Shown: positions 1 to 64,000 of the stretch, one piece after another | Layout: each line of letters opens with the position of its first letter | Position numbering within the stretch: position 1 is the first letter of the stretch | Virus record (IMG/VR): IMGVR_UViG_3300032226_000829 | Length of the DNA stretch: 64,000 bases | Reading direction: 5' to 3' (one strand) | Source of the DNA: a virus | Taxonomy: Duplodnaviria; Caudoviricetes | Notes under the pieces: model-generated | Told to the model about the DNA's origin: nothing | Databases searched by the model: none | What the model saw: the letters and a program-made list of their open reading frames with translations, nothing else | Translations under genes and position numbers: made by a program

Positions 1-837
1 AAAGTTAATAGTGCTTTTAATCAGTTGGCTTTTACCAGGCATGTAGTTGTGATACATTTTAGTCTGGTGAACTGCACGACTGCTGGAATTATTACTGGTA
101 GCTAATCTTGCTGCAGCTTGATTGGTTATGTGTGTAACTGTACCACCATTGGTATATGTGTCTCTGAAGTTAGGATCGATGCCGTAGGTGTGTTTATAGT
201 CGCCTAGTGTAAACGATTCGCTTATTCTCATCCTACCAAATGCATCGGCAGCACTATCAACCACAGTAGAAGTTACTGTGCCTGTAATAGCAGCATTGAC
301 ATAAATTGGATTGCCGCTGGAGTTGTCAGTGTTGTTGGCAGATATTCTCCAAGCACTGGCACCGCCTGTGCCTTGATTGGCTGTGGTAGTTTCCAATGCT
401 GACAAAGTAGTAGCACCTAACTCAACTGTACCAGTAACTCCTATATTCTCTAATGCTGATAATGTAGTAGCACCCAGTTCTACTGTACCTGATACCGTAG
501 CACTGATGTTCTCTAATGCTGATAATGTATTTGCTGATAAACTAACTGTGCCGTCTGAGCCAATGCTAACAGTTCCGCCTATTGGCAGATAAGGTACAGC
601 AAGTATACCGCTGGTACCTACTTCTGTAATGTGCGTGTGAACGGGATCTGCTGGAGTTGAGTTAACTGTAACGGTACCAGGAATGTTAACATCACCGTTG
701 ATGTTAATGTCACTGCCGATGTCAACTCGTAGAACTGGTTCACCAGCAGCATTGTAACGCATGGCACAGTGCAGATCACTCAGGTTGGGTTCTGCAGGAT
801 GAACGTAATTGGTGCTGTTAGGATTCAGTATGCCCAT
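1..837 (-). CDS. Virion structural protein, partial (runs off the left edge; not in ORF track)
   Basis: Manual translation from ATG at 837 is open to position 1: MGILNPNSTNYVHPAEPNL...DAFGRMRISESFTLGDYKH...YMPGKSQLIKSTINF. The DAFGR(L/M)R and Y(M/Q)PGKS motifs are typical of phage structural proteins. Confidence 0.75.
   Translation of the reverse strand, partial: MGILNPNSTNYVHPAEPNLSDLHCAMRYNAAGEPVLRVDIGSDININGDVNIPGTVTVNSTPADPVHTHITEVGTSGILAVPYLPIGGTVSIGSDGTVSLSANTLSALENISATVSGTVELGATTLSALENIGVTGTVELGATTLSALETTTANQGTGGASAWRISANNTDNSSGNPIYVNAAITGTVTSTVVDSAADAFGRMRISESFTLGDYKHTYGIDPNFRDTYTNGGTVTHITNQAAARLATSNNSSSRAVHQTKMYHNYMPGKSQLIKSTINF
390..555 (-). repeat. Three imperfect intragenic tandem repeats encoding GTV(S/E)L(S/G)A(N/T)TLSALE
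   Basis: Plus-strand units such as 'tccaatgctgacaaagtagtagcacc', 'tctaatgctgataatgtagtagcacc' and 'tctaatgctgataatgtatttgctg'. Confidence 0.85.
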
Positions 838-888
838 AGATTATACACAATTTTTATTGATAATTTGTGTGTATATTTATGGTAATAT

Positions 889-2844
889 TTAGAATCCGTT
901 GGTGGCTGAGTTGTAGAACACCTTGCCGGTCACGGTGGTGGTTTTCACAATGGTGGGCGTTGAATAATTGAATTCTAATAAATCACCTCCACCCTGTTCT
1001 CCAAACTGGATCCTTACAGGATAATACTGGCCAGCAGTGAGCGCAATGCTGCCACTGGCTTCCACAGGGGCGTGTGAGCCACCGTTGTTGATCAGTGCAT
1101 TGCCTGTGGTGAATCCTGTCACAGCAGTAGCGCCAATCCACATGAAGCTGGCATCATCGCTGTTGAGGAAGAATGTGTGGGTCTCAGTGGTGGTGGGTTT
1201 GAAGTAGCCCAACCATTGCACACTGAAACTTTCACCATCATCTGAACTTGGTTCTATAATCTGTGTGGTTTGCACAGATGTGGCTGGGTTTGCACCAAAT
1301 GTGGCGGGTGTGGCTGTGGCAAACCATGTAGGAACATCAGCAAAGTAGCCTGTGTAAGTGGTTTTGTACAATCCAGCGGTATCTCCCGAGGCCGTCAATG
1401 AAGTGTCGTTCACTGTGATGCTGCCACTGGTCACTATCACTGTGCCACTGATGCTGCCAGTTCTCACACTCACTGTGAATGTCTGAGCGCCTTCTGTGGT
1501 GGTATCAGCGATTGTGGTGACAGTGAATGAGCCAGTGCCGTTGTCCTGTGCTCCACCGCCTGTGAGAGAGAATGATCCATTCACTGCACTAAAGTCAGCA
1601 TTGGCAGTGGTGACGTGGTTGATGGTCCAGTAATAAGTGCCGTTGGGTCCAAGGTTGGTCACTGCAAATGACAATGAGGAGCCTTCATTTACTGAGTTGG
1701 CAGCAGGAGTGATCGTGGGTGTCAATGACACATCAGTGATCTCCACATTGGAGAACGTGGCCACCACTGCGCCCGATGAACTGCCCCTGCGCAGGGTGAT
1801 GTTGAATGTTTCTGTGCCCTCTGTGCTGAGATCTTTGGTAGGAGTCACTGTGAAACTGCCACTGTCATTGTTCACAACAAACGTGCCCAATGCTGTGCCA
1901 AAATCTCCAGCATTACTCACTGACCAATACACTGTGGTGCCATCCAGTATTTCCAGTAGGGCGATATTCACTGTGAGAGTTCCGCCTTCATTCACAATGG
2001 TGGCAGTGGGGTTAATATCATAAGCAGTCCACGGTCTTGCTCTCAGCAGGCCTTCAGCGTTGGCATTGTCAACAACAGTATAGCCGCTGTATTGAGTGGG
2101 CAATCGATCTGGGTCGTACACGTTGCGAGCACGATAATAGGGTTTGGTAGAATCTATTGGTCCAGTGATACTGCCATCATCAGCCACCACTCGGCCTTCT
2201 CTCTTGGCCTGAGCTATGTCCAGTTTGGCCGCCTGTCTATCTTCTTTGTTTGCTAAACCGCCAGCTGCTGGTTTTATGGTCCACTGTGTGGTAGTTATTT
2301 TATCAACTCTTTGCCAGACAGCTCCATCATAGATGCGCCAGTCTTGTTCGCCATACGCAGGGTAGGCACCGCTGGTTCCAGCAACAGTGTTATCGTAAGC
2401 ATCTCCCAAAGTGCCAACACCATCAGTCAGTGTGGGAGTGTTAGTAAAAGCGTTCCATGTGCCTTTGTATGTTGCGGCAGTTATTATAGTGGCATCCAAT
2501 GAACCACAAACTGCTGCGGCTTTGGCCATGTAATTGTCTATTGTGGCGTTGCCCTTGATGATGCCAATACTGGTTCCATATTCATCATACAAGAAGTTGC
2601 CTGCTGTAACTGCAAAATCACCTGTTGAATGACTGGTCAATGTGAAAGCAGAGCCTATTCCCAACGATGTTACATACAGTTTGTATGAGACATCATTTGT
2701 TGCTCCCAAAGCACCCGCATAATTCAAACTCCAAATAGCTGAGTAAGGTGGAACAATCTCAGCATTAGTATGTGGTGGATTGATATTTTTTGTGAGAATA
2801 GTCCCACTTGCTATAGTCAGTGTTGATATGCCGTTTGCTGCCAT
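889..2844 (-). CDS. Mosaic virion surface/adhesin-like protein with Ig/Calx-beta-like repeats and a C-terminal PA14-like domain
   Basis: 651 aa, Thr/Gly/Ser-rich; two 'VNEG..L...V...DTTTEG.(E/Q)TF.(I/V)..R.GS.SG' repeats; C-terminal FSVQWLGYFKP...FFLNSDDASFMWIG (PA14-like). Confidence 0.65.
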   Translation of the reverse strand: MAANGISTLTIASGTILTKNINPPHTNAEIVPPYSAIWSLNYAGALGATNDVSYKLYVTSLGIGSAFTLTSHSTGDFAVTAGNFLYDEYGTSIGIIKGNATIDNYMAKAAAVCGSLDATIITAATYKGTWNAFTNTPTLTDGVGTLGDAYDNTVAGTSGAYPAYGEQDWRIYDGAVWQRVDKITTTQWTIKPAAGGLANKEDRQAAKLDIAQAKREGRVVADDGSITGPIDSTKPYYRARNVYDPDRLPTQYSGYTVVDNANAEGLLRARPWTAYDINPTATIVNEGGTLTVNIALLEILDGTTVYWSVSNAGDFGTALGTFVVNNDSGSFTVTPTKDLSTEGTETFNITLRRGSSSGAVVATFSNVEITDVSLTPTITPAANSVNEGSSLSFAVTNLGPNGTYYWTINHVTTANADFSAVNGSFSLTGGGAQDNGTGSFTVTTIADTTTEGAQTFTVSVRTGSISGTVIVTSGSITVNDTSLTASGDTAGLYKTTYTGYFADVPTWFATATPATFGANPATSVQTTQIIEPSSDDGESFSVQWLGYFKPTTTETHTFFLNSDDASFMWIGATAVTGFTTGNALINNGGSHAPVEASGSIALTAGQYYPVRIQFGEQGGGDLLEFNYSTPTIVKTTTVTGKVFYNSATNGF

Positions 2845-2845
2845 G

Positions 2846-3184
2846 TTACTGATTCCTGTTCATGTAGTTGATAAAGTCCTGATGCAATTGATGCTTGTGT
2901 GTGACTGAATTCTGCATGGGTTGAGCGATCAGATGCGGTGTGGCTGTCTGATGATCCACTCTGATGTCTGCTGGATGTTTGGGACCATTCACTCCACCAC
3001 CTGCTTGGGCTGTGACTGCGTCCAAATCTGCGTATTTTTCATTGGGTTGATTCACATAGCCTTTGGTGGGTTCATGCACCAAATCTTTGATCTGTGCAAA
3101 ATGATTGACATCGGCAGCAGGATTTTTCAGCTGTGCCTGCTGTAATTTCCATTGACCTTGGCCCAATAATTCGTGTATTTTCAT
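2846..3184 (-). CDS. Hypothetical protein, probable head-internal protein (MKIHELL...)
   Basis: ORF track 2846..3202; preferred start at 3184 downstream of a TAAATA motif. Confidence 0.6.
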   Translation of the reverse strand: MKIHELLGQGQWKLQQAQLKNPAADVNHFAQIKDLVHEPTKGYVNQPNEKYADLDAVTAQAGGGVNGPKHPADIRVDHQTATPHLIAQPMQNSVTHKHQLHQDFINYMNRNQ

Positions 3185-3269
3185 TGATTTTTTCCGTTCC
3201 AATGTATTTATGTGTGTTTTTGAGTTTTAGGTTTAAATACTCATACCAACCACCTGTGGGAGATCTTCC

Positions 3270-3476
3270 ATGAATTGCAGAAAAATTTCCATCGATTTAA
3301 CAGTGGGCCAGCAGATACAATTGGGCAGTCATGTGGCCACCATCACCAAAATAGAACAGCACAGCAGTGGCGACATCACCATTGGCACCACACGCGGCAG
3401 TCGTAAAGTGCTCACATTTAGATTGTTGCCAGATGCACCCACTGTAAGTAGTGTGGCAGCCGACAAATATCGCTAA
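3270..3476 (+). CDS. Small KOW/SH3-like beta protein, paralog of 38823..39038
   Basis: 68 aa; aligns by eye with the 38823 protein (VG..(I/V).(L/V)G...A.IT.I...G...I.T..G.(R/K)K...RL). Confidence 0.55.
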   Translation: MNCRKISIDLTVGQQIQLGSHVATITKIEQHSSGDITIGTTRGSRKVLTFRLLPDAPTVSSVAADKYR

Positions 3477-3484
3477 ATATTTTT

Positions 3485-3727
3485 ATGAAACTGCAAGAAA
3501 TTGGCATAGACATCACACAAGAAGTGGCAGCCAGCAAGTCACTGTGTCGCAGCCGCAAAAGCAATTCAGAACTGGGAGCCAGTCAATTGGCATCCTGCAA
3601 GAGTCAAGGTCTGAGACGCAGAGAAGGCAAAAAAAGTTTCAAGATAGGTCGCAAACGAATCAAGGTCAAGGACAAGATCATCAAAGGAAAACCCTACGGA
3701 GGACCTTTGCCCTTGTACAGTAGATGA
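3485..3727 (+). CDS. Small basic hypothetical protein (MKLQE...)
   Basis: 80 aa, very Lys/Arg-rich; TAAATA 5 nt upstream of the ATG; overlaps the next gene start. Confidence 0.65.
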   Translation: MKLQEIGIDITQEVAASKSLCRSRKSNSELGASQLASCKSQGLRRREGKKSFKIGRKRIKVKDKIIKGKPYGGPLPLYSR

Positions 3728-4266
3728 TAAGATTTCTCAATAAAATATTGGTCAGCACACCTCTGATGGGCACTGATGCCACATTTGACAAATCTGTGAT
3801 AATGATCTATGAAGAAAGCATCAATCACGTGGCCGGAGTGATATTGAACAAACCCAACATCACCACAGTGAATGAAGTGTTTCGTATCAAAGGATTCAAG
3901 ACCACAGAGTTTCGCAGAGACAAGTTGTTCATGGGAGGACCTGTGAATCATGATCATGTGATGCTGTTGCATTCAGATGAATGGAAAAGCAACAACACCC
4001 TCATGTTGGGCAACGGATATGCCATCACATCTGATCACATCATGCTGGATAAATTTTATCTGGGAGACAGACCAAAATTTTGGAGAATGATCTGTGGCGT
4101 ATCACTGTGGACCCCTGATCAGTTGGAGATGGAGATCAAACGCAAATATTGGATGATACTGGACAATGCCAAAAAAGAAATGATTCAAGAACCCAAGTGG
4201 GCCCGTCAATGGCAACTGTCAGTGGATCAGGTCAGTCAGCAAACCATAGATAAATTCTTCAATTAG
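3724..4266 (+). CDS. yqgE: YqgE/AlgH (DUF179) family protein
   Basis: F.KSVI.I.E...GVILNKP, LFMGGPV, G.S.W...QLE.EI....W family motifs. Confidence 0.85.
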   Translation: MIRFLNKILVSTPLMGTDATFDKSVIMIYEESINHVAGVILNKPNITTVNEVFRIKGFKTTEFRRDKLFMGGPVNHDHVMLLHSDEWKSNNTLMLGNGYAITSDHIMLDKFYLGDRPKFWRMICGVSLWTPDQLEMEIKRKYWMILDNAKKEMIQEPKWARQWQLSVDQVSQQTIDKFFN

Positions 4267-4286
4267 ACACCACCATAAATACAATC

Positions 4287-5486
4287 ATGCTGCCAATTGA
4301 CAAATTCACACAGGTCACGGATCAACTGAAAGAGTCCGGCAACTATCGTGTGTTCAATGACATACAGAGAGAAAGGGGCAGTTTTCCCACCTCCATATGG
4401 CATTCCAAATACAACATCAAAAAAGTGGTCAATTGGTGTTCCAATGATTATCTTGGCATGGGCCAACACAAGGTTGTGTTGGATGCCATGCGTACAGCAT
4501 TGGATCATGTGGGAGCAGGTTCTGGTGGTACTCGAAACATTTCAGGTACCTCACATTATCACGTGGCATTGGAGCAAGAGTTGGCTGTGTTGCACCGCAA
4601 ACCAGCTGCATTATTGTACACGTCTGCCTACGTCGCAAATGAATGGACGTTGATCGCTTTGAAAAAAATCATTCCGGATGTTGAATACGTAAGTGATGAT
4701 AAAAATCACGCCAGTCTCATTCAAGGTATGAGACACAGTGGTGCTGTGAAGCATGTATTCCGACATAATGATATGAAGGATCTAGAAAGCAAACTGATGG
4801 CCGTCAAAGGCACTCCCTGCATTGTCTTTGAATCCGTGTATAGCATGGATGGGAGCGTAAGTTTGATTTCTGAAATTTGCGAACTTGCCGACAAATACCA
4901 CGCCATAACTTACATAGATGAAGTGCATGCCGTGGGTTTGTACGGCGAGCAAGGCGGAGGCATGGTGCAACAGTTGGGGCTAGAATCCAGAGTGGACATC
5001 ATCAATGGCACCTTGGGCAAAGCATTTGGCTGTCATGGTGGATACATTGCTTCAGCTGCAGAATTGATTGATGCTGTGAGATCAGTGAGTTCAGGATTTA
5101 TTTTTACCACTTCGCTGCCACCAGTGGTGTGTGCAGGTGCCACTGCCAGTATTAAATTTTTACGAGATGAAACAGGTCAGGTATTGAGAGAAAAACATCA
5201 AAGCATGGTGTATCAGACCAAACAGGCACTGAGAGCAGCCCACATAGAAATATTGGAGAATCAAACCCACATTGTGCCAGTGATGGTGAGAGATCCAAAA
5301 AAATGTAAAAAAATAAGTGATCATCTGTTGTATGAGCATGACACATATATTCAACCCATCAATTATCCCACAGTGCCTGAAGGTACCGAAAGATTGAGAA
5401 TAGCACCCACTCCCAATCACAATCAAGTGATGATAGACACATTGATCAAAGGGCTCACCACAGGGTTCACTAAATACAACGACTAA
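4287..5486 (+). CDS. hemA: 5-aminolevulinate synthase (PLP-dependent, C4/Shemin pathway)
   Basis: WCSNDYLGM, GAGSGGTRNISGT, FESVYSMDG, DEVHAVG, GTLGKAFG (PLP lysine), IFTTSLPP, QPINYPTVP.G.ERLRI. Confidence 0.95.
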   Translation: MLPIDKFTQVTDQLKESGNYRVFNDIQRERGSFPTSIWHSKYNIKKVVNWCSNDYLGMGQHKVVLDAMRTALDHVGAGSGGTRNISGTSHYHVALEQELAVLHRKPAALLYTSAYVANEWTLIALKKIIPDVEYVSDDKNHASLIQGMRHSGAVKHVFRHNDMKDLESKLMAVKGTPCIVFESVYSMDGSVSLISEICELADKYHAITYIDEVHAVGLYGEQGGGMVQQLGLESRVDIINGTLGKAFGCHGGYIASAAELIDAVRSVSSGFIFTTSLPPVVCAGATASIKFLRDETGQVLREKHQSMVYQTKQALRAAHIEILENQTHIVPVMVRDPKKCKKISDHLLYEHDTYIQPINYPTVPEGTERLRIAPTPNHNQVMIDTLIKGLTTGFTKYND

Positions 5487-5488
5487 AC

Positions 5489-5584
5489 ATGTTTAAAAAA
5501 ATTAAAAAATATTTGATCACTGTATTCTCAGATTGGGCAAACTATGTGTATGCTCCCAATAAACAAAAGTCCCCCCGCAAATAA
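5489..5584 (+). CDS. 31-aa small ORF (MFKKIKKYLITVFSDWANYVYAPNKQKSPRK)
   Basis: Starts 2 nt after the hemA stop and fills the gap; below the ORF-track cutoff. Confidence 0.4.
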   Translation: MFKKIKKYLITVFSDWANYVYAPNKQKSPRK

Positions 5585-5607
5585 TGAGTGACTCCATAAA
5601 TAATTTG

Positions 5608-5838
5608 ATGGATGACAGTCATTTATACGAACAACTCACGTTGGAAGAACTGTTTCAGGAAGAGATTGACCATCTACAAATGGCCATAGATGAATTGGAT
5701 GGTGAAGGACTGACAGAAGAAAATCAGACCAAGATATTGAAGTATCGTATAGTACAAGAATATTTTCGAGCCAGAATAGACAGCCTCACGGGCCACACAG
5801 GTGTGAACCCACCCCCAGCAGATTCCACTCTGCACTAA
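5608..5838 (+). CDS. Acidic hypothetical protein
   Basis: ORF track 5584..5838; start at 5608 preferred because TAAATA lies 5 nt upstream. Confidence 0.6.
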   Translation: MDDSHLYEQLTLEELFQEEIDHLQMAIDELDGEGLTEENQTKILKYRIVQEYFRARIDSLTGHTGVNPPPADSTLH

Positions 5839-5848
5839 AAATATTAGA

Positions 5849-6019
5849 CTAGGGTAAAAAACTGGAGATTGCAGTCACCACGGCCAACGCAAAAAGTGCA
5901 ACTCCGCAGATGCCTGCCAGCACTGCATACACTGGTTCATATTCCAGCCAGTGTGATTTGATCTTTTTTTTGTTGCTGTTGCTCAACCAACGATTTTCAC
6001 AAGTGTTATAAGGTAACAT
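5849..6019 (-). CDS. 56-aa single-TM hypothetical protein
   Basis: Manual translation MLPYNTCENRWLSNSNKKKIKSHWLEYEPVYAVLAGICGVALFALAVVTAISSFLP; hydrophobic C-terminal half. Confidence 0.55.
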   Translation of the reverse strand: MLPYNTCENRWLSNSNKKKIKSHWLEYEPVYAVLAGICGVALFALAVVTAISSFLP

Positions 6020-6108
6020 ATTTTACTTTTATTATATGGGTCACGGCAGACAAAAAGATACTGCTGATGTCTGCCACAACCGTTATGATTAGTTTTGTAA
6101 ATTAAAAA

Positions 6109-6495
6109 CTACTTCTTCTCAACACCATTAACAAATGCTTTGGTGAATTTCTCTACATTAGATTGAAATTCTTTCACATTGTTAAGGATGGCTTCTGGTT
6201 TGAAAGATTCTTGCACTTTTGCATTGAACTTTTTCATACCTTCCATCAACACCTGAGTGTTTTCTGCATAAGATTGACCATTGGTCACAAACTCATTGAA
6301 CTTTTGAGCTGTGTGGATGATGTCTTCAGCGGCAATGGTAGGGGCTTTGAATTCGGCCACCACTTGATCGCCTTCTTTTCTTAGGCTGTACTCATACTCT
6401 TGTTGTTTGATTGTGTAGTTGAACTCGGCGATTGATTTCGCAAGTCCTAATAGGTCGGCACGGATTTCGTAGCCGTTTCTTGTTGTTGTAGACAT
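6109..6495 (-). CDS. Hypothetical phage protein (NGYEIR.. family)
   Basis: 128 aa; strong RBS aaaaggagaacaac-ATG. Confidence 0.75.
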   Translation of the reverse strand: MSTTTRNGYEIRADLLGLAKSIAEFNYTIKQQEYEYSLRKEGDQVVAEFKAPTIAAEDIIHTAQKFNEFVTNGQSYAENTQVLMEGMKKFNAKVQESFKPEAILNNVKEFQSNVEKFTKAFVNGVEKK

Positions 6496-6673
6496 GTTGT
6501 TCTCCTTTTGTGTGTGTTTGTGTCTGTGTTACACCATTGTAACTTCAATAATATAACAGTGTTATTTATCAAAGTCAACCTCTTTTTTGCTGCAATGCAA
6601 CAATCTTTTGCTGCAAACGCATATCAATTCTACCAAAATCCATAAAATATCACCAAATTCATAAATAACACAT

Positions 6674-7468
6674 ATGATTAGTGATATCAAACAGCGTCAG
6701 ATACTCAGTCTCAATGAATGGGAACAGAGCCTACTGTTTGCTGAGCTCAGCATGATTGCCTACAATGACGAAAAAAAAGCCACAGCACAGGCAAAAGAAA
6801 TAGGATTCACAGAAGTGCATTTCTTTGATCACAAAGGTGCTCAGGGTTACACTTTTGAAACTGCCACAGATCTAGTGGTGGCCTGCAGAGGCACTGAACC
6901 CACAGAATTCAATGACCTAGCAGCAGATCTCAGAGCGTTGCCTGTGAAAAGCCGCACCATGGGCAGGGTACACAAAGGATTCAAATTGGAAGCAGACAAG
7001 ATCTGGGAAGGATTAAAAAAGCAGATTGAAACATCAGAAAAAATCACATGGTTCACTGGACACAGTCTGGGTGCTGCCATGACCACACTTTGTGCTGCAA
7101 GATGTTTTTATTTGGCTCCACAGATCACTGTGGGTGCCATATTCACTTATGGTTCGCCCCGAGCAGGTTGGAGAGGGTTTGTGAACAATCTACATGTGCC
7201 ACACTGGCGCTGGGTCAACAATGCAGACGTGGTCACACGTGTGCCATTGACTGTGATGGGCTATGTGCATCACGGCAAAATCAGATACATCAACACTTTT
7301 GGCAATGTGAGAGAGTTTACCTACTGGCAAAGATTCAAGGACAAATGGCGTGGCATATGGCGTGGGTTGAAGAAATTGTCATTCAAGAATTTCAGTGATC
7401 ATGGCATGGCCAATTATGTGGCTCACATTGCCAAAAAAGTTCAAAACAAAGAATATCCACAGCAATAA
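6674..7468 (+). CDS. Class 3 lipase (alpha/beta hydrolase)
   Basis: VVACRGTE, VHKGF, FTGHSLGAA nucleophile elbow, TYGSPR, NNADVVTRVP, C-terminal DH. Confidence 0.9.
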   Translation: MISDIKQRQILSLNEWEQSLLFAELSMIAYNDEKKATAQAKEIGFTEVHFFDHKGAQGYTFETATDLVVACRGTEPTEFNDLAADLRALPVKSRTMGRVHKGFKLEADKIWEGLKKQIETSEKITWFTGHSLGAAMTTLCAARCFYLAPQITVGAIFTYGSPRAGWRGFVNNLHVPHWRWVNNADVVTRVPLTVMGYVHHGKIRYINTFGNVREFTYWQRFKDKWRGIWRGLKKLSFKNFSDHGMANYVAHIAKKVQNKEYPQQ

Positions 7469-7495
7469 CCCCCAATAATACACGCAGTTAATCAC

Positions 7496-7524
7496 TTGAC
7501 AACCACCCAGCACAGTGCTATAAT
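7496..7524 (+). promoter_or_regulatory. Consensus sigma70-type promoter
   Basis: TTGACA-N17-TATAAT. Confidence 0.8.
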
Positions 7525-7578
7525 TAAACACATGGTGTTTTTGGTAACATTTGACGGTAAATACCTTGAAAGCATCAT

Positions 7579-7833
7579 ATGAAAAAACAAACTAGATCCA
7601 TTTTACAGGAACTGAACACAGTTTACAGAGCCAAAGACCTGGATCACATCGTGGAAGCCAAAGGCAGCAACATCATAGAAAGTGCCATCAATCTGTTGGC
7701 AGTGATCAATGAGAAGTATGATCCTGAAACTGCTCAAGAGTTGGAGCGACGTTTTATCAATTCCATACGCAATGGTGACAGTAAAAAATTCAAAACAGGC
7801 ATTAAAAAAATTCAAGAAGGCGAGAGCGAATAA
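7579..7833 (+). CDS. Hypothetical protein
   Basis: 84-aa helical ORF, coupled to the next gene via TAATG. Confidence 0.7.
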   Translation: MKKQTRSILQELNTVYRAKDLDHIVEAKGSNIIESAINLLAVINEKYDPETAQELERRFINSIRNGDSKKFKTGIKKIQEGESE

Positions 7834-8588
7834 TGCAACTCAAAGAAGGTGGCAATATCTTCAAAGGTGCTGAAGGAGAATTGCTCACAGGTAGAATCAA
7901 TCAAGCAGATGTGGCACCCACAGTGAAATGGTTGGAAGGTATCACAGGATTATCTTTGCAGGATGCCATGTTGGGCACCACAGGCAAGGCTCCCACCAGC
8001 GGTGATATGGATTTGGGTGTGGATGAAAGCAAAATCAGCAAAGACGAATTGGTAGCAAAATTATCTCAGTGGGCACAATCACAACAGCAAGATCCCAAAC
8101 AGTGGGTGCGCAAAAGTGGTATCTCTGTACACTTCAAAACTCCCATTGGCGGTGATATGAAAAAAGAAAAATTTGTTCAAACAGATTTTATGTTTGGAGA
8201 TCCCACATGGCAAAAGTTCAGTCTGCAAGGTGGCACAGTGGGCAGTGATTACAAAGGTGTTGATCGTCACATATTGCTGGCCAGCATTGCCAAAGCGTTG
8301 GGATATCGTTGGAGTCACAACTATGGATTGCTCAATCGCGAAAGCAATCAACCAGTGAGCAAAGATCCAGACAGAATTGCTCAACTGTTGTTGGGTGTGG
8401 ATCACACAGCCAAAGATTTAAACAGTGTGGAGAGTATCCACAAAATTATTCGTGGCCGTTCTGACTATGAAAAATTAATAGCAGATGCTGTGGAGTCATT
8501 TGCCAAAGCAGGCAAGCGATTGCCTGAGCACACAGTGGAAGGTTCTAATGTGTGGTTTAGAAACATGATGAATGTGGTGGGCAGATGA
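7833..8588 (+). CDS. Pol-beta superfamily (PolX-like) nucleotidyltransferase
   Basis: LGTTGK...SGDMDL (hG[S/T]xnDhD), third Asp in VQTDFM, C-terminal AKALGYRWSHNYGL resembling the PolX thumb. Confidence 0.7.
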   Translation: MQLKEGGNIFKGAEGELLTGRINQADVAPTVKWLEGITGLSLQDAMLGTTGKAPTSGDMDLGVDESKISKDELVAKLSQWAQSQQQDPKQWVRKSGISVHFKTPIGGDMKKEKFVQTDFMFGDPTWQKFSLQGGTVGSDYKGVDRHILLASIAKALGYRWSHNYGLLNRESNQPVSKDPDRIAQLLLGVDHTAKDLNSVESIHKIIRGRSDYEKLIADAVESFAKAGKRLPEHTVEGSNVWFRNMMNVVGR

Positions 8589-9727
8589 AATTAGTAGAAT
8601 TCAAAACAATCACAGGACGTTGTGACATATTGCTGGAAGATGCCAGAATACATCACCTGGAAGATTTTGTGCTGTGGAATGGCAGTCAAGGAGCCAGTCA
8701 AGCATTGGACGCACTCAGTAATATTAATAAAAATTTAAAAAGTGTCACAATCAAATGGGATGGTGCCGTGGGAGTGATCTTTGGAAGAAATCCCAATGGA
8801 GAATTCATATTCACAGACAAAGCAGGATTTGTGGCCAAAGGCTATGATGGTAGAACCACCAATGCAGATGATTTGGGTGCCATGATACAAGGTCGTGCCA
8901 AAGATGTGAACAAGGCAGCGGACTATAAAGTTTTTGCTGACAAAATGAAATCAGTGTTTCCCATCATTGAATCTGCCACTCCAGAAAACTTGGCGGGGTA
9001 TTACCGAGCAGACATATTGTATTTTCAACAGCCTGAATTAAAAGATGGCAGATACCAGTTCAAACCCAATGTGGTCACCTACAGTGTCACACCAGACAGT
9101 GTGTTGGGCAAAAAAATTGCCAAAAGTTCTGTGGGCGTGGTGATTCACAGCATGATCAATGAGCAGGGCACTGAACAGCCTGTGCCAGATGATTTAGAAT
9201 TCAAAGGCAGCAAACTGCTGGTGGTGCCACCAGTCACTGTGAGCAATCCTGTGCAGTTGGATACCACTCAGTTGGCTCAGGTAAAATCCATGCTGACACA
9301 ACATGCCCGAGACATTGACACAGTGTTGGATCGCAACAAATTGACTGCAATGAAAGTGTCAGATTTTGCCAACATACTGTACACCTATGTGAACAGCAAA
9401 GTGCTCACTGGCATGAAAGACTTGGGCAGAGATTTTGTAAAATGGCTCACAACCACCAGTGCTGTGAGTCGCAACAAACAAGGCAAAATTGTGGATTACG
9501 TGAAACAGAATGTGGTGGGATTCAATGCACTGTGGAAAGTATTTGCAGGCATTCAAGCAGCCAAAGATTCAGTGATTGCACAATTGGACAATCAAGGGTC
9601 GGATGTGACTGCCAGCATCAACGATCAACCAGGTGGTGAGGGCTATGTGATACAAACAGCTCAAGGCCCAATCAAATTGGTGAACAGAGCAGGGTTCTCA
9701 AAAGTGAATTTTGCACTAAATAGATAG
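8585..9727 (+). CDS. Covalent nucleotidyltransferase (RNA/DNA ligase-like) protein
   Basis: Motif I TIKWDG, motif III-like YRADILY, motif IV EGYVI, motif V IKLVNR. Confidence 0.6.
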   Translation: MKLVEFKTITGRCDILLEDARIHHLEDFVLWNGSQGASQALDALSNINKNLKSVTIKWDGAVGVIFGRNPNGEFIFTDKAGFVAKGYDGRTTNADDLGAMIQGRAKDVNKAADYKVFADKMKSVFPIIESATPENLAGYYRADILYFQQPELKDGRYQFKPNVVTYSVTPDSVLGKKIAKSSVGVVIHSMINEQGTEQPVPDDLEFKGSKLLVVPPVTVSNPVQLDTTQLAQVKSMLTQHARDIDTVLDRNKLTAMKVSDFANILYTYVNSKVLTGMKDLGRDFVKWLTTTSAVSRNKQGKIVDYVKQNVVGFNALWKVFAGIQAAKDSVIAQLDNQGSDVTASINDQPGGEGYVIQTAQGPIKLVNRAGFSKVNFALNR

Positions 9728-9728
9728 T

Positions 9729-10127
9729 ATGGTAAAAGCAACAGATTTCATGCCCAAAAAGATCAGCATCATGGATCCAGCAGATGATCCCAATGCAGGA
9801 CTGGACAAAGAATTCAAACAGGACACCATGTTCAATCAGTTGGGCAAAGTGTTGGACAGCAGAGGCAATCCCAATCCCATCACACACGTGACCACAGATG
9901 ATGGCGAAAAACACCCCATCACTGCACAGCAGGCCAGAGCACTGAGAGCATTGGCCACTGCAGAAAATGTGAAACCAGCCACAAAATTACAATTTACCAA
10001 AGACATTCAAACAGGTGTGGGCATTAAAAAGTTTTTGTCACAGCCTGACACCAAGAATTATGTGAGCACTTTTGTGGACACCTACATGAAGGGTCAAACT
10101 GTGTACACGCCCACCACCAAGTACTAA
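9729..10127 (+). CDS. Hypothetical protein
   Basis: 132-aa ORF in the same operon. Confidence 0.7.
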   Translation: MVKATDFMPKKISIMDPADDPNAGLDKEFKQDTMFNQLGKVLDSRGNPNPITHVTTDDGEKHPITAQQARALRALATAENVKPATKLQFTKDIQTGVGIKKFLSQPDTKNYVSTFVDTYMKGQTVYTPTTKY

Positions 10128-10238
10128 CCCCCTAAAAATTAACACTGTAGAGAATTTTGGCATCAGATGCCATAAATAATCACAACCAGTCCACGGAGCG
10201 TGGATTTGGCCATTAACAATGATAAAAGGAGAACAACA

Positions 10239-10544
10239 ATGGCTACAGTAACAAACACAAACCAACCTGTGATTTCTTTAAATCAAGGATTGGGTGGAAA
10301 AACGCAAATCATAAACATTGCGAAAACCAACATGACAAACGCAGAAGTGAACACTATCTTAGTGGACATTGCTTACGATGGTTTTACCATCGCTGGCGTG
10401 ACCACTGCTGATGGTTCAGCTTTCGTATCTGCCACAACCGACAACTTAGTAGTTGCACTTCAAGGCACAGCAACCTACGCAGCAGAGCCTTCAAATGCTC
10501 ACGGTGTAACAGGTGCAGTGACTACAGTATTAGCAGTATTCTAA
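10239..10544 (+). CDS. Small, probably highly expressed virion protein (decoration-like)
   Basis: Strong RBS aaaggagaacaaca-ATG, TAAATA promoter and 5' hairpin upstream, terminator downstream, Thr/Ala/Val-rich. Confidence 0.6.
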   Translation: MATVTNTNQPVISLNQGLGGKTQIINIAKTNMTNAEVNTILVDIAYDGFTIAGVTTADGSAFVSATTDNLVVALQGTATYAAEPSNAHGVTGAVTTVLAVF

Positions 10545-10575
10545 TACTTTGGTCCAAGTGATTGGATCTACACAC

Positions 10576-10608
10576 AAAGGGCGTTCAGGAAACTGGGCGC
10601 CCTTTTTT
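10576..10608 (+). terminator. Intrinsic terminator
   Basis: aaaGGGCGTTCAG-gaaa-CTGGGCGCCC-tttttt. Confidence 0.85.
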
Positions 10609-10631
10609 ATTGACTGTTAAATACCCACGAT

Positions 10632-11045
10632 ATGTACCAAGTTTATTCACTCATAGACATCACCAAAACTGATCAGCATCGCCACAAGAGCAATGATCGC
10701 TGTGCTGTGGATCAGCAATCCAACTACAATGTGTTTGAACAGTGTCTCATGCTGAGAAGCAACGTGAACATACACAGTCGTCCAGTGGCTCTGCACAAGG
10801 ATGTGAAACAATTTGCCTTTGGAAGCAGATATCAAGGTCAGCATCAGATTTGGTTCATGGAGTTTGACACAGATCAGCCAGACTATGTCACTGTGCAACA
10901 ACTGCAGGAAGATTTCAACATGGTGCCCATGATCTCCAATCTCAAAGAGAGCATCAACATCAACAACAATATTTTTATCACTCAAGATCCTCAGAACACA
11001 AACATAGTGTTTTATAAAAACAGCACACTTAAAACCACAGACTAG
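10632..11045 (+). CDS. Hypothetical protein
   Basis: 137-aa ORF preceded by TAAATA. Confidence 0.7.
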   Translation: MYQVYSLIDITKTDQHRHKSNDRCAVDQQSNYNVFEQCLMLRSNVNIHSRPVALHKDVKQFAFGSRYQGQHQIWFMEFDTDQPDYVTVQQLQEDFNMVPMISNLKESININNNIFITQDPQNTNIVFYKNSTLKTTD

Positions 11046-11060
11046 CAGATAAATATCTGT

Positions 11061-11291
11061 ATGAGCGAACTGGAAAAAGAAAATTTAGAAGCACACGTTG
11101 ATCTTTGCGCCGAGCGTTACAAAGCCTTGGAAGCACGTCTCACTGCCATTGAAGAAAAAGTGGCTGAGTTGCATTCAGAAATGCTCAAAGGCAACTCAGG
11201 CATGACCAAAACGATCATAATAGCCACGGGTGCTATAGTCACAGGCTTGCTCAGCACCATAGTCACACTGCTGATGAAATTCCCTGGGTAA
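11061..11291 (+). CDS. Small coiled-coil protein with C-terminal TM helix
   Basis: LEKENLEAHVDLCAERY coiled coil plus hydrophobic IIIATGAIVTGLLSTIVTLL; TAAATA 5 nt upstream. Confidence 0.7.
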   Translation: MSELEKENLEAHVDLCAERYKALEARLTAIEEKVAELHSEMLKGNSGMTKTIIIATGAIVTGLLSTIVTLLMKFPG

Positions 11292-11333
11292 TCACCCACA
11301 CACGCTAAATACATCAAAACAACAATCATTGCT

Positions 11334-11660
11334 ATGAAAATTGTGGAAATACTGTCAGAATCTGTGGTTTCAGTCTGGGGTCGCAAAGGCAGCGGCATGG
11401 CCAGACGCTATAGATGCACAGCCGGCATTCGCAAAGGACGTATTGTGAGCAGTCCTACCACTTGTACCAAACCCAAAGATATCAAAAAATCTTTTAGATT
11501 CAAAGCCACCAGAGCTCGCAGAGGATCAGCCATGGGAATCAAAGCATCCAGAACCAAACGTGCCACAGTCAGCAGTCGAGTGAGAAAATTAAACATTGGT
11601 CAAGCACGTCAAAAACTTAAACCCTATAAACCTGGCAAAAGAAAGCCCATAAGAAAATGA
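11334..11660 (+). CDS. Very basic hypothetical protein (MKIVEILSE...)
   Basis: 108 aa, Arg/Lys-rich after an N-terminal IxE/LxE motif. Confidence 0.7.
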   Translation: MKIVEILSESVVSVWGRKGSGMARRYRCTAGIRKGRIVSSPTTCTKPKDIKKSFRFKATRARRGSAMGIKASRTKRATVSSRVRKLNIGQARQKLKPYKPGKRKPIRK

Positions 11661-12046
11661 GATTAAAAGAATTTGCACCCAATGATTATTTGAATAAGGT
11701 CTTGAAAAAAGTAGGACCCAATGCCATACGCACCGGCGCACCCATGCCTCAGAATGTGCTGCCCAAAGGTCCCATTAAGACTGCTGCACCTGCAGTGAAA
11801 TCCACCATGAACAAAATGAACACTGCCACCAACAAAAATTTATTGAAACCTGGACAGAAATTACCCATGCCCACAGCACCCGGCAAGGAGACAGACATGG
11901 ATATTATGGCAGTGGGTCCTGACACAGTGAAATTACAGAGCAAAGATCCCAAAAACCCAGGAGAAGTCACTGTGAAGAAAAAAGACTTGGATCCCGTGAT
12001 CAATAATCTCATGCAGAGAAGCAGAGGACAACAGACCACACGATGA
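11657..12046 (+). CDS. Hypothetical protein (MRLKE...)
   Basis: 129 aa, ATGA overlap with the upstream gene. Confidence 0.7.
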   Translation: MRLKEFAPNDYLNKVLKKVGPNAIRTGAPMPQNVLPKGPIKTAAPAVKSTMNKMNTATNKNLLKPGQKLPMPTAPGKETDMDIMAVGPDTVKLQSKDPKNPGEVTVKKKDLDPVINNLMQRSRGQQTTR

Positions 12047-12261
12047 AGATCAACGAATTGATATCAGATTTTGAAATATATGTCAGCAATGAAGAATCTG
12101 CTCTGTTGAGCCGCATGCAGAATCAAACACCCATTGTCAGTTTCACAGAGAGAGAACAATTCATCATTGAGAATCTCATAAGAAAATCTTTGATAACTAA
12201 AATTATTAAAAATAATCAAACATGGGTGGTGAGCAATGAAAGATCGCAAGACGGTTGCTAG
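12043..12261 (+). CDS. Hypothetical protein (MKINE...)
   Basis: 72 aa, ATGA overlap. Confidence 0.65.
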   Translation: MKINELISDFEIYVSNEESALLSRMQNQTPIVSFTEREQFIIENLIRKSLITKIIKNNQTWVVSNERSQDGC

Positions 12262-12661
12262 AGAAATACTCAAACTCATAGATCGTGAAGCACAAACACT
12301 GTGCATGCCCATTCAACAGGGTAACAGTGTGCGAATCAAGCACATGGTGGTGCGTGATAGCCGTCATGGATTTTTGGTGTTCAACATCATCACTGGTGAG
12401 CAGGTGGCTCGCACTTTCAGCAAAACCGCAGCAGTGGCCATTGCCAAAAGTCACGCAGAAGGCAAGACTCGCAGCACTGCCAACATACTCAAAATTGACG
12501 AAAAAATACAACAAAAATACAATGATTGCGTGCATTTCAAACACACCATATATTTCAGCGAAGATCACAACCGTAAATCCGCTGCAGAAATACGCTATGA
12601 TGTGGCTTGGGATGATGTTTTAACGCTGAGATCTGAACTGGATCATTATATCTTTGACTAA
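12236..12661 (+). CDS. Hypothetical protein
   Basis: 141-aa ORF in the operon. Confidence 0.7.
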   Translation: MKDRKTVAREILKLIDREAQTLCMPIQQGNSVRIKHMVVRDSRHGFLVFNIITGEQVARTFSKTAAVAIAKSHAEGKTRSTANILKIDEKIQQKYNDCVHFKHTIYFSEDHNRKSAAEIRYDVAWDDVLTLRSELDHYIFD

Positions 12662-12688
12662 ATAAATTCAAGCAAGGACTTTATTATA

Positions 12689-13864
12689 ATGAAATTTACA
12701 CAACTGATCAAAACTCTCACAGCAGAAGACCTTAACAACAGGGTGGCGCAGATGTTTGGTTCTAAAATCAATTTGGAATCATTCACCACAGAACAACTGT
12801 CCACTGCCCGTGACAAATTGGCCAATCAATTATTGACCATTGAAAATCAAACCAACTTTGATGCCATACATTCAAGTGAAGCATATCAAAAAAATAGATT
12901 ATTTTTAAAAGTGATTGAACAAAAAATTGAAGAATTATCACAGACAGATGAGAAGGCACAAAGTCCCTACGCAATAGGCATGGCACAGGCCATGAAGAGC
13001 ACAGGTGATCAACCACCACTTAAAAAATCCACAATTAAAAAAGCACACGATATTGCCAAGTCAGTGGAAAAAAATGAAAGTGAAACCACAGTGGATGAAA
13101 CAATGTCACGTCAACATTTTCAATATGTGGCTGACACATTAAAAGATATTCAAGATCCAGCTAAGAGAGCAGAATATGCCAAACATCATTCGGCCATATT
13201 CCAACATTTTAATCCAAATTTTGATCATGCAAAATTTATGTCAGCAGCAGGAATAGAAATGAAAGAACCAGCAGAAGCAGTGGCCGAAGCCAAACCAGAT
13301 TTTTTAGACATGGACAAAGACGGAGATAAAAAAGAACCTATGAAAAAAGCCATTCAAGACAAAAAGAAAAAGAATATCAAAGAAGGTGCTGAAGAGTCAG
13401 CTAGAATAGTAATGAGCGCCAATGGATTGGTGGACAAAATTACAGGCTGGATGGAAGACACAGCAAAAATGCAAACAGAAGTGATGTTGGAATTAGGCGA
13501 TAGTATCCGAGACGAGATGGGATCTGAAAAATCAGAACAATTTGTTAACACCATGAAACCATCTTTAGAATCATTGTACTCACAATTGGAAACCACAAGA
13601 AAATCATTCACAGACGGCGTAGCTGTTCTGACAGGCGAAGAAGCGCCGGCAACTTTGGGCGCGGATGCTCCAACAGATGACATTGAAGATCTTGAAACAG
13701 AAGTAGAACCAGAAGTAACACCAGACACAGCAGATGACTTCACTGCTAGCGAACCAGCCACAGGCGGTGAAGAACCTGCAGACAGAAAAAAAAGAGAATC
13801 AATCATCAGAAGATCTCCAAGATTGGCAGAAATGCTATCACGCACTTCAAAAAAAAAGGCTTAA
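12689..13864 (+). CDS. Prohead core/scaffold-like acidic protein
   Basis: 391 aa; AEAKPDFLDMDKDGDKKEPMKKA (DxDxDG loop) and several [I/L/V]-x-E candidate protease sites. Confidence 0.55.
   Translation: MKFTQLIKTLTAEDLNNRVAQMFGSKINLESFTTEQLSTARDKLANQLLTIENQTNFDAIHSSEAYQKNRLFLKVIEQKIEELSQTDEKAQSPYAIGMAQAMKSTGDQPPLKKSTIKKAHDIAKSVEKNESETTVDETMSRQHFQYVADTLKDIQDPAKRAEYAKHHSAIFQHFNPNFDHAKFMSAAGIEMKEPAEAVAEAKPDFLDMDKDGDKKEPMKKAIQDKKKKNIKEGAEESARIVMSANGLVDKITGWMEDTAKMQTEVMLELGDSIRDEMGSEKSEQFVNTMKPSLESLYSQLETTRKSFTDGVAVLTGEEAPATLGADAPTDDIEDLETEVEPEVTPDTADDFTASEPATGGEEPADRKKRESIIRRSPRLAEMLSRTSKKKA
13849..13858 (+). other. Slippery A9G tract (A AAA AAG in frame), candidate -1 frameshift site
   Basis: Codons TCA AAA AAA AAG GCT TAA; the -1 frame is open to 14187 and has no ATG/GTG/TTG before 13957. 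Confidence 0.6.
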
Positions 13865-14187
13865 TAGCAGAATCTGAAAACAACGCTCTTATTCAAGTAT
13901 TAAGAAATTTTATTTCCACAGCCAACAGCAATCAGCAATCTGCCTACATCAATTACATGGCACTGAACAAGATCATGCAGAATGTCAAAGGCAATCAATA
14001 CAATTTTGATGCACTTAAAAATGCCTATGACACCGATGTTAATCTTAAATCATTGATCAAAAATTTTGACCGAGATGGTATCACACTACGCACTGATCTA
14101 ACCAAAAACAACACAGCTCCTATCAAACCAAAAAAGAATTCAGTGGATAGATTGGCACAGCAGGCAGTTAAAAAACGATCCAAATAA
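13858..14187 (+). CDS. Frameshift-accessed C-terminal extension (GLIAESENNALIQVLRNF...KKRSK)
   Basis: Frame open from 13768 to 14187; ORF track calls only 13957..14187. Confidence 0.55.
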   Translation, partial: GLIAESENNALIQVLRNFISTANSNQQSAYINYMALNKIMQNVKGNQYNFDALKNAYDTDVNLKSLIKNFDRDGITLRTDLTKNNTAPIKPKKNSVDRLAQQAVKKRSK

Positions 14188-14192
14188 AAAGA

Positions 14193-14221
14193 TTGACACC
14201 CATCCACACAAACTATATACT
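14193..14221 (+). promoter_or_regulatory. sigma70-type promoter, probably leaderless
   Basis: TTGACA-N17-TATACT, 6 nt before ATG 14228. Confidence 0.75.
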
Positions 14222-14227
14222 AACACA

Positions 14228-14602
14228 ATGAGCGAAAGAACCAAAGCGGATATAATCTCCGACATCAACACAGTGATAGAAAAATATGTGCTGCCAGCAG
14301 TGGGCAGTCATGGTGGTGCTGTGAAGTTGGTTGATTTCGATCCACTCACAGGAGTTTTGAAATTACAGATGGGCGGGGCCTGTTCAGGCTGTGCCGGCAG
14401 CAAGATGACACTGAAGAATGGCGTGGAGAAAATTTTGTTTCACTATGTGCCTGAAGTTAAGAGCATTGAAGCAGAAGATGACGAACAAAGTCAAGTGGAT
14501 CCTTATTTGAGTCATCCCATAGACTATCCTTCGGCCAATGAGATGTTGGATGAGCTCACACACCTCAGCAAGTTCGTTACACCAGACGAAGATAGAAAAT
14601 AG
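14228..14602 (+). CDS. NifU/Nfu-type Fe-S cluster carrier
   Basis: VLPAVGSHGGAVKLVDF...LQMGGACSGCAGSKMTLKNGVE (CxxC). Confidence 0.9.
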   Translation: MSERTKADIISDINTVIEKYVLPAVGSHGGAVKLVDFDPLTGVLKLQMGGACSGCAGSKMTLKNGVEKILFHYVPEVKSIEAEDDEQSQVDPYLSHPIDYPSANEMLDELTHLSKFVTPDEDRK

Positions 14603-14607
14603 AATCA

Positions 14608-15297
14608 ATGACACTATTGAAGCCCAAATACCAGTACGAGAATCTCAAAAGAGTATTGGTGGATGGCAAAAGATTGTACAGTTGTCCCAATGGAGAAGCA
14701 CTGCCGTCAGTGACTACCATACTGGACAGCACCAAAGACAAAACACATCTGATGGAATGGCGTCGCAAAGTAGGCGAAGAACAAGCCACAGCAATCACTC
14801 GTGAAGCCAGTGGCATCGGCACAAGGATGCACAAATATCTAGAACAATACATAGAGCGAGGCAACTGGGGAGAAGCCGGCAGCAATCCTTATGCACTGCA
14901 GGCACACCAGATGGCTCAGGTGGTGGGCAAAAATGCATTGGTGCATGTGGATGAAGTGTGGGGTTCAGAGGTGAGCCTTTACTTCCCACAGATCTATGCG
15001 GGCACCACTGACTGTGTGGGCACCTACAAAGGAGTGCCCTGCATCATCGATTTCAAACAGACCAACAAACCCAAGAAGCTGGAGTGGATCACAGATTATT
15101 TTTTACAACTGGTGGCTTATGCCGAAGCACACAACAAAGTGTATCACAGTGAAATACGTGAAGCACACGTGTTCATGTGCAGCCGCGACTTCACCTATCA
15201 GCAGTTTGATATCACCCCCATGCAATACAACAAATATGCAGACATGTGGTGGGATCGTGTGGAGCAATACTACAAGAAACAAGCAAGTCACGCATAA
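14608..15297 (+). CDS. PD-(D/E)XK exonuclease (RecB/Cas4/MGME1-like)
   Basis: LPSVTTIL, GTRMH, YAGTTDC, IIDFKQ, YFLQLVAYA. Confidence 0.85.
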   Translation: MTLLKPKYQYENLKRVLVDGKRLYSCPNGEALPSVTTILDSTKDKTHLMEWRRKVGEEQATAITREASGIGTRMHKYLEQYIERGNWGEAGSNPYALQAHQMAQVVGKNALVHVDEVWGSEVSLYFPQIYAGTTDCVGTYKGVPCIIDFKQTNKPKKLEWITDYFLQLVAYAEAHNKVYHSEIREAHVFMCSRDFTYQQFDITPMQYNKYADMWWDRVEQYYKKQASHA

Positions 15298-15358
15298 CAA
15301 TCCACAACTGAGTCGATAAATACACTTGTTATAACACACAAGATTTAGGAGCAAACAA

Positions 15359-16972
15359 GTGGCAATTGTATCATTAAGCAGAATTCAAGTACGCAGAGGA
15401 CAAGCAGGTGCTGGTTCAGGCATACCCCAACTGGCAGGTGGTGAGCTTGGCTGGGCCATGGACACTCAAGAATTATTCATTGGAAATGGATCAGTGGCAG
15501 AAGGCGCTCCTTCAGTGGGCAATACCAAACTGCTCACAGAACACGACAATTTATTTGAACTCAGCAGTCAATACATCTACGGTAACGAAACGGTTGTGCA
15601 GACAGGTGTATCATCAGGATCACCCATTCAACGCACACTGAAACAGAGATTGGATGACACAGTGAGTGTGAGAGCATTTGGTGCTGAAGGATCAGGCAGC
15701 AATGAAGTGATAGAACTTCAAAGAGCCATTGATCAGTTGTATGTGAATGCTGCCACAGTGGGAAACCCACAGAGCAGAATTCAACTGCTCATACCCGCAG
15801 GCACATATTCCATCAATGCCAGTTTAAAAATTCCACCATTCACCACACTGATTGGAGACGGTAGTGACAAGACCATCATCACACAGACTGCAAATTTTCC
15901 AGTGTTTGAAACAGTGAATGGTTTGAGAACTCCTGGAGTGGCTGGCAACAGAGCAGCCACAACCACATTGAATCAAGCACGTCATATCACCATCAAAGGC
16001 ATGACACTGAACATCACCGGCAACAACCCAGCCATCCTAGTGGACAACTGTGTGAACAGTGATTTTGAAGATATTAAAATTGGTGGAGATTGGAGCACCA
16101 GTGCTTCTTACACAGATAATTTTGCCATCAAGATGGTAGCTATCAGCAGCACAGTGACCACTGCCAACAACAATTTTAAAAGTATTAAAATTAATGAATT
16201 TCAACAAGCTGTGCATTCTGATTACGATGTTGCAGAAAATCATTTTGAAAACTGTATGTTTCAAAATTGTCAGTATGGCATAGTGTTTGGAGAAAATACT
16301 GTGTTGGGATCACCTGGACAAAATACAGCTCCTTTCAATAACACAGTGAGCAAATCACAATTCATAGATATCAATCGCCAGGGCATATGGATTCGCAAAG
16401 GCAAAGGCAATAAAAGTATCAGCAACAGTTTTGAAAGCGTGGGCAATGATGGAGGCACAGAAGCCAATGCTGTGTACAGTGTGATTAAATTTGAAACTAT
16501 GGAAAATGCTTCACACAATGATTATTTTGATCGTACTAAAAAATTATCCACTGAAAGTGCCTACACATTGTCTGCAGCCTATGTGCCAGAGATTCAAGGG
16601 TATGTGGACAACACCAACACATTTTCATTGAGTATCAACGTGGGATATTCTGTAGGATTTACCAATTCATTCAGATTGCCAGCAGACATCACCAAGAGTT
16701 ATGTGGTGTATTATCTTTACAAGAGTACCTATGTGAACGCAGTGAGACACGGCACTTTGGAAATCACTGTGAACAAAAACAACAACACCACCAGTCTCAC
16801 AGACACATATGATTATGTGGGGGATTCAACCTACAGTACCAATTTGGATTTCAACGTGATATTATCTGACATCAATGCAGATACTCAGATAGACACTGTG
16901 TTGGTTCAAACCAAAGATAGCACACTGAATGACGCTGGAACCATTCTTTTTCAAGTCAAGGTCAAATCCTAA
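15359..16972 (+). CDS. Tail/baseplate-associated protein: Mtd-N-like N-terminus plus beta-helix (pectate lyase-like) domain
   Basis: GTG start with RBS; RIQVRRG...PQLAGGELGWAMD; SVRAFGAEG; LLIPAGTY; parallel beta-helix-like repeats. Confidence 0.65.
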   Translation: MAIVSLSRIQVRRGQAGAGSGIPQLAGGELGWAMDTQELFIGNGSVAEGAPSVGNTKLLTEHDNLFELSSQYIYGNETVVQTGVSSGSPIQRTLKQRLDDTVSVRAFGAEGSGSNEVIELQRAIDQLYVNAATVGNPQSRIQLLIPAGTYSINASLKIPPFTTLIGDGSDKTIITQTANFPVFETVNGLRTPGVAGNRAATTTLNQARHITIKGMTLNITGNNPAILVDNCVNSDFEDIKIGGDWSTSASYTDNFAIKMVAISSTVTTANNNFKSIKINEFQQAVHSDYDVAENHFENCMFQNCQYGIVFGENTVLGSPGQNTAPFNNTVSKSQFIDINRQGIWIRKGKGNKSISNSFESVGNDGGTEANAVYSVIKFETMENASHNDYFDRTKKLSTESAYTLSAAYVPEIQGYVDNTNTFSLSINVGYSVGFTNSFRLPADITKSYVVYYLYKSTYVNAVRHGTLEITVNKNNNTTSLTDTYDYVGDSTYSTNLDFNVILSDINADTQIDTVLVQTKDSTLNDAGTILFQVKVKS

Positions 16973-17411
16973 ACCTCAAATATTTTTTGGTGATTACACT
17001 GAACGTTTGATCTGTTGGAGACAGTTTAGAGACTACTTGGAAAAATCCACACAACCTTTGCAGGACATCACACAGTTGTATAGACTGTGTCCACTCACAC
17101 ACACCAAAACAAACTTTTTTGACAGAGTCACTTGGCCACAGGCTTGGAATTTGATAGAAAAAAATGATTACAACAGTGTGGATAGACTGTTGGGCATGTG
17201 GTACACACTGAGATTGACTGACAGATTTGCCCGCAGCAACATTGATTTGTTACAATGCATGGAAAAGAATCCAAATCCTGTGGATAAAAAACATTTCAGT
17301 CTGGCATTGGCATTGGATGATCAATATTGCGTGGTGGAAAATTCTGCCATTTTATTGAAAAAAGAGTTTGACAATCAATACATTTCGCAATATACTTACT
17401 TTAACTTATAA
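16929..17411 (+). CDS. Hypothetical protein
   Basis: 160-aa ORF; start uncertain. Confidence 0.6.
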   Translation: MTLEPFFFKSRSNPKPQIFFGDYTERLICWRQFRDYLEKSTQPLQDITQLYRLCPLTHTKTNFFDRVTWPQAWNLIEKNDYNSVDRLLGMWYTLRLTDRFARSNIDLLQCMEKNPNPVDKKHFSLALALDDQYCVVENSAILLKKEFDNQYISQYTYFNL

Positions 17412-17460
17412 ATTAGATAAATATACTTTTATACACAACAATTAATTCGAACAAACTCAA

Positions 17461-19806
17461 ATGAATTCTTCTAAGATCAAAGTTAAAAAGCGAACAGGCG
17501 AACTAGAACCACTTGATATCAATAAAATGCATTTTGTAGTGGAAGAGGCTTGCGAAGGATTATCAGGAGTTTCAGCATCACAAATAGAAATGCATGCCAA
17601 CATACAATTTTATGATGGCATCAGCACCAGAGACATACAAAGTGTGTTGGTCAAATCAGCCAACGACTTGATCACATTGGAAAATCCCAACTATCAATAT
17701 GCCGCAGCAAGATTGCTGCTGTATGATCTAAGAAAACAAGCACATGGTGATTATGAATATCTACCATTGTTAAAACTGATCATTAGAAATATTAGATCCG
17801 GAGTGTATGACAAAACCATATTGGACAAATACAACAAGACTGAAATTAAAAAACTCAACACTTGGATACGCAGAGATAGAGATTTAGATTTTACCTATGC
17901 AGGACTGAGACAGATTGTGGACAAATATTTGGTGCAAGATCGTTCATCAGGCACACTGTACGAAACACCACAAGACATGTACATGATGATTGCTGCCACA
18001 CTGTTTATGAACTATCCTGAAAAGAAAAGAATGCAATATATTAAAAAATATTATGATGCTATATCAACACACAAAATTAATATTCCAACACCAGTGATGG
18101 CAGGTGTGCGAACTCCCATTCGTCAGTTTGCCAGTTGTGTACTGGTTGACAGCGACGACACTCTTTCTAGTATTTTCAGCAGTGACATGGCCATTGGATT
18201 GTATGTGGCAAGACGTGCGGGCATTGGTATCAATGCTGGCAGGATCAGAGGCATCAACTCAAAAATAAGAGGTGGTGAAGTACAGCACACAGGAGTGATT
18301 CCATTCCTTAAGAAATTTGAAAGCACAGTGAGATGTTGCACACAGAATGGCGTGAGAGGTGGCAATGCCACTGTACACTTCCCCATATGGCACTCCGAGA
18401 TTGAAGACATACTGGTATTGAAAAATAACAAAGGCACTGAGGACAATCGAGTGCGAAGACTGGATTACAGCATACAGATTTCTAAATTGTTCTATGAAAG
18501 ATTCATCAACAGTGAAGATATCACACTGTTTTCTCCACACGAAGTGCCTGGATTGTATGATGCATTTGGCACAGAGTCATTTGATGACTTGTATCTAAAA
18601 TATGAAATGGATAAAAAAATTCCTAAAAAAACCATTGCAGCACAAGAACTATTTTTTGATCTATTAAAAGAGCGAGCAGAAACAGGCAGAATCTACATAA
18701 TGAATTTGGATCATTGTAATTCACATTCTTCATTCAAAGACAAAGTATCCATGAGTAATCTATGTCAAGAAATTACATTGCCCACCACTCCTATCAATCA
18801 CATTGATGATGAAAAGGGCGAAATAGCATTGTGCATACTGAGTGCTATCAATGTGGGTATAATTAATGATTTGGATGAATTGGAACCTCTGTGTGATCTA
18901 GCAGTGAGAGCATTGGAAGAAATTATAGACTATCAACAGTATCCCGTGAAAGCCGCAGAAGTATCCACCAAAGCAAGACGTTCACTGGGCATAGGCTATA
19001 TTGGATTGGCACACTATCTTGCCAAACAGGAAGTAAAATATCATCACAAAGCCGCATGGGAGGCAGTGGACAAACTCACCGAAGCATTTCAATTTTATCT
19101 ATTAAAAGCCAGCAATCAATTGGCACAAGAACGAGGTGCTTGTTCTTTGTTCAACAGAACCAAATACTCAGATGGATTACTGCCCATAGACACTTACAAA
19201 AAAGAAGTGGATGAGATCGTGCCACACAAAACAAGAATGGCATGGGAATCATTGAGAAAAGACATCAAACAGTATGGATTAAGACACAGCACACTGTCAG
19301 CACAGATGCCCAGTGAAAGTTCTTCTGTGGTGAGCAATGCTACCAACGGTATTGAACCACCCCGAGCATTGTTGAGCATTAAAAAAAGTAAAAAAGGACC
19401 ACTCAAACAGGTGATACCAGGCTTTCCAAAATTAAAAAATTCATACACATTACTTTGGGACATGCCCAGCAATGATGGATATATCAAAGTTGTTGCCATG
19501 ATGCAAAAGTATTTTGATCAAGCCATATCAGGCAATTGGAGTTACAATCCACTCAACTATGACAACAATGAAGTGCCGCTGAGTGTGATGGCCAGTGACA
19601 TGTTGAATGCTTACAAGTATGGATGGAAAACTTCCTACTATCAAAACACATTTGACTTCAAAGGCGACGAAGAAGATCTGCAACCATCCGGCATTGACCC
19701 TGTAGACACCAAGGATGGATCAGAAGACTTGACATTGCCAGAAAAAGGCGCTAAAGTAAGCACAGCACCCACAGACGAAGCTGACTGTGATGCTTGTGCG
19801 ATATAA
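17461..19806 (+). CDS. nrdA: Ribonucleotide reductase class Ia alpha subunit
   Basis: N-terminal ATP cone (IKVKKRTG), PTPVMAG, SCVL, SNLCQEI, PSESSS, C-terminal CDAC. Confidence 0.97.
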   Translation: MNSSKIKVKKRTGELEPLDINKMHFVVEEACEGLSGVSASQIEMHANIQFYDGISTRDIQSVLVKSANDLITLENPNYQYAAARLLLYDLRKQAHGDYEYLPLLKLIIRNIRSGVYDKTILDKYNKTEIKKLNTWIRRDRDLDFTYAGLRQIVDKYLVQDRSSGTLYETPQDMYMMIAATLFMNYPEKKRMQYIKKYYDAISTHKINIPTPVMAGVRTPIRQFASCVLVDSDDTLSSIFSSDMAIGLYVARRAGIGINAGRIRGINSKIRGGEVQHTGVIPFLKKFESTVRCCTQNGVRGGNATVHFPIWHSEIEDILVLKNNKGTEDNRVRRLDYSIQISKLFYERFINSEDITLFSPHEVPGLYDAFGTESFDDLYLKYEMDKKIPKKTIAAQELFFDLLKERAETGRIYIMNLDHCNSHSSFKDKVSMSNLCQEITLPTTPINHIDDEKGEIALCILSAINVGIINDLDELEPLCDLAVRALEEIIDYQQYPVKAAEVSTKARRSLGIGYIGLAHYLAKQEVKYHHKAAWEAVDKLTEAFQFYLLKASNQLAQERGACSLFNRTKYSDGLLPIDTYKKEVDEIVPHKTRMAWESLRKDIKQYGLRHSTLSAQMPSESSSVVSNATNGIEPPRALLSIKKSKKGPLKQVIPGFPKLKNSYTLLWDMPSNDGYIKVVAMMQKYFDQAISGNWSYNPLNYDNNEVPLSVMASDMLNAYKYGWKTSYYQNTFDFKGDEEDLQPSGIDPVDTKDGSEDLTLPEKGAKVSTAPTDEADCDACAI

Positions 19807-19808
19807 AT

Positions 19809-20030
19809 ATGGAACAGAATAATAATATGTATAGAAGCAGTGACGATAAGTTTTTTGCTGGAGTTTGTGCTGGATTGGCACATAAAATGGGCTTGAGCAA
19901 AATAGGATTGCGAATTGCATTTGCTTTGGGCACATTATTTTTTTGGTTACCACTGATAGTTTATATCGTGTGTTGGATGATTTTTCCAGAACGTCCCACT
20001 CACAACAATAAAAAAATATTAAAAGGATAA
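19809..20030 (+). CDS. pspC: PspC-domain membrane protein
   Basis: MYRSSDDKFFAGVCAGLAHKMG...LRIAFAL...LIVYIVCWMIFP. Confidence 0.85.
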   Translation: MEQNNNMYRSSDDKFFAGVCAGLAHKMGLSKIGLRIAFALGTLFFWLPLIVYIVCWMIFPERPTHNNKKILKG

Positions 20031-20031
20031 T

Positions 20032-21132
20032 ATGAGTAAAACAATTTTCAATAGAAATGAAGTGGATTGGAACAAAGAACCCATGTTCTTTGGAGAAGAT
20101 TTATCTGTGCAAAGATACGATATATTCAAATATCCACAGTTTGACAAATTAAATCAAACCATGCTGGGCTACTTCTGGAGACCTGAAGAAGTATCATTGC
20201 AAAAAGATAGATCAGATTTTGCTGGGTTCAGACCAGAACAAAAACACATATTCACTTCAAATTTAAAATATCAAACACTGTTGGATTCTGTGCAAGGCAG
20301 AGGACCCAGTTTGAATTTCTTACCTTATTGTTCTAATCCAGAACTGGAAGGTTGCATTGTGACTTGGGATTTCTTTGAAACCATACATTCGCGAGCTTAT
20401 ACACACATCATGAAGAATGTTTATTCAGATCCATCAGAAGTGTTTGACACCATATTGAACGACAAAGAGATCACTAAGCGAGCTGTGAGTGTGACAGAGA
20501 ACTATGACAAGTTTGGCGAACTGGCACTGCAGTACACTGTGAACAACAAAGGCAGTGTGGAAGAATTAAAAAGACAATTGTATTTGGCCATGGTGAATGT
20601 GAATCTGTTGGAAGGTTTAAGATTCTATGTGTCATTTGCTTGTACATTTGCATTTGGAGAATTAAAACTGATGGAAGGCTCTGCCAAGATACTTTCATTG
20701 ATTGCTAGAGACGAAGCCACACATTTGAATCTGACCACACACGTGATCAAAGCATGGCAAAAAGGTGACGACAAAGACATTCTAAAAATAATCAAACAAG
20801 AAGACAAAACTGTGATTGAGATGTTTAAAAAATGCGTGGAAGAAGAAAAGGCTTGGGCAAGACACTTGTTCCGAGATGGTTCTATCATAGGTTTAAATGA
20901 AAGATTACTGGGACAATATGTAGAACACATTGCCAACAAAAGATTAAAAGCATTGGGATTTGATCCAGAATTTGATACACCAGCCACTCAAAATCCTCTA
21001 CCTTGGACCTCACATTGGTTGAGCAGCAGAGGTGAACAGATAGCTCCACAAGAAACAGAAATAACTTCTTACATAGTGGGCGGTATCAAACAAGATATCA
21101 AAAAAGAGACGTTCTCCAAATTCAAGCTGTAA
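20032..21132 (+). CDS. nrdB: Ribonucleotide reductase class Ia beta subunit
   Basis: FWRPEEVSL, LDSVQGR, ETIHSRAY, EGLRFYVSF, RDEATH, APQETEITSY. Confidence 0.97.
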   Translation: MSKTIFNRNEVDWNKEPMFFGEDLSVQRYDIFKYPQFDKLNQTMLGYFWRPEEVSLQKDRSDFAGFRPEQKHIFTSNLKYQTLLDSVQGRGPSLNFLPYCSNPELEGCIVTWDFFETIHSRAYTHIMKNVYSDPSEVFDTILNDKEITKRAVSVTENYDKFGELALQYTVNNKGSVEELKRQLYLAMVNVNLLEGLRFYVSFACTFAFGELKLMEGSAKILSLIARDEATHLNLTTHVIKAWQKGDDKDILKIIKQEDKTVIEMFKKCVEEEKAWARHLFRDGSIIGLNERLLGQYVEHIANKRLKALGFDPEFDTPATQNPLPWTSHWLSSRGEQIAPQETEITSYIVGGIKQDIKKETFSKFKL

Positions 21133-21152
21133 TTAGAACACGAAAGTTACTG

Positions 21153-21554
21153 ATGATTTCAGACACTGTACTGCCTGTTGTTGGTGATGTTCGCTTGTTG
21201 GAAATTCAAAAATTATTGAAATGCCATCACACAGAATTTCTCACAGTGGAAAATCATCCTGCATCACACACAACACAATGTCACCAAAATGTCGCAGAAC
21301 ACATTCAACGTCACCAAGGCACAGCACAGTTGGGTTATAATATTATGTTTTCAGAAAACTCAACCAAATGGACTGCCATTCAACACTGTGTATGGCGTGA
21401 CAATCAGCAACAATTACATGATATTACTCCTGTGAAATCCACTCAATTGAATTCACATTGTTTCATATGGGGCAACACTGCCAAATTATTTCATAATGTA
21501 TTTTTTGATACTGTAACGATAAATTACAACTATCCTATTCAAAGACTTCGTTGA
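21153..21554 (+). CDS. Hypothetical protein
   Basis: 133-aa ORF between nrdB and grx. Confidence 0.55.
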   Translation: MISDTVLPVVGDVRLLEIQKLLKCHHTEFLTVENHPASHTTQCHQNVAEHIQRHQGTAQLGYNIMFSENSTKWTAIQHCVWRDNQQQLHDITPVKSTQLNSHCFIWGNTAKLFHNVFFDTVTINYNYPIQRLR

Positions 21555-21580
21555 CACGGCACCGTTAAATAGTGTATAAT
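21551..21580 (+). promoter_or_regulatory. sigma70-type promoter with extended -10
   Basis: TTGACA-N18-TATAAT with TG; 6 nt before ATG 21587. Confidence 0.7.
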
Positions 21581-21586
21581 ACAAGC

Positions 21587-21832
21587 ATGTCAGAATCAAA
21601 CAAAACCATAGTGTGGAGCAAGGTCACTTGTCCTTTTTGCGACATGGCCAAAACACTGTTAAAAAACAAAGGCATTGCGTTTGAAGAAAGAATGATAGGT
21701 GTGGAGTGGACCAGAGAACAACTGCTGGAATCAATACCACAGGCAAGAACAGTGCCACAAATTATATTGAATGGTGAATACATTGGTGGGTACGATCAAC
21801 TCCGAGCATATTTTAATCAAGGAAAAAAATGA
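21587..21832 (+). CDS. grx: Glutaredoxin
   Basis: CPFC active site, TVPQI, IGGYD. Confidence 0.92.
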   Translation: MSESNKTIVWSKVTCPFCDMAKTLLKNKGIAFEERMIGVEWTREQLLESIPQARTVPQIILNGEYIGGYDQLRAYFNQGKK

Positions 21833-22116
21833 ATAGTTTCATGAAGGAAGTGAACAACACAGATGTGTTCACAATCAAACTCAACAGCAAAGAAGAATTG
21901 GTAACCAGGATCATAGAACACAACGAAACTGAAGTGTGTGTTCGCAATCCCATGTGCATGGTGCAGACACAGTCAGGCATAGGCATGCAGCCTTGGGCAC
22001 TCACAGCGACATTGCAGGAACAATGGATAAATGTGCAACACATTCTGACCATAGTGAGAACCAACAAAGAGATAGCCAGCAGTTACATGCAGAGCACCAC
22101 AGGATTGACCATATGA
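21829..22116 (+). CDS. Hypothetical protein (Sm-like beta fold possible)
   Basis: 95 aa; TIKLNSKEELV pattern. Confidence 0.65.
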   Translation: MNSFMKEVNNTDVFTIKLNSKEELVTRIIEHNETEVCVRNPMCMVQTQSGIGMQPWALTATLQEQWINVQHILTIVRTNKEIASSYMQSTTGLTI

Positions 22117-22691
22117 GCAAAAGATTGATACTGTGTGATGTGGATGGAGTGCTGTTCCATTGGGAGGTTGCTTTTGATCGTTGGATGATGCGTCAAGGTT
22201 ATCAAAAACAGAAAGAAAACAGCTACAAGGTGGAAGAACACTATGGCTTGGACAAAGCTTCTTGCACACTGTTGATACAGATATTCAATGAGAGTGCTGC
22301 CATGAGATATCTCACTCCCATAGATGGTGCCAACAATTACATGATAAAATTGCACGAAGATGGCTACAAAATAAAATTAATCACCAGCCAAACATTGGAA
22401 CCCATGGCTCATGTGGCTCGTCAAGATAATCTACGTGACAATTTTGGCAACATATTTGATAATGTTATTTTTTTAGACACCGGCAGTGACAAAGATGAAA
22501 TATTGAGTCAAATGCCCAAAGGCAGTTTTTGGATAGAAGATAAACCAGAAAATGCTCTCGCAGGGGTAGAAGCAGGCATGGTGAGCATACTGTTCACACA
22601 GCCACACAATAAAGATTTCAAACACAAGGATGTGACCAGATGTGACACGTGGAAGGACATATATCAGTTCATTTCCACATACCAAAATTAA
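22113..22691 (+). CDS. HAD-superfamily 5'(3')-deoxyribonucleotidase-like protein
   Basis: LCDVDGVL (motif I), LITS (II), K..., WIEDKPEN (IV); start at 22113 rather than 21936. Confidence 0.85.
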   Translation: MSKRLILCDVDGVLFHWEVAFDRWMMRQGYQKQKENSYKVEEHYGLDKASCTLLIQIFNESAAMRYLTPIDGANNYMIKLHEDGYKIKLITSQTLEPMAHVARQDNLRDNFGNIFDNVIFLDTGSDKDEILSQMPKGSFWIEDKPENALAGVEAGMVSILFTQPHNKDFKHKDVTRCDTWKDIYQFISTYQN

Positions 22692-22792
22692 TATTTGGCA
22701 AACAATCTGATTGATTTGAATCAAACAAACCGATATACTAATGAGGAGTTTAACAAACTCATTATGATATCATAACAAAAAGGAGAAACATA

Positions 22793-22969
22793 ATGGCTAC
22801 ACACGATGAAATAGTTCAAGCATTTGAATCGTACAAGATCGAGTCTGAAGCTTTTGAAACCAAAGGCGTAAAGGCAGCGGCTGCTAGAGCAAGAAAAGCT
22901 CTAGGAATTCTTGGTAAAGCTTCTAAAGCAAGAAGAAAAGAAATCCAAGAAAAAAAGAACGGAATGTAA
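22793..22969 (+). CDS. Histone H1-like (Hc1-family) small basic protein (not in ORF track)
   Basis: 58 aa MATHDEIVQAFESYKIESEAFETKGVKAAAARARKAL...ARRKEIQEKK; strong RBS aaaaggagaaacata-ATG. Confidence 0.7.
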   Translation: MATHDEIVQAFESYKIESEAFETKGVKAAAARARKALGILGKASKARRKEIQEKKNGM

Positions 22970-22977
22970 TTCGACCA

Positions 22978-23004
22978 GATAGGGCTCCTTAAAAGAGCCC
23001 TATC
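22978..23004 (+). terminator. 10-bp perfect stem-loop after the Hc1-like gene
   Basis: GATAGGGCTC-cttaaaa-GAGCCCTATC; no clear U-tract. Confidence 0.55.
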
Positions 23005-23075
23005 ACACACTTTCCACCCAGTTATATAGAATTTCACATAAATAAACTCATAACAACAATAAAATAAAAAGTATA

Positions 23076-23279
23076 ATGAATCAAGGTAAAGTTAAGTGGT
23101 ACAATGCCGCTAAAGGTTACGGTTTTATCACTCCAGACGATGGCAGCAAAGATGTGTTCGTACACGCATCTGCTCTTAGAAGTGCCCAGTTGGAAGTGAT
23201 CACAGAAGGTCAAGCAATCAGTTATGAATTGATTGAATCTCGTGGAAGAACCGCTGCTGGCAATCTCAGACTGATATAA
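23076..23279 (+). CDS. cspA: Cold-shock protein
   Basis: GKVKWYNAAKGYGFI, DVFVHASAL. Confidence 0.95.
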   Translation: MNQGKVKWYNAAKGYGFITPDDGSKDVFVHASALRSAQLEVITEGQAISYELIESRGRTAAGNLRLI

Positions 23280-23326
23280 TCCATACATAGATCCAAAATC
23301 TACCCGTGGCACAACAGAATCATCTA

Positions 23327-23356
23327 TTGACAATCATCACAGAATATGTTTAAATA
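23327..23356 (+). promoter_or_regulatory. tmRNA promoter
   Basis: TTGACA-N17-TTAAAT, overlapping a TAAATA motif. Confidence 0.6.
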
Positions 23357-23541
23357 CTGACGTAGGCGATGAAGTGATTGTAATAATCATATAGGACTCG
23401 GCTCGATGCCGACACCTCCACCAAATTCGCTCACGCGAAACATAATATGTTATGCTTCACGGGGGTGAAATGTTTCGACTAGTGATGAAAAGATCATGGA
23501 GTTTACCAGTGAGGGCTCTGTAAAGGCTCAACATTACAAAT

Positions 23542-23616
23542 GCTAACAAGCGTTTCGTATCAGAAGTAACAATCCCTGCTAACTTTTTAGTTGGCTCGGA
23601 ATTGATGGCAGCCTAA
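23542..23616 (+). other. tmRNA tag reading frame ANKRFVSEVTIPANFLVGSELMAA*
   Basis: Resume context acaaat-GCT-AAC; C-terminal AA degron followed by TAA. Confidence 0.8.
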
Positions 23617-23667
23617 AAACCTGCTACTTCGGAGAGTGATCACACTTGGCAACAGAACGTGATCAGT

Positions 23668-23687
23668 GGTGGGAGGCAACTCCCACC
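23668..23687 (+). terminator. GCAA-tetraloop hairpin closing the tmRNA coding piece
   Basis: GGTGGGAG-gcaa-CTCCCACC. Confidence 0.7.
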
Positions 23688-23774
23688 GTTAAATTATCCA
23701 CAAAACCCGCACAAAATAACAATTCTTAGAGCCTTGACAATGGATAATTAATAGTTTAACATTGTATTAACTTT

Positions 23775-24473
23775 ATGAATTTTATAACTTTTAAAACAAG
23801 AGCTAAAATTTGGTCATTCAGATTTTGGCGTTGGTGTAAACAGTACAAAAAGGAATTGAGCATTGCAGGTCTGATGCTGGCATCATTCTATTTGGGCACA
23901 TGGTATCCTAATAATAATGTGCAGAAACAAATCACCACTGGTCCCATAGAAGAATTACGCAAAACAGCCAAAAGTTTAGGCTTGGCAGAACCCATGATGA
24001 ACTATCACAATCAAAGCACATTTATTAGTGCTGTGAGCAAATGTATAGATTATGTGGAATTTGGTTTGCCCAGAGATCAGCACATACCCAAAGCCATCAT
24101 AATTGCCATGGCCATGATGGAATCAGACAATGGCAGCAGTAGGTTTGCATTGGAAGGCAACAATCTATTTGGAATAAGAACTTGGGATCCTAATCAACCT
24201 CAGATGAAAGCATACTATCAATTGAATGCCAAGTGGGGTCTTAAAAAATACAGAACCAAGTGTGCCGCAGTGCAAGACATGATGAACATATTGAACACCA
24301 AAGATGTACACAAAGATTTTAGATATGAAAGAAATCGTCAGATGAGTAAAAAGAATCCTGACGTGTTCAAAATAGTGGACAAGTTGGACAAGTGGGCCAC
24401 AAATCCTAATTATAGAGAAGGTATCAAACAAATAATTCAGGATAATTTGCAGAGTTATTTAGAAAATCCTTAA
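23775..24473 (+). CDS. Glucosaminidase (GH73/Bax-like) cell-wall hydrolase with N-terminal membrane anchor
   Basis: AMAMMESDNGSSRFALEGNNLFGIRT, WATNPNY; hydrophobic segment at residues ~27-42. Confidence 0.8.
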   Translation: MNFITFKTRAKIWSFRFWRWCKQYKKELSIAGLMLASFYLGTWYPNNNVQKQITTGPIEELRKTAKSLGLAEPMMNYHNQSTFISAVSKCIDYVEFGLPRDQHIPKAIIIAMAMMESDNGSSRFALEGNNLFGIRTWDPNQPQMKAYYQLNAKWGLKKYRTKCAAVQDMMNILNTKDVHKDFRYERNRQMSKKNPDVFKIVDKLDKWATNPNYREGIKQIIQDNLQSYLENP

Positions 24474-24620
24474 AATACTATGCCAGCTTTGACACTGGCA
24501 CAATATTCATTTTTTGTTGGATGATTTGGATTTAACAATCCATTCTTTTTTCAACAGCAACACTGTGCTGTTGGAACATTTTGCTCTCTCGCTGCCTTTG
24601 AACCATCCAAACATAAAATA

Positions 24621-24734
24621 TTATTTTTTCTTTTTGAACCAGTTCAGCGGATTGATTTTTTCGCCGAAGTTTTCAACTTTTTCATTCACAAACCAACCGG
24701 CTGCGAATCCTATGATGAAAGTGATTGTAAGCAT
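24621..24734 (-). CDS. 37-aa membrane peptide (MLTITFIIGFAAGWFVNEK...)
   Basis: RBS caggagaaagtt-ATG; TAAATA upstream. Confidence 0.6.
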   Translation of the reverse strand: MLTITFIIGFAAGWFVNEKVENFGEKINPLNWFKKKK

Positions 24735-24780
24735 AACTTTCTCCTGTTGTTGAGCTTGTATTTATGCTATTTTTACTCAC

Positions 24781-24809
24781 TTGACATAAAAATGTAAATA
24801 ACATATAAT
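24781..24809 (+). promoter_or_regulatory. Consensus sigma70-type promoter, leaderless
   Basis: TTGACA-N17-TATAAT, 6 nt before ATG 24816. Confidence 0.8.
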
Positions 24810-24815
24810 ATAGGG

Positions 24816-25169
24816 ATGGCATTTATTATGATACCTTTGGGCAAACGCATCAAACAAAAACTGGCTAAAACCAAAAGATTGGCTCGTGCAAAAGCAGAGC
24901 ATCATGCTTGGTTGAAGTCACAGAACCTCACTCCAGCAGAGCTGAAGAAGCGAAACCAGGGTTCTCCCGTGCCTTTTCCAGAATACAAGACCACACGGGA
25001 TATGCCCAAGACGTCGGACAAGATAGTCAAGGTCAGCGGCCGTGCAGAACAACAGCACTATTCAGGTGAACGTAAATTGTTGGGTATTGGTATGTTGCAC
25101 AAGAGCAACCTCGTGCCGGTGTTTGATCAGCAGGATGCCATTGACATTTCCAAAATGAGAAGAAATTAA
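24816..25169 (+). CDS. Basic hypothetical protein
   Basis: 117 aa; IGMLHKSNLVPVF motif. Confidence 0.7.
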   Translation: MAFIMIPLGKRIKQKLAKTKRLARAKAEHHAWLKSQNLTPAELKKRNQGSPVPFPEYKTTRDMPKTSDKIVKVSGRAEQQHYSGERKLLGIGMLHKSNLVPVFDQQDAIDISKMRRN

Positions 25170-25171
25170 AT

Positions 25172-25423
25172 TTAGATACTTGGATTGAGCTGTTCTAAGA
25201 ATTCTTGTTCTTGTTGCAATAACCCATTGGTCATGTTTATTATTTCTTTTTCATCAAAACAATAGGTGCTGCCAGAACTGTCAGGGAAATTTTTTCTTAT
25301 TTTTTCCACCACAGTTTCAGAATATTTACTACAATCTTCTCTGGATGTGAATTCAGGTTCTGTGACCATATAATTTTCACATTGCCCCCACATACAAATC
25401 ACCACCACTAAGAAAAACTTCAT
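25172..25423 (-). CDS. Small secreted protein with Cys pairs
   Basis: MKFFLVVVICMWGQC... signal-like N-terminus; start at 25423 preferred. Confidence 0.6.
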   Translation of the reverse strand: MKFFLVVVICMWGQCENYMVTEPEFTSREDCSKYSETVVEKIRKNFPDSSGSTYCFDEKEIINMTNGLLQQEQEFLEQLNPSI

Positions 25424-25491
25424 AAAAATACTTAACCTTTGATTTATAAAAATTTTATGGTTGTTTAATGATTTGTGCAGAGCTGTGTTGT

Positions 25492-25803
25492 TTACAGTGC
25501 TGGTTCGTCCTGTTTGGATGGCTTGCTCGCTGCCACAGTGGTAGTGGTAGCAATCTTTTCTTGTGATCTGCCATATGCTGATAGTCCCAGTACTGCTCCC
25601 ATGGCAATGTGAAAGAAACCAGCACCTTGCAATGTTAAAGGACTCCATTGAGTGAACACAATCGTTTTTAAATAAGTGGCCTGAGCTAGGTTCCATAATA
25701 TAGGAAATATCACAAAATCAAAAGCACAGATTCCCATGTACAACCAACCCATAGCTGGTCTCCATCGTTTCTGCATCCAATCTTCTTTTTTGATTTCACT
25801 CAT
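25492..25803 (-). CDS. Holin-like membrane protein (3TM/GTA-holin type)
   Basis: WMQKRWRPAMGWLY, FHIAMGAVLGLSAYGRSQEK. Confidence 0.6.
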   Translation of the reverse strand: MSEIKKEDWMQKRWRPAMGWLYMGICAFDFVIFPILWNLAQATYLKTIVFTQWSPLTLQGAGFFHIAMGAVLGLSAYGRSQEKIATTTTVAASKPSKQDEPAL

Positions 25804-25855
25804 ATGTTTTATTATGTACTACTATATTTACATCAGATTGACAGGAATTAAACTA

Positions 25856-26179
25856 CTACTTATTGATTTTTTTTCTGTAGAATTTTTCTATGACTTCTTT
25901 GCAGGCATCATGCCAGTATATACCACAATCACGCAATCTTTCATTGGCTCTGCGTAGTTTTTCCAGCTTATTCACTAAAGTTTTATTTTGTGCTGTGGTA
26001 AGACGTTTGGTGGTGTTGCTGAGTGTGTCCAGACGCTGAATCACATCATCTATGGCAGGGCAGGTGATATCGGGCACTCTGGGTGCTTTTTTTCTCACTG
26101 ATTTCCAGATGGATAGGTATTTGGGTGTTCTTTTTTTGTACATGTCACCTCTCGATGTTTTATTTAAAGTTTCGGCCAC
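25856..26179 (-). CDS. Hypothetical protein
   Basis: 107 aa; PDITCPAID...LEKLRRANERLR. Confidence 0.6.
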   Translation of the reverse strand: MAETLNKTSRGDMYKKRTPKYLSIWKSVRKKAPRVPDITCPAIDDVIQRLDTLSNTTKRLTTAQNKTLVNKLEKLRRANERLRDCGIYWHDACKEVIEKFYRKKINK

Positions 26180-26337
26180 TGCCAGTTAAATGTTGTTATA
26201 AAACATTTTGGTTACATTGGCAATAAAAAGTCAATGATTACGCCATTTTTGTTTTGGCATTAGTGATTGACTTTGACTCCAGCTTCACATATAATGAACA
26301 CATGAGTAAAAATACTACAAATAATAAAGGAGGCAAA

Positions 26338-26934
26338 ATGAAAGGCTCAAGAATAGCGATTGTGGTGCTGTTGGCTGGTTTACTGAATGCTTGTGCAAAC
26401 AGGATGGTAACACTGCCAGTGGAAACTGCAAACACCAAAGAAGTACCTGTTTGGTATTTGGACCATGCTGACACAGGATCAGAAGGTTGGTTATGGAACA
26501 AAGAAGGTATGTTCTATGCTGTGGGTACAGATGTATCTCCAGACATGGAAATGTCTTACAAAAAGGCTTTGATCAAAGCCAAAGCAAAGATAGTAGATAG
26601 AGTAGTGGGAGAAGTGAGCAACAAAACCACTTACAAATTGGATGAAACTGGCAATGCTGAAAGAACCATCGGCAAAGTAGAAGCACAAGACTTGATTGTG
26701 AATCTTATTTCAGACACATCTTTAAGAACATACTCTGTGGACAAGAAATTAACTGTGTTTAACCCTGAAATTAACAATTACAGAAGTTTTATATTGGTTA
26801 AGATTTCCAAAGCAGATGTGGATGCTATCTTAAAAAAATATGAGCAGGACAAACAAAACAAATCATTCTTAGGATTTAATAAATCCAATGATTTAGAAAA
26901 GTCCAGCGACAAGTTATTAAACAAAACGAGATAA
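26338..26934 (+). CDS. LPP20-like lipoprotein
   Basis: RBS aggaggcaaa-ATG; signal peptide with lipobox LNA-C; VPVWY and A..KA..KAKA motifs. Confidence 0.7.
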   Translation: MKGSRIAIVVLLAGLLNACANRMVTLPVETANTKEVPVWYLDHADTGSEGWLWNKEGMFYAVGTDVSPDMEMSYKKALIKAKAKIVDRVVGEVSNKTTYKLDETGNAERTIGKVEAQDLIVNLISDTSLRTYSVDKKLTVFNPEINNYRSFILVKISKADVDAILKKYEQDKQNKSFLGFNKSNDLEKSSDKLLNKTR

Positions 26935-26935
26935 T

Positions 26936-27277
26936 ATGATCCGTTTTGAATACCTATTGGCAGCCACAGTTCTGTTTTTAGCACTGATATGGGCTTCAAC
27001 AACCATAGCTGGTGGACCTTGGAGCAATCAATACTGTAATCTTAAAACAGAAACAGTGATTGTGAAAGATGCCAAAGGTAATATCATCAAAGAGGATTCA
27101 GTAGAAAAGCTGGTGTGTGATGATGGTCGCAAAGACTTTCTTCAATACAGTGGCATTGCAAAAAGTTGCAGAGAATTCTGGTATGAAATCAATTTAAATG
27201 GATCATGGGTCAACAAGAGGGGTTATGTTTGTCAAAAATTTGATGGCAGTTGGGAAATCGTTAATACTGGCAGGTAG
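26936..27277 (+). CDS. Secreted Cys-containing hypothetical protein
   Basis: N-terminal signal peptide; four Cys in the mature region. Confidence 0.65.
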   Translation: MIRFEYLLAATVLFLALIWASTTIAGGPWSNQYCNLKTETVIVKDAKGNIIKEDSVEKLVCDDGRKDFLQYSGIAKSCREFWYEINLNGSWVNKRGYVCQKFDGSWEIVNTGR

Positions 27278-27677
27278 TTTATTGCTGTTGAATCAGTGTG
27301 CTTCACACACTGTGGCAGTGGATAGCCAGAGTACCTACAAGAGTGTGGAGACTGTGTATGATAAAAATACAAGCAGTGCCAACTATTTGGCTAATTTTTT
27401 CAAATACAACTACTACATGTTGAACGATGAGGACAAAGACAAACAAAAAACAGCCATATACTTTGCATTGAACAACTTGGATCATGATGTGGTGACCACA
27501 TGGTACAGCAAAAACTCACAGGCACAAGGTCATGTGAGAATAGTGAGCAGTTATCCGCAGGGCAGTGGCTATTGCAGAGTTATTTTCAGTCAATTGATAT
27601 ACAAAGACAAAGAACGCAGTTTCAGTGAGACCGCATGCACAGATATTGCACACATAGGTTGGCGATTCATCAAATAA
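27243..27677 (+). CDS. RT0821/17-kDa surface-antigen-like lipoprotein
   Basis: Lipobox-like LNQ-C; W.S.NSQA.G.V......GSGYCR.......ETAC......W. Confidence 0.6.
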   Translation: MAVGKSLILAGSLLLLNQCASHTVAVDSQSTYKSVETVYDKNTSSANYLANFFKYNYYMLNDEDKDKQKTAIYFALNNLDHDVVTTWYSKNSQAQGHVRIVSSYPQGSGYCRVIFSQLIYKDKERSFSETACTDIAHIGWRFIK

Positions 27678-27709
27678 ATTTGATAAATATATCCTGTAAA
27701 GGATAAAAA

Positions 27710-29281
27710 ATGTTATTGGGTTTAATTACATTATTAACAGCATTTGCATTGAGTTCTGCCGCAATTTATTTTTCGGTTGTGGGTCTAGTGGCTATATTTT
27801 CAGGAGCCGCAGGTCCAATCATATTCATGGGAACCACTTTGGAGTTGGCCAAGTTGGTCACTGCCAGCTGGTTGTATCGTAATTGGCATGTGGCAGCAAG
27901 ATATATGAAAGTGTATCTAACCATTTCTATATTCATACTGATGGTTATCACCAGCATGGGTGTGTTTGGATTCCTATCCAAATCACATCTACAACAAGGT
28001 GCCACATCCAGCAACAACACTCAACAAATTTCCATCATCAACAGTCAGATCAAAACAGAACAGGATGTGATTGATCGTCAACAAGACATTATCCGACGTA
28101 ATTCAGGCACAGGTGGTGGCGCAGGTGAACGTGTGAGTCAATTGAGAGATAAAATCAAACAGTTGGATGCTGAAGTCAAAGCCTACACTGATCAAGGTGC
28201 TACCAGCACCATATTCAATGACAAAGTGGCCAAAGGAGTTGCTCTAAAAGAATCACAAAAAGCAGAACGAGACAGAATTGATGCAGAAATCAAACAGTTG
28301 ACCACTGCCAATCAAGGCAATAACTCTGCCGCTGAAGCACAGATTGCTCGCAGTCAACAGAAGATACAACAGTTGATCTCTCAACGAGCTCCATTACAAA
28401 CCACACAGATCACATTGGATGCTGAGATTGGTCCTATCAAATACATTGGAGAATTGTTTGTGGATTTAGGCATGGTGGACAAAGTCAACACTGACATGGC
28501 AGTGCGTTGGATCATTGTGTTGATTATTATTGTGTTCGATCCATTGGCAGTATTGTTACTGATTGCTGGACAACAAAGCATCAAACAACATTATTCAAAC
28601 AACGGCAACGGGGGTGGCAGATCCACTGCTCCAATCATAGATCCTACACCGATCATAAACAGACTATCAGAAAAGTTTAAAAACTTTTCTTTCAAAAAAA
28701 AAGACTCTAGTCTAGATAAACTACCCACATTATCTGAACCCATAGTTGAACCCACAGTTGTTCAAGAACAACCAGCAAAACCTGGATTGAGATTGAGTAC
28801 ATTGTCTTTGCCTAAATCATTCACATTTAAAAAAACAGAAACAGTTGTGCCAACTGAAATACTCACGTCCACTGTGGAAGTCATAGACACTGAAGACGGT
28901 GACACATTGGAGATAGTGACTAAAGAACAAAAAACTAGATTGGATCATTTCAACAGTCAAAAAGACAAAGCCAAACAATGGAAAGGACAGCAGACCAATC
29001 CTAGACACACTATTAAAAGATTAAGATTCAATTATGTGTCAGGAGCCATTGACAAATTACCTTGGGACACAGTGGAAGCAGACATACCGCCCATGCCCAT
29101 AGATCAGTGGAACCAAATGTTGGAAGAAGCAGAAAAAGCACTGGAACAAGACAAAGAGCAAACAACAAAAAGTTACATAATCAAAGAAGATCAACAGCAA
29201 GTGAGAAAAACGGTAGCAGAAGAATACGTTCAAAACCAAGAACAAACAGATCAATCAATCTGGAATCGCATCAAAAAATAA
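27710..29281 (+). CDS. Membrane-anchored coiled-coil protein
   Basis: Three N-terminal TMs, long coiled coil, EIGPIKYI and a further TM (IIIVFDPLAV). Confidence 0.75.
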   Translation: MLLGLITLLTAFALSSAAIYFSVVGLVAIFSGAAGPIIFMGTTLELAKLVTASWLYRNWHVAARYMKVYLTISIFILMVITSMGVFGFLSKSHLQQGATSSNNTQQISIINSQIKTEQDVIDRQQDIIRRNSGTGGGAGERVSQLRDKIKQLDAEVKAYTDQGATSTIFNDKVAKGVALKESQKAERDRIDAEIKQLTTANQGNNSAAEAQIARSQQKIQQLISQRAPLQTTQITLDAEIGPIKYIGELFVDLGMVDKVNTDMAVRWIIVLIIIVFDPLAVLLLIAGQQSIKQHYSNNGNGGGRSTAPIIDPTPIINRLSEKFKNFSFKKKDSSLDKLPTLSEPIVEPTVVQEQPAKPGLRLSTLSLPKSFTFKKTETVVPTEILTSTVEVIDTEDGDTLEIVTKEQKTRLDHFNSQKDKAKQWKGQQTNPRHTIKRLRFNYVSGAIDKLPWDTVEADIPPMPIDQWNQMLEEAEKALEQDKEQTTKSYIIKEDQQQVRKTVAEEYVQNQEQTDQSIWNRIKK

Positions 29282-29295
29282 ATCAATAACTACTA

Positions 29296-29679
29296 TTGAT
29301 GAGCAAGATTAATCTAATCACAGCACCCGATCGTTTGCACAACAATAACTGCAGTGTGCTACTGATCAATCCCAGTGAAGCAGTCAAAGCAGATTTCAAT
29401 CGAGCCATACTGAATTTGAATCAAGAAATTAATCTATATCTTTATGAGACCACGGAAGTCAATGATTATGATTGGTTGATCACTGTGAGCAACACAGTGG
29501 ATCACATTGTGATAGATATCAGTCACACTGACAAAGATTTTTGGTTGACAGGATATGTTCTAAGTTTGCCTCACACATCATATATCAGTATGATCAATCA
29601 AATGCCCTATCATTTATTGAATAAAAATAGAATATATGATTTTTCTGCATTCACAGAAAAATTAAACAAGAAAGATTAA
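29296..29679 (+). CDS. Hypothetical protein
   Basis: 127-aa ORF. Confidence 0.65.
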   Translation: MMSKINLITAPDRLHNNNCSVLLINPSEAVKADFNRAILNLNQEINLYLYETTEVNDYDWLITVSNTVDHIVIDISHTDKDFWLTGYVLSLPHTSYISMINQMPYHLLNKNRIYDFSAFTEKLNKKD

Positions 29680-29682
29680 ACT

Positions 29683-30276
29683 ATGGTTATGCGAGCTGAC
29701 TTGTGGTTTCCACAAATTGTATGGAAGGACAACATTACAAATTTGGACAATTCTGCCATAAAAACTCATGTGTTGGAAACAAAAAATCATAGTCAAGGCA
29801 AAACTGCCACCAATCAATTGGGATGGCAGAGTGAAGATTATTTTTTAGATTCAGGCAAAACACCACAGATAGAACACATGATAAGAGTATTGGATTCTCA
29901 TGTGAAAGATTGTGCTCGTCAGGCCAGTCTACCTCCCTTGCGTATCTGTAATTTTTGGTTTAATGTGAATCCCAAAGGATCCTACAACACTCTACACAAT
30001 CATCAACACAGTGTGCTGAGTGGAGTGTATTACATTGACATACCCACGGACAACATGGGCAACATTGAATTCCATAGATCAGATGAAGCACAGTATTATA
30101 TTCCGGACAACATGGACAAGTACACACAATTCACCAGTACCAAAGCCACATATAAACCAGAAACAGGCATGTTGTTGATATTCCCCAGCTGGCTCAAACA
30201 TTTTGTACACAGCAATCAAAGCGAGCAGTCACGCATATCCATGAGTTTTAACACTCAACTGGACACACAAAAATAA
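29683..30276 (+). CDS. 2OG-Fe(II) oxygenase-like protein
   Basis: WFNVN...YN..H.H..SVLSGVYY, LLIFPSWLKH.V, R.SMSFN. Confidence 0.85.
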   Translation: MVMRADLWFPQIVWKDNITNLDNSAIKTHVLETKNHSQGKTATNQLGWQSEDYFLDSGKTPQIEHMIRVLDSHVKDCARQASLPPLRICNFWFNVNPKGSYNTLHNHQHSVLSGVYYIDIPTDNMGNIEFHRSDEAQYYIPDNMDKYTQFTSTKATYKPETGMLLIFPSWLKHFVHSNQSEQSRISMSFNTQLDTQK

Positions 30277-30401
30277 TTGCCAAAAACTCTTGACTTTTGC
30301 CACAATCATCACTATATTAACAGTTGTCACAATGGTGTGACTCAACTGTATGAATTGCTGCATGGGATTCATACACAAACTCGCTAAAAAAGGAGAAAAC
30401 T

Positions 30402-30851
30402 ATGAACAATAGAGCACTAACTATCTTTAATCAACTAAGACCCGTTACAGTGGGCTTTGATAACGTTTTTGATCACTTCGAAAGAATGGTCAATGACGAT
30501 TTCTTTAACGTACCTACTGTTAACTATCCACCTTACAATATTGTAAAGACTGGCGTTAATACGTACAACGTTGAAGTGGCTTTGGCAGGATTCAACAGAG
30601 ACGATGTTTCTGTGGAATTTGAGGAAGGGGTAATGACCATCAAATCCAAAGACCGAACAGAGTCTAAGAAACAGGATGCGGATGATAACATTATCCACAA
30701 GGGTATTTCCAAAAGATACTTCAGTAAATCATTCACAGTGGCCGATGATGTAGAAATCAAAGGTGCTGAATTAAAAGATGGTTTACTAACTGTTTCTATG
30801 GAAAGAATCGTTCCAGAAAACAAAAAAGCCAGAGTAATAGAAATACTATAA
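30402..30851 (+). CDS. Small heat-shock protein (Hsp20/IbpA family)
   Basis: NYPPYNI, VEVALAGF, IHKGIS.R.F...F, AELKDGLL. Confidence 0.95.
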   Translation: MNNRALTIFNQLRPVTVGFDNVFDHFERMVNDDFFNVPTVNYPPYNIVKTGVNTYNVEVALAGFNRDDVSVEFEEGVMTIKSKDRTESKKQDADDNIIHKGISKRYFSKSFTVADDVEIKGAELKDGLLTVSMERIVPENKKARVIEIL

Positions 30852-30859
30852 TACAAATC

Positions 30860-30883
30860 TTAGGGCGTGGCAACACGCCCTAA
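30860..30883 (+). terminator. Hairpin after hsp20
   Basis: TTAGGGCGTG-gcaa-CACGCCCTAA. Confidence 0.65.
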
Positions 30884-30898
30884 CTAAATATAAAATAT

Positions 30899-31201
30899 AT
30901 GAGCAAAACCAAAACCGATATAGTCCTAGACGAAAAAGTAGAACAGATAATATTAGAACCAGAAATGGTCAAAGTGATCATGTTGAATGATGATGTTACT
31001 CCAGTAGACTATGTGGTAGAACTATTGATAAAAATATTCAAACACACTCAAGACAGTGCCAAAGAAATCACACTTAAAATTCACACAGAAGGCAGCAGTG
31101 TGGTGGGTTCCTACAGTTATGAAATAGCTGAACAGAAAACCAAAGAAGCCATAGAAGATGCCAGAAGCAGAGGCTTTCCTCTACAAGTAAGAATGGAATA
31201 A
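30899..31201 (+). CDS. clpS: Clp protease adaptor ClpS
   Basis: KVIMLNDDVTPVDYVVELL, IH.EG..VVG.Y..EIAEQK, FPL. Confidence 0.92.
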   Translation: MSKTKTDIVLDEKVEQIILEPEMVKVIMLNDDVTPVDYVVELLIKIFKHTQDSAKEITLKIHTEGSSVVGSYSYEIAEQKTKEAIEDARSRGFPLQVRME

Positions 31202-31203
31202 CA

Positions 31204-31737
31204 ATGAGCCTCAAAGATCTCACTTGGGAACATCATAAGAACGCAGAACGTCAAAAGTTTGTGAAGGTTATGTTTTCAGGCAGCATTGATCCCAAATTGT
31301 ACGCAGAATTTTTATTCAATCAACACATGGCATACGACTTGTTGGAAATGATGGCCATGTCGCACGGCATATTCAATGGAATGGAAGATGTGAGAAGAGC
31401 TCCTAAAATATTAGCAGATTTCAAAGAACTTTGGCCCAAGGATCAAACATTGCCTGAACCCAAAAACGCAACCAAGACATATTTGGATCATTTACTCACA
31501 ATCAAAGACAACAAGGATGCACTGATGGCTCACGTGTATGTGAGACACATGGGAGATCTGTCAGGTGGACAAATGATACGTAAAAAAGTTCCAGGTGCTG
31601 GCACCATGTTTGATTTTGCAGACAAAGATCAAGCCAAAGAGATTATCCGATCAAGAATAAACGATTCCATGGCAGATGAAGCTAAAAAATGTTTTGATTT
31701 CGCCACTGGGTTGTTTCAGGACATGCTCAATGACTAA
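31204..31737 (+). CDS. hemO: Heme oxygenase
   Basis: LKDLTWEHHKNAE (proximal His), YVRHMGDLSGGQ, EA..CF.F. Confidence 0.92.
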   Translation: MSLKDLTWEHHKNAERQKFVKVMFSGSIDPKLYAEFLFNQHMAYDLLEMMAMSHGIFNGMEDVRRAPKILADFKELWPKDQTLPEPKNATKTYLDHLLTIKDNKDALMAHVYVRHMGDLSGGQMIRKKVPGAGTMFDFADKDQAKEIIRSRINDSMADEAKKCFDFATGLFQDMLND

Positions 31738-31912
31738 GAAGAAAAAATTTAAAGATTTTCCAGGCAACTTGATCAAAATAAAAGTATTGGAAGATGAGAT
31801 AAGTTATTTTAAAACACAGATTCAAGAACACGACACAGGTCATATCTACACCACCATAGACACATTAAAAGACAGAGTACGAGAGTTAAAAGGCATCCGA
31901 GAAGAATATTAA
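31730..31912 (+). CDS. Small hypothetical protein between hemO and pcyX
   Basis: 60 aa, overlaps the hemO stop. Confidence 0.6.
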   Translation: MTKKKKFKDFPGNLIKIKVLEDEISYFKTQIQEHDTGHIYTTIDTLKDRVRELKGIREEY

Positions 31913-31913
31913 C

Positions 31914-32609
31914 ATGAGTTTCATTTGGGATACCTTGATTGCATGTCAGAATAATATCATCACAGAATTCAATTCACGCGGCAAAGAGATTCAAGAACCC
32001 GGCATGAGCAGATTCAATCAACCCGAAAATGGTTGGATCAATAGAGTGTGGGAAACTGAACACTGTCGTCGTTGTCACATAGACGTGGTGGATGCTAGAC
32101 AAAGCAAAGGTCTTTGGATGATGCATGTGTGTGTATTTCCACATTTGCACAACAATGGTCCTATCTATGGATTCGATGTGATTGCCGGAGAACACAAAAT
32201 GACCGGCGCATTTCATGACTTTTCACGCAGCTCAGGTGGTGATCAACATCCACTGATAGAATGGTATCACCAAGCAGTGGCAGAGTTCATTCCTTCTAAA
32301 AGAAGAAAACTACCAGAGTGGGCACTGAATATATTTTCAGGTAGCATGATTGCCGCAGGCAATGTGCAAACAGACGAAGAAGCCAACACCATTGTGAATC
32401 TTGCAGTGAACAACCTACAAGTGTATTTTGACAGCATAGGACAATATGCTCACACTGCCAAGGAAGCAGATACCATTGAGGCACAAAACTATTATTGTCA
32501 TAATCAGCAACAGAATCCACACACACCTAGAGTGATGAAAAGTTTAGGTTTGGCAGAAGCAGACGTAGAATTATTTTGCACAGACGCACTATTTCCAAAA
32601 ATAAAATAA
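31914..32609 (+). CDS. pcyX: Ferredoxin-dependent bilin reductase, PcyX/PcyA-like
   Basis: RRCHIDVVDAR..KGLWMMHVCVFP, PIYGFDVIAG, AFHDFS, NQQQNPHTPRVM. Confidence 0.85.
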   Translation: MSFIWDTLIACQNNIITEFNSRGKEIQEPGMSRFNQPENGWINRVWETEHCRRCHIDVVDARQSKGLWMMHVCVFPHLHNNGPIYGFDVIAGEHKMTGAFHDFSRSSGGDQHPLIEWYHQAVAEFIPSKRRKLPEWALNIFSGSMIAAGNVQTDEEANTIVNLAVNNLQVYFDSIGQYAHTAKEADTIEAQNYYCHNQQQNPHTPRVMKSLGLAEADVELFCTDALFPKIK

Positions 32610-32736
32610 TCCACAGCAAAAAGTCGCATAAACTGTGGCTTTTTTTGGCCCTACACTGTTTGACTTGTGCGAGCAATCCTGTTATATTATAATGATGCAC
32701 ACTACTTACAATCTTGTGATTAAAAAAACTCAAGCC

Positions 32737-32880
32737 ATGTATGAAAAGTCTTTAGAATTAAACCGATTGATCAATGAAACACCTTGCACAGTGTCCGAAG
32801 AAGAGTTAAGATTTTTAATCAATGATATTCAAACATTGGCCAGAGAAATTGCCAACACTTACGATTTGATACCACAATGA
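32737..32880 (+). CDS. Small hypothetical protein
   Basis: 3' part of ORF 32635..32880; ATGA overlap with the next gene. Confidence 0.45.
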   Translation: MYEKSLELNRLINETPCTVSEEELRFLINDIQTLAREIANTYDLIPQ

Positions 32881-33359
32881 TTATTTCTATCACAGGCGGC
32901 AGTGCCAAACTCAAAGACCTAGCAGAAAGTATCACAAGATATTCAGCTGAATTGTTGTTGAACAAAAAATTAATAGAAAAATTAATAGTGGATATAGAAT
33001 TCAGTAGAACACTGCTCAAAGAAGATGGCATGTTGGCTGAAATAGACTTTGATGACAGAACAAATAAACCTAGAGAATTTACTATCACTGTGGACAGCAC
33101 AGTGCCACAGAGACGCATTATGGAATCCATTGCTCATGAAATGGTACATTTAAAACAGTATGCAGTGGGAGAAATGAGCGACACTGACCATTCCAACATT
33201 GTGCAATGGAAAAAGAAACATATAGATCTAACCAAGTGGCAATATTGGGATCGCCCATGGGAGATTGAAGCACATGGCAAAGAATTAGGACTGTTTATTA
33301 GATGGGCTGAACACAATGATTTGAGCAAAGAGTCTTGGACCCAGGAGCAATATGTCTAA
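32877..33359 (+). CDS. Zincin-like metallopeptidase domain protein
   Basis: AHEMVHLKQ (HExxH), PWEIEA. Confidence 0.7.
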   Translation: MIISITGGSAKLKDLAESITRYSAELLLNKKLIEKLIVDIEFSRTLLKEDGMLAEIDFDDRTNKPREFTITVDSTVPQRRIMESIAHEMVHLKQYAVGEMSDTDHSNIVQWKKKHIDLTKWQYWDRPWEIEAHGKELGLFIRWAEHNDLSKESWTQEQYV

Positions 33360-33483
33360 AACACAGAATAAAACTCCCAGTTTAATCAAGTTTTTTTACA
33401 CAGTTTTAACAATAATGCTGGTGTTGATGATGTTTTGTTTGTGGGGAATACTTAAATAATGCTGAAACGTTTGGTGTGTTATT

Positions 33484-33945
33484 ATGAAAAAAAAGAGTTC
33501 ATTTGCTCATGTTAATAGAATTAAAAATGCATTGCATCGCCATAGCCACATTAAAGATTTTAGACCCACTCAAAGCCAAACTAAGATTTGGTTCAATATA
33601 ATCAATAAAGAAATATTTGAATCTCAATTAAAAAGACCCAAGATCACTGTGAGTCAAAAGAAACTTTTATTTGGGCAGTGTGTGGCCAACTGGGACGCTA
33701 GAGTATTGGGACGCAAGGGCGAATGGGATCAAAAGAAAATTCCCTATCATAACCCCACCATAAAATACTTGATTGAAATGCATCACAAATTTGACACTTG
33801 GAGAGACTATATTGAAACACTGGCACATGAAATGATTCATTTATATCAAATGACAGTGGAAGAAGATTCTACTGCCAATCACAATGACAGCTTCTATGCT
33901 TGGAAGAATCGTTTCAAAAAATTTGGATTAAATTTAAGTAGATAA
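33484..33945 (+). CDS. SprT-like metallopeptidase domain protein
   Basis: TLAHEMIHLYQ...HNDSF..W. Confidence 0.7.
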   Translation: MKKKSSFAHVNRIKNALHRHSHIKDFRPTQSQTKIWFNIINKEIFESQLKRPKITVSQKKLLFGQCVANWDARVLGRKGEWDQKKIPYHNPTIKYLIEMHHKFDTWRDYIETLAHEMIHLYQMTVEEDSTANHNDSFYAWKNRFKKFGLNLSR

Positions 33946-33951
33946 TAAACC

Positions 33952-34131
33952 TTATTTATCAAGATTTGGATTAGTCAGGTGTTCTAGGGTGATTATTTCA
34001 TCTTTTGGTAAAACTTCTGACTCTGATGCGTTCTTCGCAAAAGATTTGCTTTTTGCCCAAGATTTATAAGACATTTCCTTGTCCGCTTTGGCTTCTATTC
34101 TTCTGATCTGTCTTAAACTCTTTTTGGACAT
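33952..34131 (-). CDS. 59-aa hypothetical protein (not in ORF track)
   Basis: Manual translation MSKKSLRQIRRIEAKADKEMSYKSW...NLDK. Confidence 0.5.
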   Translation of the reverse strand: MSKKSLRQIRRIEAKADKEMSYKSWAKSKSFAKNASESEVLPKDEIITLEHLTNPNLDK

Positions 34132-34211
34132 ACAATACTTATCTTAAGGTTGACTTAGGCACCAAATAGTGCTATATTTTAGTATATTTAACACAAACTA
34201 GAAAACATCGA

Positions 34212-34409
34212 ATGAAAGTTGAAGTAAGAAACAACAATGTGGAGAAAGCTCTGCGTATTCTCAAGAAGAAGCAGAAACGTGATGGTTTTTTCCAACTGCT
34301 CAAGGACAAAGAATTTTATTCCAAGCCCAGTGAGCGAAAACGTGAAGAACGCAAGAAGAATATTGCCAATTGGAGACGGGCTAAGAAACTTAGAGACCAG
34401 CTTAGATAA
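34212..34409 (+). CDS. rpsU: Ribosomal protein bS21
   Basis: V.VRNNNVEKALRILKKK..RDG....LKDKEFYSKPSERKR. Confidence 0.9.
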   Translation: MKVEVRNNNVEKALRILKKKQKRDGFFQLLKDKEFYSKPSERKREERKKNIANWRRAKKLRDQLR

Positions 34410-34411
34410 AA

Positions 34412-34606
34412 ATGAAATGGTTGATGTACAAGGTGCCAGAGCATCTGGTGGTGCATTATGGCATCATGCTGATGATCATCACTGTGTTCATGCCTATGTA
34501 CATTTTGGATAGACCATTGGATAGCATTCATTATTTTAATAATTTTATAATTTTTGATGTTATCTACTATATTTTTTATGAAAAATTAAACTTTACAAAC
34601 GATTAG
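34412..34606 (+). CDS. Small membrane protein
   Basis: 64 aa, two hydrophobic segments. Confidence 0.55.
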   Translation: MKWLMYKVPEHLVVHYGIMLMIITVFMPMYILDRPLDSIHYFNNFIIFDVIYYIFYEKLNFTND

Positions 34607-34626
34607 AAAGATAGTATAATACAAAC

Positions 34627-34839
34627 ATGAATCAAACAACTCATTTAGACAAAATTCCCGTGTACTGCTCAGACACAGACAAAACTGTGATGGCAGAAGT
34701 ATTAGAATTCAAACCTAGACAATTTTTAAACGTGGCCGTGGAGAGATCCATCAGGCTCACAATGAGGTATGATGCCAAACATGATCAATATGTGGGCAAC
34801 ATGGCCAATTTGGAATTCACAGCGAAAGGACCAAAATAA
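34627..34839 (+). CDS. Hypothetical protein
   Basis: 70 aa; TATAAT 6 nt upstream. Confidence 0.6.
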   Translation: MNQTTHLDKIPVYCSDTDKTVMAEVLEFKPRQFLNVAVERSIRLTMRYDAKHDQYVGNMANLEFTAKGPK

Positions 34840-35430
34840 ATGCCAGCATTGGTTCCCATAGTGATTGAACAAGAAGCCAGAGGCGAACGTTCCTACGACA
34901 TTTACAGCCGACTGCTCAAAGATAGATTGGTGATGTTGGATACAGAAGTATCTCCAGTGTCTTCCAGTCTTATTGTGAGTCAACTGCTATTTTTAGAAAG
35001 CGAAAATACCAAACCCATACATTTTTATATCAACTCACCAGGAGGATTGGTTACAGCAGGCATGGCAATCTACGATACCATGCAATATATCAAATCTCCA
35101 GTGTACACCTATGTGATTGGTCAGGCTTGCTCTATGGGCAGTCTATTGTCACAATCAGGTGAAGCAGGTCACAGATACATGTTGAAACATGCCAGACACA
35201 TGATACATCAACCATCAGGTGGTACTCAAGGTCAGGCCACAGACATACAAATTCATGCTCAAGAGATCCTTAAACTTAAAAAGGAACTCACTCAGATCTA
35301 TGTTAATCACAATTCCAAAGGCAAAACCTTTGAGCAATTGAGTGCTGACATGGAACGAGATAAATTCATGAACGCCCAAGAATCCTTTGAGTATGGATTG
35401 ATAGATAAAATTCTATCTAAAAAAGACTAA
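34840..35430 (+). CDS. clpP: ATP-dependent Clp protease proteolytic subunit
   Basis: [24 protein letters not shown] (Ser), MIHQP (His), MERD (Asp). Confidence 0.96.
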
Positions 35431-35448
35431 AAAAACGGAGGACCAACT

Positions 35449-35823
35449 ATGAAAAATACATTGACTAGAACCAAAAAATCTAGTAATATAATAACAAGAT
35501 TATTTAGAAACTTTGTTTCTGATAATGCAACAACAAGAAAAAAAGAAGGAGTACTCTCAATGAGAAAAACTACAAGTATCCAAGATAGAGTGGAAGCTGC
35601 TTTAGAAGCTGGTCAAGCTCTTACAGCGTCAGCGATCAAAAATAGATTCGGTGCCGCAAATCCAGGTGCTGTAATTCAAAGCCTAAGATTCAAAGGCTTC
35701 CCAGTATTTTTAAACACAAATAAAAAAACTGGTGCAAAAGTTTACAGAACAGGAAAAGCCCCAAGAAAAGTAATCGGTGCTGGTTATCAGGCCATTGCTA
35801 GAGGTTTAGTACAAGTAGACTAA
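35449..35823 (+). CDS. Putative winged-HTH DNA-binding protein
   Basis: ALEAGQALTASAIKNRFG.ANP..VI..LR..G pattern; RBS and terminator present. Confidence 0.55.
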   Translation: MKNTLTRTKKSSNIITRLFRNFVSDNATTRKKEGVLSMRKTTSIQDRVEAALEAGQALTASAIKNRFGAANPGAVIQSLRFKGFPVFLNTNKKTGAKVYRTGKAPRKVIGAGYQAIARGLVQVD

Positions 35824-35843
35824 TTTCTACTTCTGTTAGTTTT

Positions 35844-35875
35844 AAAAAGGGCGGCTCTTAGGGGTCGCCTTTTTT
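35844..35875 (+). terminator. Intrinsic terminator (possibly bidirectional)
   Basis: aaaaaGGGCGGCTC-tta-GGGGTCGCC-tttttt. Confidence 0.8.
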
Positions 35876-36010
35876 ATTTTAAGACAATCCATTTTAAGTC
35901 ATTGATTTATATGACCTTTTAGATGGGTTTAAGGCACCAATATATTTTGACTTTTTGCTTCAAAGAAGTTAATATATACATATTAGGCAAACAAACTATA
36001 GGCAAAACAT

Positions 36011-37015
36011 ATGAAAAGGCAAATCTACGTTCTAGAAGGCAGTTACAGAAATAAAAAAATTGAAAATCAGGTATTTGAACTTGTGAAACCATATCATCCA
36101 TATCCACACAAAGAAGGTGGCTTTGTCACTGTTAAGGTGGAAGACATCAAAGAATTTCCAGGAGCCTCAGATAAAGAGATCAGAGTATCAGTGGATTCAG
36201 AATCCCAACTGAGAGACAACGCACCAGAAACTCCCAAAGAAGAATCAGATGAGCAAGTGGTGGAAAGATTAAGAAAAAGATTTGACATATTAACTGCCAT
36301 GACCAAGGCTTGTAAAAAAGGTGATGTGAGAGCAATGATTGTGTCAGGTCCTCCAGGAGTGGGCAAGTCATTTGGTGTGGAAGCTGTGCTACAAAAACAC
36401 GACATCCTAGCCACATTGGGAGAGAGTAAACCCAAGTATGAAGTGGTCAAAGGCGCTATGAGTGCTTTGGGCTTGTATTGTAAATTGTATCATTTCAAAG
36501 AAAAAGACAATGTATTGGTGTTTGACGATTGCGATAGTATATTGTTGGAAGACCTATCATTGAACATATTGAAGGCAGCATTAGATTCCAAAAGATCTAG
36601 AAGAATTTGTTGGAACACAGAAGCATACAGACTGAGAGAAGAAGGTGTGCCCAGCAGTTTTGAATTCAAAGGATCTGCTATATTCATTACCAATATTAAA
36701 TTTGATAATGTTAAGAGCAAAAAACTAAGAGATCATTTGGAGGCACTGGAGTCTAGAAGTCACTATATTGATCTCACAATAGATACTATCAGAGAAAAAA
36801 TATTGAGAATTAGACAGATTGTGACTGATGGCATGTTGAAAGAATATGAGTTGTCACCAGAAACTGAAAATCAGATAGTGGAGTTTGTGGTGGAACATCA
36901 ACGCAGACTGAGAGAGATCAGTCTTAGAACTGTGCTGAAGGTGGCAGATTTGGCCAAAGCATTTCCTGACACTTGGGCAGAAACTGCTGTGCATACCATA
37001 TTAAAACCTAGATAG
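36011..37015 (+). CDS. P-loop (AAA-like) ATPase
   Basis: Walker A GPPGVGKS; Walker B LVFDDCD. Confidence 0.85.
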   Translation: MKRQIYVLEGSYRNKKIENQVFELVKPYHPYPHKEGGFVTVKVEDIKEFPGASDKEIRVSVDSESQLRDNAPETPKEESDEQVVERLRKRFDILTAMTKACKKGDVRAMIVSGPPGVGKSFGVEAVLQKHDILATLGESKPKYEVVKGAMSALGLYCKLYHFKEKDNVLVFDDCDSILLEDLSLNILKAALDSKRSRRICWNTEAYRLREEGVPSSFEFKGSAIFITNIKFDNVKSKKLRDHLEALESRSHYIDLTIDTIREKILRIRQIVTDGMLKEYELSPETENQIVEFVVEHQRRLREISLRTVLKVADLAKAFPDTWAETAVHTILKPR

Positions 37016-37022
37016 TAGTAAG

Positions 37023-38357
37023 ATGAGAACTCAACCACAAGAAGTAATTGCTAAATTGGAAGCAGACAACAGCAGATTGGCCAAGGAAGCCATTCTGTTG
37101 TCAGCCATGCAGGAAGGATTGGATGAGTTCTTTGAAGGTGTGCGTATGTGTTTGGACAAACTGTACACATTTGGTGTTAAGCAAGTGCCTGAAAAAGACA
37201 CTGTAATATCTGCTCAAGGATGCGAATGGAAGATATTTAAAAAATTAGCAGAACAATTACATCGTAGAGAGCTCACAGGTCATGCGGCTCGTGATGCCAT
37301 TAATCTTGTGATGGGCACAGCCACAGCAGAACAATGGAATGGTTTTTACAGAAGAATATTAATCAAAGACCTAAGATGTGGAGTGAGTGAAAAAACTGTA
37401 AACAGTGTGGCCACTAAGAACAAATTTAAGCAATATGAAGTGCCAGTGTTCACTTGCCAATTAGCACATGACAGCGCCAACCACGAAAAGAAGTTGGTGG
37501 GTAAGAAAATGTTGGAAGTTAAATTGGATGGTGTGAGAGTGATCACTATTGTGTATCCAGATGGCAAAGTGGACATGTTCAGCCGCAATGGCAAAGAGTT
37601 TACCAACTTTGGACACATAGCAGATCAGATATCACAAGTGGTTAAAAAATCACCTCCTCCCTATCCTGTGGTATTGGATGGTGAAGTGATGAGTGAAAAT
37701 TTTCAGGATTTAATGAAGCAGGTACACCGTAAAGAATCAGTGGGTGCTTTGGATGCTGTGTTGCACTTGTTTGATTTCTTACCATTGTCCGATTTTATGG
37801 AAGGTAGTTGGAATAAGAAACAAACAGATAGAACCATCATGCTGAAGGCTTGGTATGATCAACACAAGAGCGATTTAAACGCCGTTACAGTGTTGGCTCA
37901 TGAGATTGTGGACTTGGACACAGCAGAAGGACAAAAGACTTACACAGAGGTTAATAAGAGGGCAGTAGAAGGTGGATATGAAGGCATTATGATCAAGGAC
38001 TTGTCAGCAGGCTATGAATGCAAAAGAAGTCATGCTTGGTTAAAACTAAAACCATTTATTGAAGTGAGCCTCACAATAAAAGATGTGGAAGAAGGCACAG
38101 GTAAGAATGTGGGCAAATTGGGAGCCTTCATTGTGGAAGGCATGGATGATAACAAATTGATCAAAAGTAATGTAGGCTCAGGATTAACAGATGAAGATCG
38201 TGAGACTTTTTGGAAAGACAAAGATTCACTGATTGGACAAGTGATTGAAGTGAGAGCAGATGCTGTGACACAAAATCAAGATGCTGTGGATGAGTATTCC
38301 CTGCGTTTTCCAAGATTTATGAAGTTCAGAGGGTTTGACAAAGGAGAAAAACTGTGA
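37023..38357 (+). CDS. lig: ATP-dependent DNA ligase
   Basis: EVKLDGVR (motif I), LDGE, FD, EGIMIK, WLKLKP, GSGL, LRFPRF. Confidence 0.95.
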   Translation: MRTQPQEVIAKLEADNSRLAKEAILLSAMQEGLDEFFEGVRMCLDKLYTFGVKQVPEKDTVISAQGCEWKIFKKLAEQLHRRELTGHAARDAINLVMGTATAEQWNGFYRRILIKDLRCGVSEKTVNSVATKNKFKQYEVPVFTCQLAHDSANHEKKLVGKKMLEVKLDGVRVITIVYPDGKVDMFSRNGKEFTNFGHIADQISQVVKKSPPPYPVVLDGEVMSENFQDLMKQVHRKESVGALDAVLHLFDFLPLSDFMEGSWNKKQTDRTIMLKAWYDQHKSDLNAVTVLAHEIVDLDTAEGQKTYTEVNKRAVEGGYEGIMIKDLSAGYECKRSHAWLKLKPFIEVSLTIKDVEEGTGKNVGKLGAFIVEGMDDNKLIKSNVGSGLTDEDRETFWKDKDSLIGQVIEVRADAVTQNQDAVDEYSLRFPRFMKFRGFDKGEKL

Positions 38358-38542
38358 GTGAACTGGAGATCATTAAAAAAGCAATGATGGAAAACAAGAA
38401 ACTGTTCTTGAGTGAGATGAAACAATTGAATGACAAGGTGGATGCTTTGAATACCAAATTAAGCAAACACATATCATTCATTGAACAGGTGTATGCTCCG
38501 TTGAGCAACAGCATAGATAAATTTAAAAAATTATTCAAATGA
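38354..38542 (+). CDS. Small coiled-coil hypothetical protein
   Basis: 62 aa, GTG start overlapping the lig stop. Confidence 0.6.
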   Translation: MSELEIIKKAMMENKKLFLSEMKQLNDKVDALNTKLSKHISFIEQVYAPLSNSIDKFKKLFK

Positions 38543-38826
38543 AAAATATATTCAAACACATATTACCAGAAATATTTGACGCAGACACTGCTTTTAATAG
38601 TTCATTGCCTAAGGTTACTAGATTTCAAATACTGATGGTGCTTGCCACCATGTGGGCTTTTATATTTGCATTGATTGTGGCAGAGTTTATTGCATTTGGA
38701 ATCACTGTGACCACCAGTGTGATTGCCCATGCTTTGGTGATAGGTGGCATAATCTTCACAAGAAAAAAATTAAATCAAAGAATTGACGGCTACAATGGTA
38801 GAGCACAGGGTGGAGAGCACGAATGA
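38539..38826 (+). CDS. Two-TM membrane protein
   Basis: 95 aa; two hydrophobic helices. Confidence 0.65.
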   Translation: MKNIFKHILPEIFDADTAFNSSLPKVTRFQILMVLATMWAFIFALIVAEFIAFGITVTTSVIAHALVIGGIIFTRKKLNQRIDGYNGRAQGGEHE

Positions 38827-39038
38827 AAAAATACACAATAGAAATATCAGTGGGCGACACAGTGGAAGTGGGTAGATTCCGTAATGTGGTGGCTAAAATT
38901 ACAGATATACAAATGGACGATCATGGTCAACCAGTGATTTATACCAACAAAGGACCTAAAAAATTATTCAGTTGTAGATTGAGTAAATTAACACCAGGGT
39001 CTAAGACACCCAAGCAGATACTGCAGGAGAAACGATGA
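38823..39038 (+). CDS. Small KOW/SH3-like protein, paralog of 3270..3476
   Basis: IEISVGDTVEVG KOW-like pattern. Confidence 0.55.
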   Translation: MKKYTIEISVGDTVEVGRFRNVVAKITDIQMDDHGQPVIYTNKGPKKLFSCRLSKLTPGSKTPKQILQEKR

Positions 39039-39250
39039 ATACTGATATCACACTGCTGATGGGCATAGTATTATTGCTGATGTTGGGTGCTTTAATCGGT
39101 TGGTATCTGAGTGAAAGATGGTATTCCCAAAGACTTTTTATCATACTGGAAGAGTGCAAAAAATTAAATGCAGCCACCATCACACTGTGGCAAGACATAC
39201 TCAAACACAAAGAAAAAAATCTTCAAGATCAAGACAATTTACCTAAATAG
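39035..39250 (+). CDS. Single-TM hypothetical protein
   Basis: N-terminal hydrophobic helix. Confidence 0.55.
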   Translation: MNTDITLLMGIVLLLMLGALIGWYLSERWYSQRLFIILEECKKLNAATITLWQDILKHKEKNLQDQDNLPK

Positions 39251-39259
39251 GTTGATTTT

Positions 39260-40129
39260 ATGTTCAAATGGCTATATAGCTGTTATAGCATGAATGATAC
39301 CGCAGAAAAATATCGTCCCAGCATACAGGATAGAATCGCAGAGAGAGTGCGTGAAATAGTTGTGCCAGTGGAAGACTGGTTGGATCGATTGATTACCATG
39401 CCTGATAGATTTAATCCTGAAACATTCCAACTGATAGAACATTTCAAAAAAGAAAAAGTGGGTGGCGTGCATGCCCGTAAGATTATAGAAATGTACGAAA
39501 CTCAATACAAAGAATACAAGGATCTATTGGAACTGAGAAAAAAGAATTTAAAATTTAAAGAGATTGACGAAGAAGGAGAAGGTGATTCTGAAGAAAGACA
39601 ACTGTTGGAATCATACGAAGACGTCAGCAATGAAGTGATAGAAAAAGGTATCAAAGCTCATGATAACATATTCAAAGCCTGCGATTATATGATAGATATT
39701 GCCAATGCCAATCGTAAACCACGCAAGAAGAAACTCATCAGCAAAGAAAAAATGGTATCCAAATTACAATATTGTGTGGAAGACACCAAGTACAATTTAA
39801 AAAGCATTGATCCCAAAGATATTATCACAGCCGAACAGGTATGGGTGTTCAATACAAAAACTAGAAAATTAGGCATATATGTGGCCAGTGTGTTGGATCC
39901 TAGAGGACTCAACAGAGAGGGCACAGGATTGAGTGTGAAAGGTGCCAGCATACAAGGATTTAACCCAGAAAAAAGCATACAAAAGACCCTTAGAAAGCCT
40001 GAACTGCAACTGAATGAATTTATGAAGTGTGGCCCAGTTAAATCCAAGACCTTTTTCACAGAGATCAACAGCATGGAAATTGCCCTCTCAGGACGCATTA
40101 ATTCGGACACCGTATTATTAAAAGTTTAG
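39260..40129 (+). CDS. Hypothetical phage protein
   Basis: 289 aa; WVFNTKTRKLGIY, TLRKPE. Confidence 0.75.
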   Translation: MFKWLYSCYSMNDTAEKYRPSIQDRIAERVREIVVPVEDWLDRLITMPDRFNPETFQLIEHFKKEKVGGVHARKIIEMYETQYKEYKDLLELRKKNLKFKEIDEEGEGDSEERQLLESYEDVSNEVIEKGIKAHDNIFKACDYMIDIANANRKPRKKKLISKEKMVSKLQYCVEDTKYNLKSIDPKDIITAEQVWVFNTKTRKLGIYVASVLDPRGLNREGTGLSVKGASIQGFNPEKSIQKTLRKPELQLNEFMKCGPVKSKTFFTEINSMEIALSGRINSDTVLLKV

Positions 40130-40130
40130 A

Positions 40131-40138
40131 TATAAATA
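40131..40138 (+). promoter_or_regulatory. T4-type late promoter (TATAAATA); representative of many TAAATA motifs in the window
   Basis: Exact T4 late consensus 7 nt before ATG 40146; TAAATA also at 3474, 4276, 5597, 6662, 10618, 11050, 41499, 44546, 56417 and 57139. Confidence 0.75.
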
Positions 40139-40145
40139 GTAGTGT

Positions 40146-41036
40146 ATGTCAAAATCCATTGAACGCAATATAGCATCAGTTAATAAAGGAGCAGACGATT
40201 TTACCACTGGTTTAAAACAGTTGGCACAATCTGCAGCAGATGCCATCAACAACAAGCATATTCAAGAGAAACCCATTGAGTTCATGGGCACTGCTGACAA
40301 TGGTATCTACGGCAAAGGACTACAGTGGACCGGAGTTGGACAAACCAAATATCTAGTGCTGCAGGCCACTCCAGACAGAATTTGGAGCAACGTCAACATA
40401 GATTTAAAACCAGAGAATCATTACAGCATTGACAACACATCAGTATTGAGTGCCAATGAGTTGGGCAAAACCGTGACCAAGAGCAATCTACGTCAGGTGG
40501 GCACATTGAATAATCTGGTGGTGTCAGGCAATTTAAACGTGAGTCAATTTGTTATTTTTGATTCGGGCATGAACAGACTGGGCGTGGGCACAGAAACTCC
40601 AAATGCCACATTATCAGTGGCCAGCAACACTGTGGAATTTATTGTGCAACCAGGTGTGTCTGCAGCAGACATAGGCACTCATACCAACAGTGGTCTTAAT
40701 ATTAAAACTGACAACACAGATAGAATTTCAATCACAGCCAATGGCCATATCACTTTGGGATTGAAAGGCAACACTGAAACTAAAATTAATATGTACGGCA
40801 GAGTGGGTATTGGTGTTACCAGTGTGGAATCAGATGTGAGTCTCAGCACTTCAGGAGCAGTGAAATTCCAAAACAAAAAATTTGAAATTGGCAACAGTGA
40901 GCCTTTGGCAGGATCTTACACTCAGGGTGATGTGGTATGGAACAGTGCACCAACTCCAGGCAACGTAATAGGTTGGGTGTGTGTGTTGACCGGCACTCCA
41001 GGACAGTGGAAATCATTCGGCGCAATAGCCAATTAA
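40146..41036 (+). CDS. Fibre-like virion protein
   Basis: VGTLNNLVVSG, RLGVGTETPNATL, VGIGV repeats; C-terminal GDVVWN..P..G..IGWVC...G.PG.W. Confidence 0.6.
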   Translation: MSKSIERNIASVNKGADDFTTGLKQLAQSAADAINNKHIQEKPIEFMGTADNGIYGKGLQWTGVGQTKYLVLQATPDRIWSNVNIDLKPENHYSIDNTSVLSANELGKTVTKSNLRQVGTLNNLVVSGNLNVSQFVIFDSGMNRLGVGTETPNATLSVASNTVEFIVQPGVSAADIGTHTNSGLNIKTDNTDRISITANGHITLGLKGNTETKINMYGRVGIGVTSVESDVSLSTSGAVKFQNKKFEIGNSEPLAGSYTQGDVVWNSAPTPGNVIGWVCVLTGTPGQWKSFGAIAN

Positions 41037-41037
41037 T

Positions 41038-41484
41038 CTAAGTACTCATCACATCTTTGAGATATTTCTTATTCCAATATTTGTAATAATTCTTTGATCG
41101 CAAGAATTTTCTAGCAGACTCTAATTTGGATCTTTTTTGACACAGTATAAGATTGTACAAACCGTTGTTGGTTCTCACGTTTTTAATTTGAGTTTCTTCA
41201 TCCCAATGATCAGCTAGGAATACATATTCCTTATGAGTATCATTCAATTGATCGCACAACTCATACATGTCTTTCTTTTTCATGCGAAATTCTTTGAGAT
41301 ACAACAGCACGTCCAAGGTTTCCAACAGTGTTTGGTCTTTTTCAAATCTAATCTTTTTGCGTACTCTGTCTAGGATCTTATATCGGGCACGGACAGCATA
41401 AGGACACACTGCCAACCCTCCCAATTCTGATTGAACCATGCTGAGATGTTTGGTCCAGAGCTTGATGTGTGATTTCATAGACAT
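41038..41484 (-). CDS. Hypothetical protein
   Basis: VCPYA motif; start at 41484 downstream of a minus-strand TAAATA. Confidence 0.6.
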   Translation of the reverse strand: MSMKSHIKLWTKHLSMVQSELGGLAVCPYAVRARYKILDRVRKKIRFEKDQTLLETLDVLLYLKEFRMKKKDMYELCDQLNDTHKEYVFLADHWDEETQIKNVRTNNGLYNLILCQKRSKLESARKFLRSKNYYKYWNKKYLKDVMST

Positions 41485-41509
41485 ATATGTGTATTTAATA
41501 AATATAGAC

Positions 41510-42094
41510 ATGTTTGTAATAGGCAACGGTGAAAGTCGAAAGCACATAAACCTCGACAAAATTAATCAAACCAAGATAGGCTGCAATGCTGTGTTTAGAG
41601 ATTGGCAAATGGATCATCTAGTTTGTTGTGATCGCAAGATGGTGTTGGAAGCTCTGCATGAAACCAATCCAGACCTTACCAAAATACACACCAGAGCTGA
41701 ATATATCAGTATGGATTCAAGATTGAGTTGTGTGCCAGATTTGCCTTATGAGAGCAAACTGAGACAGGATCAACCCATTCATTGGGGCAGTGGTCCTTAT
41801 GCTGTGCTGTTGGCCATAAAACTTATTCATTCCGATGAAACCATCCACCTGTTGGGATTTGATCTATATGGCACCGGAGAGAGAATCAATAATGTGTACA
41901 AAGACAGTGTGGGTTATAAAAAATCGCATGAAAGAGCAGTGGATCCTAGATATTGGATACATCAGTTGCACCAGTTGTTTGAATTGCATCCAAACATAAA
42001 ATTTGTGATGCATGTGACAGAATCTTTCGTCAAACCCACTGAATGGCATCATACCAATTTAGAATATCAGAGCTTGACAATGTTGCGGCAATAA
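41510..42094 (+). CDS. Rossmann-like (DUF115/MptE or glycosyltransferase-like) protein
   Basis: FVIGNGES, IGCNA, HLVCCD, GSGP.A, LLGFD. Confidence 0.65.
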   Translation: MFVIGNGESRKHINLDKINQTKIGCNAVFRDWQMDHLVCCDRKMVLEALHETNPDLTKIHTRAEYISMDSRLSCVPDLPYESKLRQDQPIHWGSGPYAVLLAIKLIHSDETIHLLGFDLYGTGERINNVYKDSVGYKKSHERAVDPRYWIHQLHQLFELHPNIKFVMHVTESFVKPTEWHHTNLEYQSLTMLRQ

Positions 42095-42198
42095 TGTAAT
42101 AATATATGATGTTTGTAATTTATGACAATTACGCATAGAGGACTTGGTATAATCCCTCTTTAAAAATTCTTCTACCATATTAAACAATAGGAGATAAT

Positions 42199-42726
42199 AT
42201 GGTGAAATATTACAGTACAAAAACATACGGCAACGACCGAGGTTTGAGTTGTTGTTTTAGACAGTGGCAGAGCACTCATTCACACTGTTCTTTGCTGCAT
42301 GGTTACAGCATAGGTATTAAATTAATTTTTGAATCAGAGACTCTGGATGATCGCAATTGGGTCATGGACTTTGGTGGATTGAAAGCATTCAAAGAATGGA
42401 GTGAACACATGTTTGATCACACATTGGTGGTGGCTGAAAATGATCCACACCTAGACAAATTTAAAGCATTGGCAGCATTGGGATTAAATTCAGTGGGCGG
42501 CATCTGTGATCTACGCATAGTGCCAGCAGTGGGCTGTGAAAAATTCAGCGAGTTGGTTTACAATGAGATGAACAAGATATTGAAAACTTTTCAGTCAGGC
42601 AAGACTTACAAGTTGCCCAACGGTAAAGGATTTGATTGCAGGTATCCTGTGGGTCAAGGAGTCAAATTGCATTCAGTAGAAGTGTTTGAACACGCAGGGA
42701 ATTCGGCCATATATCAAGCACAATAA
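42199..42726 (+). CDS. queD: 6-carboxytetrahydropterin synthase (QueD/PTPS family)
   Basis: HSHCSLLHGY, WVMDFGGLK, FDH, GCEKF, VEVFE. Confidence 0.85.
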   Translation: MVKYYSTKTYGNDRGLSCCFRQWQSTHSHCSLLHGYSIGIKLIFESETLDDRNWVMDFGGLKAFKEWSEHMFDHTLVVAENDPHLDKFKALAALGLNSVGGICDLRIVPAVGCEKFSELVYNEMNKILKTFQSGKTYKLPNGKGFDCRYPVGQGVKLHSVEVFEHAGNSAIYQAQ

Positions 42727-42738
42727 ATACTCCTGACC

Positions 42739-43443
42739 ATGTCTAACAATTATGTGTTGTGTCTCAAACACGGCAACAAATACAGTGCTGAATATGTGAA
42801 TGTGTTAAAAAAAATGACACAACGCAATCTCACAGTGGCACATGAATTTGTGTGTTTCACTGAAGATCCCAAAGGCATAGATCCAGACATCAGAATATTG
42901 CCACTGCCTGCAGTTGTTCTCAAAGGATGGTGGTACAAAACCATGCTGTTCAATCCCCACTTGCCCATACAAGGCACCATGCTGTTCATTGATTTGGATG
43001 TGATTATTTTTAAAAACATAGACAAATTGTTCACCCACAAGCCTGGAGAATTCTGTGTGTGCAGAGACTTCAACAGATGTTTTCAACCCAACTGGCAGAA
43101 GATGAACAGTTCAGTGGTGCGTTGGAGCACAGGACAACACCCACAGATTTACAACAATTTTATCAAAGATCCACACACCATCAGCAAGAGATTTCATGGA
43201 GATCAAGACTGGTTGTTTGATCAGGTCAAAAAACACTATCAGTTCTGGCCTGATGAATGGATACAATCCTACAAGTGGGAGATGCGTGGCAATCCCAAAT
43301 TGGTGAGACAGAAGACAGGTTTCAAAAACTTCACATCACCTGGTGAGCCCAAAATTAAATCAGACACTGCTGTGGCTGTGTTTCACGGTGATCCCAATCC
43401 TAGAGAATGCGTGGATCCTTGGTGTCAAACCCATTGGAAATAG
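42739..43443 (+). CDS. GT-A fold glycosyltransferase
   Basis: LCLKHGNKY, WWYK..LF, FIDLDV (DxD), NSSV, GDQDW, VFHGDPNP. Confidence 0.8.
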   Translation: MSNNYVLCLKHGNKYSAEYVNVLKKMTQRNLTVAHEFVCFTEDPKGIDPDIRILPLPAVVLKGWWYKTMLFNPHLPIQGTMLFIDLDVIIFKNIDKLFTHKPGEFCVCRDFNRCFQPNWQKMNSSVVRWSTGQHPQIYNNFIKDPHTISKRFHGDQDWLFDQVKKHYQFWPDEWIQSYKWEMRGNPKLVRQKTGFKNFTSPGEPKIKSDTAVAVFHGDPNPRECVDPWCQTHWK

Positions 43444-43492
43444 CCATTGAATTCACATTGACTGCAGTCAAAATATCGCATATACTAATAGT

Positions 43493-44545
43493 ATGATCAA
43501 AAGAATAGGTTTCTGCTGTCAATGGTTTCATCATGATAGAACTCTTAAAAAGAAACAACTGGAAGAATTAGAACGTCCTTACAATACCAGAGCTACCACT
43601 GTGCGTTGGTTGAACGAACACAAGGAACAAGCCGAAGAAAAACTGGCATTTGTGTTCAAACACAATATAGATGGCATCAAGAATTTAATATTAAAAGTGT
43701 CTGAACTGCCTGTGAGCAGAAGAATGTGCAGAATATCATCACCCATACTGCCAGTGGCCACTGAAAACACTTGGAGATACTATTGGGATAAACCAGAAAT
43801 TATAAAGTATTGCGAACAACATTTTGCTGAAGCAGGCGATTTGGCTCGCAAACACAATGTTAAAGTATCTTTCCATCCAGGACAATTCACGGTGTTGGCA
43901 TCGGATAATCCAGACATAGTGGAAAGAAGCATAGACGAATTTGAATATCATGTGCGTATGGCGAAAATGATGGGTTTTGGTAAGAAATGGCAGGATGGTT
44001 GTAAAATCAATGTACACATATCCGGTCGTCAAGGTCCAGAAGGTATTATAAAAGCATTGCCTAGATAAAGCCCTGAAGCTCGTAACTTAATCACCATTGA
44101 AAATGATGAAATGGGTTGGGGGTTGGATGCCACACTCAAATTAGAGAAACATGTGGCACTGGTGCTGGACATACATCATCACCTTATACGAGATGAAGAA
44201 TACATACGTCCCACTGATGACAGAGTCAAAAGAGTCATAGACAGTTGGAGAGGCGTGCGACCCACCATGCATTATTCTTATTTTAGAGATGAAGCTTTAA
44301 TGCCAGCATTTGATGCTGACACACAGCACATGATGCATAAAAATATGTTGCCCATGAAAGACTTAATAACGTTGGGCTGTCAAAAGGTAAAATTGAGATC
44401 TCACAGTGATCTGTTGCCCAATGCAGCACACAATGAATGGGCACTGTCATTTTTAGAATGCATGGACATTCAGGTGGAAGCAAAGGCCAAGAACTTGGCA
44501 GCTGAACAACTGCACAATCAGGCACAAGCTCTGGGTCTACTGTAA
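43493..44545 (+). pseudogene. uvsE: UV damage endonuclease interrupted by a single in-frame TAA
   Basis: ORFs 43493..44068 and 44111..44545 share a frame: ...ALPR-TAA(44066-68)-SPEARNLITIENDE; motifs SFHPGQF, NVH, IENDE, LDIHH, MHYS, RSHSD, VEAKAK. Confidence 0.85.
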
Positions 44546-44556
44546 TAAATACTGCC

Positions 44557-45126
44557 ATGCAAGACATGAAGCAGTGGATCGAATTGTTCGAAACCAAACA
44601 AAAACGTGAAAAAACCCTAGTGTTGGAAACATTGCCTTATGGCATGGGTGATTTGGATCCTGTGCTGAGCCGTGCCAATGTGGAATATCATTATGGAGTA
44701 TTGAGCCGAGGTTATGTGAATCGATACAACACAGGAGAAGGTGATCCTGATTTCAATTATGGTGGTGCTAAATTGCACAATTTATTTTGGGCTCAATTGC
44801 AAGCACCCCGAGGCAGCAATCTTCCTCAAGGCACAATAAAAGAATTCATAAACGAACATCATAAAGATTATGACAGTTTTAAAGAAACGTTACTTTTGAC
44901 CACTATGAAACTGCAAGGATCTGGATGGGTGTACTTGTCTCGATCAGGAGAGATCAAAACCACTCCCAATCAAACATATCGAACTGATATTTTAATGCCC
45001 ATAGATATGTGGGAACATTCATTTATGGATTATGTGCCGGCAAAAGATGCCAAGAAACGCTACATTACAAATATTTTTAAAATAATCAATTGGTCTACAA
45101 TCAACGACCGTTTGAACACAAAATAA
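44557..45126 (+). CDS. sod: Fe/Mn superoxide dismutase with N-terminal extension
   Basis: LPY...DLDPVLS...VEYH, HNLFW, GSGW, DMWEH. Confidence 0.88.
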   Translation: MQDMKQWIELFETKQKREKTLVLETLPYGMGDLDPVLSRANVEYHYGVLSRGYVNRYNTGEGDPDFNYGGAKLHNLFWAQLQAPRGSNLPQGTIKEFINEHHKDYDSFKETLLLTTMKLQGSGWVYLSRSGEIKTTPNQTYRTDILMPIDMWEHSFMDYVPAKDAKKRYITNIFKIINWSTINDRLNTK

Positions 45127-45414
45127 TCACAATTCATCTATAGGTGTATCACTGCTGACATTCATGTCCAGTATTTTGCGTTGCCGCACACCTTGTTGCT
45201 GTGCAAAACGCTTGGGATCACATGCACCGCACACATGCTTGTAATCATTGCTGATGCGTTTGATGGCTATGCTGCCTTTCTCCCTTTCAAACAGTGCATT
45301 GCAACTGTCACACTGGAACTTATAGTAGGTTTTGTGACGCACACAGGTGTGTTTTGTGCCCAGTTTACTGATGCGTTCAGTAAGATGTTGTTTCACAACT
45401 TTTTCTAAAAACAT
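45127..45414 (-). CDS. Zn-ribbon (CxxC...CxxC) hypothetical protein
   Basis: CDSC and CGAC; TAAATA upstream on the minus strand. Confidence 0.7.
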   Translation of the reverse strand: MFLEKVVKQHLTERISKLGTKHTCVRHKTYYKFQCDSCNALFEREKGSIAIKRISNDYKHVCGACDPKRFAQQQGVRQRKILDMNVSSDTPIDEL

Positions 45415-45477
45415 ATACTTGTATTTACATTAGGATTTGTGTTTTTTTAATAAATAATTGAAACAGAACGGAAACAC

Positions 45478-45825
45478 ATGGCTGTAATCACTGTCACTGA
45501 AAGAGCAATCGAAAAGATCAAAGAGTTGTGTCATCACAACAACAAATATGCTGTGAGACTCAGCATCAAAGGTGGTGGGTGTGCAGGTTATTCCTACGAT
45601 TGGGGATTTGCTGATCAATCAGAAATTGCACCTGGAGATGAGCTGTTAAACTTTGGCAATGGAACCAAGTTCACCATAGATGCTGCCAGTGTGATGTATA
45701 TTCTAGGCACTGAGTTGGATTATGTGACTGAAGTGTTTGGATCACATTTTGACATTCGCAATCCCAATGCCAAGAGCGCATGTGGTTGTGGTGAGAGCAT
45801 CAGTTTTGAAAAGGAGACAGCATAA
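45478..45825 (+). CDS. iscA: A-type Fe-S carrier (IscA/HesB)
   Basis: GGGCAGYSY, ELDYV, NPNAKSACGCGES. Confidence 0.93.
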   Translation: MAVITVTERAIEKIKELCHHNNKYAVRLSIKGGGCAGYSYDWGFADQSEIAPGDELLNFGNGTKFTIDAASVMYILGTELDYVTEVFGSHFDIRNPNAKSACGCGESISFEKETA

Positions 45826-45828
45826 CAC

Positions 45829-48800
45829 ATGGCCAAACAGAATATCAATATCGGAGTGGAAGGTAACGACGGTACCGGCGATAGTATTCGCGATGCGTTT
45901 AGGAAAGCGAATGAAAACTTCACGGAACTTTATGCAGTTTTTGGACAAGGTGGACAGATTGCTTTCACATCACTGAGTGACACTCCTGACACACTGGGCA
46001 TATTCAAACTGCCTATCAGCAACAGCACCGGCACAGAATTAGAAATGAGATCATTGTCTGGTGGTGTGGGTATCTCTGTGAGTTTAGCCACAGCAGGTCA
46101 GATTGTGATCAGCAACACCGGCAGTGAGTTGGTGGATGACCTTTCACCCAGTCTAGGAGGTCCGCTGAATGCCAATGGGTTTGCAGTGGGCAACGCAGAA
46201 GTCACCAGCCAAGCAGTGAGCAATTTTAATTCCACACATGGAACCAACATCACCATAGATGAATTATTAATCACCAAAGGCTACGCAGATCAAAGATATA
46301 TCAAACTGGGTGGAGGAGCATCAGGAGCAGCAGGTCAGATACGAGTGAGAAGTGAGCCTGTGGATGCCACAGCCTACACCAAGACCATCTCCAGCTACTC
46401 TGCAGGCAACGCAGTGGTCACAGCTCACGGTTTTGACAGCAGTGTGAATGGTTTAGAAGTAATTTACAACACCACTGGTTCTGCTGCTTCAGGATTGGTG
46501 AATGGCAGCACATATTACATCAGATATGTGAATGATAATCAATTAAGTTTTCACGCTAGTTTTGCTCAAGCCACCAACAATGATGACGTTACCAGAATAA
46601 AAATCACTGTGGCAGGCGGCACAGGCACACAGACATTCACTGATGCTGCTTATGATGACACACTGGCAGGATTCTTCCTCAGCGATGAGGCCATGCCAAG
46701 AGAATCTATTGTGAGACGTCAAGGAGACACCATGACTGGTGCTCTTTATCTGCATGACCATCCAGGAGATTTGTCAGGATTAGGCGCACCCAATGGTACA
46801 GATGATTTACAAGCAGCCACTAAATTTTATGTGGACAACACCAGTTATGCTTCAGAGTCCAATCTATTTGTGAGCACTAGAGGTGATGACAGAATGGATG
46901 GTGTGCCACCAGATAAGGTAGGCAGATCATTCAGTTACGCATACAAAAGTATCAATGCTGCTTGTGTAAAAGCTGAAGAAATCATGCTGGCCACTCCAGT
47001 AGAGTTAGGACCTTACACTCAGACCATCACTTATGATGATGGAGCCAGTGATTCCATAGTGGTCACAGAAGGTGTCACCAGCGGCAGCGGTTACAACAAT
47101 GTGAAATTGTTGATAGACGCCAACAGAACATTCATTATCAAACAGATGATAGGCTTTGTGAATGCTACCTATCCCAACTTTACCTATGATGAATTGATTT
47201 GTGAAAGAGATTTAGGATATATTCTGGATGGTATTGTGATTGATGTGTTGGCAGATCTCAATTCCAATGTTCGCAGCATTCAAGCAGGTATCAGATACTA
47301 CAGCAATGTGAGTGCTGCCAAGGCCATCAATCAGCAACTCACAGAAACACTGGCAGGTATCAACTATGCCAAAAGCATCACCAACACTGTGTTACAAAAT
47401 AATGCTGTGACCCCTATCTACAACGCTGGCTTCACTCAAACATTTGATGCGCCCAGCACTGTGAACTCCACAGGTAGATCATCAGTGGGAGCAAAATTTG
47501 ACATCATCACCAACATCATTCAGAATGGTATCAGCAGTGCTCCACCAGAAGTGGAAGGCAGCACATACACCATGACCATCAGCAATGGTGGATTTGGCAA
47601 TGTGGATCAAAATGATCCCAGCAATCAAGATTTGATTCCAGGCAAATTGATCCGAGGCAAGACCACTGGTGCCATAGGCAGAATTGTTTCTGTCGCAGCA
47701 GGCGGCGCAGCAGACACAGTGCAAGTGATATTGATTGAACCATTGGAGTTTTTAGTGGGTGAAGGTTTGGAATTTGCTTCACAATTCAAACGCAACAACA
47801 TCACCATCAGAGTGGAGAGCGGTACCTATCTGGAAGATTTCCCCATCAGAGTGCCAGATGGAGTCAGCATCAAAGGTGATGAATTTAGACGAGTGATCAT
47901 TCGACCCAAGAATAGAATTTCACAATCTCAGTTTGCCAACACATATTTCTACAGAGATTTAGTGATAGATGGTCTCACAGTGACCACCACCAACTTTGGA
48001 CGTCACTATCTAGTGAATCCCACTGCAGTGGTCAACACTGGTGTCAATTATACGAACGTGGGTGGCTATGACACTCAGGCCTTGACCATATTAAATGCCA
48101 AACCTGCCATACAGAATGCTGTGGTGAGTTATGTGAATTCATTGTTGAGTCCCAGCTCGTTGAATGCTGCCAATGAAGCAAGGAATCGCAGAGAGACTGG
48201 TACAATTGTGGATGCCATATTTTCAGATTTGAAGACTGGTGGCAATGAAAAAATATTGGAAGTGCAAGGCAACTTCTACAACTCAGGACTGATTGCTCAA
48301 GAGCAAGCAGGCATCAGCTACATTGCTACCTATATCAATGCCTCAGTGATTGCATCTGCTTCTGCAACCATTAAAAACATTGTCACCGCACAGATGGCTC
48401 GTGTGGTGTATGCATTCAATGGTTCATACAATCCTCCCAAACACAACAGAAACATGGATATGTTCCTCATGGGAGAAGCTACCATTTTGAGAAATATCAG
48501 TTCGCAAGGTCAAGGTGGATTCATGTGCGTGTTTGATCCTGCTTCACAAATTTTAAACAAATCACCTTACATTCAAACAGCTTCCAGTTTTTCTGCCAGC
48601 ATCAACACTCAAGCATTCCGAGGTGGTATGTTTGTGGATGGTTCATGCGGCAACATACCCATCAACATCACCAATGTGGTTAACCCATTCGAATTGGATG
48701 TGGACAGCAACGCTGGTCAAGGATTATTCATAAGAAAACCACTCACTCCCACTGCGTTCTATATTGATGGTGTGAGATATCAAGTGGATGCGATCAAAAA

Positions 48801-51800
48801 TTATGACGGACCAGCAGGCACAGCAACTTTATTGTTGAATGCCAGCAGCAATGGCGGATCAGGCTTTGTGATCACTTCACCCATTCCTTACACCACTATT
48901 CTGCAGACAGCAGGCAATAGATCCATGTTGGCCAATGACTTCACACAAGTGAACGATTTGGGTTATGGTCTTTTGGTTACCAATGGTGCATTGTCTGAAC
49001 AAGTGAGCACATTCACTTACTACTGTCATGCTGCCTACATGGCATTGAATGGAGGACAGATCAGATCTTTGAACGGCAGTAATGCCAATGGTGTGTATGG
49101 ATTAGTGGCTCAAGGTTCAGATCCTTTGGAAGTTCCAGATGATGTGGATCTGGTACGCAACATGGCACAAGTGGCCAAAGTGTATGATGATGGAGCCACC
49201 TATGATCACCCATTGCTGGCACTGAGCATTTATGTGTACGATTTAGAATATGTACCTCACAACAGATCTGAAATTGAAATAGATCACGATCCTTTGGATT
49301 CATCTGTGACTCTGGGCATACAAAGATATGAAGTGGCCAGTGTGGAATTGGTATCACCACCCATCACTGTGACAGGTCCTTCTGTCACACGTAATGGCAC
49401 AGTGTACAAATTAAATCTCAGCACTGCCGGCACTGACAATGCTTCCACCACAGGACTCAAAGCAGTGTTGTCTAATCAACAGAACGTGACCATCAGAGCC
49501 AGTCAATCGCATCAATTCAGCAACGTGGGCAATGTGTCTCCCACACGTCCCAGCACAGCATTGGTATTTTATGATGACACCACTGATGTAGTTTATAGAA
49601 CCACAGCATTCAACACCACCAACGCAGTGGGCACAGCATTGCCATCCAACAACGTGATTGCTTCTTTTGATACCACATTTGATTCTGTAAGATTACAAAT
49701 ACGACCAGCATCAGCTGTGTTAACTACCTACGCTGGCACAGGAACTACCATGGGAGCCACAGCAGGCGACGTGGTGTTGGCCATTGAACAAATCACTGAA
49801 GCTGTGGACATTACCAGATTGAACACAGGCAACATGAGCTTTGGTTGGGCAGGTAAAACACACAGAGTCACAGGCTATGTGGACCGAGGCACTTATGCCA
49901 CTGTGAGCATTGTGGATATCAGCAATATCAATACCTCAGGACCAGCAGCGGGAATTCAAGAAACATTGGTGCGTGGTGCTGGCACAGAAAACATTGTGTT
50001 GCGTTGCGGACTATTGGCTGGTGCCAATGCAGACATCACAGTGAAAATTTCCACCTGTAGAGCCACAGGACACGATTTCTTAGACATTGGCACAGGATCA
50101 TTCAACAACAGCAACTACCCCAATAATATTTTTGGTGATCCCACAGCATTGCCTGCACAAGAAAATGAAGTGGATGAACGAGGCAAAGGTAGAGTGTTCT
50201 ATGTGAGCACCGATCAAGACGGTGTGTTTAGAGTGGGTAGATTCTTCACAGTGGATCAAGGCACTGGATCAGTCACATTCTCAGCTTCAATTGCACTCAG
50301 CAACTTGGATGGATTAGGATTCAAACGAGGTGTGGTAGCATCAGAATTCAGCACAGACTCTGCTATGACAGACAATGCTTCGGATACCATACCCACAGAA
50401 TCAGCTGTGCGTGGTTACGTGGATAGAAGATTACATTACACACAAGGCAGTTCATTGGTGGGCAATCCTATTGGACCTGGTGCAATAGCCAGAGATGGAA
50501 CCACCAGTTTCACTGCTGATATCAGTGCAGGCGGATTCAAACTGATCACATTGGGCGCTCCCACTTCATCACAGGATGCTGCCAACAAAGCCTATGTGGA
50601 TCAAACATTGTATGCCAGTGATCAGGTAGAAAATTTAAGAAATGTGGACATTGCAGGGTTTGCTGCCAATCAGATATTGGTGTTCAATGGCAGACTTAGA
50701 ATATTCACCACACCAGAAACAGGCGGATTGTTTGCAGTGGGCAACACCATCACAGGCAGCAGCACAGGCACAGTGGCCACCATAGTGGATTATGAATCAG
50801 TGGTATTGCCGGGCGCATTGAATGCAAGACGCATAACTTTTGCATCAGTGTCAGGTCCTGGCTTCAGCACATTGGATTCTATCAGCACAGGTGGTGGGGT
50901 ATCAGCACAAATAATTGATGGTCCAATGAATGAATTGGCCAATGGAGTGATGAGTGGCAGTACAGATATTTCAATCACAGCCACAAGAAGCACTGCACAA
51001 ACAGATTTAAATTTACAAATAGTAGCTGGCAGCATCATCAATGCAGATGTGAACGCAGCCGCAGCCATTCAGCAGAGCAAGTTGGCCATGACAGCTGCCA
51101 CCACCAGAGTGAACGCCACAGGCATCAGTCAGGCAGATCTTGGATTGGCCAGCTTTGATTCCAGCACTTTCACAGTGACCAACGGCTGGGTGCAGATTGA
51201 TTCAGGTGATTTGGCCATCAGCAAGATTGAGAACATGGCCACTGACACAGTGATAGGTCGCAGTGCAGCTGGCACAGGAGCTCCCAGCGCCATAGCATTC
51301 AGCACAGTGATCAGTGATGGTGGAGGATTAGAAGATGGAGATTTTGCCACAGAATTACTGGCTGCATTGGATCCAGGAGAAGCACTGATCAAAACAGGTG
51401 CCACTTCATATGCTCGAACCAATGTGAGCACCTCAGGCGAAGTGAACAGTATTATTAAATCAGATGCCACAGGCATTGTGGATGTGGCAGCATTGAAGTT
51501 GGATGGACAACTGTTGATAGACAGCAACACCGGCACCAACACTTCGCTGTTCTACACCAGAGGCAGCGTTAATTTTTTACAAGCAGTGGGCAATACCACT
51601 GCCAACACCACACTCACATTCACAGGTAGAAAATTTCAATTTGGTGGTAGCACAGTGCCCAATTCACCCACTGCTGATGCACTGCAGAGCGCGGCATTGA
51701 ATGAAGGCCGAGGCATAGCCACACCTCACTTGTTCACAAAATTCATTGAAACAGATTCAGTGGAATCAGGCGGCACAGGTATAGCACTGGGAGCAGGTGG

Positions 51801-52386
51801 CAGCACATTGGCTGGCGCAGGCAAGATCAGTATTGTGTTGGCAGGAGCAGTGCCATTCATATTTGCAGGTGATGCAGACGATTCCACTATCACCACACCA
51901 GGAGTTTATCCTGACGCAACTGACACATACACCATTGGTAATGCTTCGGCCAGATACAAAACAATTTTTGCTGAAGTGTTCCACGGCACAGCAACCAACG
52001 CATTGTACGCAGATTTGGCAGAGAAATATTTGGCAGACCAGGAATATGATTCGGGCACTGTGTTGCAGTTTGGTGGTGACAAAGAAGTTACCATCACCAC
52101 AGAAGCCAACACCAACAAGATAGCAGGTGTGGTGACCACAGCACCAGCATTTTTGATGAATGATCAATTGAATGAAGAGAACACAGTGGCAGTGGCACTG
52201 CAGGGTCGTGTGCCATGCAAGGTGATTGGAAAAATTGCCAAAGGTGACATGCTGGTGGCCAGTGCAATGTCAGGTGTGGCCTGTGCAGCTGAAGGTGAAA
52301 TTAAAATAGGCACAGTGATTGGTAAATCGCTGGAGCATTATGATTCAGATCAAGTGGGTGTGATTGAGATTGCGATAGGTAGATAA
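45829..52386 (+). CDS. Very large baseplate/tail protein (2185 aa), gp9/gp10-like N-terminus, C-terminal autoproteolytic-chaperone-like domain
   Basis: INIG..GNDGTGD.IRDAF.K.N.NF.ELY N-terminus; C-terminal YADLAEKY...GVV.T.PA.LMN...VALQGRVPCKV. Confidence 0.8.
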   Translation: MAKQNINIGVEGNDGTGDSIRDAFRKANENFTELYAVFGQGGQIAFTSLSDTPDTLGIFKLPISNSTGTELEMRSLSGGVGISVSLATAGQIVISNTGSELVDDLSPSLGGPLNANGFAVGNAEVTSQAVSNFNSTHGTNITIDELLITKGYADQRYIKLGGGASGAAGQIRVRSEPVDATAYTKTISSYSAGNAVVTAHGFDSSVNGLEVIYNTTGSAASGLVNGSTYYIRYVNDNQLSFHASFAQATNNDDVTRIKITVAGGTGTQTFTDAAYDDTLAGFFLSDEAMPRESIVRRQGDTMTGALYLHDHPGDLSGLGAPNGTDDLQAATKFYVDNTSYASESNLFVSTRGDDRMDGVPPDKVGRSFSYAYKSINAACVKAEEIMLATPVELGPYTQTITYDDGASDSIVVTEGVTSGSGYNNVKLLIDANRTFIIKQMIGFVNATYPNFTYDELICERDLGYILDGIVIDVLADLNSNVRSIQAGIRYYSNVSAAKAINQQLTETLAGINYAKSITNTVLQNNAVTPIYNAGFTQTFDAPSTVNSTGRSSVGAKFDIITNIIQNGISSAPPEVEGSTYTMTISNGGFGNVDQNDPSNQDLIPGKLIRGKTTGAIGRIVSVAAGGAADTVQVILIEPLEFLVGEGLEFASQFKRNNITIRVESGTYLEDFPIRVPDGVSIKGDEFRRVIIRPKNRISQSQFANTYFYRDLVIDGLTVTTTNFGRHYLVNPTAVVNTGVNYTNVGGYDTQALTILNAKPAIQNAVVSYVNSLLSPSSLNAANEARNRRETGTIVDAIFSDLKTGGNEKILEVQGNFYNSGLIAQEQAGISYIATYINASVIASASATIKNIVTAQMARVVYAFNGSYNPPKHNRNMDMFLMGEATILRNISSQGQGGFMCVFDPASQILNKSPYIQTASSFSASINTQAFRGGMFVDGSCGNIPINITNVVNPFELDVDSNAGQGLFIRKPLTPTAFYIDGVRYQVDAIKNYDGPAGTATLLLNASSNGGSGFVITSPIPYTTILQTAGNRSMLANDFTQVNDLGYGLLVTNGALSEQVSTFTYYCHAAYMALNGGQIRSLNGSNANGVYGLVAQGSDPLEVPDDVDLVRNMAQVAKVYDDGATYDHPLLALSIYVYDLEYVPHNRSEIEIDHDPLDSSVTLGIQRYEVASVELVSPPITVTGPSVTRNGTVYKLNLSTAGTDNASTTGLKAVLSNQQNVTIRASQSHQFSNVGNVSPTRPSTALVFYDDTTDVVYRTTAFNTTNAVGTALPSNNVIASFDTTFDSVRLQIRPASAVLTTYAGTGTTMGATAGDVVLAIEQITEAVDITRLNTGNMSFGWAGKTHRVTGYVDRGTYATVSIVDISNINTSGPAAGIQETLVRGAGTENIVLRCGLLAGANADITVKISTCRATGHDFLDIGTGSFNNSNYPNNIFGDPTALPAQENEVDERGKGRVFYVSTDQDGVFRVGRFFTVDQGTGSVTFSASIALSNLDGLGFKRGVVASEFSTDSAMTDNASDTIPTESAVRGYVDRRLHYTQGSSLVGNPIGPGAIARDGTTSFTADISAGGFKLITLGAPTSSQDAANKAYVDQTLYASDQVENLRNVDIAGFAANQILVFNGRLRIFTTPETGGLFAVGNTITGSSTGTVATIVDYESVVLPGALNARRITFASVSGPGFSTLDSISTGGGVSAQIIDGPMNELANGVMSGSTDISITATRSTAQTDLNLQIVAGSIINADVNAAAAIQQSKLAMTAATTRVNATGISQADLGLASFDSSTFTVTNGWVQIDSGDLAISKIENMATDTVIGRSAAGTGAPSAIAFSTVISDGGGLEDGDFATELLAALDPGEALIKTGATSYARTNVSTSGEVNSIIKSDATGIVDVAALKLDGQLLIDSNTGTNTSLFYTRGSVNFLQAVGNTTANTTLTFTGRKFQFGGSTVPNSPTADALQSAALNEGRGIATPHLFTKFIETDSVESGGTGIALGAGGSTLAGAGKISIVLAGAVPFIFAGDADDSTITTPGVYPDATDTYTIGNASARYKTIFAEVFHGTATNALYADLAEKYLADQEYDSGTVLQFGGDKEVTITTEANTNKIAGVVTTAPAFLMNDQLNEENTVAVALQGRVPCKVIGKIAKGDMLVASAMSGVACAAEGEIKIGTVIGKSLEHYDSDQVGVIEIAIGR

Positions 52387-52387
52387 C

Positions 52388-52639
52388 ATGGCCAAACAAA
52401 CAGTGAACATAGGCACATCTGCGAACAAGGGCAATGGTGATCCTTTACGCACAGCGTTCACAAAAATCAATCAAAACTTTACAGAATTGTACGTGCAAGA
52501 TGTTCCAGCTACCAGTGCTGGAAAAACAGGTGACGTTAAAGGTATGCTAGCTGTTGACACATCTTATCTTTACGTGTGTTTTAAAAATTATGACGGCGCC
52601 GGAGCAATTTGGAAACGTATTGCTCTAGCAAGTTTTTAA
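52388..52639 (+). CDS. Small tail/baseplate protein with gp9/gp10-like N-terminus
   Basis: MAKQTVNIGTSANKGNGDPLRTAF; YLYVC....W.R C-terminus. Confidence 0.7.
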   Translation: MAKQTVNIGTSANKGNGDPLRTAFTKINQNFTELYVQDVPATSAGKTGDVKGMLAVDTSYLYVCFKNYDGAGAIWKRIALASF

Positions 52640-52652
52640 CAAAGGATAAATT

Positions 52653-54749
52653 ATGGCAAATAGAATACCACTCATAGTAGACACCGGAGACGGCAACAAG
52701 ATCAAAGAGTTGCCCATAGGTGATAATTTAGATCTCACAGGCTCAGGCATCAGTGGTGCCAGCAGCATTCAAGCCAATTCTATGGCCACCACCACTGGCA
52801 GCATTGGCACACTCACTAGCAATAATATCACTGTGAACACCACAGCTGATTTGGGCAATGTGTCAGGTCTCACCATAGAAGGCGGCACAGTGGGTCAGGT
52901 GTTGACCACAGATGGCACCGGAGTACTCAGCTGGAGCACATTGGGCAACTACGATCAAAGTCTCAACACCACTGACAATGTACAATTTAATTTTATCAAT
53001 GCTAGAAGATTGGAAGCACCCATCAATGTCACTGCTGAGATACGCACCAGCAGCACAGGCAGTGGTGTAAAAACTTGGCAATTCAGCAGCGTGGGCAATT
53101 TAACTCTGCCAGCAGGTGGTGACATACGCAACAGCGATGGAAATTCCATCATAGGTTACACCAGTATTCAATCAGATGTGTTGGCAGACACCAACAACAC
53201 CAGAGACATAGGATCCAGTGCAGTAAAATGGGCTGAAGGACATTTCACCAATCTATACGGCACACTCACAGGCAATGTGGTGGGCAATGTCACTGGCAAT
53301 GTCACAGGCAATTTAACAGGCACAGCAGATGTGGCCACCACAGTGGCACTGACAGCCACCAACACCACCAATGCCACTCATTTTCCCATTTTTGTGGACT
53401 CTGCCACTGGCAATGAATCCATCAGAACCGACACAGGTTATACCTACAATCCCAGCACAGGAGTGATCAGCAGCACTGGTGTGTCAGTCACAGATGCCAC
53501 AGTGTCCGGCACTGCCTACAGTTTCAATATCAGTTCCACAGGCACTGCCAACCTGACCACAGTGAATGTGGGCAACACACTGTCAGTCACTGCAGGTATA
53601 GAAGGAGATCTCACAGGTTCTGTGTATTCAGACAATTCCACACAGATGATCAATGGTGTCACTGGCAAAGTGGTAGGACCCATAGAAGTCAACATTGCCA
53701 ACATCAGCATCACAGGAGGCACGCCCAACCAAGTGATCAAAACCAATGGTTCGGGAGTTTTGAGTTTTGTGGATCAAATAGGTGGTGGAGGTGGAGGTGG
53801 ACCAGTGGCATTGGATGATCTCACAGATGTCACTATCACTTCAGCAGCCAATGGACAGATTTTAAAATACAATGGAGCAGCCTGGGTCAACAGTGTGGTG
53901 CCCATCAATACTTTTGGCATCATTGCCACCACAGGATCAGCAGTGACCATCACTCCCGCAACCTTGGATGACACATTCACTTTCACAGCAGGCACAGGCA
54001 TCAGCATCGCACCCACTGCATTGAGCAAGACTTTGACCATCACCAACTCTGCTCCCAATGTGACACAAAATGTATTCACCACCATAGCAGTGGCAGGACA
54101 ATCATCAGTGGTGGCAGACACCAGCACAGACACATTAACATTGGTGGCTGGCAACAATGTGACCATTACCACCAGTGACAGCACAGACACTGTGACCATC
54201 AATGCCACTCATCCCAACACATTCACCAACATAGCAGTGGCAGGACAGAATTCACTGCTGGCAGACAATGTGAATGACACTCTGACAATCACAGCTGGTT
54301 CAGGCATCACTATCACCACCAGTGACAGCACAGACACCATCACCATTGCTGCCACAGCAGTGAGTGGATTGGAGAGCAGAAGCACAGCCGCAGGCACCAC
54401 CAGTTCATTGGCCAACACAGCTTCAGCGGATTTAAACATCACAGGATTCAAAGGATATGCTCTTTTAAAAATTCAAACATCAGTGGCTGCCTGGGTGAGA
54501 TTGTATACTGATGCTGCTAGTCGTTCCTCAGATTCAAGCAGACTGGAGACTGTGGATCCCACAGCAGGATCAGGAGTAATTGCAGAAGTGATCACCACAG
54601 GTGGACAGACCATACTGATGTCACCAGGAGTGTTAGGATTCAATAATGAAACATCACCCACAACCACCATCCCTGTGAGAGTGACCAACAAAAGTGGCAG
54701 CACTGCTGCTATCACAGTGACATTGACCTTGATAAAATTGGAGGCATAA
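52653..54749 (+). CDS. Tail-fibre-like protein
   Basis: 698 aa, Thr/Gly-rich; GQVL.T.G.G.LS(W/F) repeats, LDDLTDV, ADT..DTLTL repeats. Confidence 0.75.
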   Translation: MANRIPLIVDTGDGNKIKELPIGDNLDLTGSGISGASSIQANSMATTTGSIGTLTSNNITVNTTADLGNVSGLTIEGGTVGQVLTTDGTGVLSWSTLGNYDQSLNTTDNVQFNFINARRLEAPINVTAEIRTSSTGSGVKTWQFSSVGNLTLPAGGDIRNSDGNSIIGYTSIQSDVLADTNNTRDIGSSAVKWAEGHFTNLYGTLTGNVVGNVTGNVTGNLTGTADVATTVALTATNTTNATHFPIFVDSATGNESIRTDTGYTYNPSTGVISSTGVSVTDATVSGTAYSFNISSTGTANLTTVNVGNTLSVTAGIEGDLTGSVYSDNSTQMINGVTGKVVGPIEVNIANISITGGTPNQVIKTNGSGVLSFVDQIGGGGGGGPVALDDLTDVTITSAANGQILKYNGAAWVNSVVPINTFGIIATTGSAVTITPATLDDTFTFTAGTGISIAPTALSKTLTITNSAPNVTQNVFTTIAVAGQSSVVADTSTDTLTLVAGNNVTITTSDSTDTVTINATHPNTFTNIAVAGQNSLLADNVNDTLTITAGSGITITTSDSTDTITIAATAVSGLESRSTAAGTTSSLANTASADLNITGFKGYALLKIQTSVAAWVRLYTDAASRSSDSSRLETVDPTAGSGVIAEVITTGGQTILMSPGVLGFNNETSPTTTIPVRVTNKSGSTAAITVTLTLIKLEA
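54060..54355 (+). repeat. Two intragenic direct repeats (~48 codons) in the tail-fibre gene
   Basis: ttcacca(c/a)catagcagtggcaggaca and accaccagtgacagcacagacac each occur twice. Confidence 0.8.
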
Positions 54750-54750
54750 C

Positions 54751-56403
54751 ATGTCAGACATGAAAGAATATGTGGTCACTGTGCGTAACCGTTCAGACAT
54801 AGACAGTTTCTATGATGACATGGAGAGCGTGGGCGGAGATCTACACATTCCCAATCGCAGAGTGGAAATAACAGCACTAAGAGAGATTAGTAGAAGTACA
54901 GATTATCTTTTAACTGATCAAGAAGCAGAATTATTACGTAAAGATCCTAGAATACTAGATGTTTTATTAAAAGAATCTATTAAGACTGCTAAACCTAGTT
55001 TTACACAAACAGGAAATTTTGATAAATCTAGTGTTAATAATAATACGCATATAAATTGGGCTTTATTAAGATGTGAAGAAGGAGTACAAAGATCAAATTG
55101 GGGAGGTTCTGGTTGGTCAGGTAATCAGATAGTTGGAAATACAAATCAATCAGCAACTGTTTCTATCACAGGACAAGGAGCACATGTTGACGTAGTAATT
55201 GTGGATGGACATCTAAATCCTAATCATCCAGAATTTGCTGTCAATGCAGATGGTACAGGTGGCAGTAGAGTAATACAGTATAATTGGTTTCAACATAACC
55301 CTTCAGTGACATTTGGCTCTGTTGGAAATTATCTTTATACTGTGGGAGTAAGTGGTACACAGTTAAGTGATGACAATCACGGCATGCACGTGGCTGGCAC
55401 CGTGGCTGGCAACACTCAAGGTTGGGCTAGAAAAGCCAATATTTACAATATTAATCCATATGGTACTAATCCTAATGGTAATATAGTTTCTTACATAGTG
55501 GATTATATTAGACAATTTCATCTTAATAAATCAATTAACCCTGTCACCGGTCGTAAAAATCCCACAATAGTCAATAACAGTTGGGCATTTATTGGTGCCT
55601 CTTATCTACCTAATCAAATTAGTTCTGTTACATATAGAGGAACCACATATAATGGTCCTTTCAATTTAAACACATTGAAGAATTCCTATGGAATTCTTAA
55701 TGATGGAACATATGCTTACACTCCTGGTGTGATTTATAGTTTCATAAACGCTGAAATAGAAGATGCTATTGATGATGGTATAATAATTGTAGCAGCAGCA
55801 GGAAATGAATATTATAAAGTTGATGCTTACGGTGGATCTGATTATAATAATTTTATGACGGCTAATGGCTTTATAGAATATTATCACAGAGGAAGTCATC
55901 CTGGATCTGCTTACAGATCTGACAACACAAGAACTACAATAACCGTTGGTGCTTTAGATGCTACTGTGAACGAATACAAAACGGAATTTAGTAATTGTGG
56001 AGCAAGAATAGATGTTTATGCTCCTGGGGCTTTTATTATGAGCAGTGTACATACTGGTGGAACAACTGATTCTAGAAATAATGTCTATAGATTAGAAAAA
56101 TACAGTGGAACTAGCATGGCTAGTCCGCAAGTAACAGGAGTTTTAGCCTGTGCATTAGAAAAATTTCCAAATATGTCTAATGATGAAGCGTTAAATTATT
56201 TAAGTGCTTATAGCAAATTAAATCAGGTAGCTGACACAGGTGGAGGATATGGTGATTATAGGTCATTACAAGGGTCAACAAATAGATATTTGTTTTTTAA
56301 AAAAGAAAGACCTTTGTTAGGCGATATATCACTTAATACATTCAAAACCAGGCAATCCACAGGTGCTGCTTACCCAAGAACACGGATCAGAAGATTTGGT
56401 TAA
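54751..56403 (+). CDS. Subtilisin-like S8 serine protease with N-terminal prodomain
   Basis: Triad DVVIVDG / HGMHVAGT / GTSMASPQV; AAAGN oxyanion motif. Confidence 0.92.
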   Translation: MSDMKEYVVTVRNRSDIDSFYDDMESVGGDLHIPNRRVEITALREISRSTDYLLTDQEAELLRKDPRILDVLLKESIKTAKPSFTQTGNFDKSSVNNNTHINWALLRCEEGVQRSNWGGSGWSGNQIVGNTNQSATVSITGQGAHVDVVIVDGHLNPNHPEFAVNADGTGGSRVIQYNWFQHNPSVTFGSVGNYLYTVGVSGTQLSDDNHGMHVAGTVAGNTQGWARKANIYNINPYGTNPNGNIVSYIVDYIRQFHLNKSINPVTGRKNPTIVNNSWAFIGASYLPNQISSVTYRGTTYNGPFNLNTLKNSYGILNDGTYAYTPGVIYSFINAEIEDAIDDGIIIVAAAGNEYYKVDAYGGSDYNNFMTANGFIEYYHRGSHPGSAYRSDNTRTTITVGALDATVNEYKTEFSNCGARIDVYAPGAFIMSSVHTGGTTDSRNNVYRLEKYSGTSMASPQVTGVLACALEKFPNMSNDEALNYLSAYSKLNQVADTGGGYGDYRSLQGSTNRYLFFKKERPLLGDISLNTFKTRQSTGAAYPRTRIRRFG

Positions 56404-56427
56404 AAACACAGAAAGATAAATACTGAT

Positions 56428-57129
56428 ATGCCCATAAGCAACATAAACATAGGAACCATTGCCAATGACGGCACAGGTGATGATTTACGCGAAGCGTTTA
56501 TCAAAGTCAATAATAATTTTGCTGAACTCAACGCAAGAGATCCTGAATCAACCACAGTCAGCAACAGACTCACTGACACCAACTCTATTAAAGGGTTATT
56601 TTATCAAAAATCAGGTGTGGATCTACAATTCAAAAGTTTAGAAGCAGGCAGTAACATATCATTCACCAGCAACAATGACAAAATCACCATCACTTCATCA
56701 GGAGTGGTGAGCATATTGGTGTTTGGTGACACAGGTCCTCATTTGACCATCAACAGCGTGGGCATGTTGGAAGTGTTTGGCACCGGTGGTGCTGCCACAA
56801 GAACTCTCAGCAATGGAACCACTTTAGAAATAGAATCTTTGTTGGCCAATGAAAGTAATCCCACACTCAGTGCCACTCTTACAGGTGCTGGCAATGACAT
56901 AGTGGGCATTGACAACATTCAAGCTGCCAATGTGGATGCATTGGTGTATGATATTGATGTGAGTGATAGAAATTCATTCATTGGTTTTGACATGGGTGAG
57001 ATTCAATTGGATGCTGCCAACAATGAGAACATCACCAACTTATTGGATCTTTATTTCAGCCAAAATCCAGTGGACATGGGCACCATTGCATCTCCCAACG
57101 CCACTGTGTTTGACTTCGGCGCTATATAA
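56428..57129 (+). CDS. Baseplate/tail protein with gp9/gp10-like N-terminus
   Basis: INIGTIANDGTGDDLREAFIKVNNNF; LQFKSLEAG. Confidence 0.75.
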   Translation: MPISNINIGTIANDGTGDDLREAFIKVNNNFAELNARDPESTTVSNRLTDTNSIKGLFYQKSGVDLQFKSLEAGSNISFTSNNDKITITSSGVVSILVFGDTGPHLTINSVGMLEVFGTGGAATRTLSNGTTLEIESLLANESNPTLSATLTGAGNDIVGIDNIQAANVDALVYDIDVSDRNSFIGFDMGEIQLDAANNENITNLLDLYFSQNPVDMGTIASPNATVFDFGAI

Positions 57130-57150
57130 TTCTCTCGATAAATACAACAT

Positions 57151-59670
57151 ATGAGCAACTTGTGGACACAGCCAACCGGATATTCATTGGGCACTATTGC
57201 TGAAAGAACTGTAACCACCATCAGTTTGCCAGTGAACACAGTGGATTCCATACTTGTGATAGCAGGCACTTTGCCTGGTGGTTTGAGACTGCAGGGCACT
57301 GCTATTGTGGGCACCACAGTGGAGGTTGCTAGAACCACACAATCAAGATTTGTGCTGCGAGCTCGATTGGGCAACGATATTCAAGATAGAACCTACAGTA
57401 TCACAGTGGCAGGACCAGATGATCCTGTTTGGATCACTCCATCAGGTCAATTGCCTGTGGGTGTAAACAATGCATTATTTGTGTTGGACAGTGCTTACAT
57501 AGATTATCAATTGGAAGCCACTGATACAGATCTTTCAGCTGGTGATGAATTGGAATATTATATTGCCAGAGGTGATGGAGAATTACCACCAGGCATCACA
57601 CTCACCAAAACAGGCAGATTGACCGGAGTGATAGATCCTGTGTTGGCTTTGGACATAGCAGCCAGCAGTGGTCATTATGATGTCAATACTTTCAGTGCAT
57701 TTCCTTATGATTTTGGATTGAGAAGTGCCAGTGGATTTGAAAGTTTTTATTATGACGTGGAATTTTATGATTATGCCATAAGCACCAAATCACCCAAAAA
57801 ATTAAATCGTTATTATGAATTCACAGTGAGTGTGAGTGATGGTGACAGTGTAGTCAAACGCACTTTTAGAATATTTGTGGTGGGAGATGATTTTTTACGA
57901 GCAGACAACACCATATTACAAGTGGGTGGCGGAACATTCACTTCAGATGGCACTTATATCAGAACTCCACAGTGGCTCACTCCAAGAGATTTGGGCTACA
58001 GAAGAGCCAACAATTATGTCACACTGTATCTAGAACTGTATGACCCCAACACCATCACAGGTTATGTGGCCTACACACTGAGACCCACCAATGATGACGC
58101 CACAGTGAGCACACTGCCTCCAGGTTGCACATTGGACAGCACTTCAGGTGAAGTGGCAGGTCGAGTGCCTTATCAACCAGCAGTGACCAAAGAATATAAA
58201 TTCACTGTGAGAGCCACAAGATTTGGAGCCAACAATGAAAGTCTAGCCATCAAAGACAAAACATTTGTGGTGAAAGTACTGGGAGAAGTGGACAGTGTGA
58301 TCAATTGGAACACTGACAGTGATTTGGGCAGTATCAATGCCAACTTTGTGAGCACTCTATTCATTGCAGCCACTACCACAGTACCCAACGCTCAATTGAG
58401 ATATGTGATCACTGCAGGTGCGTTGCCCAACGGATTAACATTGGCATTGGACGGAGAAATATTAGGCAAAGTGAGACAGTTTCCTTTGAATGGATTATTG
58501 GGACTCACCACATTTGACAACAGAGATTTAACTTTGGACAACAATCAAACCAGCGTGGACAGAACTTTTGTGTTCACAGTGGAAGCCAGAGATCAATTTG
58601 GATACAGTGCTACCACAAGAACTTTCACGTTAAAGGTGATAGCTGCCAGTGATTTATTATACAGCAATCTTTATGTGAGACCTTTTTTAAAAATTGATCA
58701 AAGAAATTCTTATCTAGCATTGATAGGAGATCCAGAAATTTTTAAACCCAGTTCCATATATAGACCCAATGACGAACTGTTTGGCATACAAAAACAATTA
58801 AAAATGTTGGTGTATGCTGGTATTGAAACCAAGACCATTAATTATTACGTGGCTGCCACAGCAAAAAATCATCGCAGAAAAAGATATCAGTTGGGCTCAG
58901 TGAAGACAGCAGAAGCCAAGGAACCCGGCACCAACACAGTGCTGTATGAAGTGGTGTATGTGGAAATTGTGGATCCCCTAGATGATGCGTCACAACAGGT
59001 GGCCAGCAAGATCAAGATCAAAAACAACAACATCATAACCATCAGTCAAACTGAAATTGAAGTGTTGGATGATGTGACCAAATTAAACGTGGGTGGCAAC
59101 ACCTACACATTGTACGCCAACAATAATCTGCCCATTGCTGTGGGCACCATAGGCAACAATCTGCAGATCTATGCCCGAACAGGCAGTCTTATTTTAAACA
59201 CAGTGACTGGCATATTGAGTGTGACTCTACAGAATGGCACAGTATTGAATGTGGGCACAGTGGTGAATAATCCCACAGACGCATTTAGATTCAGACCCAA
59301 TCACAGTGTGATCAGAGTGGACAGCAACATATTAAACATTGCCAATCCCAATGACATCGAAAGATATGTGAGCAATACCACCAACATGCGTGCCAATCTT
59401 AAATTGATAGGTGAAACAGAATCAGAGTTTTTGCCCTTATGGATGCGTACAGCACAGAAAGAACAAACACAGCCATTGGGATATATCACAGCAGTGCCAT
59501 TGTGTTATTGCAAACCAGGCACCAGTGCTGCCATTGTGACAGCATTAAAGAACAATGATTTTGATTTTAAACAGATAGATTTCGAAATAGACAGATACAT
59601 CATAGACAGCACCACTGAAAGCGGCACAGAACAGTATGTTATGTTCCCCAATTATCAATATAACATTTAA
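57151..59670 (+). CDS. Baseplate wedge-like protein with putative Ig (He_PIG-like) repeats
   Basis: Repeated G.LP.G..L...G...G units; C-terminal PLWM...Q...PLGY...PLCYCKPG, F.IDRYII. Confidence 0.75.
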   Translation: MSNLWTQPTGYSLGTIAERTVTTISLPVNTVDSILVIAGTLPGGLRLQGTAIVGTTVEVARTTQSRFVLRARLGNDIQDRTYSITVAGPDDPVWITPSGQLPVGVNNALFVLDSAYIDYQLEATDTDLSAGDELEYYIARGDGELPPGITLTKTGRLTGVIDPVLALDIAASSGHYDVNTFSAFPYDFGLRSASGFESFYYDVEFYDYAISTKSPKKLNRYYEFTVSVSDGDSVVKRTFRIFVVGDDFLRADNTILQVGGGTFTSDGTYIRTPQWLTPRDLGYRRANNYVTLYLELYDPNTITGYVAYTLRPTNDDATVSTLPPGCTLDSTSGEVAGRVPYQPAVTKEYKFTVRATRFGANNESLAIKDKTFVVKVLGEVDSVINWNTDSDLGSINANFVSTLFIAATTTVPNAQLRYVITAGALPNGLTLALDGEILGKVRQFPLNGLLGLTTFDNRDLTLDNNQTSVDRTFVFTVEARDQFGYSATTRTFTLKVIAASDLLYSNLYVRPFLKIDQRNSYLALIGDPEIFKPSSIYRPNDELFGIQKQLKMLVYAGIETKTINYYVAATAKNHRRKRYQLGSVKTAEAKEPGTNTVLYEVVYVEIVDPLDDASQQVASKIKIKNNNIITISQTEIEVLDDVTKLNVGGNTYTLYANNNLPIAVGTIGNNLQIYARTGSLILNTVTGILSVTLQNGTVLNVGTVVNNPTDAFRFRPNHSVIRVDSNILNIANPNDIERYVSNTTNMRANLKLIGETESEFLPLWMRTAQKEQTQPLGYITAVPLCYCKPGTSAAIVTALKNNDFDFKQIDFEIDRYIIDSTTESGTEQYVMFPNYQYNI

Positions 59671-59715
59671 AGCATGAAGCAAACAGATAAATAAGTACAA
59701 ACAGTAAGGAAAAAT

Positions 59716-60279
59716 ATGCCCAGCAACATCAACACAACCAGCATTGATCAGACATACCCTGTGGCAGGGCAGGACAACAACAGCCAAGGATTTAGAGATA
59801 ATTTTACCACTATCAAAAGTAATTTTGTCACAGCCAAAGCAGAAATAGAAACATTACAAACCAATACTGCCAAACTGAATGCTGCCAATAATTTTGGCAA
59901 CAACAGCATCACAGGTGCTAAATTTATCAACAACACCACCACAGTGTACAGTGCAGGCACCATAACCACTCCACAAAATATCAGCATAGAGAATGGAAAT
60001 TTTCAAACATTCATCGTGGGAGCAAATTTAACACTGACTTTCACTGATTGGCCCACAGTAACCAATGGCTTGTCCAGCATCATTGTGGAATTAAAAAGTG
60101 ATAGCACACTGAGAACTGTGGTATGGAGCACAGAGAACGCAGGATTGATCTACAAAGACTCAGATTTCCCCACACCATTCACAGTGCCTGCCAATCAAAA
60201 TCCTCTGTATGTGGAATTTTGGACCTACAATCAGGGCGCCACAGTGTTTGGCAAATACTTGGGTTCATTCAGCAACTAA
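59716..60279 (+). CDS. Virion structural protein
   Basis: YPVAGQDNNSQGFRDNF..IK N-terminal motif. Confidence 0.7.
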   Translation: MPSNINTTSIDQTYPVAGQDNNSQGFRDNFTTIKSNFVTAKAEIETLQTNTAKLNAANNFGNNSITGAKFINNTTTVYSAGTITTPQNISIENGNFQTFIVGANLTLTFTDWPTVTNGLSSIIVELKSDSTLRTVVWSTENAGLIYKDSDFPTPFTVPANQNPLYVEFWTYNQGATVFGKYLGSFSN

Positions 60280-60288
60280 TTCACTGTC

Positions 60289-60522
60289 ATGTTTCATCCA
60301 CTCAGCGAGGATCTTAATCAGTACAGCATCAGTCAATTGGAATCCAAACTATCGGATTTACGTACCAAATATTTTCAAAGCCGCAATCCACAACTGCGTC
60401 AACAGATTGGTGTGTTTGTAGAAGTGTACAATCAAGAGCTCAAACAAAGATTGGCTGCAGAACAATTGAAAATGGCAAAAGATACCGGAAAAGATCTTGA
60501 CAATCTCATCAATATCGATTAA
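60289..60522 (+). CDS. Hypothetical protein
   Basis: 77-aa helical ORF. Confidence 0.7.
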   Translation: MFHPLSEDLNQYSISQLESKLSDLRTKYFQSRNPQLRQQIGVFVEVYNQELKQRLAAEQLKMAKDTGKDLDNLINID

Positions 60523-60543
60523 TATACAGCATAATATTACATT

Positions 60544-61059
60544 ATGCGAACAGACAGTTTAGGTTTACCCATATTCGATCATCATGACGCTGTAGATTTA
60601 ATTTACCAAAATAAATTATCAGTGCTCACAGATCTTCAGTTTGAATCTCATCAAGACATTGATACTTTTAATCAATCAGCACAACTCACAGGAGTGGGCA
60701 CACCTTTGAGAGTGTACAAGCCCATGCTGGTGGATGTGAAAGAATTTGACAAGTTGCTGCAGAGTGAATGGTTCATGCCAGACAGTATGAAAAAATTTGA
60801 CATTGAATCACACATATTAAACATTGCTCCCAAACATGCTCAGGCGAGAGTACAGGAGGAATTGGCAGCATTCAAACAACACAATTATTTGAATCTATTG
60901 AAATTTTTGCATTATTTGGTACAAAACATGCGTGAGAACCAAATTCTTTGGGGAGTGGGCCGAGGCAGTTCAGTGGCATCCTATGTGCTGTATCTGTTGG
61001 GTGTACACAGAATTGATTCCATCCAATATGGCTTGGACTGGCGAGAGTTCCTTAGATAA
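60544..61059 (+). CDS. Stand-alone fragment of DNA polymerase III alpha (DnaE)
   Basis: RVQEEL, GVGRGSSVASYVLYLLGVHRID, ...WREFLR*; ends just before the PDxDxD catalytic motif. Confidence 0.8.
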   Translation: MRTDSLGLPIFDHHDAVDLIYQNKLSVLTDLQFESHQDIDTFNQSAQLTGVGTPLRVYKPMLVDVKEFDKLLQSEWFMPDSMKKFDIESHILNIAPKHAQARVQEELAAFKQHNYLNLLKFLHYLVQNMRENQILWGVGRGSSVASYVLYLLGVHRIDSIQYGLDWREFLR

Positions 61060-61086
61060 ATACACACATAATAGGAGACAACAAAT

Positions 61087-61386
61087 ATGGCTATCAAACA
61101 GAGTGGTAACAAAGTTTACAAGAGTATGCAGGGCAAACAGATTGATATTGATCTGTTGAGACAACGCAACGAATTAACTCCAGCTGTGGGCAATGCTAGA
61201 GTGAATGCTCGCGGTGACGAATTAGGCGCTGGTGGAAAAATTGTTCGCAAACGTGAGGAAGTTTTGGCTGATTATTACAGAGATCATCCTAAGACTGTGC
61301 CTACCACAAGAGCAAAAGCAAAAGCAGACAACACCAATGAAGAGTGGGTGGAAGATGCTGAAGGTAATTTCGTTAAGAAAAAATAA
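61087..61386 (+). CDS. Hypothetical protein
   Basis: Strong RBS; AVGNARVNARGD.LG.GG.I motif. Confidence 0.75.
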   Translation: MAIKQSGNKVYKSMQGKQIDIDLLRQRNELTPAVGNARVNARGDELGAGGKIVRKREEVLADYYRDHPKTVPTTRAKAKADNTNEEWVEDAEGNFVKKK

Positions 61387-61389
61387 ACT

Positions 61390-61749
61390 ATGAGCTCATA
61401 CAAGATTCTTGAGGGAGAATTGATTCCGATCAAGGATCGTGTGATTGTGAGCGACATGAGTTTCGATTCTATAACCACCAAAGGTGGCATCATATTGAAT
61501 TCAGATGATGGCAAGGTGCATGGTATCAAACCTAGATGGGCCAAAGTGTACGCCAAAGGCAAGGACAACACAGATGAATACACTGTGGGTGATTGGATTT
61601 TAGTGGAGCATGGCAGATGGACCAGAGGTGTCAAAATCAAAACCAACCACACAGAACAAGTGCTGCAGATGGTGGAAGCCAAAAGTGTTATGATTTGGTC
61701 AAAAGAAAAACCAGAAGAATCCTACGTGAACAAAGAAAATCAACTCTAA
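61390..61749 (+). CDS. groES: GroES-like co-chaperonin
   Basis: PIKDRVIV, TKGGIIL, KVYAKG, VGDWIL. Confidence 0.85.
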   Translation: MSSYKILEGELIPIKDRVIVSDMSFDSITTKGGIILNSDDGKVHGIKPRWAKVYAKGKDNTDEYTVGDWILVEHGRWTRGVKIKTNHTEQVLQMVEAKSVMIWSKEKPEESYVNKENQL

Positions 61750-61754
61750 AATAC

Positions 61755-61783
61755 TTGACTTTCCACACAATCTGTCATATACT
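61755..61783 (+). promoter_or_regulatory. sigma70-type promoter, leaderless
   Basis: TTGACT-N17-TATACT, 6 nt before ATG 61790. Confidence 0.7.
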
Positions 61784-61789
61784 GATGGT

Positions 61790-61957
61790 ATGAAATTTCC
61801 TGAAACTAGAAATCCTGGATTAAACACCACTGGTGTGTTGGGGATCACATTGATGATATTGCATATCATAGGATATCTTATGGGATGGTGGTGGATGTTG
61901 ATATACATACCTTTGATACTGTCAGGCATGGGACAAGAATTTTTAAAAAGGAACTAA
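61790..61957 (+). CDS. 55-aa membrane protein (not in ORF track)
   Basis: MKFPETRNPG...LGITLMILHIIGYLMGWWWMLIYIPL; TAATG coupling to the next gene. Confidence 0.65.
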   Translation: MKFPETRNPGLNTTGVLGITLMILHIIGYLMGWWWMLIYIPLILSGMGQEFLKRN

Positions 61958-62874
61958 TGAAAGAACTTTGGACAGAAAAATACAGACCTAAAACACTGGA
62001 TCAATATGTGTTTAGAGATGAACATCAGAAAAAACAAATTCAAACTTGGGTCAAAGACAAGAGCATTCCTCATTTATTGTTCAGCGGCAATGCTGGCATA
62101 GGCAAAACCACATTGGCCAAGATACTATTGAATGAATTACAAGTGAATGATCTGGATGTGTTGGAAATCAACGCCAGCAGAACAAACTCTGTGGATGATG
62201 TTAGAGCAAAAATTGTTAACTTTGTGCAGATGATTCCGTTTGGTGATTTTAAGGTGGTATTGTTGGATGAAGCAGACTATCTATCTCCCAACGCACAGGC
62301 AGCACTGCGTGGTGTGATGGAAGAATATCACACAACATCAAGGTTTATATTAACTTGCAACTATCCCAACAGAGTTATACCAGCATTACACAGCAGATGT
62401 CAAGGATTCCACATTGAACGTGTGGATCAAACAGAATTCACAGCCAGAGTGGCTGAAATATTAATGAAAGAAGGAGTAACTCCAGATTTAGAAACATTGG
62501 ACACTTATGTTAAAGCCACATATCCAGATCTTAGAAAGTGTATCAATGTGGTACAAATGAACGCACAGAATGGCGTGTTATTAAAACCACAAAAAAGCGA
62601 CACAGGAGAATCAGATTACAAACTGGGCATGGTAGAATTATTCAAAGCAGGTAAAATCACTGAAGCAAGGAAGTTGGTATGCAGTCAAGTGAGACCCGAT
62701 GAAGTGGAAGACATTTACAAATGGATGTATGATAATATCACATTGTTTGGTAATGACACACGCCAAGAAAAAGCTATTATAATCATAAAACAAGGACTAG
62801 TGGATCATACACTGGTGGGAGATCCTGAAATAAATCTTGCTGCCACCATGATCAAACTTTCCCATATGGAATAA
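61957..62874 (+). CDS. Sliding-clamp loader subunit (RFC/gp44-type AAA+)
   Basis: WTEKYRPKTL, GNAGIGKT, INAS, LLDEAD, SRC, DLRK..N; start at 61957. Confidence 0.93.
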   Translation: MKELWTEKYRPKTLDQYVFRDEHQKKQIQTWVKDKSIPHLLFSGNAGIGKTTLAKILLNELQVNDLDVLEINASRTNSVDDVRAKIVNFVQMIPFGDFKVVLLDEADYLSPNAQAALRGVMEEYHTTSRFILTCNYPNRVIPALHSRCQGFHIERVDQTEFTARVAEILMKEGVTPDLETLDTYVKATYPDLRKCINVVQMNAQNGVLLKPQKSDTGESDYKLGMVELFKAGKITEARKLVCSQVRPDEVEDIYKWMYDNITLFGNDTRQEKAIIIIKQGLVDHTLVGDPEINLAATMIKLSHME

Positions 62875-62875
62875 C

Positions 62876-63187
62876 ATGTACAGAGCCAGTCATATATTAA
62901 TCGGTTATCAAGGTGCAATGAGATACACAGGTCCTAGAACACAGGAAGAAGCCATGTTTGAAACTGCAAGAATAAGAAATGAAATTGCTCAAGGTGTGAT
63001 CACATTTGAAGATGCTGCTGTGAAATACAGTGATTGTCCCAGCAAACAGAATCAAGGAAATTTAGGCACATTCAAACCCAGCACAATGGATCAAGATTTT
63101 ATTGCTTTTATTGACACATTACAAGTGTCTGAAGTCAGTGGAGTTTGTCCCACTGTGTACGGATATCATATTATCCGAAAAAATTAA
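62876..63187 (+). CDS. Parvulin-type peptidyl-prolyl isomerase
   Basis: ASHILI, FEDAA.KYSDCPS...G.LG.F, YGYHII. Confidence 0.9.
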   Translation: MYRASHILIGYQGAMRYTGPRTQEEAMFETARIRNEIAQGVITFEDAAVKYSDCPSKQNQGNLGTFKPSTMDQDFIAFIDTLQVSEVSGVCPTVYGYHIIRKN

Positions 63188-63903
63188 TCTCCGTAAATAT
63201 CCAACACTTCTTTCACAGCAGGATGACGTTCAATGTCCCCTTTGTGAAAACTCACTATATCAATGCGTTGAGCTTTGTCTGTTTTATTTAATTTTTCTAT
63301 AAAATCCAACAATCCATTATCGTGCTGTCTGTCTGCTTGATTTAAATCACCTGTCACAGCCATTTTAGATCCTTGACTCAAACGTGTGAGCAACATCTTC
63401 ATTTGACTGTGTGTGGTATTTTGACACTCATCTGCCACTATGAATGCTCGTACAAAATTCCTGCCTCGCATGAATGCCAAAGGTGCTATTTCAATCACGC
63501 CTTCATACATCATACTTCTAAGATCTTCTGTGCGAAAGTATTCTTGAAACACATCAAATATAGGACGTGTCCATGGTGCCATTTTTTCTTCCAGTGTGCC
63601 AGGTAAAAAACCAATGTCTTCATCCACACTCACTGCTGGTCTGGTGATGATGATGCGATCCACCTGTCTTTGTTTGAACATTTTGATGGCCACCTGAACT
63701 GCCAGCAATGTTTTGCCTGTGCCAGCAGGTCCCACACCGAATACAATGTCTTTGCTGGGGTCTAACAGTTTGATTAGGTAGGATTCTTGATTCTTATTGC
63801 GGGGTATTATTTGGACATCTTTTTGTTTTTCTATTTGATATTGATTAATTTTGAGTACATTATTGTGCTTGGATTGCTTTTTGAAAGCATTTTTTGAACC
63901 CAT
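63184..63903 (-). CDS. phoH: PhoH-like ATPase
   Basis: GPAGTGKT, TRPAV, GFLPG, RGR, DECQN, GD..Q.D, RHP; RBS aaggag favours start 63903. Confidence 0.95.
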   Translation of the reverse strand: MGSKNAFKKQSKHNNVLKINQYQIEKQKDVQIIPRNKNQESYLIKLLDPSKDIVFGVGPAGTGKTLLAVQVAIKMFKQRQVDRIIITRPAVSVDEDIGFLPGTLEEKMAPWTRPIFDVFQEYFRTEDLRSMMYEGVIEIAPLAFMRGRNFVRAFIVADECQNTTHSQMKMLLTRLSQGSKMAVTGDLNQADRQHDNGLLDFIEKLNKTDKAQRIDIVSFHKGDIERHPAVKEVLDIYGD

Positions 63904-64000
63904 CGACGCTCCTTGGTTAATGGTAATGTACAAGTATTTATGGAGATTAAGTGTCTATAAAACTACCATGTTATACCTATTGCTATGGCTAAATAATGTA

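Follow-up and report, generated by a model that had tools for sequence, protein, structure and literature searches.

The window, as I call the whole 64,000-nt (64 kb) stretch of phage DNA analysed here, carries two separate loci for tetrapyrrole metabolism (Table 1). One contains a gene for a 5-aminolevulinate (ALA) synthase (alaS, or valaS for the viral form). The other contains genes for a short heme oxygenase (hemO) and a bilin reductase (pcyX), with a conserved small ORF (orfS) between them.

Table 1. Genes and sequence motifs at the two loci.
Feature	Position	Strand	Basis
AlgH-like (DUF179) gene, directly 5' of alaS	3724..4266	+	PF02622, 101.5 bits
Late-type promoter-like motif CATAAATA	4274..4281	+	5 nt before alaS ATG
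valaS, putative 5-aminolevulinate synthase, 399 aa	4287..5486	+	TIGR01821
84-aa ORF 3' of alaS, conserved	5584..5838	+	synteny in same-lineage contigs, 81-99% identity
2OG-Fe(II) oxygenase, 5' of hsp20-clpS-hemO block	29683..30276	+	PF13759, 95.1 bits
sigma70-like promoter candidate TTGACT-17-TATATT before hsp20	30290..30318	+	consensus scan, 10/12, consensus match only
Hsp20 small heat-shock protein	30402..30851	+	PF00011, 60.2 bits
ClpS adaptor	30899..31201	+	PF02617, 98.8 bits
hemO, putative short heme oxygenase, 177 aa	31204..31737	+	PF01126, 70.6 bits vs cut-off 23
orfS, conserved 60-aa ORF between hemO and pcyX	31730..31912	+	~30 homologue clusters
pcyX, putative PcyX-type ferredoxin-dependent bilin reductase, 231 aa	31914..32609	+	PF05996, 60.5 bits vs 31
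SprT-like metalloprotease-motif ORFs (two), 3' of pcyX	32877-33359, 33484-33945	+	PF10263
ClpP protease subunit, same conserved block	34840..35430	+	PF00574, 245.1 bits

The hemO-pcyX locus belongs to a conserved block in the order Hsp20-ClpS-HemO-slot-PcyX, the slot being filled here by orfS and in other phages by a flavin-dependent halogenase. Its genes are tightly packed: 2 nt separate the clpS stop from the hemO start, orfS starts ahead of the hemO stop, with an 8-nt overlap, and itself stops 1 nt before the pcyX ATG. Among the 80 best IMG/VR PcyX loci, 77 have ClpS immediately 5' of HemO. The hsp20 ATG is preceded by a strong AAGGAG ribosome-binding site, and the gene shares ~70% nucleotide identity with hsp20 of the Pelagibacter phages Mosig and HTVC008M. 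In marine relatives, the 2OG-Fe(II) oxygenase occupies the identical position (L150-L154), ClpP stands at an equal distance from PcyX (L150-L155), and a 156-aa ORF takes the place of the SprT-like ORFs, of which the distal one matches PF10263 with 35.2 bits and the proximal one weakly (E 0.011). The homologues of orfS come from lake and marine metagenomes and are always flanked by hemO and pcyX. Their alignment has 23 invariant columns, and identity between the window and the marine version is 76% for orfS, against 59% for HemO. The predicted structure of the orfS product is a helix-loop-helix (pLDDT 70); no Pfam family was found for it.

The hemO product exceeds the gathering score of the HO-1-type family and retains both the proximal heme ligand, His11, invariant in 37 relatives, and the Gly-rich distal-helix motif GDLSGGQ, which aligns with solved heme oxygenases. 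These features identify it as a short heme oxygenase, a form that makes up a large family (264 clusters, E<=1e-10), and predict that it converts heme to biliverdin. The pcyX product aligns over its full length with PcyX_EBK42635 (PDB 5OWG), which originates from a marine viral metagenome and has been characterised as a phycoerythrobilin synthase (285.1 bits, ~62% identity), whereas cyanobacterial PcyA (2D1E) gives 58.9 bits and the PcyA equivalog model NF002760, whose cut-off is 206, reaches 82.9. Unlike this marine enzyme, the window protein is from a lake. Its residues Asp57, His71 and Asp88 correspond to PcyX Asp55, His69 and Asp86 and are invariant across 29 relatives. The roles of the catalytic residues His69 and Asp86 of PcyX were reportedly described by Ledermann and colleagues in 2018. 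Loss of Asp55 has been linked to PcyA-type activity in the enzyme of phage CB_2 (Wegner et al. 2024, PMC11480375). The far higher score to a characterised PcyX, together with the retained Asp55, marks the window reductase as PcyX-type and not PcyA; its product would most likely be phycoerythrobilin (PEB), made via 15,16-DHBV, judging from the ~62% identity and the three residues only. The enzyme could nevertheless function as a PcyA and yield phycocyanobilin, since it stems from a lake phage and the sole freshwater phage ferredoxin-dependent bilin reductase (FDBR) assayed to date, that of CB_2, is a true PcyA; both the scores and the presence of Asp55, missing in the CB_2 enzyme, make this unlikely.

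The alaS product scores 557.8 bits with the ALA synthase equivalog model (cut-off 338.55) and stays below the cut-offs of the sister models, with 310.3 against 426.45 for BioF, 308.5 against 460 for KBL, and a serine palmitoyltransferase (SPT) score likewise under its own threshold. Solved bacterial ALA synthase structures match it with 423-432 bits, that of Rhodobacter capsulatus (2BWN) with 423, and KBL structures with at most 211. In a gapless alignment to 2BWN, Lys245 (PLP), His141, Asp211 and His214 correspond to K248, H142, D214 and H217, and the glycine-rich loop is shared. Phylogeny places the protein inside the ALA synthase clade, in a viral group of 13 IMG/VR rows (support 100/100) within a 76-row, mostly viral radiation. 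A KBL/AONS-type acyltransferase, the possibility that the sequence-only reading had raised against itself, shares the alpha-oxoamine synthase superfamily, whose models score 250-310 bits here, but is highly improbable, as only the ALA synthase equivalog is passed, the closest solved relatives are ALA synthases, and KBL-like rows lie beyond a branch of length 5.85 with 100/99 support. By these sequence measures the gene encodes a true, intact ALA synthase with predicted activity, and the corresponding claim of the sequence-only reading holds, as do those for hemO and pcyX.

Viral ALA synthases (vAlaS) were taken as phage-encoded enzymes that group with viral, not bacterial, AlaS and have lost one or both heme-feedback residues, His342 and Cys400. 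The window protein is flanked by phage genes, groups with viral sequences in the tree and lacks both residues: unlike the R. capsulatus enzyme, it has a lysine (Lys339) at the His342 position and, Cys400 being missing, no Cys in its C-terminal tail. The feedback residues are likewise missing in many vAlaS (PMC11480375).

Around alaS, the order AlgH-alaS-orf84 is common to 15 IMG/VR contigs whose ALA synthases are 77-100% identical; the 84-aa ORF matched no Pfam family above cut-off. A late-type promoter had been proposed in front of alaS. The window contains 25 copies of the motif ATAAATA, of which 10 precede an ORF start by 0-15 nt (0.28 expected); at the baseplate genes at 56428 and 57151 its geometry is identical to that at alaS. 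This strong enrichment at gene starts bears out the proposal, and ATAAATA is probably a late-type promoter, the assignment being a motif match. Both loci are present in contigs from lake metatranscriptomes: alaS was detected in contigs of 24 lake RNA runs, hsp20 is covered at a depth of 8-39, and one contig spans orfS (31677-31913). Depth is very uneven, the RNA libraries may include DNA, and the contigs are silent on transcript ends or levels.

Some 26 kb separate the end of alaS (5486) from the start of hemO (31204), which places the window in the broken, or 'Cassette? N', class. The transcription units differ as well, alaS lying behind the late-type motif and hemO-pcyX 3' of hsp20-clpS behind the sigma70-like promoter candidate. 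A survey of co-occurrence, suggested by the sequence-only reading, recovered all three genes in several fragments and in each of the two complete jumbo genomes that were tested. The spacing of alaS and pcyX is ~27 kb in one relative (G002) and 30-41 kb in four others, namely the two complete genomes (G012, 358 kb; G007, 364 kb), G009 and G015. The split arrangement (~26-41 kb) is conserved among relatives. In other lineages, alaS directly adjoins pcyX (~20 contigs) or lies within 1-2.5 kb of clpS-hemO-pcyX (L187, L199, L227 and others). Many phages, Mosig among them, have hemO-pcyX without alaS, and many others have alaS alone.

The window also encodes a class Ia ribonucleotide reductase (RNR), an ATP-dependent DNA ligase, a gp44-type clamp loader, tail proteins and a baseplate protein with a gp9/10 N-terminal domain. 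T4-type replication and baseplate genes thus share one contig, as in T4-related jumbo myophages. The clamp loader is 58% identical to its homologue in PA5oct, which together with Atu_ph07, also a jumbo phage, is nearest. The nearest cultured-phage homologues of the bilin genes are instead those of Pelagibacter phage Mosig EXVC030M (MT647606; PcyX 55%, HemO 45% identity). The Mosig genes lack an intervening orfS and overlap each other directly; upstream of them lie four 2OG oxygenases and a ferrochelatase, whereas ClpS precedes the window pair. The GenBank phage collection containing Mosig yielded no ALA synthase. Likeness to this pelagiphage is confined to accessory genes, whereas for core replication genes the resemblance is to PA5oct and Atu_ph07; the alphaproteobacterial host put forward earlier is unsupported for this genome. 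Lake and freshwater metagenome runs contain 96-100% of the words sampled from the window, and the contig is of freshwater origin. As a separate observation, the whole genome of the source phage measures at least 300 kb.

Taken as a whole, the source is, with a probability of roughly 0.85, a T4-related jumbo phage from freshwater in which the tetrapyrrole auxiliary genes already described in the literature occur unlinked. Viral alaS, hemO and pcyA/X genes of marine and freshwater phages, arranged as cassettes or broken cassettes or standing alone, were reported by Wegner et al., who also showed by complementation of an Escherichia coli ALA auxotroph that the vAlaS of CB_2 is active (PMC11480375). 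Their lake phages of 179-325 kb and ~41% GC hold all three genes unlinked and are marked 'Cassette? N' (PMC11480375). Like GROS21-1 UViG_0116 (325 kb, 40.7% GC), UViG_0040 and CB_2, the source of the window is a freshwater giant phage with ~41% GC and three non-adjacent genes, and like the broken-cassette phages it has a vAlaS devoid of the heme-feedback residues. Unlike that of CB_2, its reductase is of the PcyX type, and its vAlaS, whose exact sequence is absent from the supplementary files of that study, falls in a distinct clade with strong support, recognisable by AlgH-alaS synteny.

The following pathway can be proposed. The vAlaS would deliver ALA without regulation, because both heme-feedback residues are missing, and alaS would probably be expressed late, from the ATAAATA-type promoter and as an almost leaderless mRNA. 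Host enzymes would turn ALA into heme, HemO would break heme down to biliverdin IX-alpha, CO and Fe2+, and the PcyX-type enzyme would catalyse the four-electron reduction of biliverdin, most likely to PEB. Electrons would come from the host's ferredoxin, as searches for a phage-encoded one came up empty both in the window (Pfam scans and Cys-pattern reading) and, for the Fer2 family, in relatives.

How the two loci relate functionally may be viewed in two ways. According to the first, advanced in the sequence-only reading, they push flux into heme and pull it into bilin; the coupling of loci 26 kb apart and in different transcription units is an inference. The three enzymes would form one coordinated phage pathway in which vAlaS feeds heme into a large bilin pool while iron cycles between ferrochelatase and HemO. 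Since heme made and then degraded gives zero net iron, bilin or CO would be the sole net product. The co-occurrence of the three genes in jumbo genomes and the linkage of alaS to pcyX or clpS-hemO-pcyX in other lineages argue for a common function. Against this stand the distance and the differing promoter types, the many phages with only hemO-pcyX or only alaS, and the window itself, where searches turned up no protein of a bilin-binding kind (GAF, phytochrome, globin or lyase). The hemO-pcyA-alaS island of Bradyrhizobium sp. ORS278 likewise unites the three enzyme functions in one genome, but this island is bacterial, with adjacent genes that neighbour one for a phytochrome and with PcyA as the reductase (PMC11480375). 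A single coordinated pathway is a tentative proposal.

Somewhat more doubtful still is an economy of iron and heme, in which HemO would mainly free iron from host heme proteins for phage iron enzymes, PcyX would only clear biliverdin and so avert product block of HemO, and vAlaS would separately sustain respiratory heme. Iron supply and respiratory heme maintenance were both discussed by Wegner et al. (PMC11480375), and the window is rich in iron-dependent or iron-handling genes: the di-iron RNR, the 2OG-Fe(II) oxygenase, a NifU-like domain protein, an IscA/HesB-type Fe-S protein, an Fe/Mn superoxide dismutase and a glutaredoxin-like CPFC protein. However, clearing biliverdin needs no specialised four-electron, PEB-forming enzyme with catalytic residues invariant among relatives, and the fact that alaS is tightly linked with pcyX and not with hemO in ~20 contigs is at odds with two independent functions.

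For the preferred reading, a freshwater jumbo phage with unlinked tetrapyrrole genes, the combination of alaS, hemO and a PcyX-type reductase in aquatic phages is itself not new: it was published in 2024, together with the question of the purpose of the phage bilin, which was left open (PMC11480375). What the window adds, besides the lack of a detectable ferredoxin in its 64 kb, is the Hsp20-ClpS-HemO-slot-PcyX block with its 60-aa orfS, a late-type motif at alaS, a vAlaS from which both feedback residues are gone, and a split between alaS and hemO-pcyX that recurs in relatives.

The proposal that this phage pushes flux into heme through an ALA synthase and pulls it into bilin through hemO-pcyX depends in the first place on the identity of the alaS product. 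This protein passes the equivalog model of 5-aminolevulinate synthase (ALAS) comfortably (see the table), while the BioF, KBL and serine palmitoyltransferase models all stay below their own cut-offs. Among solved structures it is closest to bacterial ALAS, at 423-432 bits as against at most 211 bits for KBL, and the alignment to R. capsulatus ALAS preserves the catalytic residues: the PLP lysine K245 pairs with K248, and H141, D211 and H214 pair with H142, D214 and H217. In a maximum-likelihood tree the protein falls within the ALAS clade, distant from the KBL-like rows, and a KBL or AONS identity is therefore very improbable. The sequence-only reading was thus right to call the gene an intact ALA synthase, and the enzyme is very probably active. 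Within the tree it falls in a separate clade with 100/100 support. Many of the viral enzymes (vAlaS) of Wegner et al. 2024 (Nat Commun, PMC11480375) lack the heme-feedback residues His342 and Cys400; in the window enzyme the His342 position is occupied by Lys and the C-terminal Cys is absent, so that insensitivity to heme is predicted.

The enzyme lies within a mostly viral ALAS radiation. A homologue search returned only metagenomic proteins (65-91% identity), at least 458 contigs of IMG/VR carry ALAS relatives, and a 175.7 kb ENA scaffold carries an identical ALAS. In the GenBank phage collection, tblastn with ALAS found no true ALAS, only KBL/BioF-type matches of at most 36% identity. A contig scan for cellular ALAS, biased by its search pattern, gave as best matches short MAG contigs that resemble binned phage DNA. 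Three ALAS genes from Neisseriaceae and Francisella MAGs, on contigs of 96-500 kb, are nested inside the mostly viral radiation, perhaps as the result of gene transfer between phages and bacteria. Directly upstream of alaS, the window lineage has an AlgH-like DUF179 gene; many other viral contigs have more distant AlgH-like genes, 1-7 kb from alaS (contigs compared, L033-L082).

The genes at the other end of the route were also found where they had been placed, both as open reading frames with the expected matches and key residues. In HemO, a member of the short form of heme oxygenase, which is a large family in itself, the proximal His11 is invariant in 37 relatives and the distal GDLSGGQ motif is present; that the protein is an active, biliverdin-forming enzyme is highly likely. 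The bilin reductase scores 285 bits against the crystallised PcyX_EBK42635 as against about 59 bits for PcyA, and misses the PcyA equivalog cut-off. Asp55, His69 and Asp86 of PcyX correspond to D57, H71 and D88, which are invariant in 29 relatives. The protein is a PcyX-type reductase, and it probably makes phycoerythrobilin (PEB) rather than PCB. A ferredoxin or bilin-binding protein, which the same reading had suggested looking for, did not turn up: the roughly 68 window ORFs scanned against Pfam include neither a ferredoxin nor a GAF, phytochrome or globin protein, window ORFs of up to 135 aa lack a ferredoxin-like Cys pattern, and five related phage records, two complete genomes among them, lack Fer2 (PF00111). 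The reductase probably uses host ferredoxin.

Features of the window discussed in the text, with their positions
Feature	Position	Remarks
AlgH-like DUF179 gene	3724-4266	
alaS, 5-aminolevulinate synthase	4287-5486 (+)	399 aa; TIGR01821, 557.8 bits (cut-off 338.55)
Class 3 lipase	6674-7468	
NifU-like domain protein	14228-14602	
Glutaredoxin-like CPFC protein	21572-21832	
hsp20	30402-30851 (+)	
clpS	30899-31201 (+)	
hemO, short heme oxygenase	31204-31737 (+)	177 aa; PF01126
orfS	31730-31912 (+)	60 aa; start overlaps hemO stop; stop 1 nt before pcyX start
pcyX, ferredoxin-dependent bilin reductase	31914-32609 (+)	231 aa; PcyX_EBK42635, 285 bits
Basic protein	35449-35823	124 aa; weak winged-helix hint
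UvdE, first ORF	43493-44068	profile 26-156
UvdE, second ORF	44111-44545	profile 193-258
Fe/Mn superoxide dismutase	44557-45126	ATAAATA motif 5 nt upstream
IscA/HesB-type Fe-S assembly protein	45478-45825	
S8 subtilase	54751-56403	

The window is phage DNA, with a class Ia RNR, an ATP-dependent DNA ligase, tail proteins, a gp9/10-like baseplate protein and a gp44-type clamp loader; the sequence for UvdE, a UV endonuclease, is divided between two ORFs. An alphaproteobacterial host had been put forward. Since the clamp loader is nearest to those of the jumbo phages PA5oct (58%) and Atu_ph07 (47%), and since the resemblance to the Pelagibacter phage Mosig is limited to accessory genes (hsp20, hemO, pcyX), such a host is not borne out. 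In runs labelled lake water or freshwater metagenome, 96-98% of the words sampled from 30900-33400 are present: this is a freshwater phage genome. Heme-auxotrophic lineages are known from freshwater (bioRxiv 10.1101/2021.01.11.426183).

The alaS gene had also been credited with a late-type promoter. The element CATAAATA lies 5 nt upstream of its ATG, and ATAAATA occurs 25 times in the window, counting both strands, with 10 of the 25 copies placed 0-15 nt ahead of an ORF start as against an expected 0.28, an enrichment of about 35-fold. The promoter claim therefore stands to the extent that the motif is genuinely tied to gene starts in this genome; the late timing of the genes behind it is the part that I infer. 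At least 10 genes have the motif (for example at 4275, 6661, 11049, 40132, 42723, 44545, 56416 and 57138) with no Shine-Dalgarno sequence and the ATG 5-9 nt further on, an arrangement that implies nearly leaderless late mRNAs. They include the baseplate genes at 56428 and 57151, the class 3 lipase and the superoxide dismutase; the block of baseplate and tail genes also contains an S8 subtilase. The signals around hemO are of other kinds: hsp20 has a candidate sigma70-like promoter together with a strong ribosome-binding site in front of it, clpS is preceded by a hairpin and a CTAAATA motif, and the clpS stop lies 2 nt ahead of the hemO start. The hemO-pcyX pair appears to belong to a transcription unit separate from that of alaS.

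RNA libraries contain both regions. Contigs from 24 lake metatranscriptome runs include 45-66% of the alaS words, and RNA-run contigs span hemO, orfS and pcyX at low depth (2-6 for hemO/pcyX) with hsp20 and 35449-35823 far deeper, assembled contigs of this kind giving neither expression levels nor transcript ends. This unevenness argues for RNA over carried-over DNA as their source. The deepest RNA-run contigs in 26000-36000, at up to 118, are those of the basic protein gene at 35449-35823; the reading applies to those parts of this interval that RNA-run contigs reach.

The pairing of alaS with pcyX recurs in related phages, as a survey across IMG/VR genomes revealed. The two genes are about 27 kb apart in G002 and 30-41 kb apart in G009, G015, G012 (358 kb) and G007 (364 kb), the last two rated 100% complete. 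The separation of about 26-41 kb is therefore stable across relatives and no artefact of assembly. About 20 other IMG/VR contigs have alaS followed by pcyX with a 4-nt overlap, hemO being undetected within 2.5 kb upstream and an ORF of 70-77 aa overlapping the alaS start. Nine related IMG/VR records, both complete ones included, lack HemE (PF01208), and a literature search on hemE as a phage auxiliary gene found nothing specific.

In its main point this finding repeats a published discovery and its value is therefore confirmatory. Wegner et al. 2024 (PMC11480375) described viral alaS with hemO and pcyA/X on phage contigs of marine and freshwater origin, whether arranged in three-gene cassettes, in broken cassettes or singly, showed functional complementation by one vAlaS, and left the purpose of the viral heme-degrading genes unexplained. 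Among the entries of their Supplementary Dataset 1 are genomes of lake phages, 179-325 kb long and of 40.7-41.7% GC, with all three genes and the mark 'Cassette? N', the same kind of genome as that of the window phage; the window ALAS peptide, its DNA and the IMG/ENA identifiers had no match in the supplements of that paper. A list of genes from large freshwater phages in Chen et al. 2020 had already included ALAS, ho1 and pcyX-like genes. That the three enzymes act as one coordinated bilin pathway is a tentative reading, with a probability of about 0.3. A role in iron or heme economy is doubtful; it would fit the many iron and Fe-S genes nearby, among them those for the NifU-like, glutaredoxin-like, superoxide dismutase and IscA/HesB-type proteins. 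These two readings are not mutually exclusive.

Between hemO and pcyX, and translationally coupled to both, lies orfS. Its homologues, in about 30 clusters from lake and ocean metagenomes, always occupy this position, and between the lake phage and Tara Oceans contigs orfS is 76% identical, as compared with 59% for HemO and 77% for PcyX. The family has 23 invariant columns, including a DTGHI motif, with His38 among its invariant residues, and is modelled as a helix-loop-helix (pLDDT 70). It has no Pfam match, only sub-threshold noise appearing at E up to 1, and in the ESM Atlas it matches viral hypothetical proteins only. The junction was surveyed in the 80 best PcyX loci of IMG/VR (L156-L235), where at least 582 contigs have PcyX relatives. 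A protein of 60-71 aa of the orfS family is present in 28 of them, the window included (gap 174-305 nt, with about 1.8 kb more inserted in L215), hemO and pcyX are directly adjacent in 30 (gap -2 to 33 nt), and 19 have a large insert (gap 1.5-2.4 kb); the other three lack a HemO match, PcyX lying at the locus edge in two. ClpS is directly upstream of HemO in 77 of these 80 loci, in most of them with Hsp20 upstream of ClpS, and in relatives from lakes and the sea ClpP and the ribosomal protein bS21 follow a few kb further downstream (window 30402-35430; L150-L155). Mosig differs in having 2OG oxygenases in place of ClpS.

Two of the large inserts, at L189:2484-4001 and L184:1537-3102, encode a flavoenzyme of the Trp-halogenase family (PF04820, 295-301 bits) whose start and stop codons overlap those of its neighbours. 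The L197 and L203 inserts encode visibly homologous proteins, at the other large-insert loci the content is judged from gap size alone, and in L184-L186 the halogenase is followed by a CN-hydrolase. Literature searches found no published description of orfS, of the ClpS-hemO linkage or of a halogenase insert in a hemO-pcyX operon. The slot between hemO and pcyX may be a mere insertion hot spot, or it may mark accessory steps of the pathway. That the phage hemO-pcyX cassette forms part of a longer conserved operon, Hsp20-ClpS-HemO-[slot]-PcyX, with slot genes possibly acting on the pathway, is a long shot.

What is new here is a well-resolved freshwater jumbo-phage lineage that pairs a feedback-free ALA synthase with a PcyX-type, not a PcyA-type, reductase. 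The conserved neighbours, namely ClpS, the orfS protein and the halogenase of other phages, offer concrete new handles on why bilin would be made by a phage whose host presumably lacks phycobilisomes. If the slot genes do act on the pathway, the work of these phages goes beyond plain PEB: the bilin may be handled or tailored, for example by a heme or bilin carrier, by a coupling factor or as a halogenated bilin, and ClpS could connect this with control, by proteolysis, of the tetrapyrrole enzymes of the host.

Follow-up and report, generated by a model that had tools for sequence, protein, structure and literature searches.

Among tailed phages, the familiar cases of recoding are tail chaperones and a small number of major capsid genes; frameshift-extended phage proteins include T7 gene 10A/10B and the lambda tail chaperone G/GT. 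The alpha-carboxysome scaffold CsoS2 exists in a short and a long form owing to -1 frameshifting, and programmed transcriptional slippage is also used by Shigella mxiE. Frameshift sites commonly, but not obligatorily, have stimulators, which are a pseudoknot or stem-loop beginning 5-9 nt further downstream and/or a Shine-Dalgarno (SD)-like box upstream. The major head protein of Lactobacillus phage A2 is cited as frameshift-extended in PMC10274946. The dnaX products tau/gamma are obtained in E. coli by a ribosomal -1 shift at A_AAA_AAG and in Thermus thermophilus by polymerase slippage on an A9 tract (PMC1088944, PMC5009743). In phage T4, the internal proteins IPI-III bear the capsid-targeting sequence (CTS) MKTYQEFIAE, which the prohead protease gp21 removes by cleaving after L/I-x-E, and proteins fused experimentally to the C-terminal end of IPIII become packaged (PMC9026906, PMC8442874).

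The locus compared here with these systems lies in the window, the whole 64,000-nucleotide stretch of viral DNA that was analysed, where the gene of a carrier protein ends in a run of A's and is followed in the -1 frame by an extension. As in dnaX, A_AAA_AAG lies within A9, one gene would give two products in a set ratio, and either machine, polymerase or ribosome, would lead to the same outcome. Unlike in dnaX, where the shift truncates, the slip would normally add a whole folded domain here; SD and stem-loop stimulators of the dnaX type are not common to the relatives, and a late gene of a phage, not a replication gene, is involved. T7 10A/10B, A2 and lambda G/GT are likewise cases of a minority, C-terminally extended assembly protein made by -1 recoding, with the slip efficiency fixing the ratio. 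Their extended protein is itself the functional structural or chaperone form, whereas the extension here represents a separate domain family, elsewhere a free-standing tagged protein, and the carrier is not a major capsid protein; the protease-type site in front of the extension indicates that it is probably released. The T4 internal proteins IPI-III are resembled in that the domain is small and basic, its stand-alone homologues bear an M[KR][ILF]xE tag, and [I/L/V]-x-E stands at the junction of the recoded ones; targeting, however, would be by a natural recoded fusion to a whole carrier and not by an N-terminal tag. As with CsoS2, recoding would give two lengths of a scaffold, disordered or elongated, on which an icosahedral shell is assembled, but CsoS2 is an unrelated protein of a bacterial compartment, and its shift truncates. 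A literature search on jumbo-phage scaffold frameshifts gave nothing relevant, and no paper was found that describes, for uncultured T4-like jumbo phages of aquatic habitats, a head-associated late gene with a widespread and deeply conserved site of recoding.

Reading frames and the conserved A run

The features of the locus are listed in Table 1. The carrier gene ends TCA AAA AAA AAG GCT TAA, in which the heptamer A_AAA_AAG (13852-13858) is in zero-frame phase; the same heptamer is present in most relatives. The -1 frame is free of stops from 13771 up to the stop at 14185-14187. The first ATG, GTG or TTG of the extension is ATG 13957 at codon 34, with none in the first 33 codons. An A9 run, an in-phase heptamer, this ORF end and a 109-codon -1 frame lacking an early start had been reported in the first-pass annotation, and all of them match the sequence.

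Table 1. Coordinates of the features of the recoding locus in the window.
Feature	Position	Strand	Remarks
Late-promoter-like motif TAAATAAAT	12659..12667	+	~22 nt 5' of start codon; single match in window
Shine-Dalgarno-like AAGGA	12674..12678	+	10 nt 5' of ATG 12689
Zero-frame gene, carrier protein	12689..13864	+	391 aa, pI 5.1, predicted all-helical, scaffold-like
Slip site, A9 then G (TCA AAA AAA AAG)	13849..13858	+	A9 = 13849-13857, G = 13858
-1 frame extension	13858..14187	+	109 codons plus stop; starts GLIAESENN..., without own start codon
Zero-frame stop TAA	13862..13864	+	one codon past slip site
I-A-E, candidate T4-type prohead-protease site (L/I-x-E)	13864..13872	+	directly past junction
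Folded extension core, residues 8-78, winged-helix-like	13879..14091	+	AF2 pLDDT ~90, H-E-H-H-H-E-E
Conserved basic C-terminal helix	14140..14169	+	..RLAQQAVKKR..; consensus MAKRATKKR; predicted helix at residues 95-104 (AF2, alignment A1)

AGGAA-like boxes are present in relatives at the position equivalent to AAGGA, and in most related lineages the homologous carrier gene is preceded by a (C/A)TAAATAAA motif and then AGGAA. The T4 late-promoter consensus is TATAAATA, by analogy with which TAAATAAAT may serve as a late promoter. A literature search on the invariant KPDFLDMDKDGDKKEP motif gave nothing relevant. Gene callers annotated a 76-aa ORF from ATG 13957 in the window and only fragments of 70-96 aa in relatives.

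Two A9 runs were observed in the window against 3.2 expected from shuffles; the run alone is therefore within chance, and it is the conservation of the layout in relatives that makes it significant. At the same position, nine or more A's stand in a row in ~55 related loci, with extension identity down to 29%. The extension-bearing IMG/VR loci have an A9 (or A10) run where the upstream gene ends in 51 of 53 cases; the -1 shift is needed in all 51 except L013 (A10), and a conserved start for the extension was found in none of these 51. All four start-less database fragments that were sampled have this layout. The zero-frame stop follows the run by 0-4 codons in the relatives and by 0-1 codons in most lineages. 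The -1 frame opens four codons 5' of the run in L027; in L091, it opens one codon 5' of the run, with the zero frame stopping one codon 3' of it, and the shift is thereby localised to the run.

The slip site is A9-G in most relatives, A10-T in L057/L058 and L090, and A9-C in L091. The base 5' of the Lys codons, a synonymous site, is invariably A (TCA, GGA or ATA), in genes where GGA makes up 14% of GGN codons, and Lys is encoded by AAG in 20% and AAA in 80% of cases. As read from these alignments, the run is under selection at the nucleotide level: it is kept while its flanks have diverged, and its synonymous A is invariant despite the rarity of GGA. Across lineages, at 26-69% identity (alignment A1), purifying selection acts on the extension. 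Both the slip site and the missing start are thus kept in the ~55 related loci, and this conserved layout, together with the A9 contigs described below, bears out the original proposal of programmed -1 recoding at the A run. The programmed recoding site is regarded as real; what the comparison shows directly is the conserved slip site, the conserved start-less extension, the conserved x-E motif and the tagged stand-alone homologues.

Polymerase or ribosome

Nine A's are the length at which transcriptional slippage turns effective in many bacteria, and slippage of the A9 type is used by Thermus dnaX and by IS elements (PMC1088944). Across the aligned relatives, the constant feature is the run of at least nine A's, not AAG, and the A10-T and A9-C sites that take the place of A9-G in some lineages favour slippage by the polymerase. 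RNA polymerase would be the main agent, with an additional A inserted at the A9 tract, and ribosomal -1 slippage on A_AAA_AAG would probably add to this in lineages with the heptamer; the protein would be the same either way.

An essentially ribosomal shift, i.e., -1 frameshifting on A_AAA_AAG as in E. coli dnaX and IS3-family elements, with the extra A's helping E-site re-pairing or being incidental, is a serious alternative that we regard as somewhat less likely. It is consistent with the in-phase heptamer of the window and with the zero-frame stop 0-1 codons past the site in most lineages. It also predicts that AAG should close the run, as it does in most lineages against the 80:20 bias towards AAA, while polymerase slippage needs no AAG. 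Where bacteria have a single tRNA-Lys, no heptamer is shiftier than A_AAA_AAG, and in E. coli it far exceeds A_AAA_AAA or A_AAA_AAC (PMC5009743). Hairpins 4-7 nt 3' of the site, which also fit a ribosomal shift, were predicted in several AAG-TAA lineages (z -2 to -2.9; -2.1 to -2.9 in L049, L039, and L053). These are lineage-specific, however, and no downstream RNA structure is common to the relatives, whose fold z-scores are mostly from -1 to +1; the 60 nt 3' of the site in the window fold at -7.2 kcal/mol (z -0.6 vs. shuffles). No SD-like box was found upstream of the slip site, and none is shared among the relatives. In three lineages, AAG has been replaced by AAA-T or AAC with at least nine A's kept, and the invariant synonymous A lengthens the run from eight to nine, which the heptamer does not need; both observations argue against the ribosome as the essential agent. 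An A9 tract is, moreover, expected to slip RNA polymerase anyway (PMC1088944). Of the mechanism put forward in the first-pass annotation, recoding is supported and the ribosome specifically is a candidate agent, the A10-T and A9-C lineages favouring the A9 transcriptional slippage that it had named as an alternative.

Separate genes, in-frame fusions and run length

In the run-less relatives L041 and L069, the domain is encoded by a separate gene with an SD sequence and ATG. The N-termini of these stand-alone homologues (MKIFEL in L041 and MRLFEL in L069) are T4 capsid-targeting-like tags (MRLFEV and similar), and a start of the form M[KR][ILF]xE[FVIL] was found in 58 of 75 full-length database homologues of the extension. 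The lineage P0211/L087 has an in-frame ...SKKK-ISE|D... fusion with A9-G still present; its layout is dnaX-like, in that the long form is in frame and a slip would run into a stop two codons further on. No fused extension homologue longer than 191 aa was detected by a word-based search; some longer ones were detected by an exhaustive search, including one in-frame carrier-extension fusion among the 150 best matches. The sequences of L013 and L087 establish that the fused protein occurs naturally, and the clade appears to hold all states of the switch, namely a separate tagged gene, an out-of-frame fusion (most lineages), and an in-frame fusion (L087).

The true separate genes of L041 and L069, and the short ORFs given by the gene callers, would fit two ordinary genes, with the downstream ORF translated from an internal or non-canonical start (ATG 13957) or by re-initiation past the TAA and the run being merely a Lys-rich C-terminus. 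Such an arrangement is very unlikely for the recoded lineages. Homology of the extension begins at residue 1 in relatives at 29-48% identity (tblastn), the 33 codons before ATG 13957 thus being conserved as protein; other lineages have Val, Ala or Asp in place of Met34, and the first canonical start differs in place between relatives, at non-homologous positions. No near-cognate start near the stop is conserved among relatives, and in L091 the upstream -1 frame stop is separated from the extension by no more than CTC and three Lys codons. The carriers of L041 and L069, which have no recoding, also have no KKK end, and the lysines are therefore not a requirement of the protein.

A run length of A9, rather than A10, is supported by contigs of the independent DNA run X8 and of the RNA-library runs X15 and X16, all of which cross it without gaps (RNA depth 4-7; contigs give the major form and drop minority variants); transcripts of the phage are present in runs such as X15-X20. 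Some 50 independent assemblies, covering many samples and lineages, have A9, and a KKK[A/V/S]-stop ending occurs in nearly all of the best 120 of the 2823 carrier relatives (database matches at E<=1e-3). An assembly artefact hiding a true A10 and a plain 499-aa fusion, or the remnant of a dying gene that lost its start, may be suggested by the A10 of L013 next to the A9 of its near-identical sibling L012 and by the in-frame fusion of L087, but it is the least credible explanation of all in view of these A9 assemblies and contigs and of the scarcity of fused homologues in both searches, and decay is excluded by the purifying selection on the extension and its confidently folded core.

Carrier, extension domain and proposed head loading

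The AF2 model of the carrier (pTM 0.27) is all-alpha, with two helices of 37-48 residues (230-277 and 279-315), disorder at residues 192-233 and 318-361, and ~28% of residues with pLDDT <50. As modelled, the carrier has the hallmark of phage scaffolding proteins in being elongated, helical and charged without a compact fold. Its N-terminus, MKFTQL in the window and MK[FIL]x[QE][LF] in all lineages, appears similar to the T4 CTS MKTYQEFIAE (PMC8442874). The carrier matched phrog_14154 'virion structural protein' (E 1e-10). Pfam gave nothing credible for the carrier or the extension; a match to ApoLp-III (E 0.008) was rejected as below the family cut-off. A PDB sequence search with the carrier profile gave no match at E<=1, and the ESM Atlas returned for the carrier only unnamed viral clusters with scores <0.9, one of them with DUF3008 in 41% of members.

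The carrier gene is situated between a ligase-like gene (DUF6267) and the NifU, exonuclease and Nrd (NrdAB) genes, with small unknown genes and an Mtd_N/pectate-lyase fibre gene among the further conserved neighbours; judged by these neighbours, it does not lie beside capsid, portal or protease genes. Because the gene is outside the head module, the carrier is termed scaffold-like and was not filed as a scaffolding protein. The earlier designation as a scaffold-like head protein is supported indirectly, by the acidic, predicted all-helical character, disordered linkers, CTS-like N-terminus, late-promoter-like motif and PHROG match, but not by the gene position, and the head location of the carrier is putative.

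Among 50,697 cultured phage genomes, the carrier was matched only via a module of 60 residues that it has in common with gp114 of Synechococcus phage S-RIM8, the extension was not matched (both tblastn), and no cultured relative was found. The window contains T4_gp9_10_N and Gp44-like (Gp44_lid) genes, and it is only by these two matches that the phage appears T4-like. No match to PF03420 (gp21 protease) or PF07068 (gp23) was obtained in the related records G001-G006, which are 7-41% complete according to CheckV; control genomes were equally without signal, so that this negative carries no weight.

The motif [I/L/V]-x-E was found within the first 3-7 residues of the extension in all recoded lineages, in the forms IAE, VIE, IIE, VVE, ISE, LSE, VTE, VNE, and IKE; the I-x-E site proposed for the start of the extension thus has a candidate counterpart in each of them, and cleavage would follow the E. 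Inside the carrier, [LIV]-x-E is not enriched (6 observed vs. 6.3 expected), and internal AE/KE sites are consequently without statistical weight. Residues 1-5 of the extension (AF2 pLDDT <50) may form a flexible linker. The best structural matches of the extension are all winged-helix but weak, with Z 6.0 to MCM8 WH 6l0o and JetABC 8dk1_E; the comparison with 6l0o (VIA) gave an rmsd of 3.2 A over 68 residues, and the Foldseek E values were at least 0.08. The predicted order of helices and strands agrees with the winged-helix topology H-E-H-H-(H)-E-E, but the assignment, based on the predicted model, is accordingly weak. The tail of the extension (residues 81-109) has a pI of 11.3.

In the proposed mechanism, most expression of the late gene would end at TAA 13862 and yield the 391-aa acidic helical protein. 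A minority would shift by one base within A9-G into the -1 frame and yield a 499-aa fusion (...TSKKK-GLIAE...) carrying a 104-aa basic, winged-helix-like domain. The carrier, with its T4 capsid-targeting-like N-terminus, would bring the domain into the prohead, where a T4-type prohead protease would cut after [I/L/V]-x-E and free it. The freed domain would be an internal head protein, possibly DNA-binding and ejected, and its copy number would be set by how often the slip occurs. Recoding made mainly by the polymerase, with loading of the domain into the prohead on the carrier and release by the protease, is in our view slightly better than an even bet. More tentatively, and a little short of an even chance, the recoding can be regarded as a capsid-loading device, in which a cargo domain gave up its own start and tag, is loaded as a slip-dependent fusion with a core protein of the prohead, and is then freed and ejected.

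For annotation, the finding means that in thousands of database entries the unit is broken up, with the 391-aa protein listed apart from a fragment of 70-96 aa that has no meaning by itself. The natural series of A9-G, A9-C, A10-T, and in-frame sites provides material to separate polymerase from ribosomal slippage. The site belongs to an uncultured, seemingly T4-like giant lake phage, and aquatic jumbo phages of this kind are abundant. The T4 capsid-targeting idea, already used in engineering phage cargo, would be extended by this locus, which suggests a new way to dose a packaged, probably ejected, DNA-binding protein.

Slip site, start-less extension and their conservation

The gene for the carrier, a 391-aa acidic protein (P0002), ends in ...CGC ACT TCA AAA AAA AAG GCT TAA (13841-13864), and the -1 frame continues from the A run as the extension (P0001, GLIAESENN...). 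The first-pass description was right in every element, namely the ORF, the A run, its phase, the open -1 frame and the start-less stretch. A single A9 run is unremarkable in the A-rich DNA of the window, where two were observed against 3.2 expected from shuffles; the case for recoding therefore depends on comparison with relatives.

Positions of the features discussed, in window coordinates
Feature	Position	Strand	Remarks
Carrier ORF (P0002)	12689-13864	+	391 aa
A9 run	13849-13857	+	followed by G 13858
A_AAA_AAG heptamer	13852-13858	+	in phase with the zero frame
-1 frame	open from 13771; stop 14185-14187	+	first ATG/GTG/TTG is ATG 13957
Extension (P0001)	from 13858		109 codons
SPYAIGMAQAMKSTGDQPPLKKSTIKKAHDIAK module	12950-13070		P0002 residues about 88-127
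KPDFLDMDKDGDKKEPMKKA motif	13292-13351		P0002 residues 202-221
Sigma-70-type promoter	14193-14221		TTGACA, 17 nt spacer, TATACT; 11/12 positions
NifU-like gene	14228 (ATG)
Second A9 run	28694-28702		in frame, AAA AAA AAA GAC; ORF 27710-29281
Tagged gene starts	8585, 11334, 11657, 12043, 12689		MKLVEF, MKIVEI, MRLKEF, MKINEL, MKFTQL, respectively

At E<=1e-3, 2823 relatives of the carrier were found in the database. Of the 120 best (59-100% identity), on contigs of up to 333 kb, nearly all end in ...KKK[A/V/S]*, and the extra length of the longer ones is due to internal insertions, not C-terminal fusions. The extension was matched by tblastn in 53 of the 79 IMG/VR loci compared. The match begins at residue 1 in relatives down to 40-48% identity, indicating that the 33 start-less codons are coding, and at residues 5-11 in more distant ones. 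The upstream gene ends in a nine-A run in 51 of the 53 loci, with ten A's in L013 and L057/L058. All A-run loci but L013 have the extension in the -1 frame, and no start codon for it is conserved. The 28 distinct junction sequences represent about ten lineages, in which C/G-A9-G is constant, the flanks have diverged, and the zero-frame stop follows the run by 0-4 codons.

A profile search of 1.84 billion representative proteins with the extension gave 612 matches at E<=1e-3. Among the 150 best, 148 were new sequences, including 64 start-less fragments shorter than 104 aa; all four fragments sampled (L088-L091) lie downstream of a P0002-like gene with an A-run end, the extension being -1 relative to it. 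In L091, the -1 frame becomes open just one codon ahead of the run, and the zero frame meets its stop one codon past it, so that, judged from the reading frames, the change of frame can only occur within the run. The -1 recoding proposed in the first-pass annotation is thus upheld by the A run, the frame relation and the start-less coding extension, with slip site and missing start both kept among the relatives.

Ribosomal or polymerase slippage

The recoding had been attributed to a ribosomal frameshift or to transcriptional slippage on A9; as the mechanism shared by the lineages, slippage of the polymerase is considered somewhat likelier, and both may well act together. Slippage of the ribosome as the shared mechanism is possible but less probable. 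It accords with the in-phase A_AAA_AAG, with the closure of the run by AAG in most lineages although the Lys codons of these genes are 80% AAA, and with a hairpin 4-7 nt downstream in some AAG-TAA lineages (z -2 to -2.9). However, no stimulator common to the lineages and no SD-like box for frameshifting were found, and the downstream region of the window does not fold better than shuffled sequence (z -0.6). The synonymous base lengthening the run from eight to nine is always A (TCA, GGA, ATA), even though GGA makes up only 14% of GGN codons in these genes. In three lineages AAG is lost but the run is still nine A's or longer (A10-T in L057/L058 and in L090, A9-C in L091). On the E. coli ribosome, both A_AAA_AAA and A_AAA_AAC shift far less readily than A_AAA_AAG (PMC5009743). 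In many bacteria, selection against runs prone to slippage becomes evident at a length of nine, and Thermus dnaX and many IS elements rely on runs of this length (PMC1088944). Polymerase slippage is rated likelier because of these points together.

Assembly error, that is, A10 misread as A9, is rejected, since contigs from an independent DNA run (X8) and from RNA-library runs of two studies (X15, 13401-14017; X16, 13580-13921) span the A9 run with no difference or gap; the RNA contigs drop minority forms and do not distinguish polymerase from ribosome slippage. An almost identical pair of IMG/VR contigs, each from a different sample, has A10 with a fused gene in one (L013, 582-591) and A9 with a split gene in the other (L012, 4179-4187); the difference reflects either a homopolymer error or a genuine variant that arose in the population by replication slippage. 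A divergent lineage (L087, P0211; a single contig, 63-kb ENA scaffold) encodes the in-frame fusion ...CSKKK-ISE|D... with A9-G still present, and its -1 frame (GAT AAG TGA) stops two codons later (4077-4094). A slip there would yield a short form, as in E. coli dnaX and the mirror image of the usual layout here. The in-frame fusions in L013 and L087 indicate that such a fused architecture is viable in nature.

In the only other A9 run of the window, both shifted frames stop within 2-5 codons, and a slip would truncate a 523-aa protein at about residue 333. A9 or A11 is kept at the same position in the relatives L092, L093 and L096 (76-84% identity); L094, L095 and L098 (59-79%) have A9 runs, for which positional homology is not implied. 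This may be a second dnaX-type site or just a conserved Lys run.

Properties of the carrier and the extension domain

The carrier (pI 5.1) was modelled by AlphaFold as all-helical and non-compact (pTM 0.27), with long helices (230-277, 279-315) and acidic linkers that are disordered (192-233, 318-361). Its family shares a conserved N-terminal 85 residues beginning MK[FIL]x[QE][LF] in all lineages, a variable-module middle, a helical conserved C-terminal half and an end that is basic; upstream of the gene, the TAAATAAA motif is conserved together with AGGAA. The SPYAIGMAQAMKSTGDQPPLKKSTIKKAHDIAK module, present or absent among close relatives, is 50-55% identical to hypothetical gp114 of Synechococcus phage S-RIM8 and to other cyanomyophage proteins, and the middle appears to be a cassette of swappable short modules. 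The 20-residue KPDFLDMDKDGDKKEPMKKA motif is almost unchanged in 21/21 aligned members (D213 in 19), with overall identity down to 46%. It looks like a DxDxDG calcium-binding loop and matches phrog_24078 and phrog_2922, neither of which has a known function; no description of it was found in the literature.

The carrier matches PHROG 14154 'virion structural protein' (E 1e-10), as do 11 of 21 family members. Its conserved neighbours are a DUF6267 ligase-like gene, small genes, NifU, an exonuclease, a fibre-like gene and NrdAB, with no head genes found among them, and the T4-likeness of the window consists of T4_gp9_10_N and Gp44-type matches only. Of the earlier designation as a scaffold-like head protein, 'scaffold-like, probably head-associated' is a fair description, consistent with the helical model and the PHROG match; 'scaffolding protein' is not established.

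The extension was modelled with a flexible start, a confidently folded core (residues 8-78, pLDDT about 90) and, after a disordered linker, a basic helix at the C-terminus; its best structural matches, all winged-helix domains, are weak (Z 6.0; Foldseek E >=0.08). Without GLIAE it would have 104 aa and a pI of 10. In other phages the family occurs as one module of longer proteins, N-terminal in P0133 (463 aa), P0140 (771 aa) and P0141 (261 aa) and C-terminal in P0256 (213 aa), bounded by Glu-ending linkers such as ...ARRQNE|S. It is probably a mobile module of head-type polyproteins.

The near-consensus promoter begins 6 nt past the extension stop, and only 6 nt separate its end from the NifU-like ATG, so the recoded unit probably forms the end of its own transcription unit and the gene that follows looks leaderless.

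A putative route into the prohead

In L041 and L069, the two relatives that lack the A run, the extension domain is a separate gene with an SD and an ATG, starting MKIFELMEE|A and MRLFELAGD|S, respectively. The start M[KR][ILF]xE[FVIL] occurs in 58 of 75 full-length (104-140 aa) database homologues (MRLFEV 12 times), and this tag is like the T4 capsid targeting sequence MKTYQEFIAE (PMC8442874). Five consecutive or nearby window genes, the carrier included, begin with the same type of tag, and head cargo may be encoded by the entire block that precedes the recoding site.

The T4 prohead protease, gp21, cleaves after L/I-x-E, and proteins fused to the C-terminus of IPIII, an internal protein bearing the targeting sequence, are packaged into heads (PMC9026906). 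The I-x-E site predicted after the junction was recovered at the sequence level as [I/L/V]-x-E within the first 3-7 residues in every recoded lineage (IAE, VIE, IIE, VVE, ISE, LSE, VTE, VNE, IKE); no prohead protease was found in the related fragments, which are too incomplete. Carriers of lineages without recoding have no KKK end, and the terminal lysines would therefore serve the slip site, not the protein.

Frameshift-extended head proteins are already known from T7 10B and phage A2 (as cited in PMC10274946), with G/GT as the tail counterpart, and the slip sequences of dnaX and IS elements are the same as here. No paper on this recoded gene was found; the gene family appears to be new, as does the breadth of its conservation among uncultured aquatic T4-like jumbo phages, and the first-pass interpretation is supported overall. 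On the simplest reading, the extension domain would be prohead cargo, addressed in most phages by its own N-terminal tag and in this clade by slip-dependent fusion to a tagged carrier, from which it would then be cut free. That recoding here seems to take the place of a capsid-targeting tag also appears to be new.

Follow-up and report, generated by a model that had tools for sequence, protein, structure and literature searches.

The window, the 64,000-nt stretch of viral DNA analysed here, carries a circularly permuted tmRNA gene (ssrA) on the + strand at 23362–23687, identified with Rfam covariance models and by direct reading. Rfam cmscan found two matches above gathering score in the whole 64 kb, both on this stretch: RF04321 (tmRNA_permuted) at 23365–23616, with 81.1 bits, E = 6e-14 and the full model (1–213) aligned, against a gathering score of 47 bits; and RF01849 (alpha_tmRNA) at 23323–23667, with 65.3 bits and E = 1e-15, against 50 bits. 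RF01849 is the top scorer of its clan at the gene, and the other clan models score lower. The first-pass annotation had described a phage-borne, permuted two-piece tmRNA and had proposed the alpha_tmRNA model as a check; with both Rfam models above gathering and the anatomy complete and in order, that description is borne out. A more permissive Rfam scan of 23250–23800, with E up to 5, gave no further credible match and no riboswitch, the glutamine riboswitch included, and there are no ORFs of 60 aa or more between 23333 and 23775. The features of the locus are as follows.

23327–23355 (+): sigma-70-type promoter, TTGACA at 23327–32, 17-nt spacer, TTAAAT at 23350–55; from direct reading and a pattern scan
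23362–23423 (+): acceptor piece, 62 nt; from Rfam alignments, cofolding and the helix table
23362–67, 23374–79 and 23386–94 (+): 3′ strands of P2c, P2b and P2a in the acceptor piece, followed by GGAC
23398–23412 (+): T arm of the acceptor piece, UCGG-CUCGAUG-CCGA
23413–19 (+): acceptor 3′ strand CACCUCC in the acceptor piece, followed by ACCA at 23420–23
23424–23460 (+): intervening spacer, 37 nt, without an ORF; variable, with indels, and with a fold that is not significant
23461–23541 (+): 5′ part of the coding piece; from Rfam alignment, cofolding and pair comparison across three lineages
23461–67 (+): acceptor 5′ strand GGGGGUG in the coding piece
23468–78 (+): D-loop analogue of the coding piece, with a single G and UCGAC
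23479–86, 23492–97 and 23501–06 (+): 5′ strands of P2a, P2b and P2c in the coding piece
23513–16/23526–29 and 23519–23/23534–38 (+): pseudoknot PK1, stems S1 (GGGC/GCUC) and S2 (UGUAA/UUACA)
23542–23616 (+): tag frame, with resume codon GCU, 24 codons and stop codon UAA at 23614–16
23578–84/23589–95 (+): 7-bp hairpin within the tag frame; from pair comparison
23617–23687 (+): 3′ domain of the coding piece; from its helices and the alpha_tmRNA consensus
23637–43/23659–65 (+): helix B, enclosing the conserved loop CUUGGCAACAGAA
23668–75/23680–87 (+): terminal hairpin with a GCAA loop and no U tract after it

Direct reading confirmed the gene order given in the first-pass annotation, with an acceptor piece that ends in an encoded CCA at 23423, a 37-nt spacer (23424–60) and a coding piece that starts with GGGGGUG at 23461. 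The acceptor stem described there is likewise intact in the helix table: GGGGGUG pairs with CACCUCC over 7 bp (GC, GC, GU, GC, GC, UA, GC), followed by discriminator A within an unpaired ACCA, and the pairs are the same in all three lineages in which the gene was found. The third of them is G3.U70, the identity element for alanine. Cofolding of the two pieces yields the acceptor stem, the T arm and a P2 of 8+6+6 bp, about 20 bp in all, which starts just past the D-loop analogue. Minimum-free-energy folds of truncated pieces favour two local hairpins in place of P2a and P2b, because both strands of these helices are quasi-palindromic; we set the hairpins aside and retained the intermolecular P2 on the strength of the Rfam consensus and of covariation in P2c. 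PK1 can form as an H-type pseudoknot, with 3 nt separating its end from the resume codon GCU at 23542. From this codon the tag frame reads ANKRFVSEVTIPANFLVGSELMAA, 24 codons ending in LMAA. Downstream of the frame, the loop CUUGGCAACAGAA agrees with the alpha_tmRNA consensus in the Rfam alignment, and the 3′ motif CACUUGGCAACAGAA aligns to the RF01849 consensus with high posterior probability. The fold of the whole precursor beats 100 of 100 shuffles (z = -3.3). No U tract follows the terminal hairpin to mark the 3′ end of the gene.

Two mini-hairpins that had been pointed out in the spacer are present in the sequence, but they are weak, do not rise above chance and are not conserved. The spacer folds at -6.2 kcal/mol (z = -1.8), with 10 of 200 shuffles equally stable; the first mini-hairpin is broken in the viral contigs L214 and L203, the second has indels in the same two contigs, and the more distant contigs L210 and L244 have 33-nt spacers unrelated to that of the window. 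The spacer behaves as a discarded segment would.

The gene is present in nine viral contigs belonging to three lineages. A motif scan for CTCCACCA...GGGGNTGAAAT...TTCGAC recovered permuted tmRNAs of this general kind, with many different tags, from 97 viral contigs but matched only 19 of 185,579 bacterial species genomes. Six of the 97 are 96–98.5% identical to the window gene and L210 is 77% identical; L244 was added by a T-arm scan. RF04321 scores 84.3 bits in L210 and 80.1 bits in L244, and both pass the Rfam cut-offs. An earlier scan of viral contigs with 15 specified bases was discarded, its matches being mostly due to chance. With the gene as blastn query, the 50,697 phage records of INPHARED gave no match, and the nearest assembly record, G001, is without the tmRNA gene.

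Variable positions were counted over the seven close copies. They number 11 of 27 upstream, 0 of 6 in the -35 hexamer, 6 of 17 in the promoter spacer, 0 of 6 in the -10 hexamer, 1 of 62 in the acceptor piece, 4 of 37 plus indels in the intervening spacer, 7 of 227 in the coding piece and 18 of 33 downstream, so that in these copies the gene varies at 1.6–3% of positions versus 35–55% in its flanks. Both promoter hexamers are thus invariant around a variable spacer, and L210 and L244 have the identical TTGACA-17-TTAAAT promoter. The predicted transcript start, at about 23360–23362, falls on the first base of helix P2c.

Comparison of the three lineages revealed compensatory changes in several helices. 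P2c occurs in three variants, every one fully paired; PK1 S1 has a G-C to A-U exchange; the hairpin in the tag frame has A-U replaced by G-C or G-U; and P2a has one U-A to C-G exchange, with two mismatches in L210 and L244. Helix B is built from three unrelated stems in the window, L210 and L244, all around the same loop, and the terminal hairpin has another stem in L210 and is missing from L244. The tag is identical in the seven copies, with L214 differing at 2 nt, both synonymous. L210 and L244 have in common a 22-aa tag that ends in RLAA, is unlike that of the window and carries 2 synonymous differences. Within lineages, all four tag changes are synonymous third-position changes, and all that is kept of the tag from one lineage to another is its Ala start and its hydrophobic-Ala-Ala end. 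Such a pattern of conservation and tag change is what would be expected of a working tmRNA.

ARAGORN reported no tmRNA in the window, in keeping with the warning of the first-pass annotation that standard gene callers could miss the gene. The usual tRNA-like form has a T arm with a 5-bp stem and a 7-nt loop, and a D-loop with GG. In the window gene the T arm is 15 nt long versus 17 in the consensus, readable as 4 bp plus 7 nt or as 5 bp plus 5 nt. Its D-loop contains a single G, against at least two in every other copy; the UCGAC and GGAC motifs are both present. When ARAGORN was tried on 118 natural copies, it detected 79 of 85 with a 17-nt T arm, 7 of 14 with a 16-nt T arm and none of the nine with a 15-nt T arm, the clade to which the window belongs. 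The miss is probably explained by a T arm 2 nt short together with a single G in the D-loop. Assembly error is not the cause of the short arm, since it is identical in the nine viral contigs of three lineages and in the RNA-library contigs that cover it. The 16-nt T arms found in Mesorhizobium make the shortening a departure of degree. In the L121 group, which has the same T stem, the loop is UUCGAU and the D-loop has GG, and the window clade lacks one T-loop U and one D-loop G by comparison; with these, both partners of the G18-psi55 tertiary pair are gone. The reduced T arm and D-loop could impair elbow formation or binding of SmpB or EF-Tu. That the shortened elbow is an adaptation rather than drift, giving phage translation RNAs a private elbow geometry, seems to us distinctly unlikely; were it so, such an elbow might evade a host elbow-directed nuclease or modification enzyme, or suit a phage-encoded partner.

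The setting is that of a large phage. The window encodes class Ia ribonucleotide reductase (nrdAB), an ATP-dependent DNA ligase, clamp-loader subunits, a tail protein, a virion protein, an endolysin-like glucosaminidase, Hsp20, a 2OG-Fe(II) oxygenase, UvdE, SOD and QueD. Phage genes flank the tmRNA on both sides, and the gene does not lie on a host flank, since the distance to either window end is more than 20 kb. The ribonucleotide reductase genes are nearest those of Pelagibacter phage Mosig and of cyanomyophages. CheckV estimated related 40-kb contigs to be about 12% complete, which agrees with a genome of more than 300 kb. The order nrdB...NT5C-csp-tmRNA-glucosaminidase is kept in close relatives, in which the neighbouring proteins are 63–86% identical (NT5C 72–74%, another neighbour 63%).

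Genes for protein turnover and ribosome rescue were looked for in the same contigs. A ClpS adaptor gene at 30899–31201 (+) and a cellular-type ClpP gene at 34840–35430 (+) sit 7–11 kb downstream of the tmRNA. The ClpP assignment rests on PF00574 (245 bits) and NF001368 (286 bits, above cut-off), and the head-maturation (prohead) protease model falls below cut-off on the same protein. ClpP lies at the same distance in three close relatives and is not in the L244 and L210 contigs, which are fragments. No Clp ATPase was found among the ORFs scanned in the window. The first-pass annotation held that the window contains no smpB, and the search agrees: a profile HMM of four alphaproteobacterial SmpB proteins gave nothing better than E = 1 in a six-frame translation of the window, whereas the positive control reached E = 1.7e-31. 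The Pfam SmpB model likewise had no match in five related contigs, each about 12% of a genome.

The top rank of the alpha model within its clan is consistent with a host or ancestry among the Alphaproteobacteria, and to this extent the suggestion that a permuted ssrA points to the host stands. As a guide to the host it is a weak lead, for three reasons: phage Melnitz carries an alpha-type two-piece tmRNA and infects the OM43 clade, a gammaproteobacterial host (PMC9004378); the T-arm/D-loop signature is in none of 185,579 bacterial species genomes; and the nearest relatives in a limited tree are other viral copies. The 19 bacterial genomes with the looser motif are mainly Rickettsiales and Mesorhizobium, and none is close. 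Mis-binned phage contigs may account for three of these 19, which are MAGs with the labels Ulvibacter, Ignavibacteria and Planctomycetales. Residence in an alphaproteobacterial chromosome fails as an explanation of the locus, the neighbours being phage genes and bacterial genomes holding no near copy; the gene is alpha-like in form, not bacterial. A ferredoxin-dependent bilin reductase homologue (PF05996) at 31914–32609 (+) scores 83 bits on the PcyA model, far under its cut-off, and is PcyA/PcyX-like. It does not settle the host, since phages of cyanobacteria and phages of alphaproteobacteria both carry bilin reductase genes (PMC11480375).

Twenty public runs contain the stretch. Fourteen are lake or freshwater DNA runs with at least 95% of sampled words, four of which may be the source of the stretch itself, and six are metatranscriptome runs from four studies, with 45–72% of sampled words. 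The gene itself is in at least 10 independent lake metagenome studies. One RNA run was examined from each of four lake studies, and each contains one short contig inside 23374–23726, with 99% or 95–99% identity. These contigs bridge the spacer in all four runs and so represent the precursor form or DNA at best. They give weak support to transcription of the gene, as DNA carry-over is possible and the contigs show no ends. The glucosaminidase gene has no cover in the RNA-library contigs, a comparison of contigs only, in which absence proves nothing; csp is covered solely in run X15, by a divergent RNA-library contig.

Taken together, the gene anatomy, conservation, covariation and presence in RNA libraries lead us to favour, with a probability of roughly 80%, a functional ssrA of a lytic, T4-like giant freshwater phage, encoding an alpha-type two-piece tmRNA. 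None of the results speaks against the RNA acting in ribosome rescue with host or distantly encoded SmpB. Early in infection, host RNA polymerase would start at the sigma-70-type promoter and make a precursor of about 330 nt, and tRNA-processing enzymes would excise the 37-nt spacer, RNase P cleaving at G23461 and 3′ trimming stopping at the encoded CCA. The acceptor piece (62 nt) and the coding piece (about 227 nt) would then be held together by the 7-bp acceptor stem and the roughly 20 bp of P2, and host alanyl-tRNA synthetase would charge the RNA via G3.U70. The charged RNA would enter stalled ribosomes with SmpB which, being absent from the window, would come from the host or from elsewhere in the genome of more than 300 kb. 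Translation would move to the tag frame and append 24 residues ending in LMAA, the ribosome would be freed, and the product would be marked for ClpXP-type proteolysis, possibly by the phage ClpP (34840–35430). The likely benefit would be that ribosomes are kept available and amino acids recycled during host mRNA decay.

A different purpose for the same RNA would be to compete with or re-programme the host system, beating the host tmRNA to SmpB and stalled ribosomes and adding a phage-specific 24-aa tag that could alter the targets or the protease used, such as phage ClpP paired with host ClpX, or could slow quality control in the host. The tag fits such a role in two respects: it lacks the usual ANDN adaptor-binding start, unlike other viral and bacterial copies, and its body is wholly different between lineages, in which the Ala start and hydrophobic-AA end alone persist. 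The nearby cellular-type ClpP and ClpS, with ClpP also in three close relatives, point the same way, and a passage of PMC11915505 cites a report that the phage DS6A tmRNA, a tRNA domain alone, inhibits host tmRNA. The window gene, however, retains every element for complete trans-translation and keeps them under selection; a pure inhibitor would have no need of a conserved frame, PK1 or a stop codon, and the L244 and L210 contigs, though fragments, are without ClpP. We consider this alternative unlikely.

That the gene is instead a functionless passenger or decaying relic, a captured host ssrA or the remnant of an integration site, appears highly improbable. ssrA is a common integration target whose fragments are found in prophages (PMC9004378, PMC4383910), and a shortened T arm and D-loop in a gene that ARAGORN rejects could be taken as signs of decay. 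But the gene is full-length with its own conserved promoter, its low variability contrasts with that of its flanks, its helices carry compensatory changes and its tag has changed by synonymous substitution alone. The short T arm, being identical in nine contigs of three lineages, speaks for selection and not decay, and the gene lies far inside the window amid lytic-phage genes, with no near copy in bacterial genomes. Conservation, covariation and the synonymous tag changes largely refute the integration-site or relic reading.

Phage two-piece tmRNAs are already published and are common in aquatic phages. In the survey by Buchholz et al. (2022), 402 of 18,146 phage genomes carried tmRNA genes, and 53 of the 133 unique structures were two-piece, 50 of the 53 being from aquatic phages (PMC9004378); a 2025 tmRNA database holds 79 phage sequences. 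The closest counterparts are in Melnitz and Mosig. These too are T4-like aquatic myophages in which an early sigma-70 promoter precedes a permuted gene of the alpha type. The Mosig copy is similar in score (RF04321, 93.6 bits; RF01849, 67.6 bits) and has the same 3′ helix round a CUUGGNAACAGAA loop. The window differs in its 15-nt T arm and single D-loop G, where the Mosig T arm is the canonical 17 nt, in its 24-aa tag (about 9 in Mosig), in the distance of the tmRNA from nrdB (2.2 kb, versus about 20 kb in Mosig) and in belonging to a freshwater phage with a genome of more than 300 kb, whereas Melnitz and Mosig are marine. A glutamine riboswitch in the 3′ domain has been reported for Melnitz and Mosig as a common, not a defining, feature (PMC9004378). 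In the Mosig record (L243, tmRNA at 111558–111772), Rfam sees no glutamine riboswitch within 1.5 kb of the gene at E up to 0.1.

The two-piece tmRNA of Alphaproteobacteria, reportedly described in Caulobacter by Keiler, Shapiro and Williams in 2000, matches the window gene in gene order, encoded CCA, acceptor stem with G3.U70, P2 and PK1, and the 3′ UGGCAACAGAA motif is common to both. In contrast to the bacterial genes, the window copy is in a phage, has no nearby smpB, encodes a tag without an ANDN start and has a reduced T arm and D-loop. Huge phages have been reported with both tmRNA and SmpB (Al-Shayeb et al. 2020, PMC7162821) and are likewise giant phages with translation-rescue genes, but their tmRNAs were called by ARAGORN, which is blind to the window gene, and the part of the genome represented by the window is without SmpB. 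What is new here is a well-supported phage member whose tRNA-like domain is mildly unusual, whose tag is long and which has Clp genes close by. It extends the known phage two-piece tmRNAs by a lineage widespread in fresh water and opens no new kind of biology. ARAGORN-based surveys, such as those of the Melnitz and huge-phage papers, undercount such genes when the T arm is non-canonical. With a cellular-type ClpP and a ClpS encoded nearby, this phage would suit studies of the purpose of phage tmRNAs reasonably well.

Two further observations concern the surroundings of the gene. Directly upstream of the tmRNA, at 23076–23279 (+), lies the gene for a cold-shock-domain protein (CspA/CspE-like) which is 98.5–100% identical in close relatives, far above its neighbours, and which is not beside the tmRNA in L210. 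The window also has ten TTGAC(A/T)-N17/18-TATAAT-like promoters, all on the + strand, at 7496, 14193, 17368, 21551, 23327, 23734, 24781, 26267, 43458 and 61755. At seven of the ten, an ATG stands 6–7 nt past the -10 hexamer, which predicts leaderless early mRNAs.

Follow-up and report, generated by a model that had tools for sequence, protein, structure and literature searches.

An ORF encoding the front part of a C-family DNA polymerase

The window analysed here, a 64-kb (64,000-nucleotide) stretch of the Caudoviricetes record IMGVR_UViG_3300032226_000829, contains on its + strand at positions 60544-61059 an ORF of 171 codons plus stop, which begins with ATG, ends with TAA and is called the N-unit below. 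No obvious Shine-Dalgarno sequence is found in the 21-nt spacer 5' of the ATG. This start is supported by the conservation of M1, D4, G7 and P9 in 37 relatives. On the 3' side, a spacer of 27 nt carries three in-frame stops (TAA, TAA, TAG), and the next ORF encodes an unrelated 99-aa protein. Several independent lake metagenomes contain an identical N-unit protein, on contigs of up to 322 kb, and public databases already label it 'DNA polymerase III alpha subunit'.

Two regions can be distinguished in the protein, an N-terminal domain (residues 1-75; 60544-60768, + strand) delimited by conservation and model confidence, and the first palm segment of DnaE (residues 92-170; 60817-61053, + strand) recognized by Pfam, phmmer and VIA-align. 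The Pfam model PF07733 (DNA_pol3_alpha) matches the N-unit with an E-value of 7.8e-14 and 52.3 bits (cut-off 23.9), its profile positions 16-94 of 260 corresponding to residues 92-170. This is the sole Pfam match, neither a PHP domain nor any further DnaE domain being detected with this database. A phmmer search of PDB sequences equates the same residues with 315-392 of E. coli Pol III alpha, and in the alignment to 2HNH the GVGRGS sequence at residues 137-142 (60952-60969, + strand), the G-S nucleotide-binding motif of the Pol-beta-like fold, faces GPGRGS 359-364. Over its full length, the N-unit matches phrog_11127 ('DNA polymerase', 171 positions; E 5.6e-36).

The ORF closes with LDWREFLR plus stop (61036-61059, + strand), a break point conserved as the same end in relatives. 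Its last residues, WREFLR, correspond to FERFL 388-392 of E. coli Pol III alpha, the Arg having moved by one position between FERFL and WREFL, and the chain ends at the equivalent of L392. In M. tuberculosis DnaE1, the match of the N-unit family profile stops at 406 while MPDIDIDF starts at 413, so that about 7 residues would separate the end of the ORF from the catalytic PDxDxD motif. Since only the equivalent of residues 315-392 is present, the N-unit chain holds none of the catalytic Asp. These results agree with the initial annotation, which had described a 171-aa DnaE piece ending just before PDxDxD, devoid of a PHP domain, with its own start and stop and with no continuation downstream.

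The break point is fixed and the N-unit is under purifying selection

Using tblastn, we found the N-unit in isolate phages including the PA5oct/MIJ3-type Pseudomonas phages (45% identity), Atu_ph07, Vibrio phage 2.275.O and the Rak2-like phages GAP32, K64-1, 121Q and CBB, as well as others. Named homologues are MIJ3_00130 of Pseudomonas phage MIJ3/PA5oct, GAP32_323 and Atu_ph07 gp316. The gene encodes 122-177 aa in MIJ3, GAP32, Atu_ph07 and Vibrio phage 2.275.O, the value of 122 being that of the Vibrio annotation. The proteins of the isolates end with EFL[KRE], to which GAP32 and the Vibrio phage add at most two residues. In IMG/VR, 115 stretches encode relatives of the N-unit, of which 80 were kept (47-99% identity); all 80 end with LDWREF[LI]R followed by the stop, and in each the distance from the first residue of GxGRGS to this end is exactly 35 residues.

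Among 37 relatives, the residues of the nucleotide-binding motif are the most strictly conserved of the protein, W136 to L149 around GVGRGS being invariant. The dN/dS ratio is 0.12-0.19 (relatives with dS of 0.45-1.35), which corresponds to purifying selection. No full-length dnaE occupies the place of the N-unit in the 80 IMG/VR relatives or in the four isolate phages. Thus, both outcomes that had been named against the initial proposal are at odds with the data, relatives having no full-length dnaE at this locus and the ORF evolving non-neutrally, as the dN/dS test suggested at that time now shows. Only four singletons came up in a search for longer proteins, and in each of them the N-unit is either extended by read-through from upstream or fused to domains of another enzyme. 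None of the four is a whole dnaE or joins the N-unit to the missing catalytic part, which is weak evidence that such a fused form is absent.

As a separate observation, in the singleton protein P0001 (ENA, 666 aa), the ...EFLE end of an N-unit is followed without a break by the C-terminal portion of a ribonucleotide reductase. This protein may be a rare fusion, or else an error of gene calling or assembly.

A second gene carries the catalytic Asp in relatives

When the MIJ3 genome was scanned for DxDxD, a 200-aa ORF came to light at 51202-51804 (MIJ3_00061), which is annotated as hypothetical and called the C-unit below. Its sequence starts with MAKVVTDVDIDV, followed in order by H-x-x-GVY, K-I-D-L-L (with the third Asp), IRP and FKKAH, and its neighbours are RecA-, helicase- and primase-type genes. 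The protein matches phrog_11778 ('DNA polymerase') with an E-value of 1.7e-63 and weakly matches positions 579-679 of a full-length phage DnaE profile. Searches of the MIJ3 genome with PF07733 and PF17657 did not detect it, and C-units are seen only by the PHROG model, by the family profile and by a weak PF17657 match (E 0.0086).

Members of the C-unit family measure about 185-200 aa and keep all three catalytic Asp. The exact MPDIDID start is present in 102 of 129 environmental C-units, and D3, D5, D7, D65, the R-P of IRP and FKKAH do not vary among 52 diverse members. On M. tuberculosis DnaE1, the C-unit profile covers residues 413-424 (MPDIDIDFDDRR), 565-663 and 773-787. As the N-unit profile ends at 406 and the C-unit profile starts at 413, the two units abut in whole DnaE. 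The thumb of the C-unit is short, with about 60 residues between DxD and the third Asp versus about 150 in whole DnaE, and most of the fingers are gone. The family is abundant in the environment, where its C-units form at least 7,998 clusters at 90% identity.

The two halves occur together in relatives

Both halves are encoded in MIJ3, where they lie 43.5 kb apart with the C-unit upstream; the distance is 34 kb in GAP32, 34 kb in K64-1 and 182 kb in Atu_ph07. In isolate phages, the counts of N-units and C-units by host genus are 34 and 34 for Escherichia, 8 and 8 for Salmonella, 8 and 8 for Erwinia, and 4 and 4 for Xanthomonas. The two genes are also found together in three large IMG/VR contigs (G002, G003 and G013; 66-72% estimated completeness). 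In G012 (73% complete), the C-unit is present and the N-unit was not detected, and the distant relative G019 contains a C-unit. Co-occurrence of the halves, put forward as a check together with a search for a small ORF starting near PDIDID, is thus observed in isolate jumbo phages and in the three contigs. The small ORF was found in isolate phages and IMG/VR contigs and not within the 64-kb window.

Within the window, a regular-expression search for DxDxD did not find a C-unit, and an HMM built from the 52 C-units gave a best E-value of 0.29 against the 1136 open frames, the positive control scoring 6.5e-71. There is no C-unit in the close fragments G007-G011 (N-unit 78-99% identical; 10-17% complete) or in G006 (116 kb, N-unit 80% identical). 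The C-unit of MIJ3 is found a few kb before a gene that matches the window at 7.6 kb. The corresponding region of the window contains tail-fibre and metabolic genes instead. The MIJ3 C-unit region thus appears to be replaced in the window, and the partner is expected elsewhere in the lake phage genome. When the MIJ3 C-unit was compared with the window by tblastn, the sole match (E 0.005) lay inside the 2OG-Fe(II) oxygenase ORF at 29683-30276 and was rejected as spurious.

An N-terminal domain in place of PHP and structure models of both chains

The first 75 residues of the N-unit occupy the place of the PHP domain of full-length DnaE. Ten positions in this part are identical in 37 relatives (D4, G7, P9, Y21, N43, Y58, F68, D69, Q73 and E75). 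It is modelled as a small alpha/beta domain of about 60-75 residues, with ten-residue block means of pLDDT of 84-92 over residues 11-60. VIA-align gave no fold match above Z 2.9 for residues 1-75, and an Atlas look-up gave no named family.

With the whole N-unit model, VIA-align ranks seven C-family polymerase chains first (Z 5.9-3.7), the next, unrelated chain having a Z of 2.9; the alignment places model residues ~62-170 on chain residues 271-405/423. A Foldseek comparison of the same model with the PDB returned nothing significant, its best match being Pol III alpha (E 0.34). With the C-unit model, Foldseek retrieves Pol III alpha in each of its eleven best matches, with probabilities of 0.69-0.98 and E-values of 0.016-0.27. 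A match of the N-unit profile to PDB 3L9F (E 0.0017, profile positions 46-118) was taken as a chance helical match.

In the single-chain models, residues 131-171 of the N-unit and residues 1-70 of the C-unit are of low confidence, with block means of pLDDT of 49-62 and 43-58, respectively, and the other domains of both models are confident. Such poorly modelled half-palms would fit a mutual dependence of the chains, the palm being folded only when both are present.

Gene neighbourhood and a conserved 99-aa gene

The gene directly 3' of the N-unit encodes the 99-aa protein (61087-61386, + strand; phrog_14844). The second gene downstream is GroES/gp31-like (61390-61749), and after it come a clamp loader gene (61885-62874; phrog_168, E 1.7e-78), a PpiC-type prolyl isomerase gene (62876-63187) and phoH (63184-63933, - strand), so that a position two genes from groES and near the clamp loader had been read correctly. 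Gene order in the window is collinear with MIJ3. The succession of N-unit, small conserved ORF and GroES-like gene is common to MIJ3, GAP32, Atu_ph07 and Vibrio phage 2.275.O, three of these four having the clamp loader further on. The T4-related jumbo phages with the split enzyme would be expected to have an RFC-type clamp loader and a family B polymerase; the latter was found in all five relatives tested and not inside the 64-kb window.

The 99-aa gene follows the N-unit directly, with a gap of 22-32 nt, in 76 of 77 IMG/VR loci, and it is also next to the N-unit in the four isolate phages just named. Its counts by genus among isolate phages equal those of both polymerase halves in the main groups. 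The protein consists of a conserved N-terminal part of about 60 residues (RG..VD.[DE].L...NE..VAVGNANMNARGD.LG.GG) and a charged tail, and an Atlas look-up gave no named family for it. It is a candidate third component of the system, or merely a clade-specific neighbour.

Comparison with known split and whole enzymes

On the basis of sequence, Iyer, Anantharaman, Krishnan, Burroughs and Aravind (2021, Viruses 13:63, PMC7824862) defined a 'minimal split Pol III alpha' in the group 2.2 jumbo phages. The N-unit studied here resembles that of group 2.2 (phrog_11127) in its size, its domain content, its break point and its 45% identity to the PA5oct-type protein, and the neighbourhoods are alike in the small ORF, the GroES-like gene, the clamp loader and PhoH. 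It differs in coming from an uncultured lineage of lake water and in that the C-unit position of MIJ3 is not used. We are nearly certain that 60544-61059 encodes the N-terminal unit of a split minimal Pol III alpha of these T4-related jumbo phages; it is one more example of a kind known since 2021 and not a discovery. According to Iyer et al., the split Pol III may work together with the family B enzyme when strands are synthesized or repaired (PMC7824862).

The N-unit shares with bacterial Pol III alpha (E. coli 2HNH, T. aquaticus 2HPI/3E0D and M. tuberculosis DnaE1 5LEW) the first palm segment with GxGRGS, and once the C-unit is added, the likeness extends to the triad of DxD and third Asp and to the core finger motifs. 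By contrast, the split enzyme has no PHP, clamp-binding, HhH or OB part, its thumb and fingers are drastically reduced, its active site is distributed over two polypeptides, and the N-unit contains an extra N-terminal domain. Judged by the definition of a single-chain DnaE, which comprises PHP, a whole palm with three Asp, thumb, fingers, clamp-binding part and OB, the N-unit is not a DnaE.

In cyanobacteria, the DnaE-n and DnaE-c halves of a split-intein DnaE are joined by protein trans-splicing. As in the phages, a C-family polymerase arises from two distant genes. However, the break lies in the fingers in cyanobacteria and in the palm in the N-unit/C-unit pair. Moreover, intein halves are not found at the phage break, as nothing follows EFLR in 80 of 80 relatives and C-units start with MPDIDID. 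The N-unit and C-unit must therefore remain separate chains.

The N-unit also matches near the C-terminal ends of the phrog_13169 and phrog_7513 profiles (337-409 of 463 and 395-442 of 461), which represent pieces of about 460 aa made of PHP plus front palm. This suggests that these pieces have a similar break point; unlike the N-unit, they keep PHP, and they are parts of a full-size DnaE encoded by separate genes, which may serve as the only polymerase of the phage.

A split enzyme of this type would mean that a polymerase active site can be made from two chains without an intein and that a C-family polymerase can be cut to about 360 residues. A single lake instance adds little to this, and the family is very abundant in environmental phages. 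PA5oct, 121Q, Rak2 and Atu_ph07 are cultured carriers of the split enzyme, in which a bench test would be easy; no report of such a test of the split mini-Pol III was found in the literature searched.

Proposed mechanism and alternatives

The data gathered above are best accommodated by an accessory enzyme whose active site is shared between two chains, and we regard this explanation as a whole as highly probable. The N-unit would contribute the first segment of the palm together with the GxGRGS loop, by which C-family polymerases hold the incoming nucleotide triphosphate, and would be unable to act alone because it is without the catalytic carboxylates. The C-unit, encoded far away, would supply the metal-binding strands, the third Asp (in K-L-D-F-L) and the template-binding part, its thumb and fingers being much smaller than in whole DnaE. 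Most likely, the two chains join non-covalently, without an intein, to complete one active site of the Pol-beta fold. That the N-unit works only with the C-unit, one active site being formed from two chains, is in our opinion likely. The proposal of the initial annotation that a minimal C-family polymerase is naturally split, the ORF being one of its halves, is thus strengthened by the fixed end, by selection, by the MPDIDID partner in relatives and by the published architecture. As for its function, an accessory short-patch DNA polymerase or nucleotidyltransferase, acting in repair, gap filling or a special replication step, seems most likely. The lack of a full thumb and of clamp-binding, OB and PHP parts, together with the family B replicase of these phages, speaks for an accessory enzyme and against a main replicase. 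We give even chances to templated DNA synthesis by such an accessory enzyme, its main alternative being another kind of nucleotidyl transfer. With thumb and fingers so reduced, templated synthesis by the split enzyme is not assured.

According to this alternative, the two-chain protein would be a specialised nucleotidyltransferase of the Pol-beta fold, involved in tailing, in a priming-related reaction or in the synthesis of a nucleotide signal, perhaps with the 99-aa neighbour as third component, and not a templated polymerase. The shrinkage of the thumb from about 150 to about 60 residues, the loss of most of the fingers and of all clamp-binding, OB and PHP parts, and the family B replicase found in five of five relatives tested are in keeping with this idea, as are the 99-aa gene fixed beside the N-unit with the same distribution and the conserved extra N-terminal domain without a recognised fold. 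We nevertheless consider it rather unlikely, since IRP and FKKAH, the finger motifs that remain, are invariant DnaE motifs, the C-unit of MIJ3 sits among replication and recombination genes, and no feature of other nucleotidyltransferase families was found. A still bolder version, which we mention as a long shot, is that the mini-Pol III is a three-part machine in which the 99-aa protein, the N-terminal domain of the N-unit or both would tether or regulate the two catalytic chains, for a specialised non-replicative nucleotidyl transfer new to C-family polymerases.

The initial annotation had also envisaged a decoy acting on the host replisome, so that the N-unit alone would be a decoy or modulator that binds it, as could be imagined for a free-standing piece resembling the host replicase and encoded near a clamp loader gene. 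This is contradicted by several observations and appears very improbable: the N-unit is without the DnaE parts known to contact clamp, tau or epsilon (as judged by Pfam), its nucleotide-binding loop is the most strictly conserved element, it co-occurs with a catalytic partner, and the hosts span bacterial classes with differing DnaE (enterobacteria, Pseudomonas, Xanthomonas, Agrobacterium and Sinorhizobium). Even more remote is the idea that the N-unit is what is left of a full-length phage dnaE, recently truncated or in decay. Nothing speaks for it beyond the fact that the N-unit is a domain fragment, and it is opposed by the identical end point in 80 of 80 relatives, by the dN/dS of 0.12-0.19, by the same size and neighbourhood in distantly related isolate phages and by the longer-protein search, whose four singletons contain no whole dnaE. 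Both the decoy and the pseudogene ideas are effectively excluded, leaving the two-chain enzyme as the preferred explanation.

Other genes of the window

Several other genes were assigned in the window. Five of them are host-like auxiliary genes, coding for an ALA-synthase/KBL-type aminotransferase of class I/II (4287-5486), a heme oxygenase (31204-31737), ClpS (30899-31201), an Hsp20 (30402-30851) and the 2OG-Fe(II) oxygenase (29683-30276). The presence of both the ALA-synthase-like and the heme oxygenase gene hints at tetrapyrrole metabolism. The window further contains genes for an AlgH-like protein (DUF179; 3724-4266), a class 3 lipase (6674-7468) and a 550-aa subtilase beside tail-fibre-like genes (54751-56403). 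A DUF6267 protein (E 1.9e-40) is encoded at 8585-9727 on the + strand, its gene overlapping the end of a 251-aa ORF that has no Pfam match. Finally, the tail-fibre-like gene at 883-2844 (- strand) shows 93% nucleotide identity to positions 39086-41047 of IMGVR_UViG_3300008119_000566, which is otherwise a different and only distantly related phage. Judging from this comparison, the gene looks like a recently exchanged receptor-binding module.
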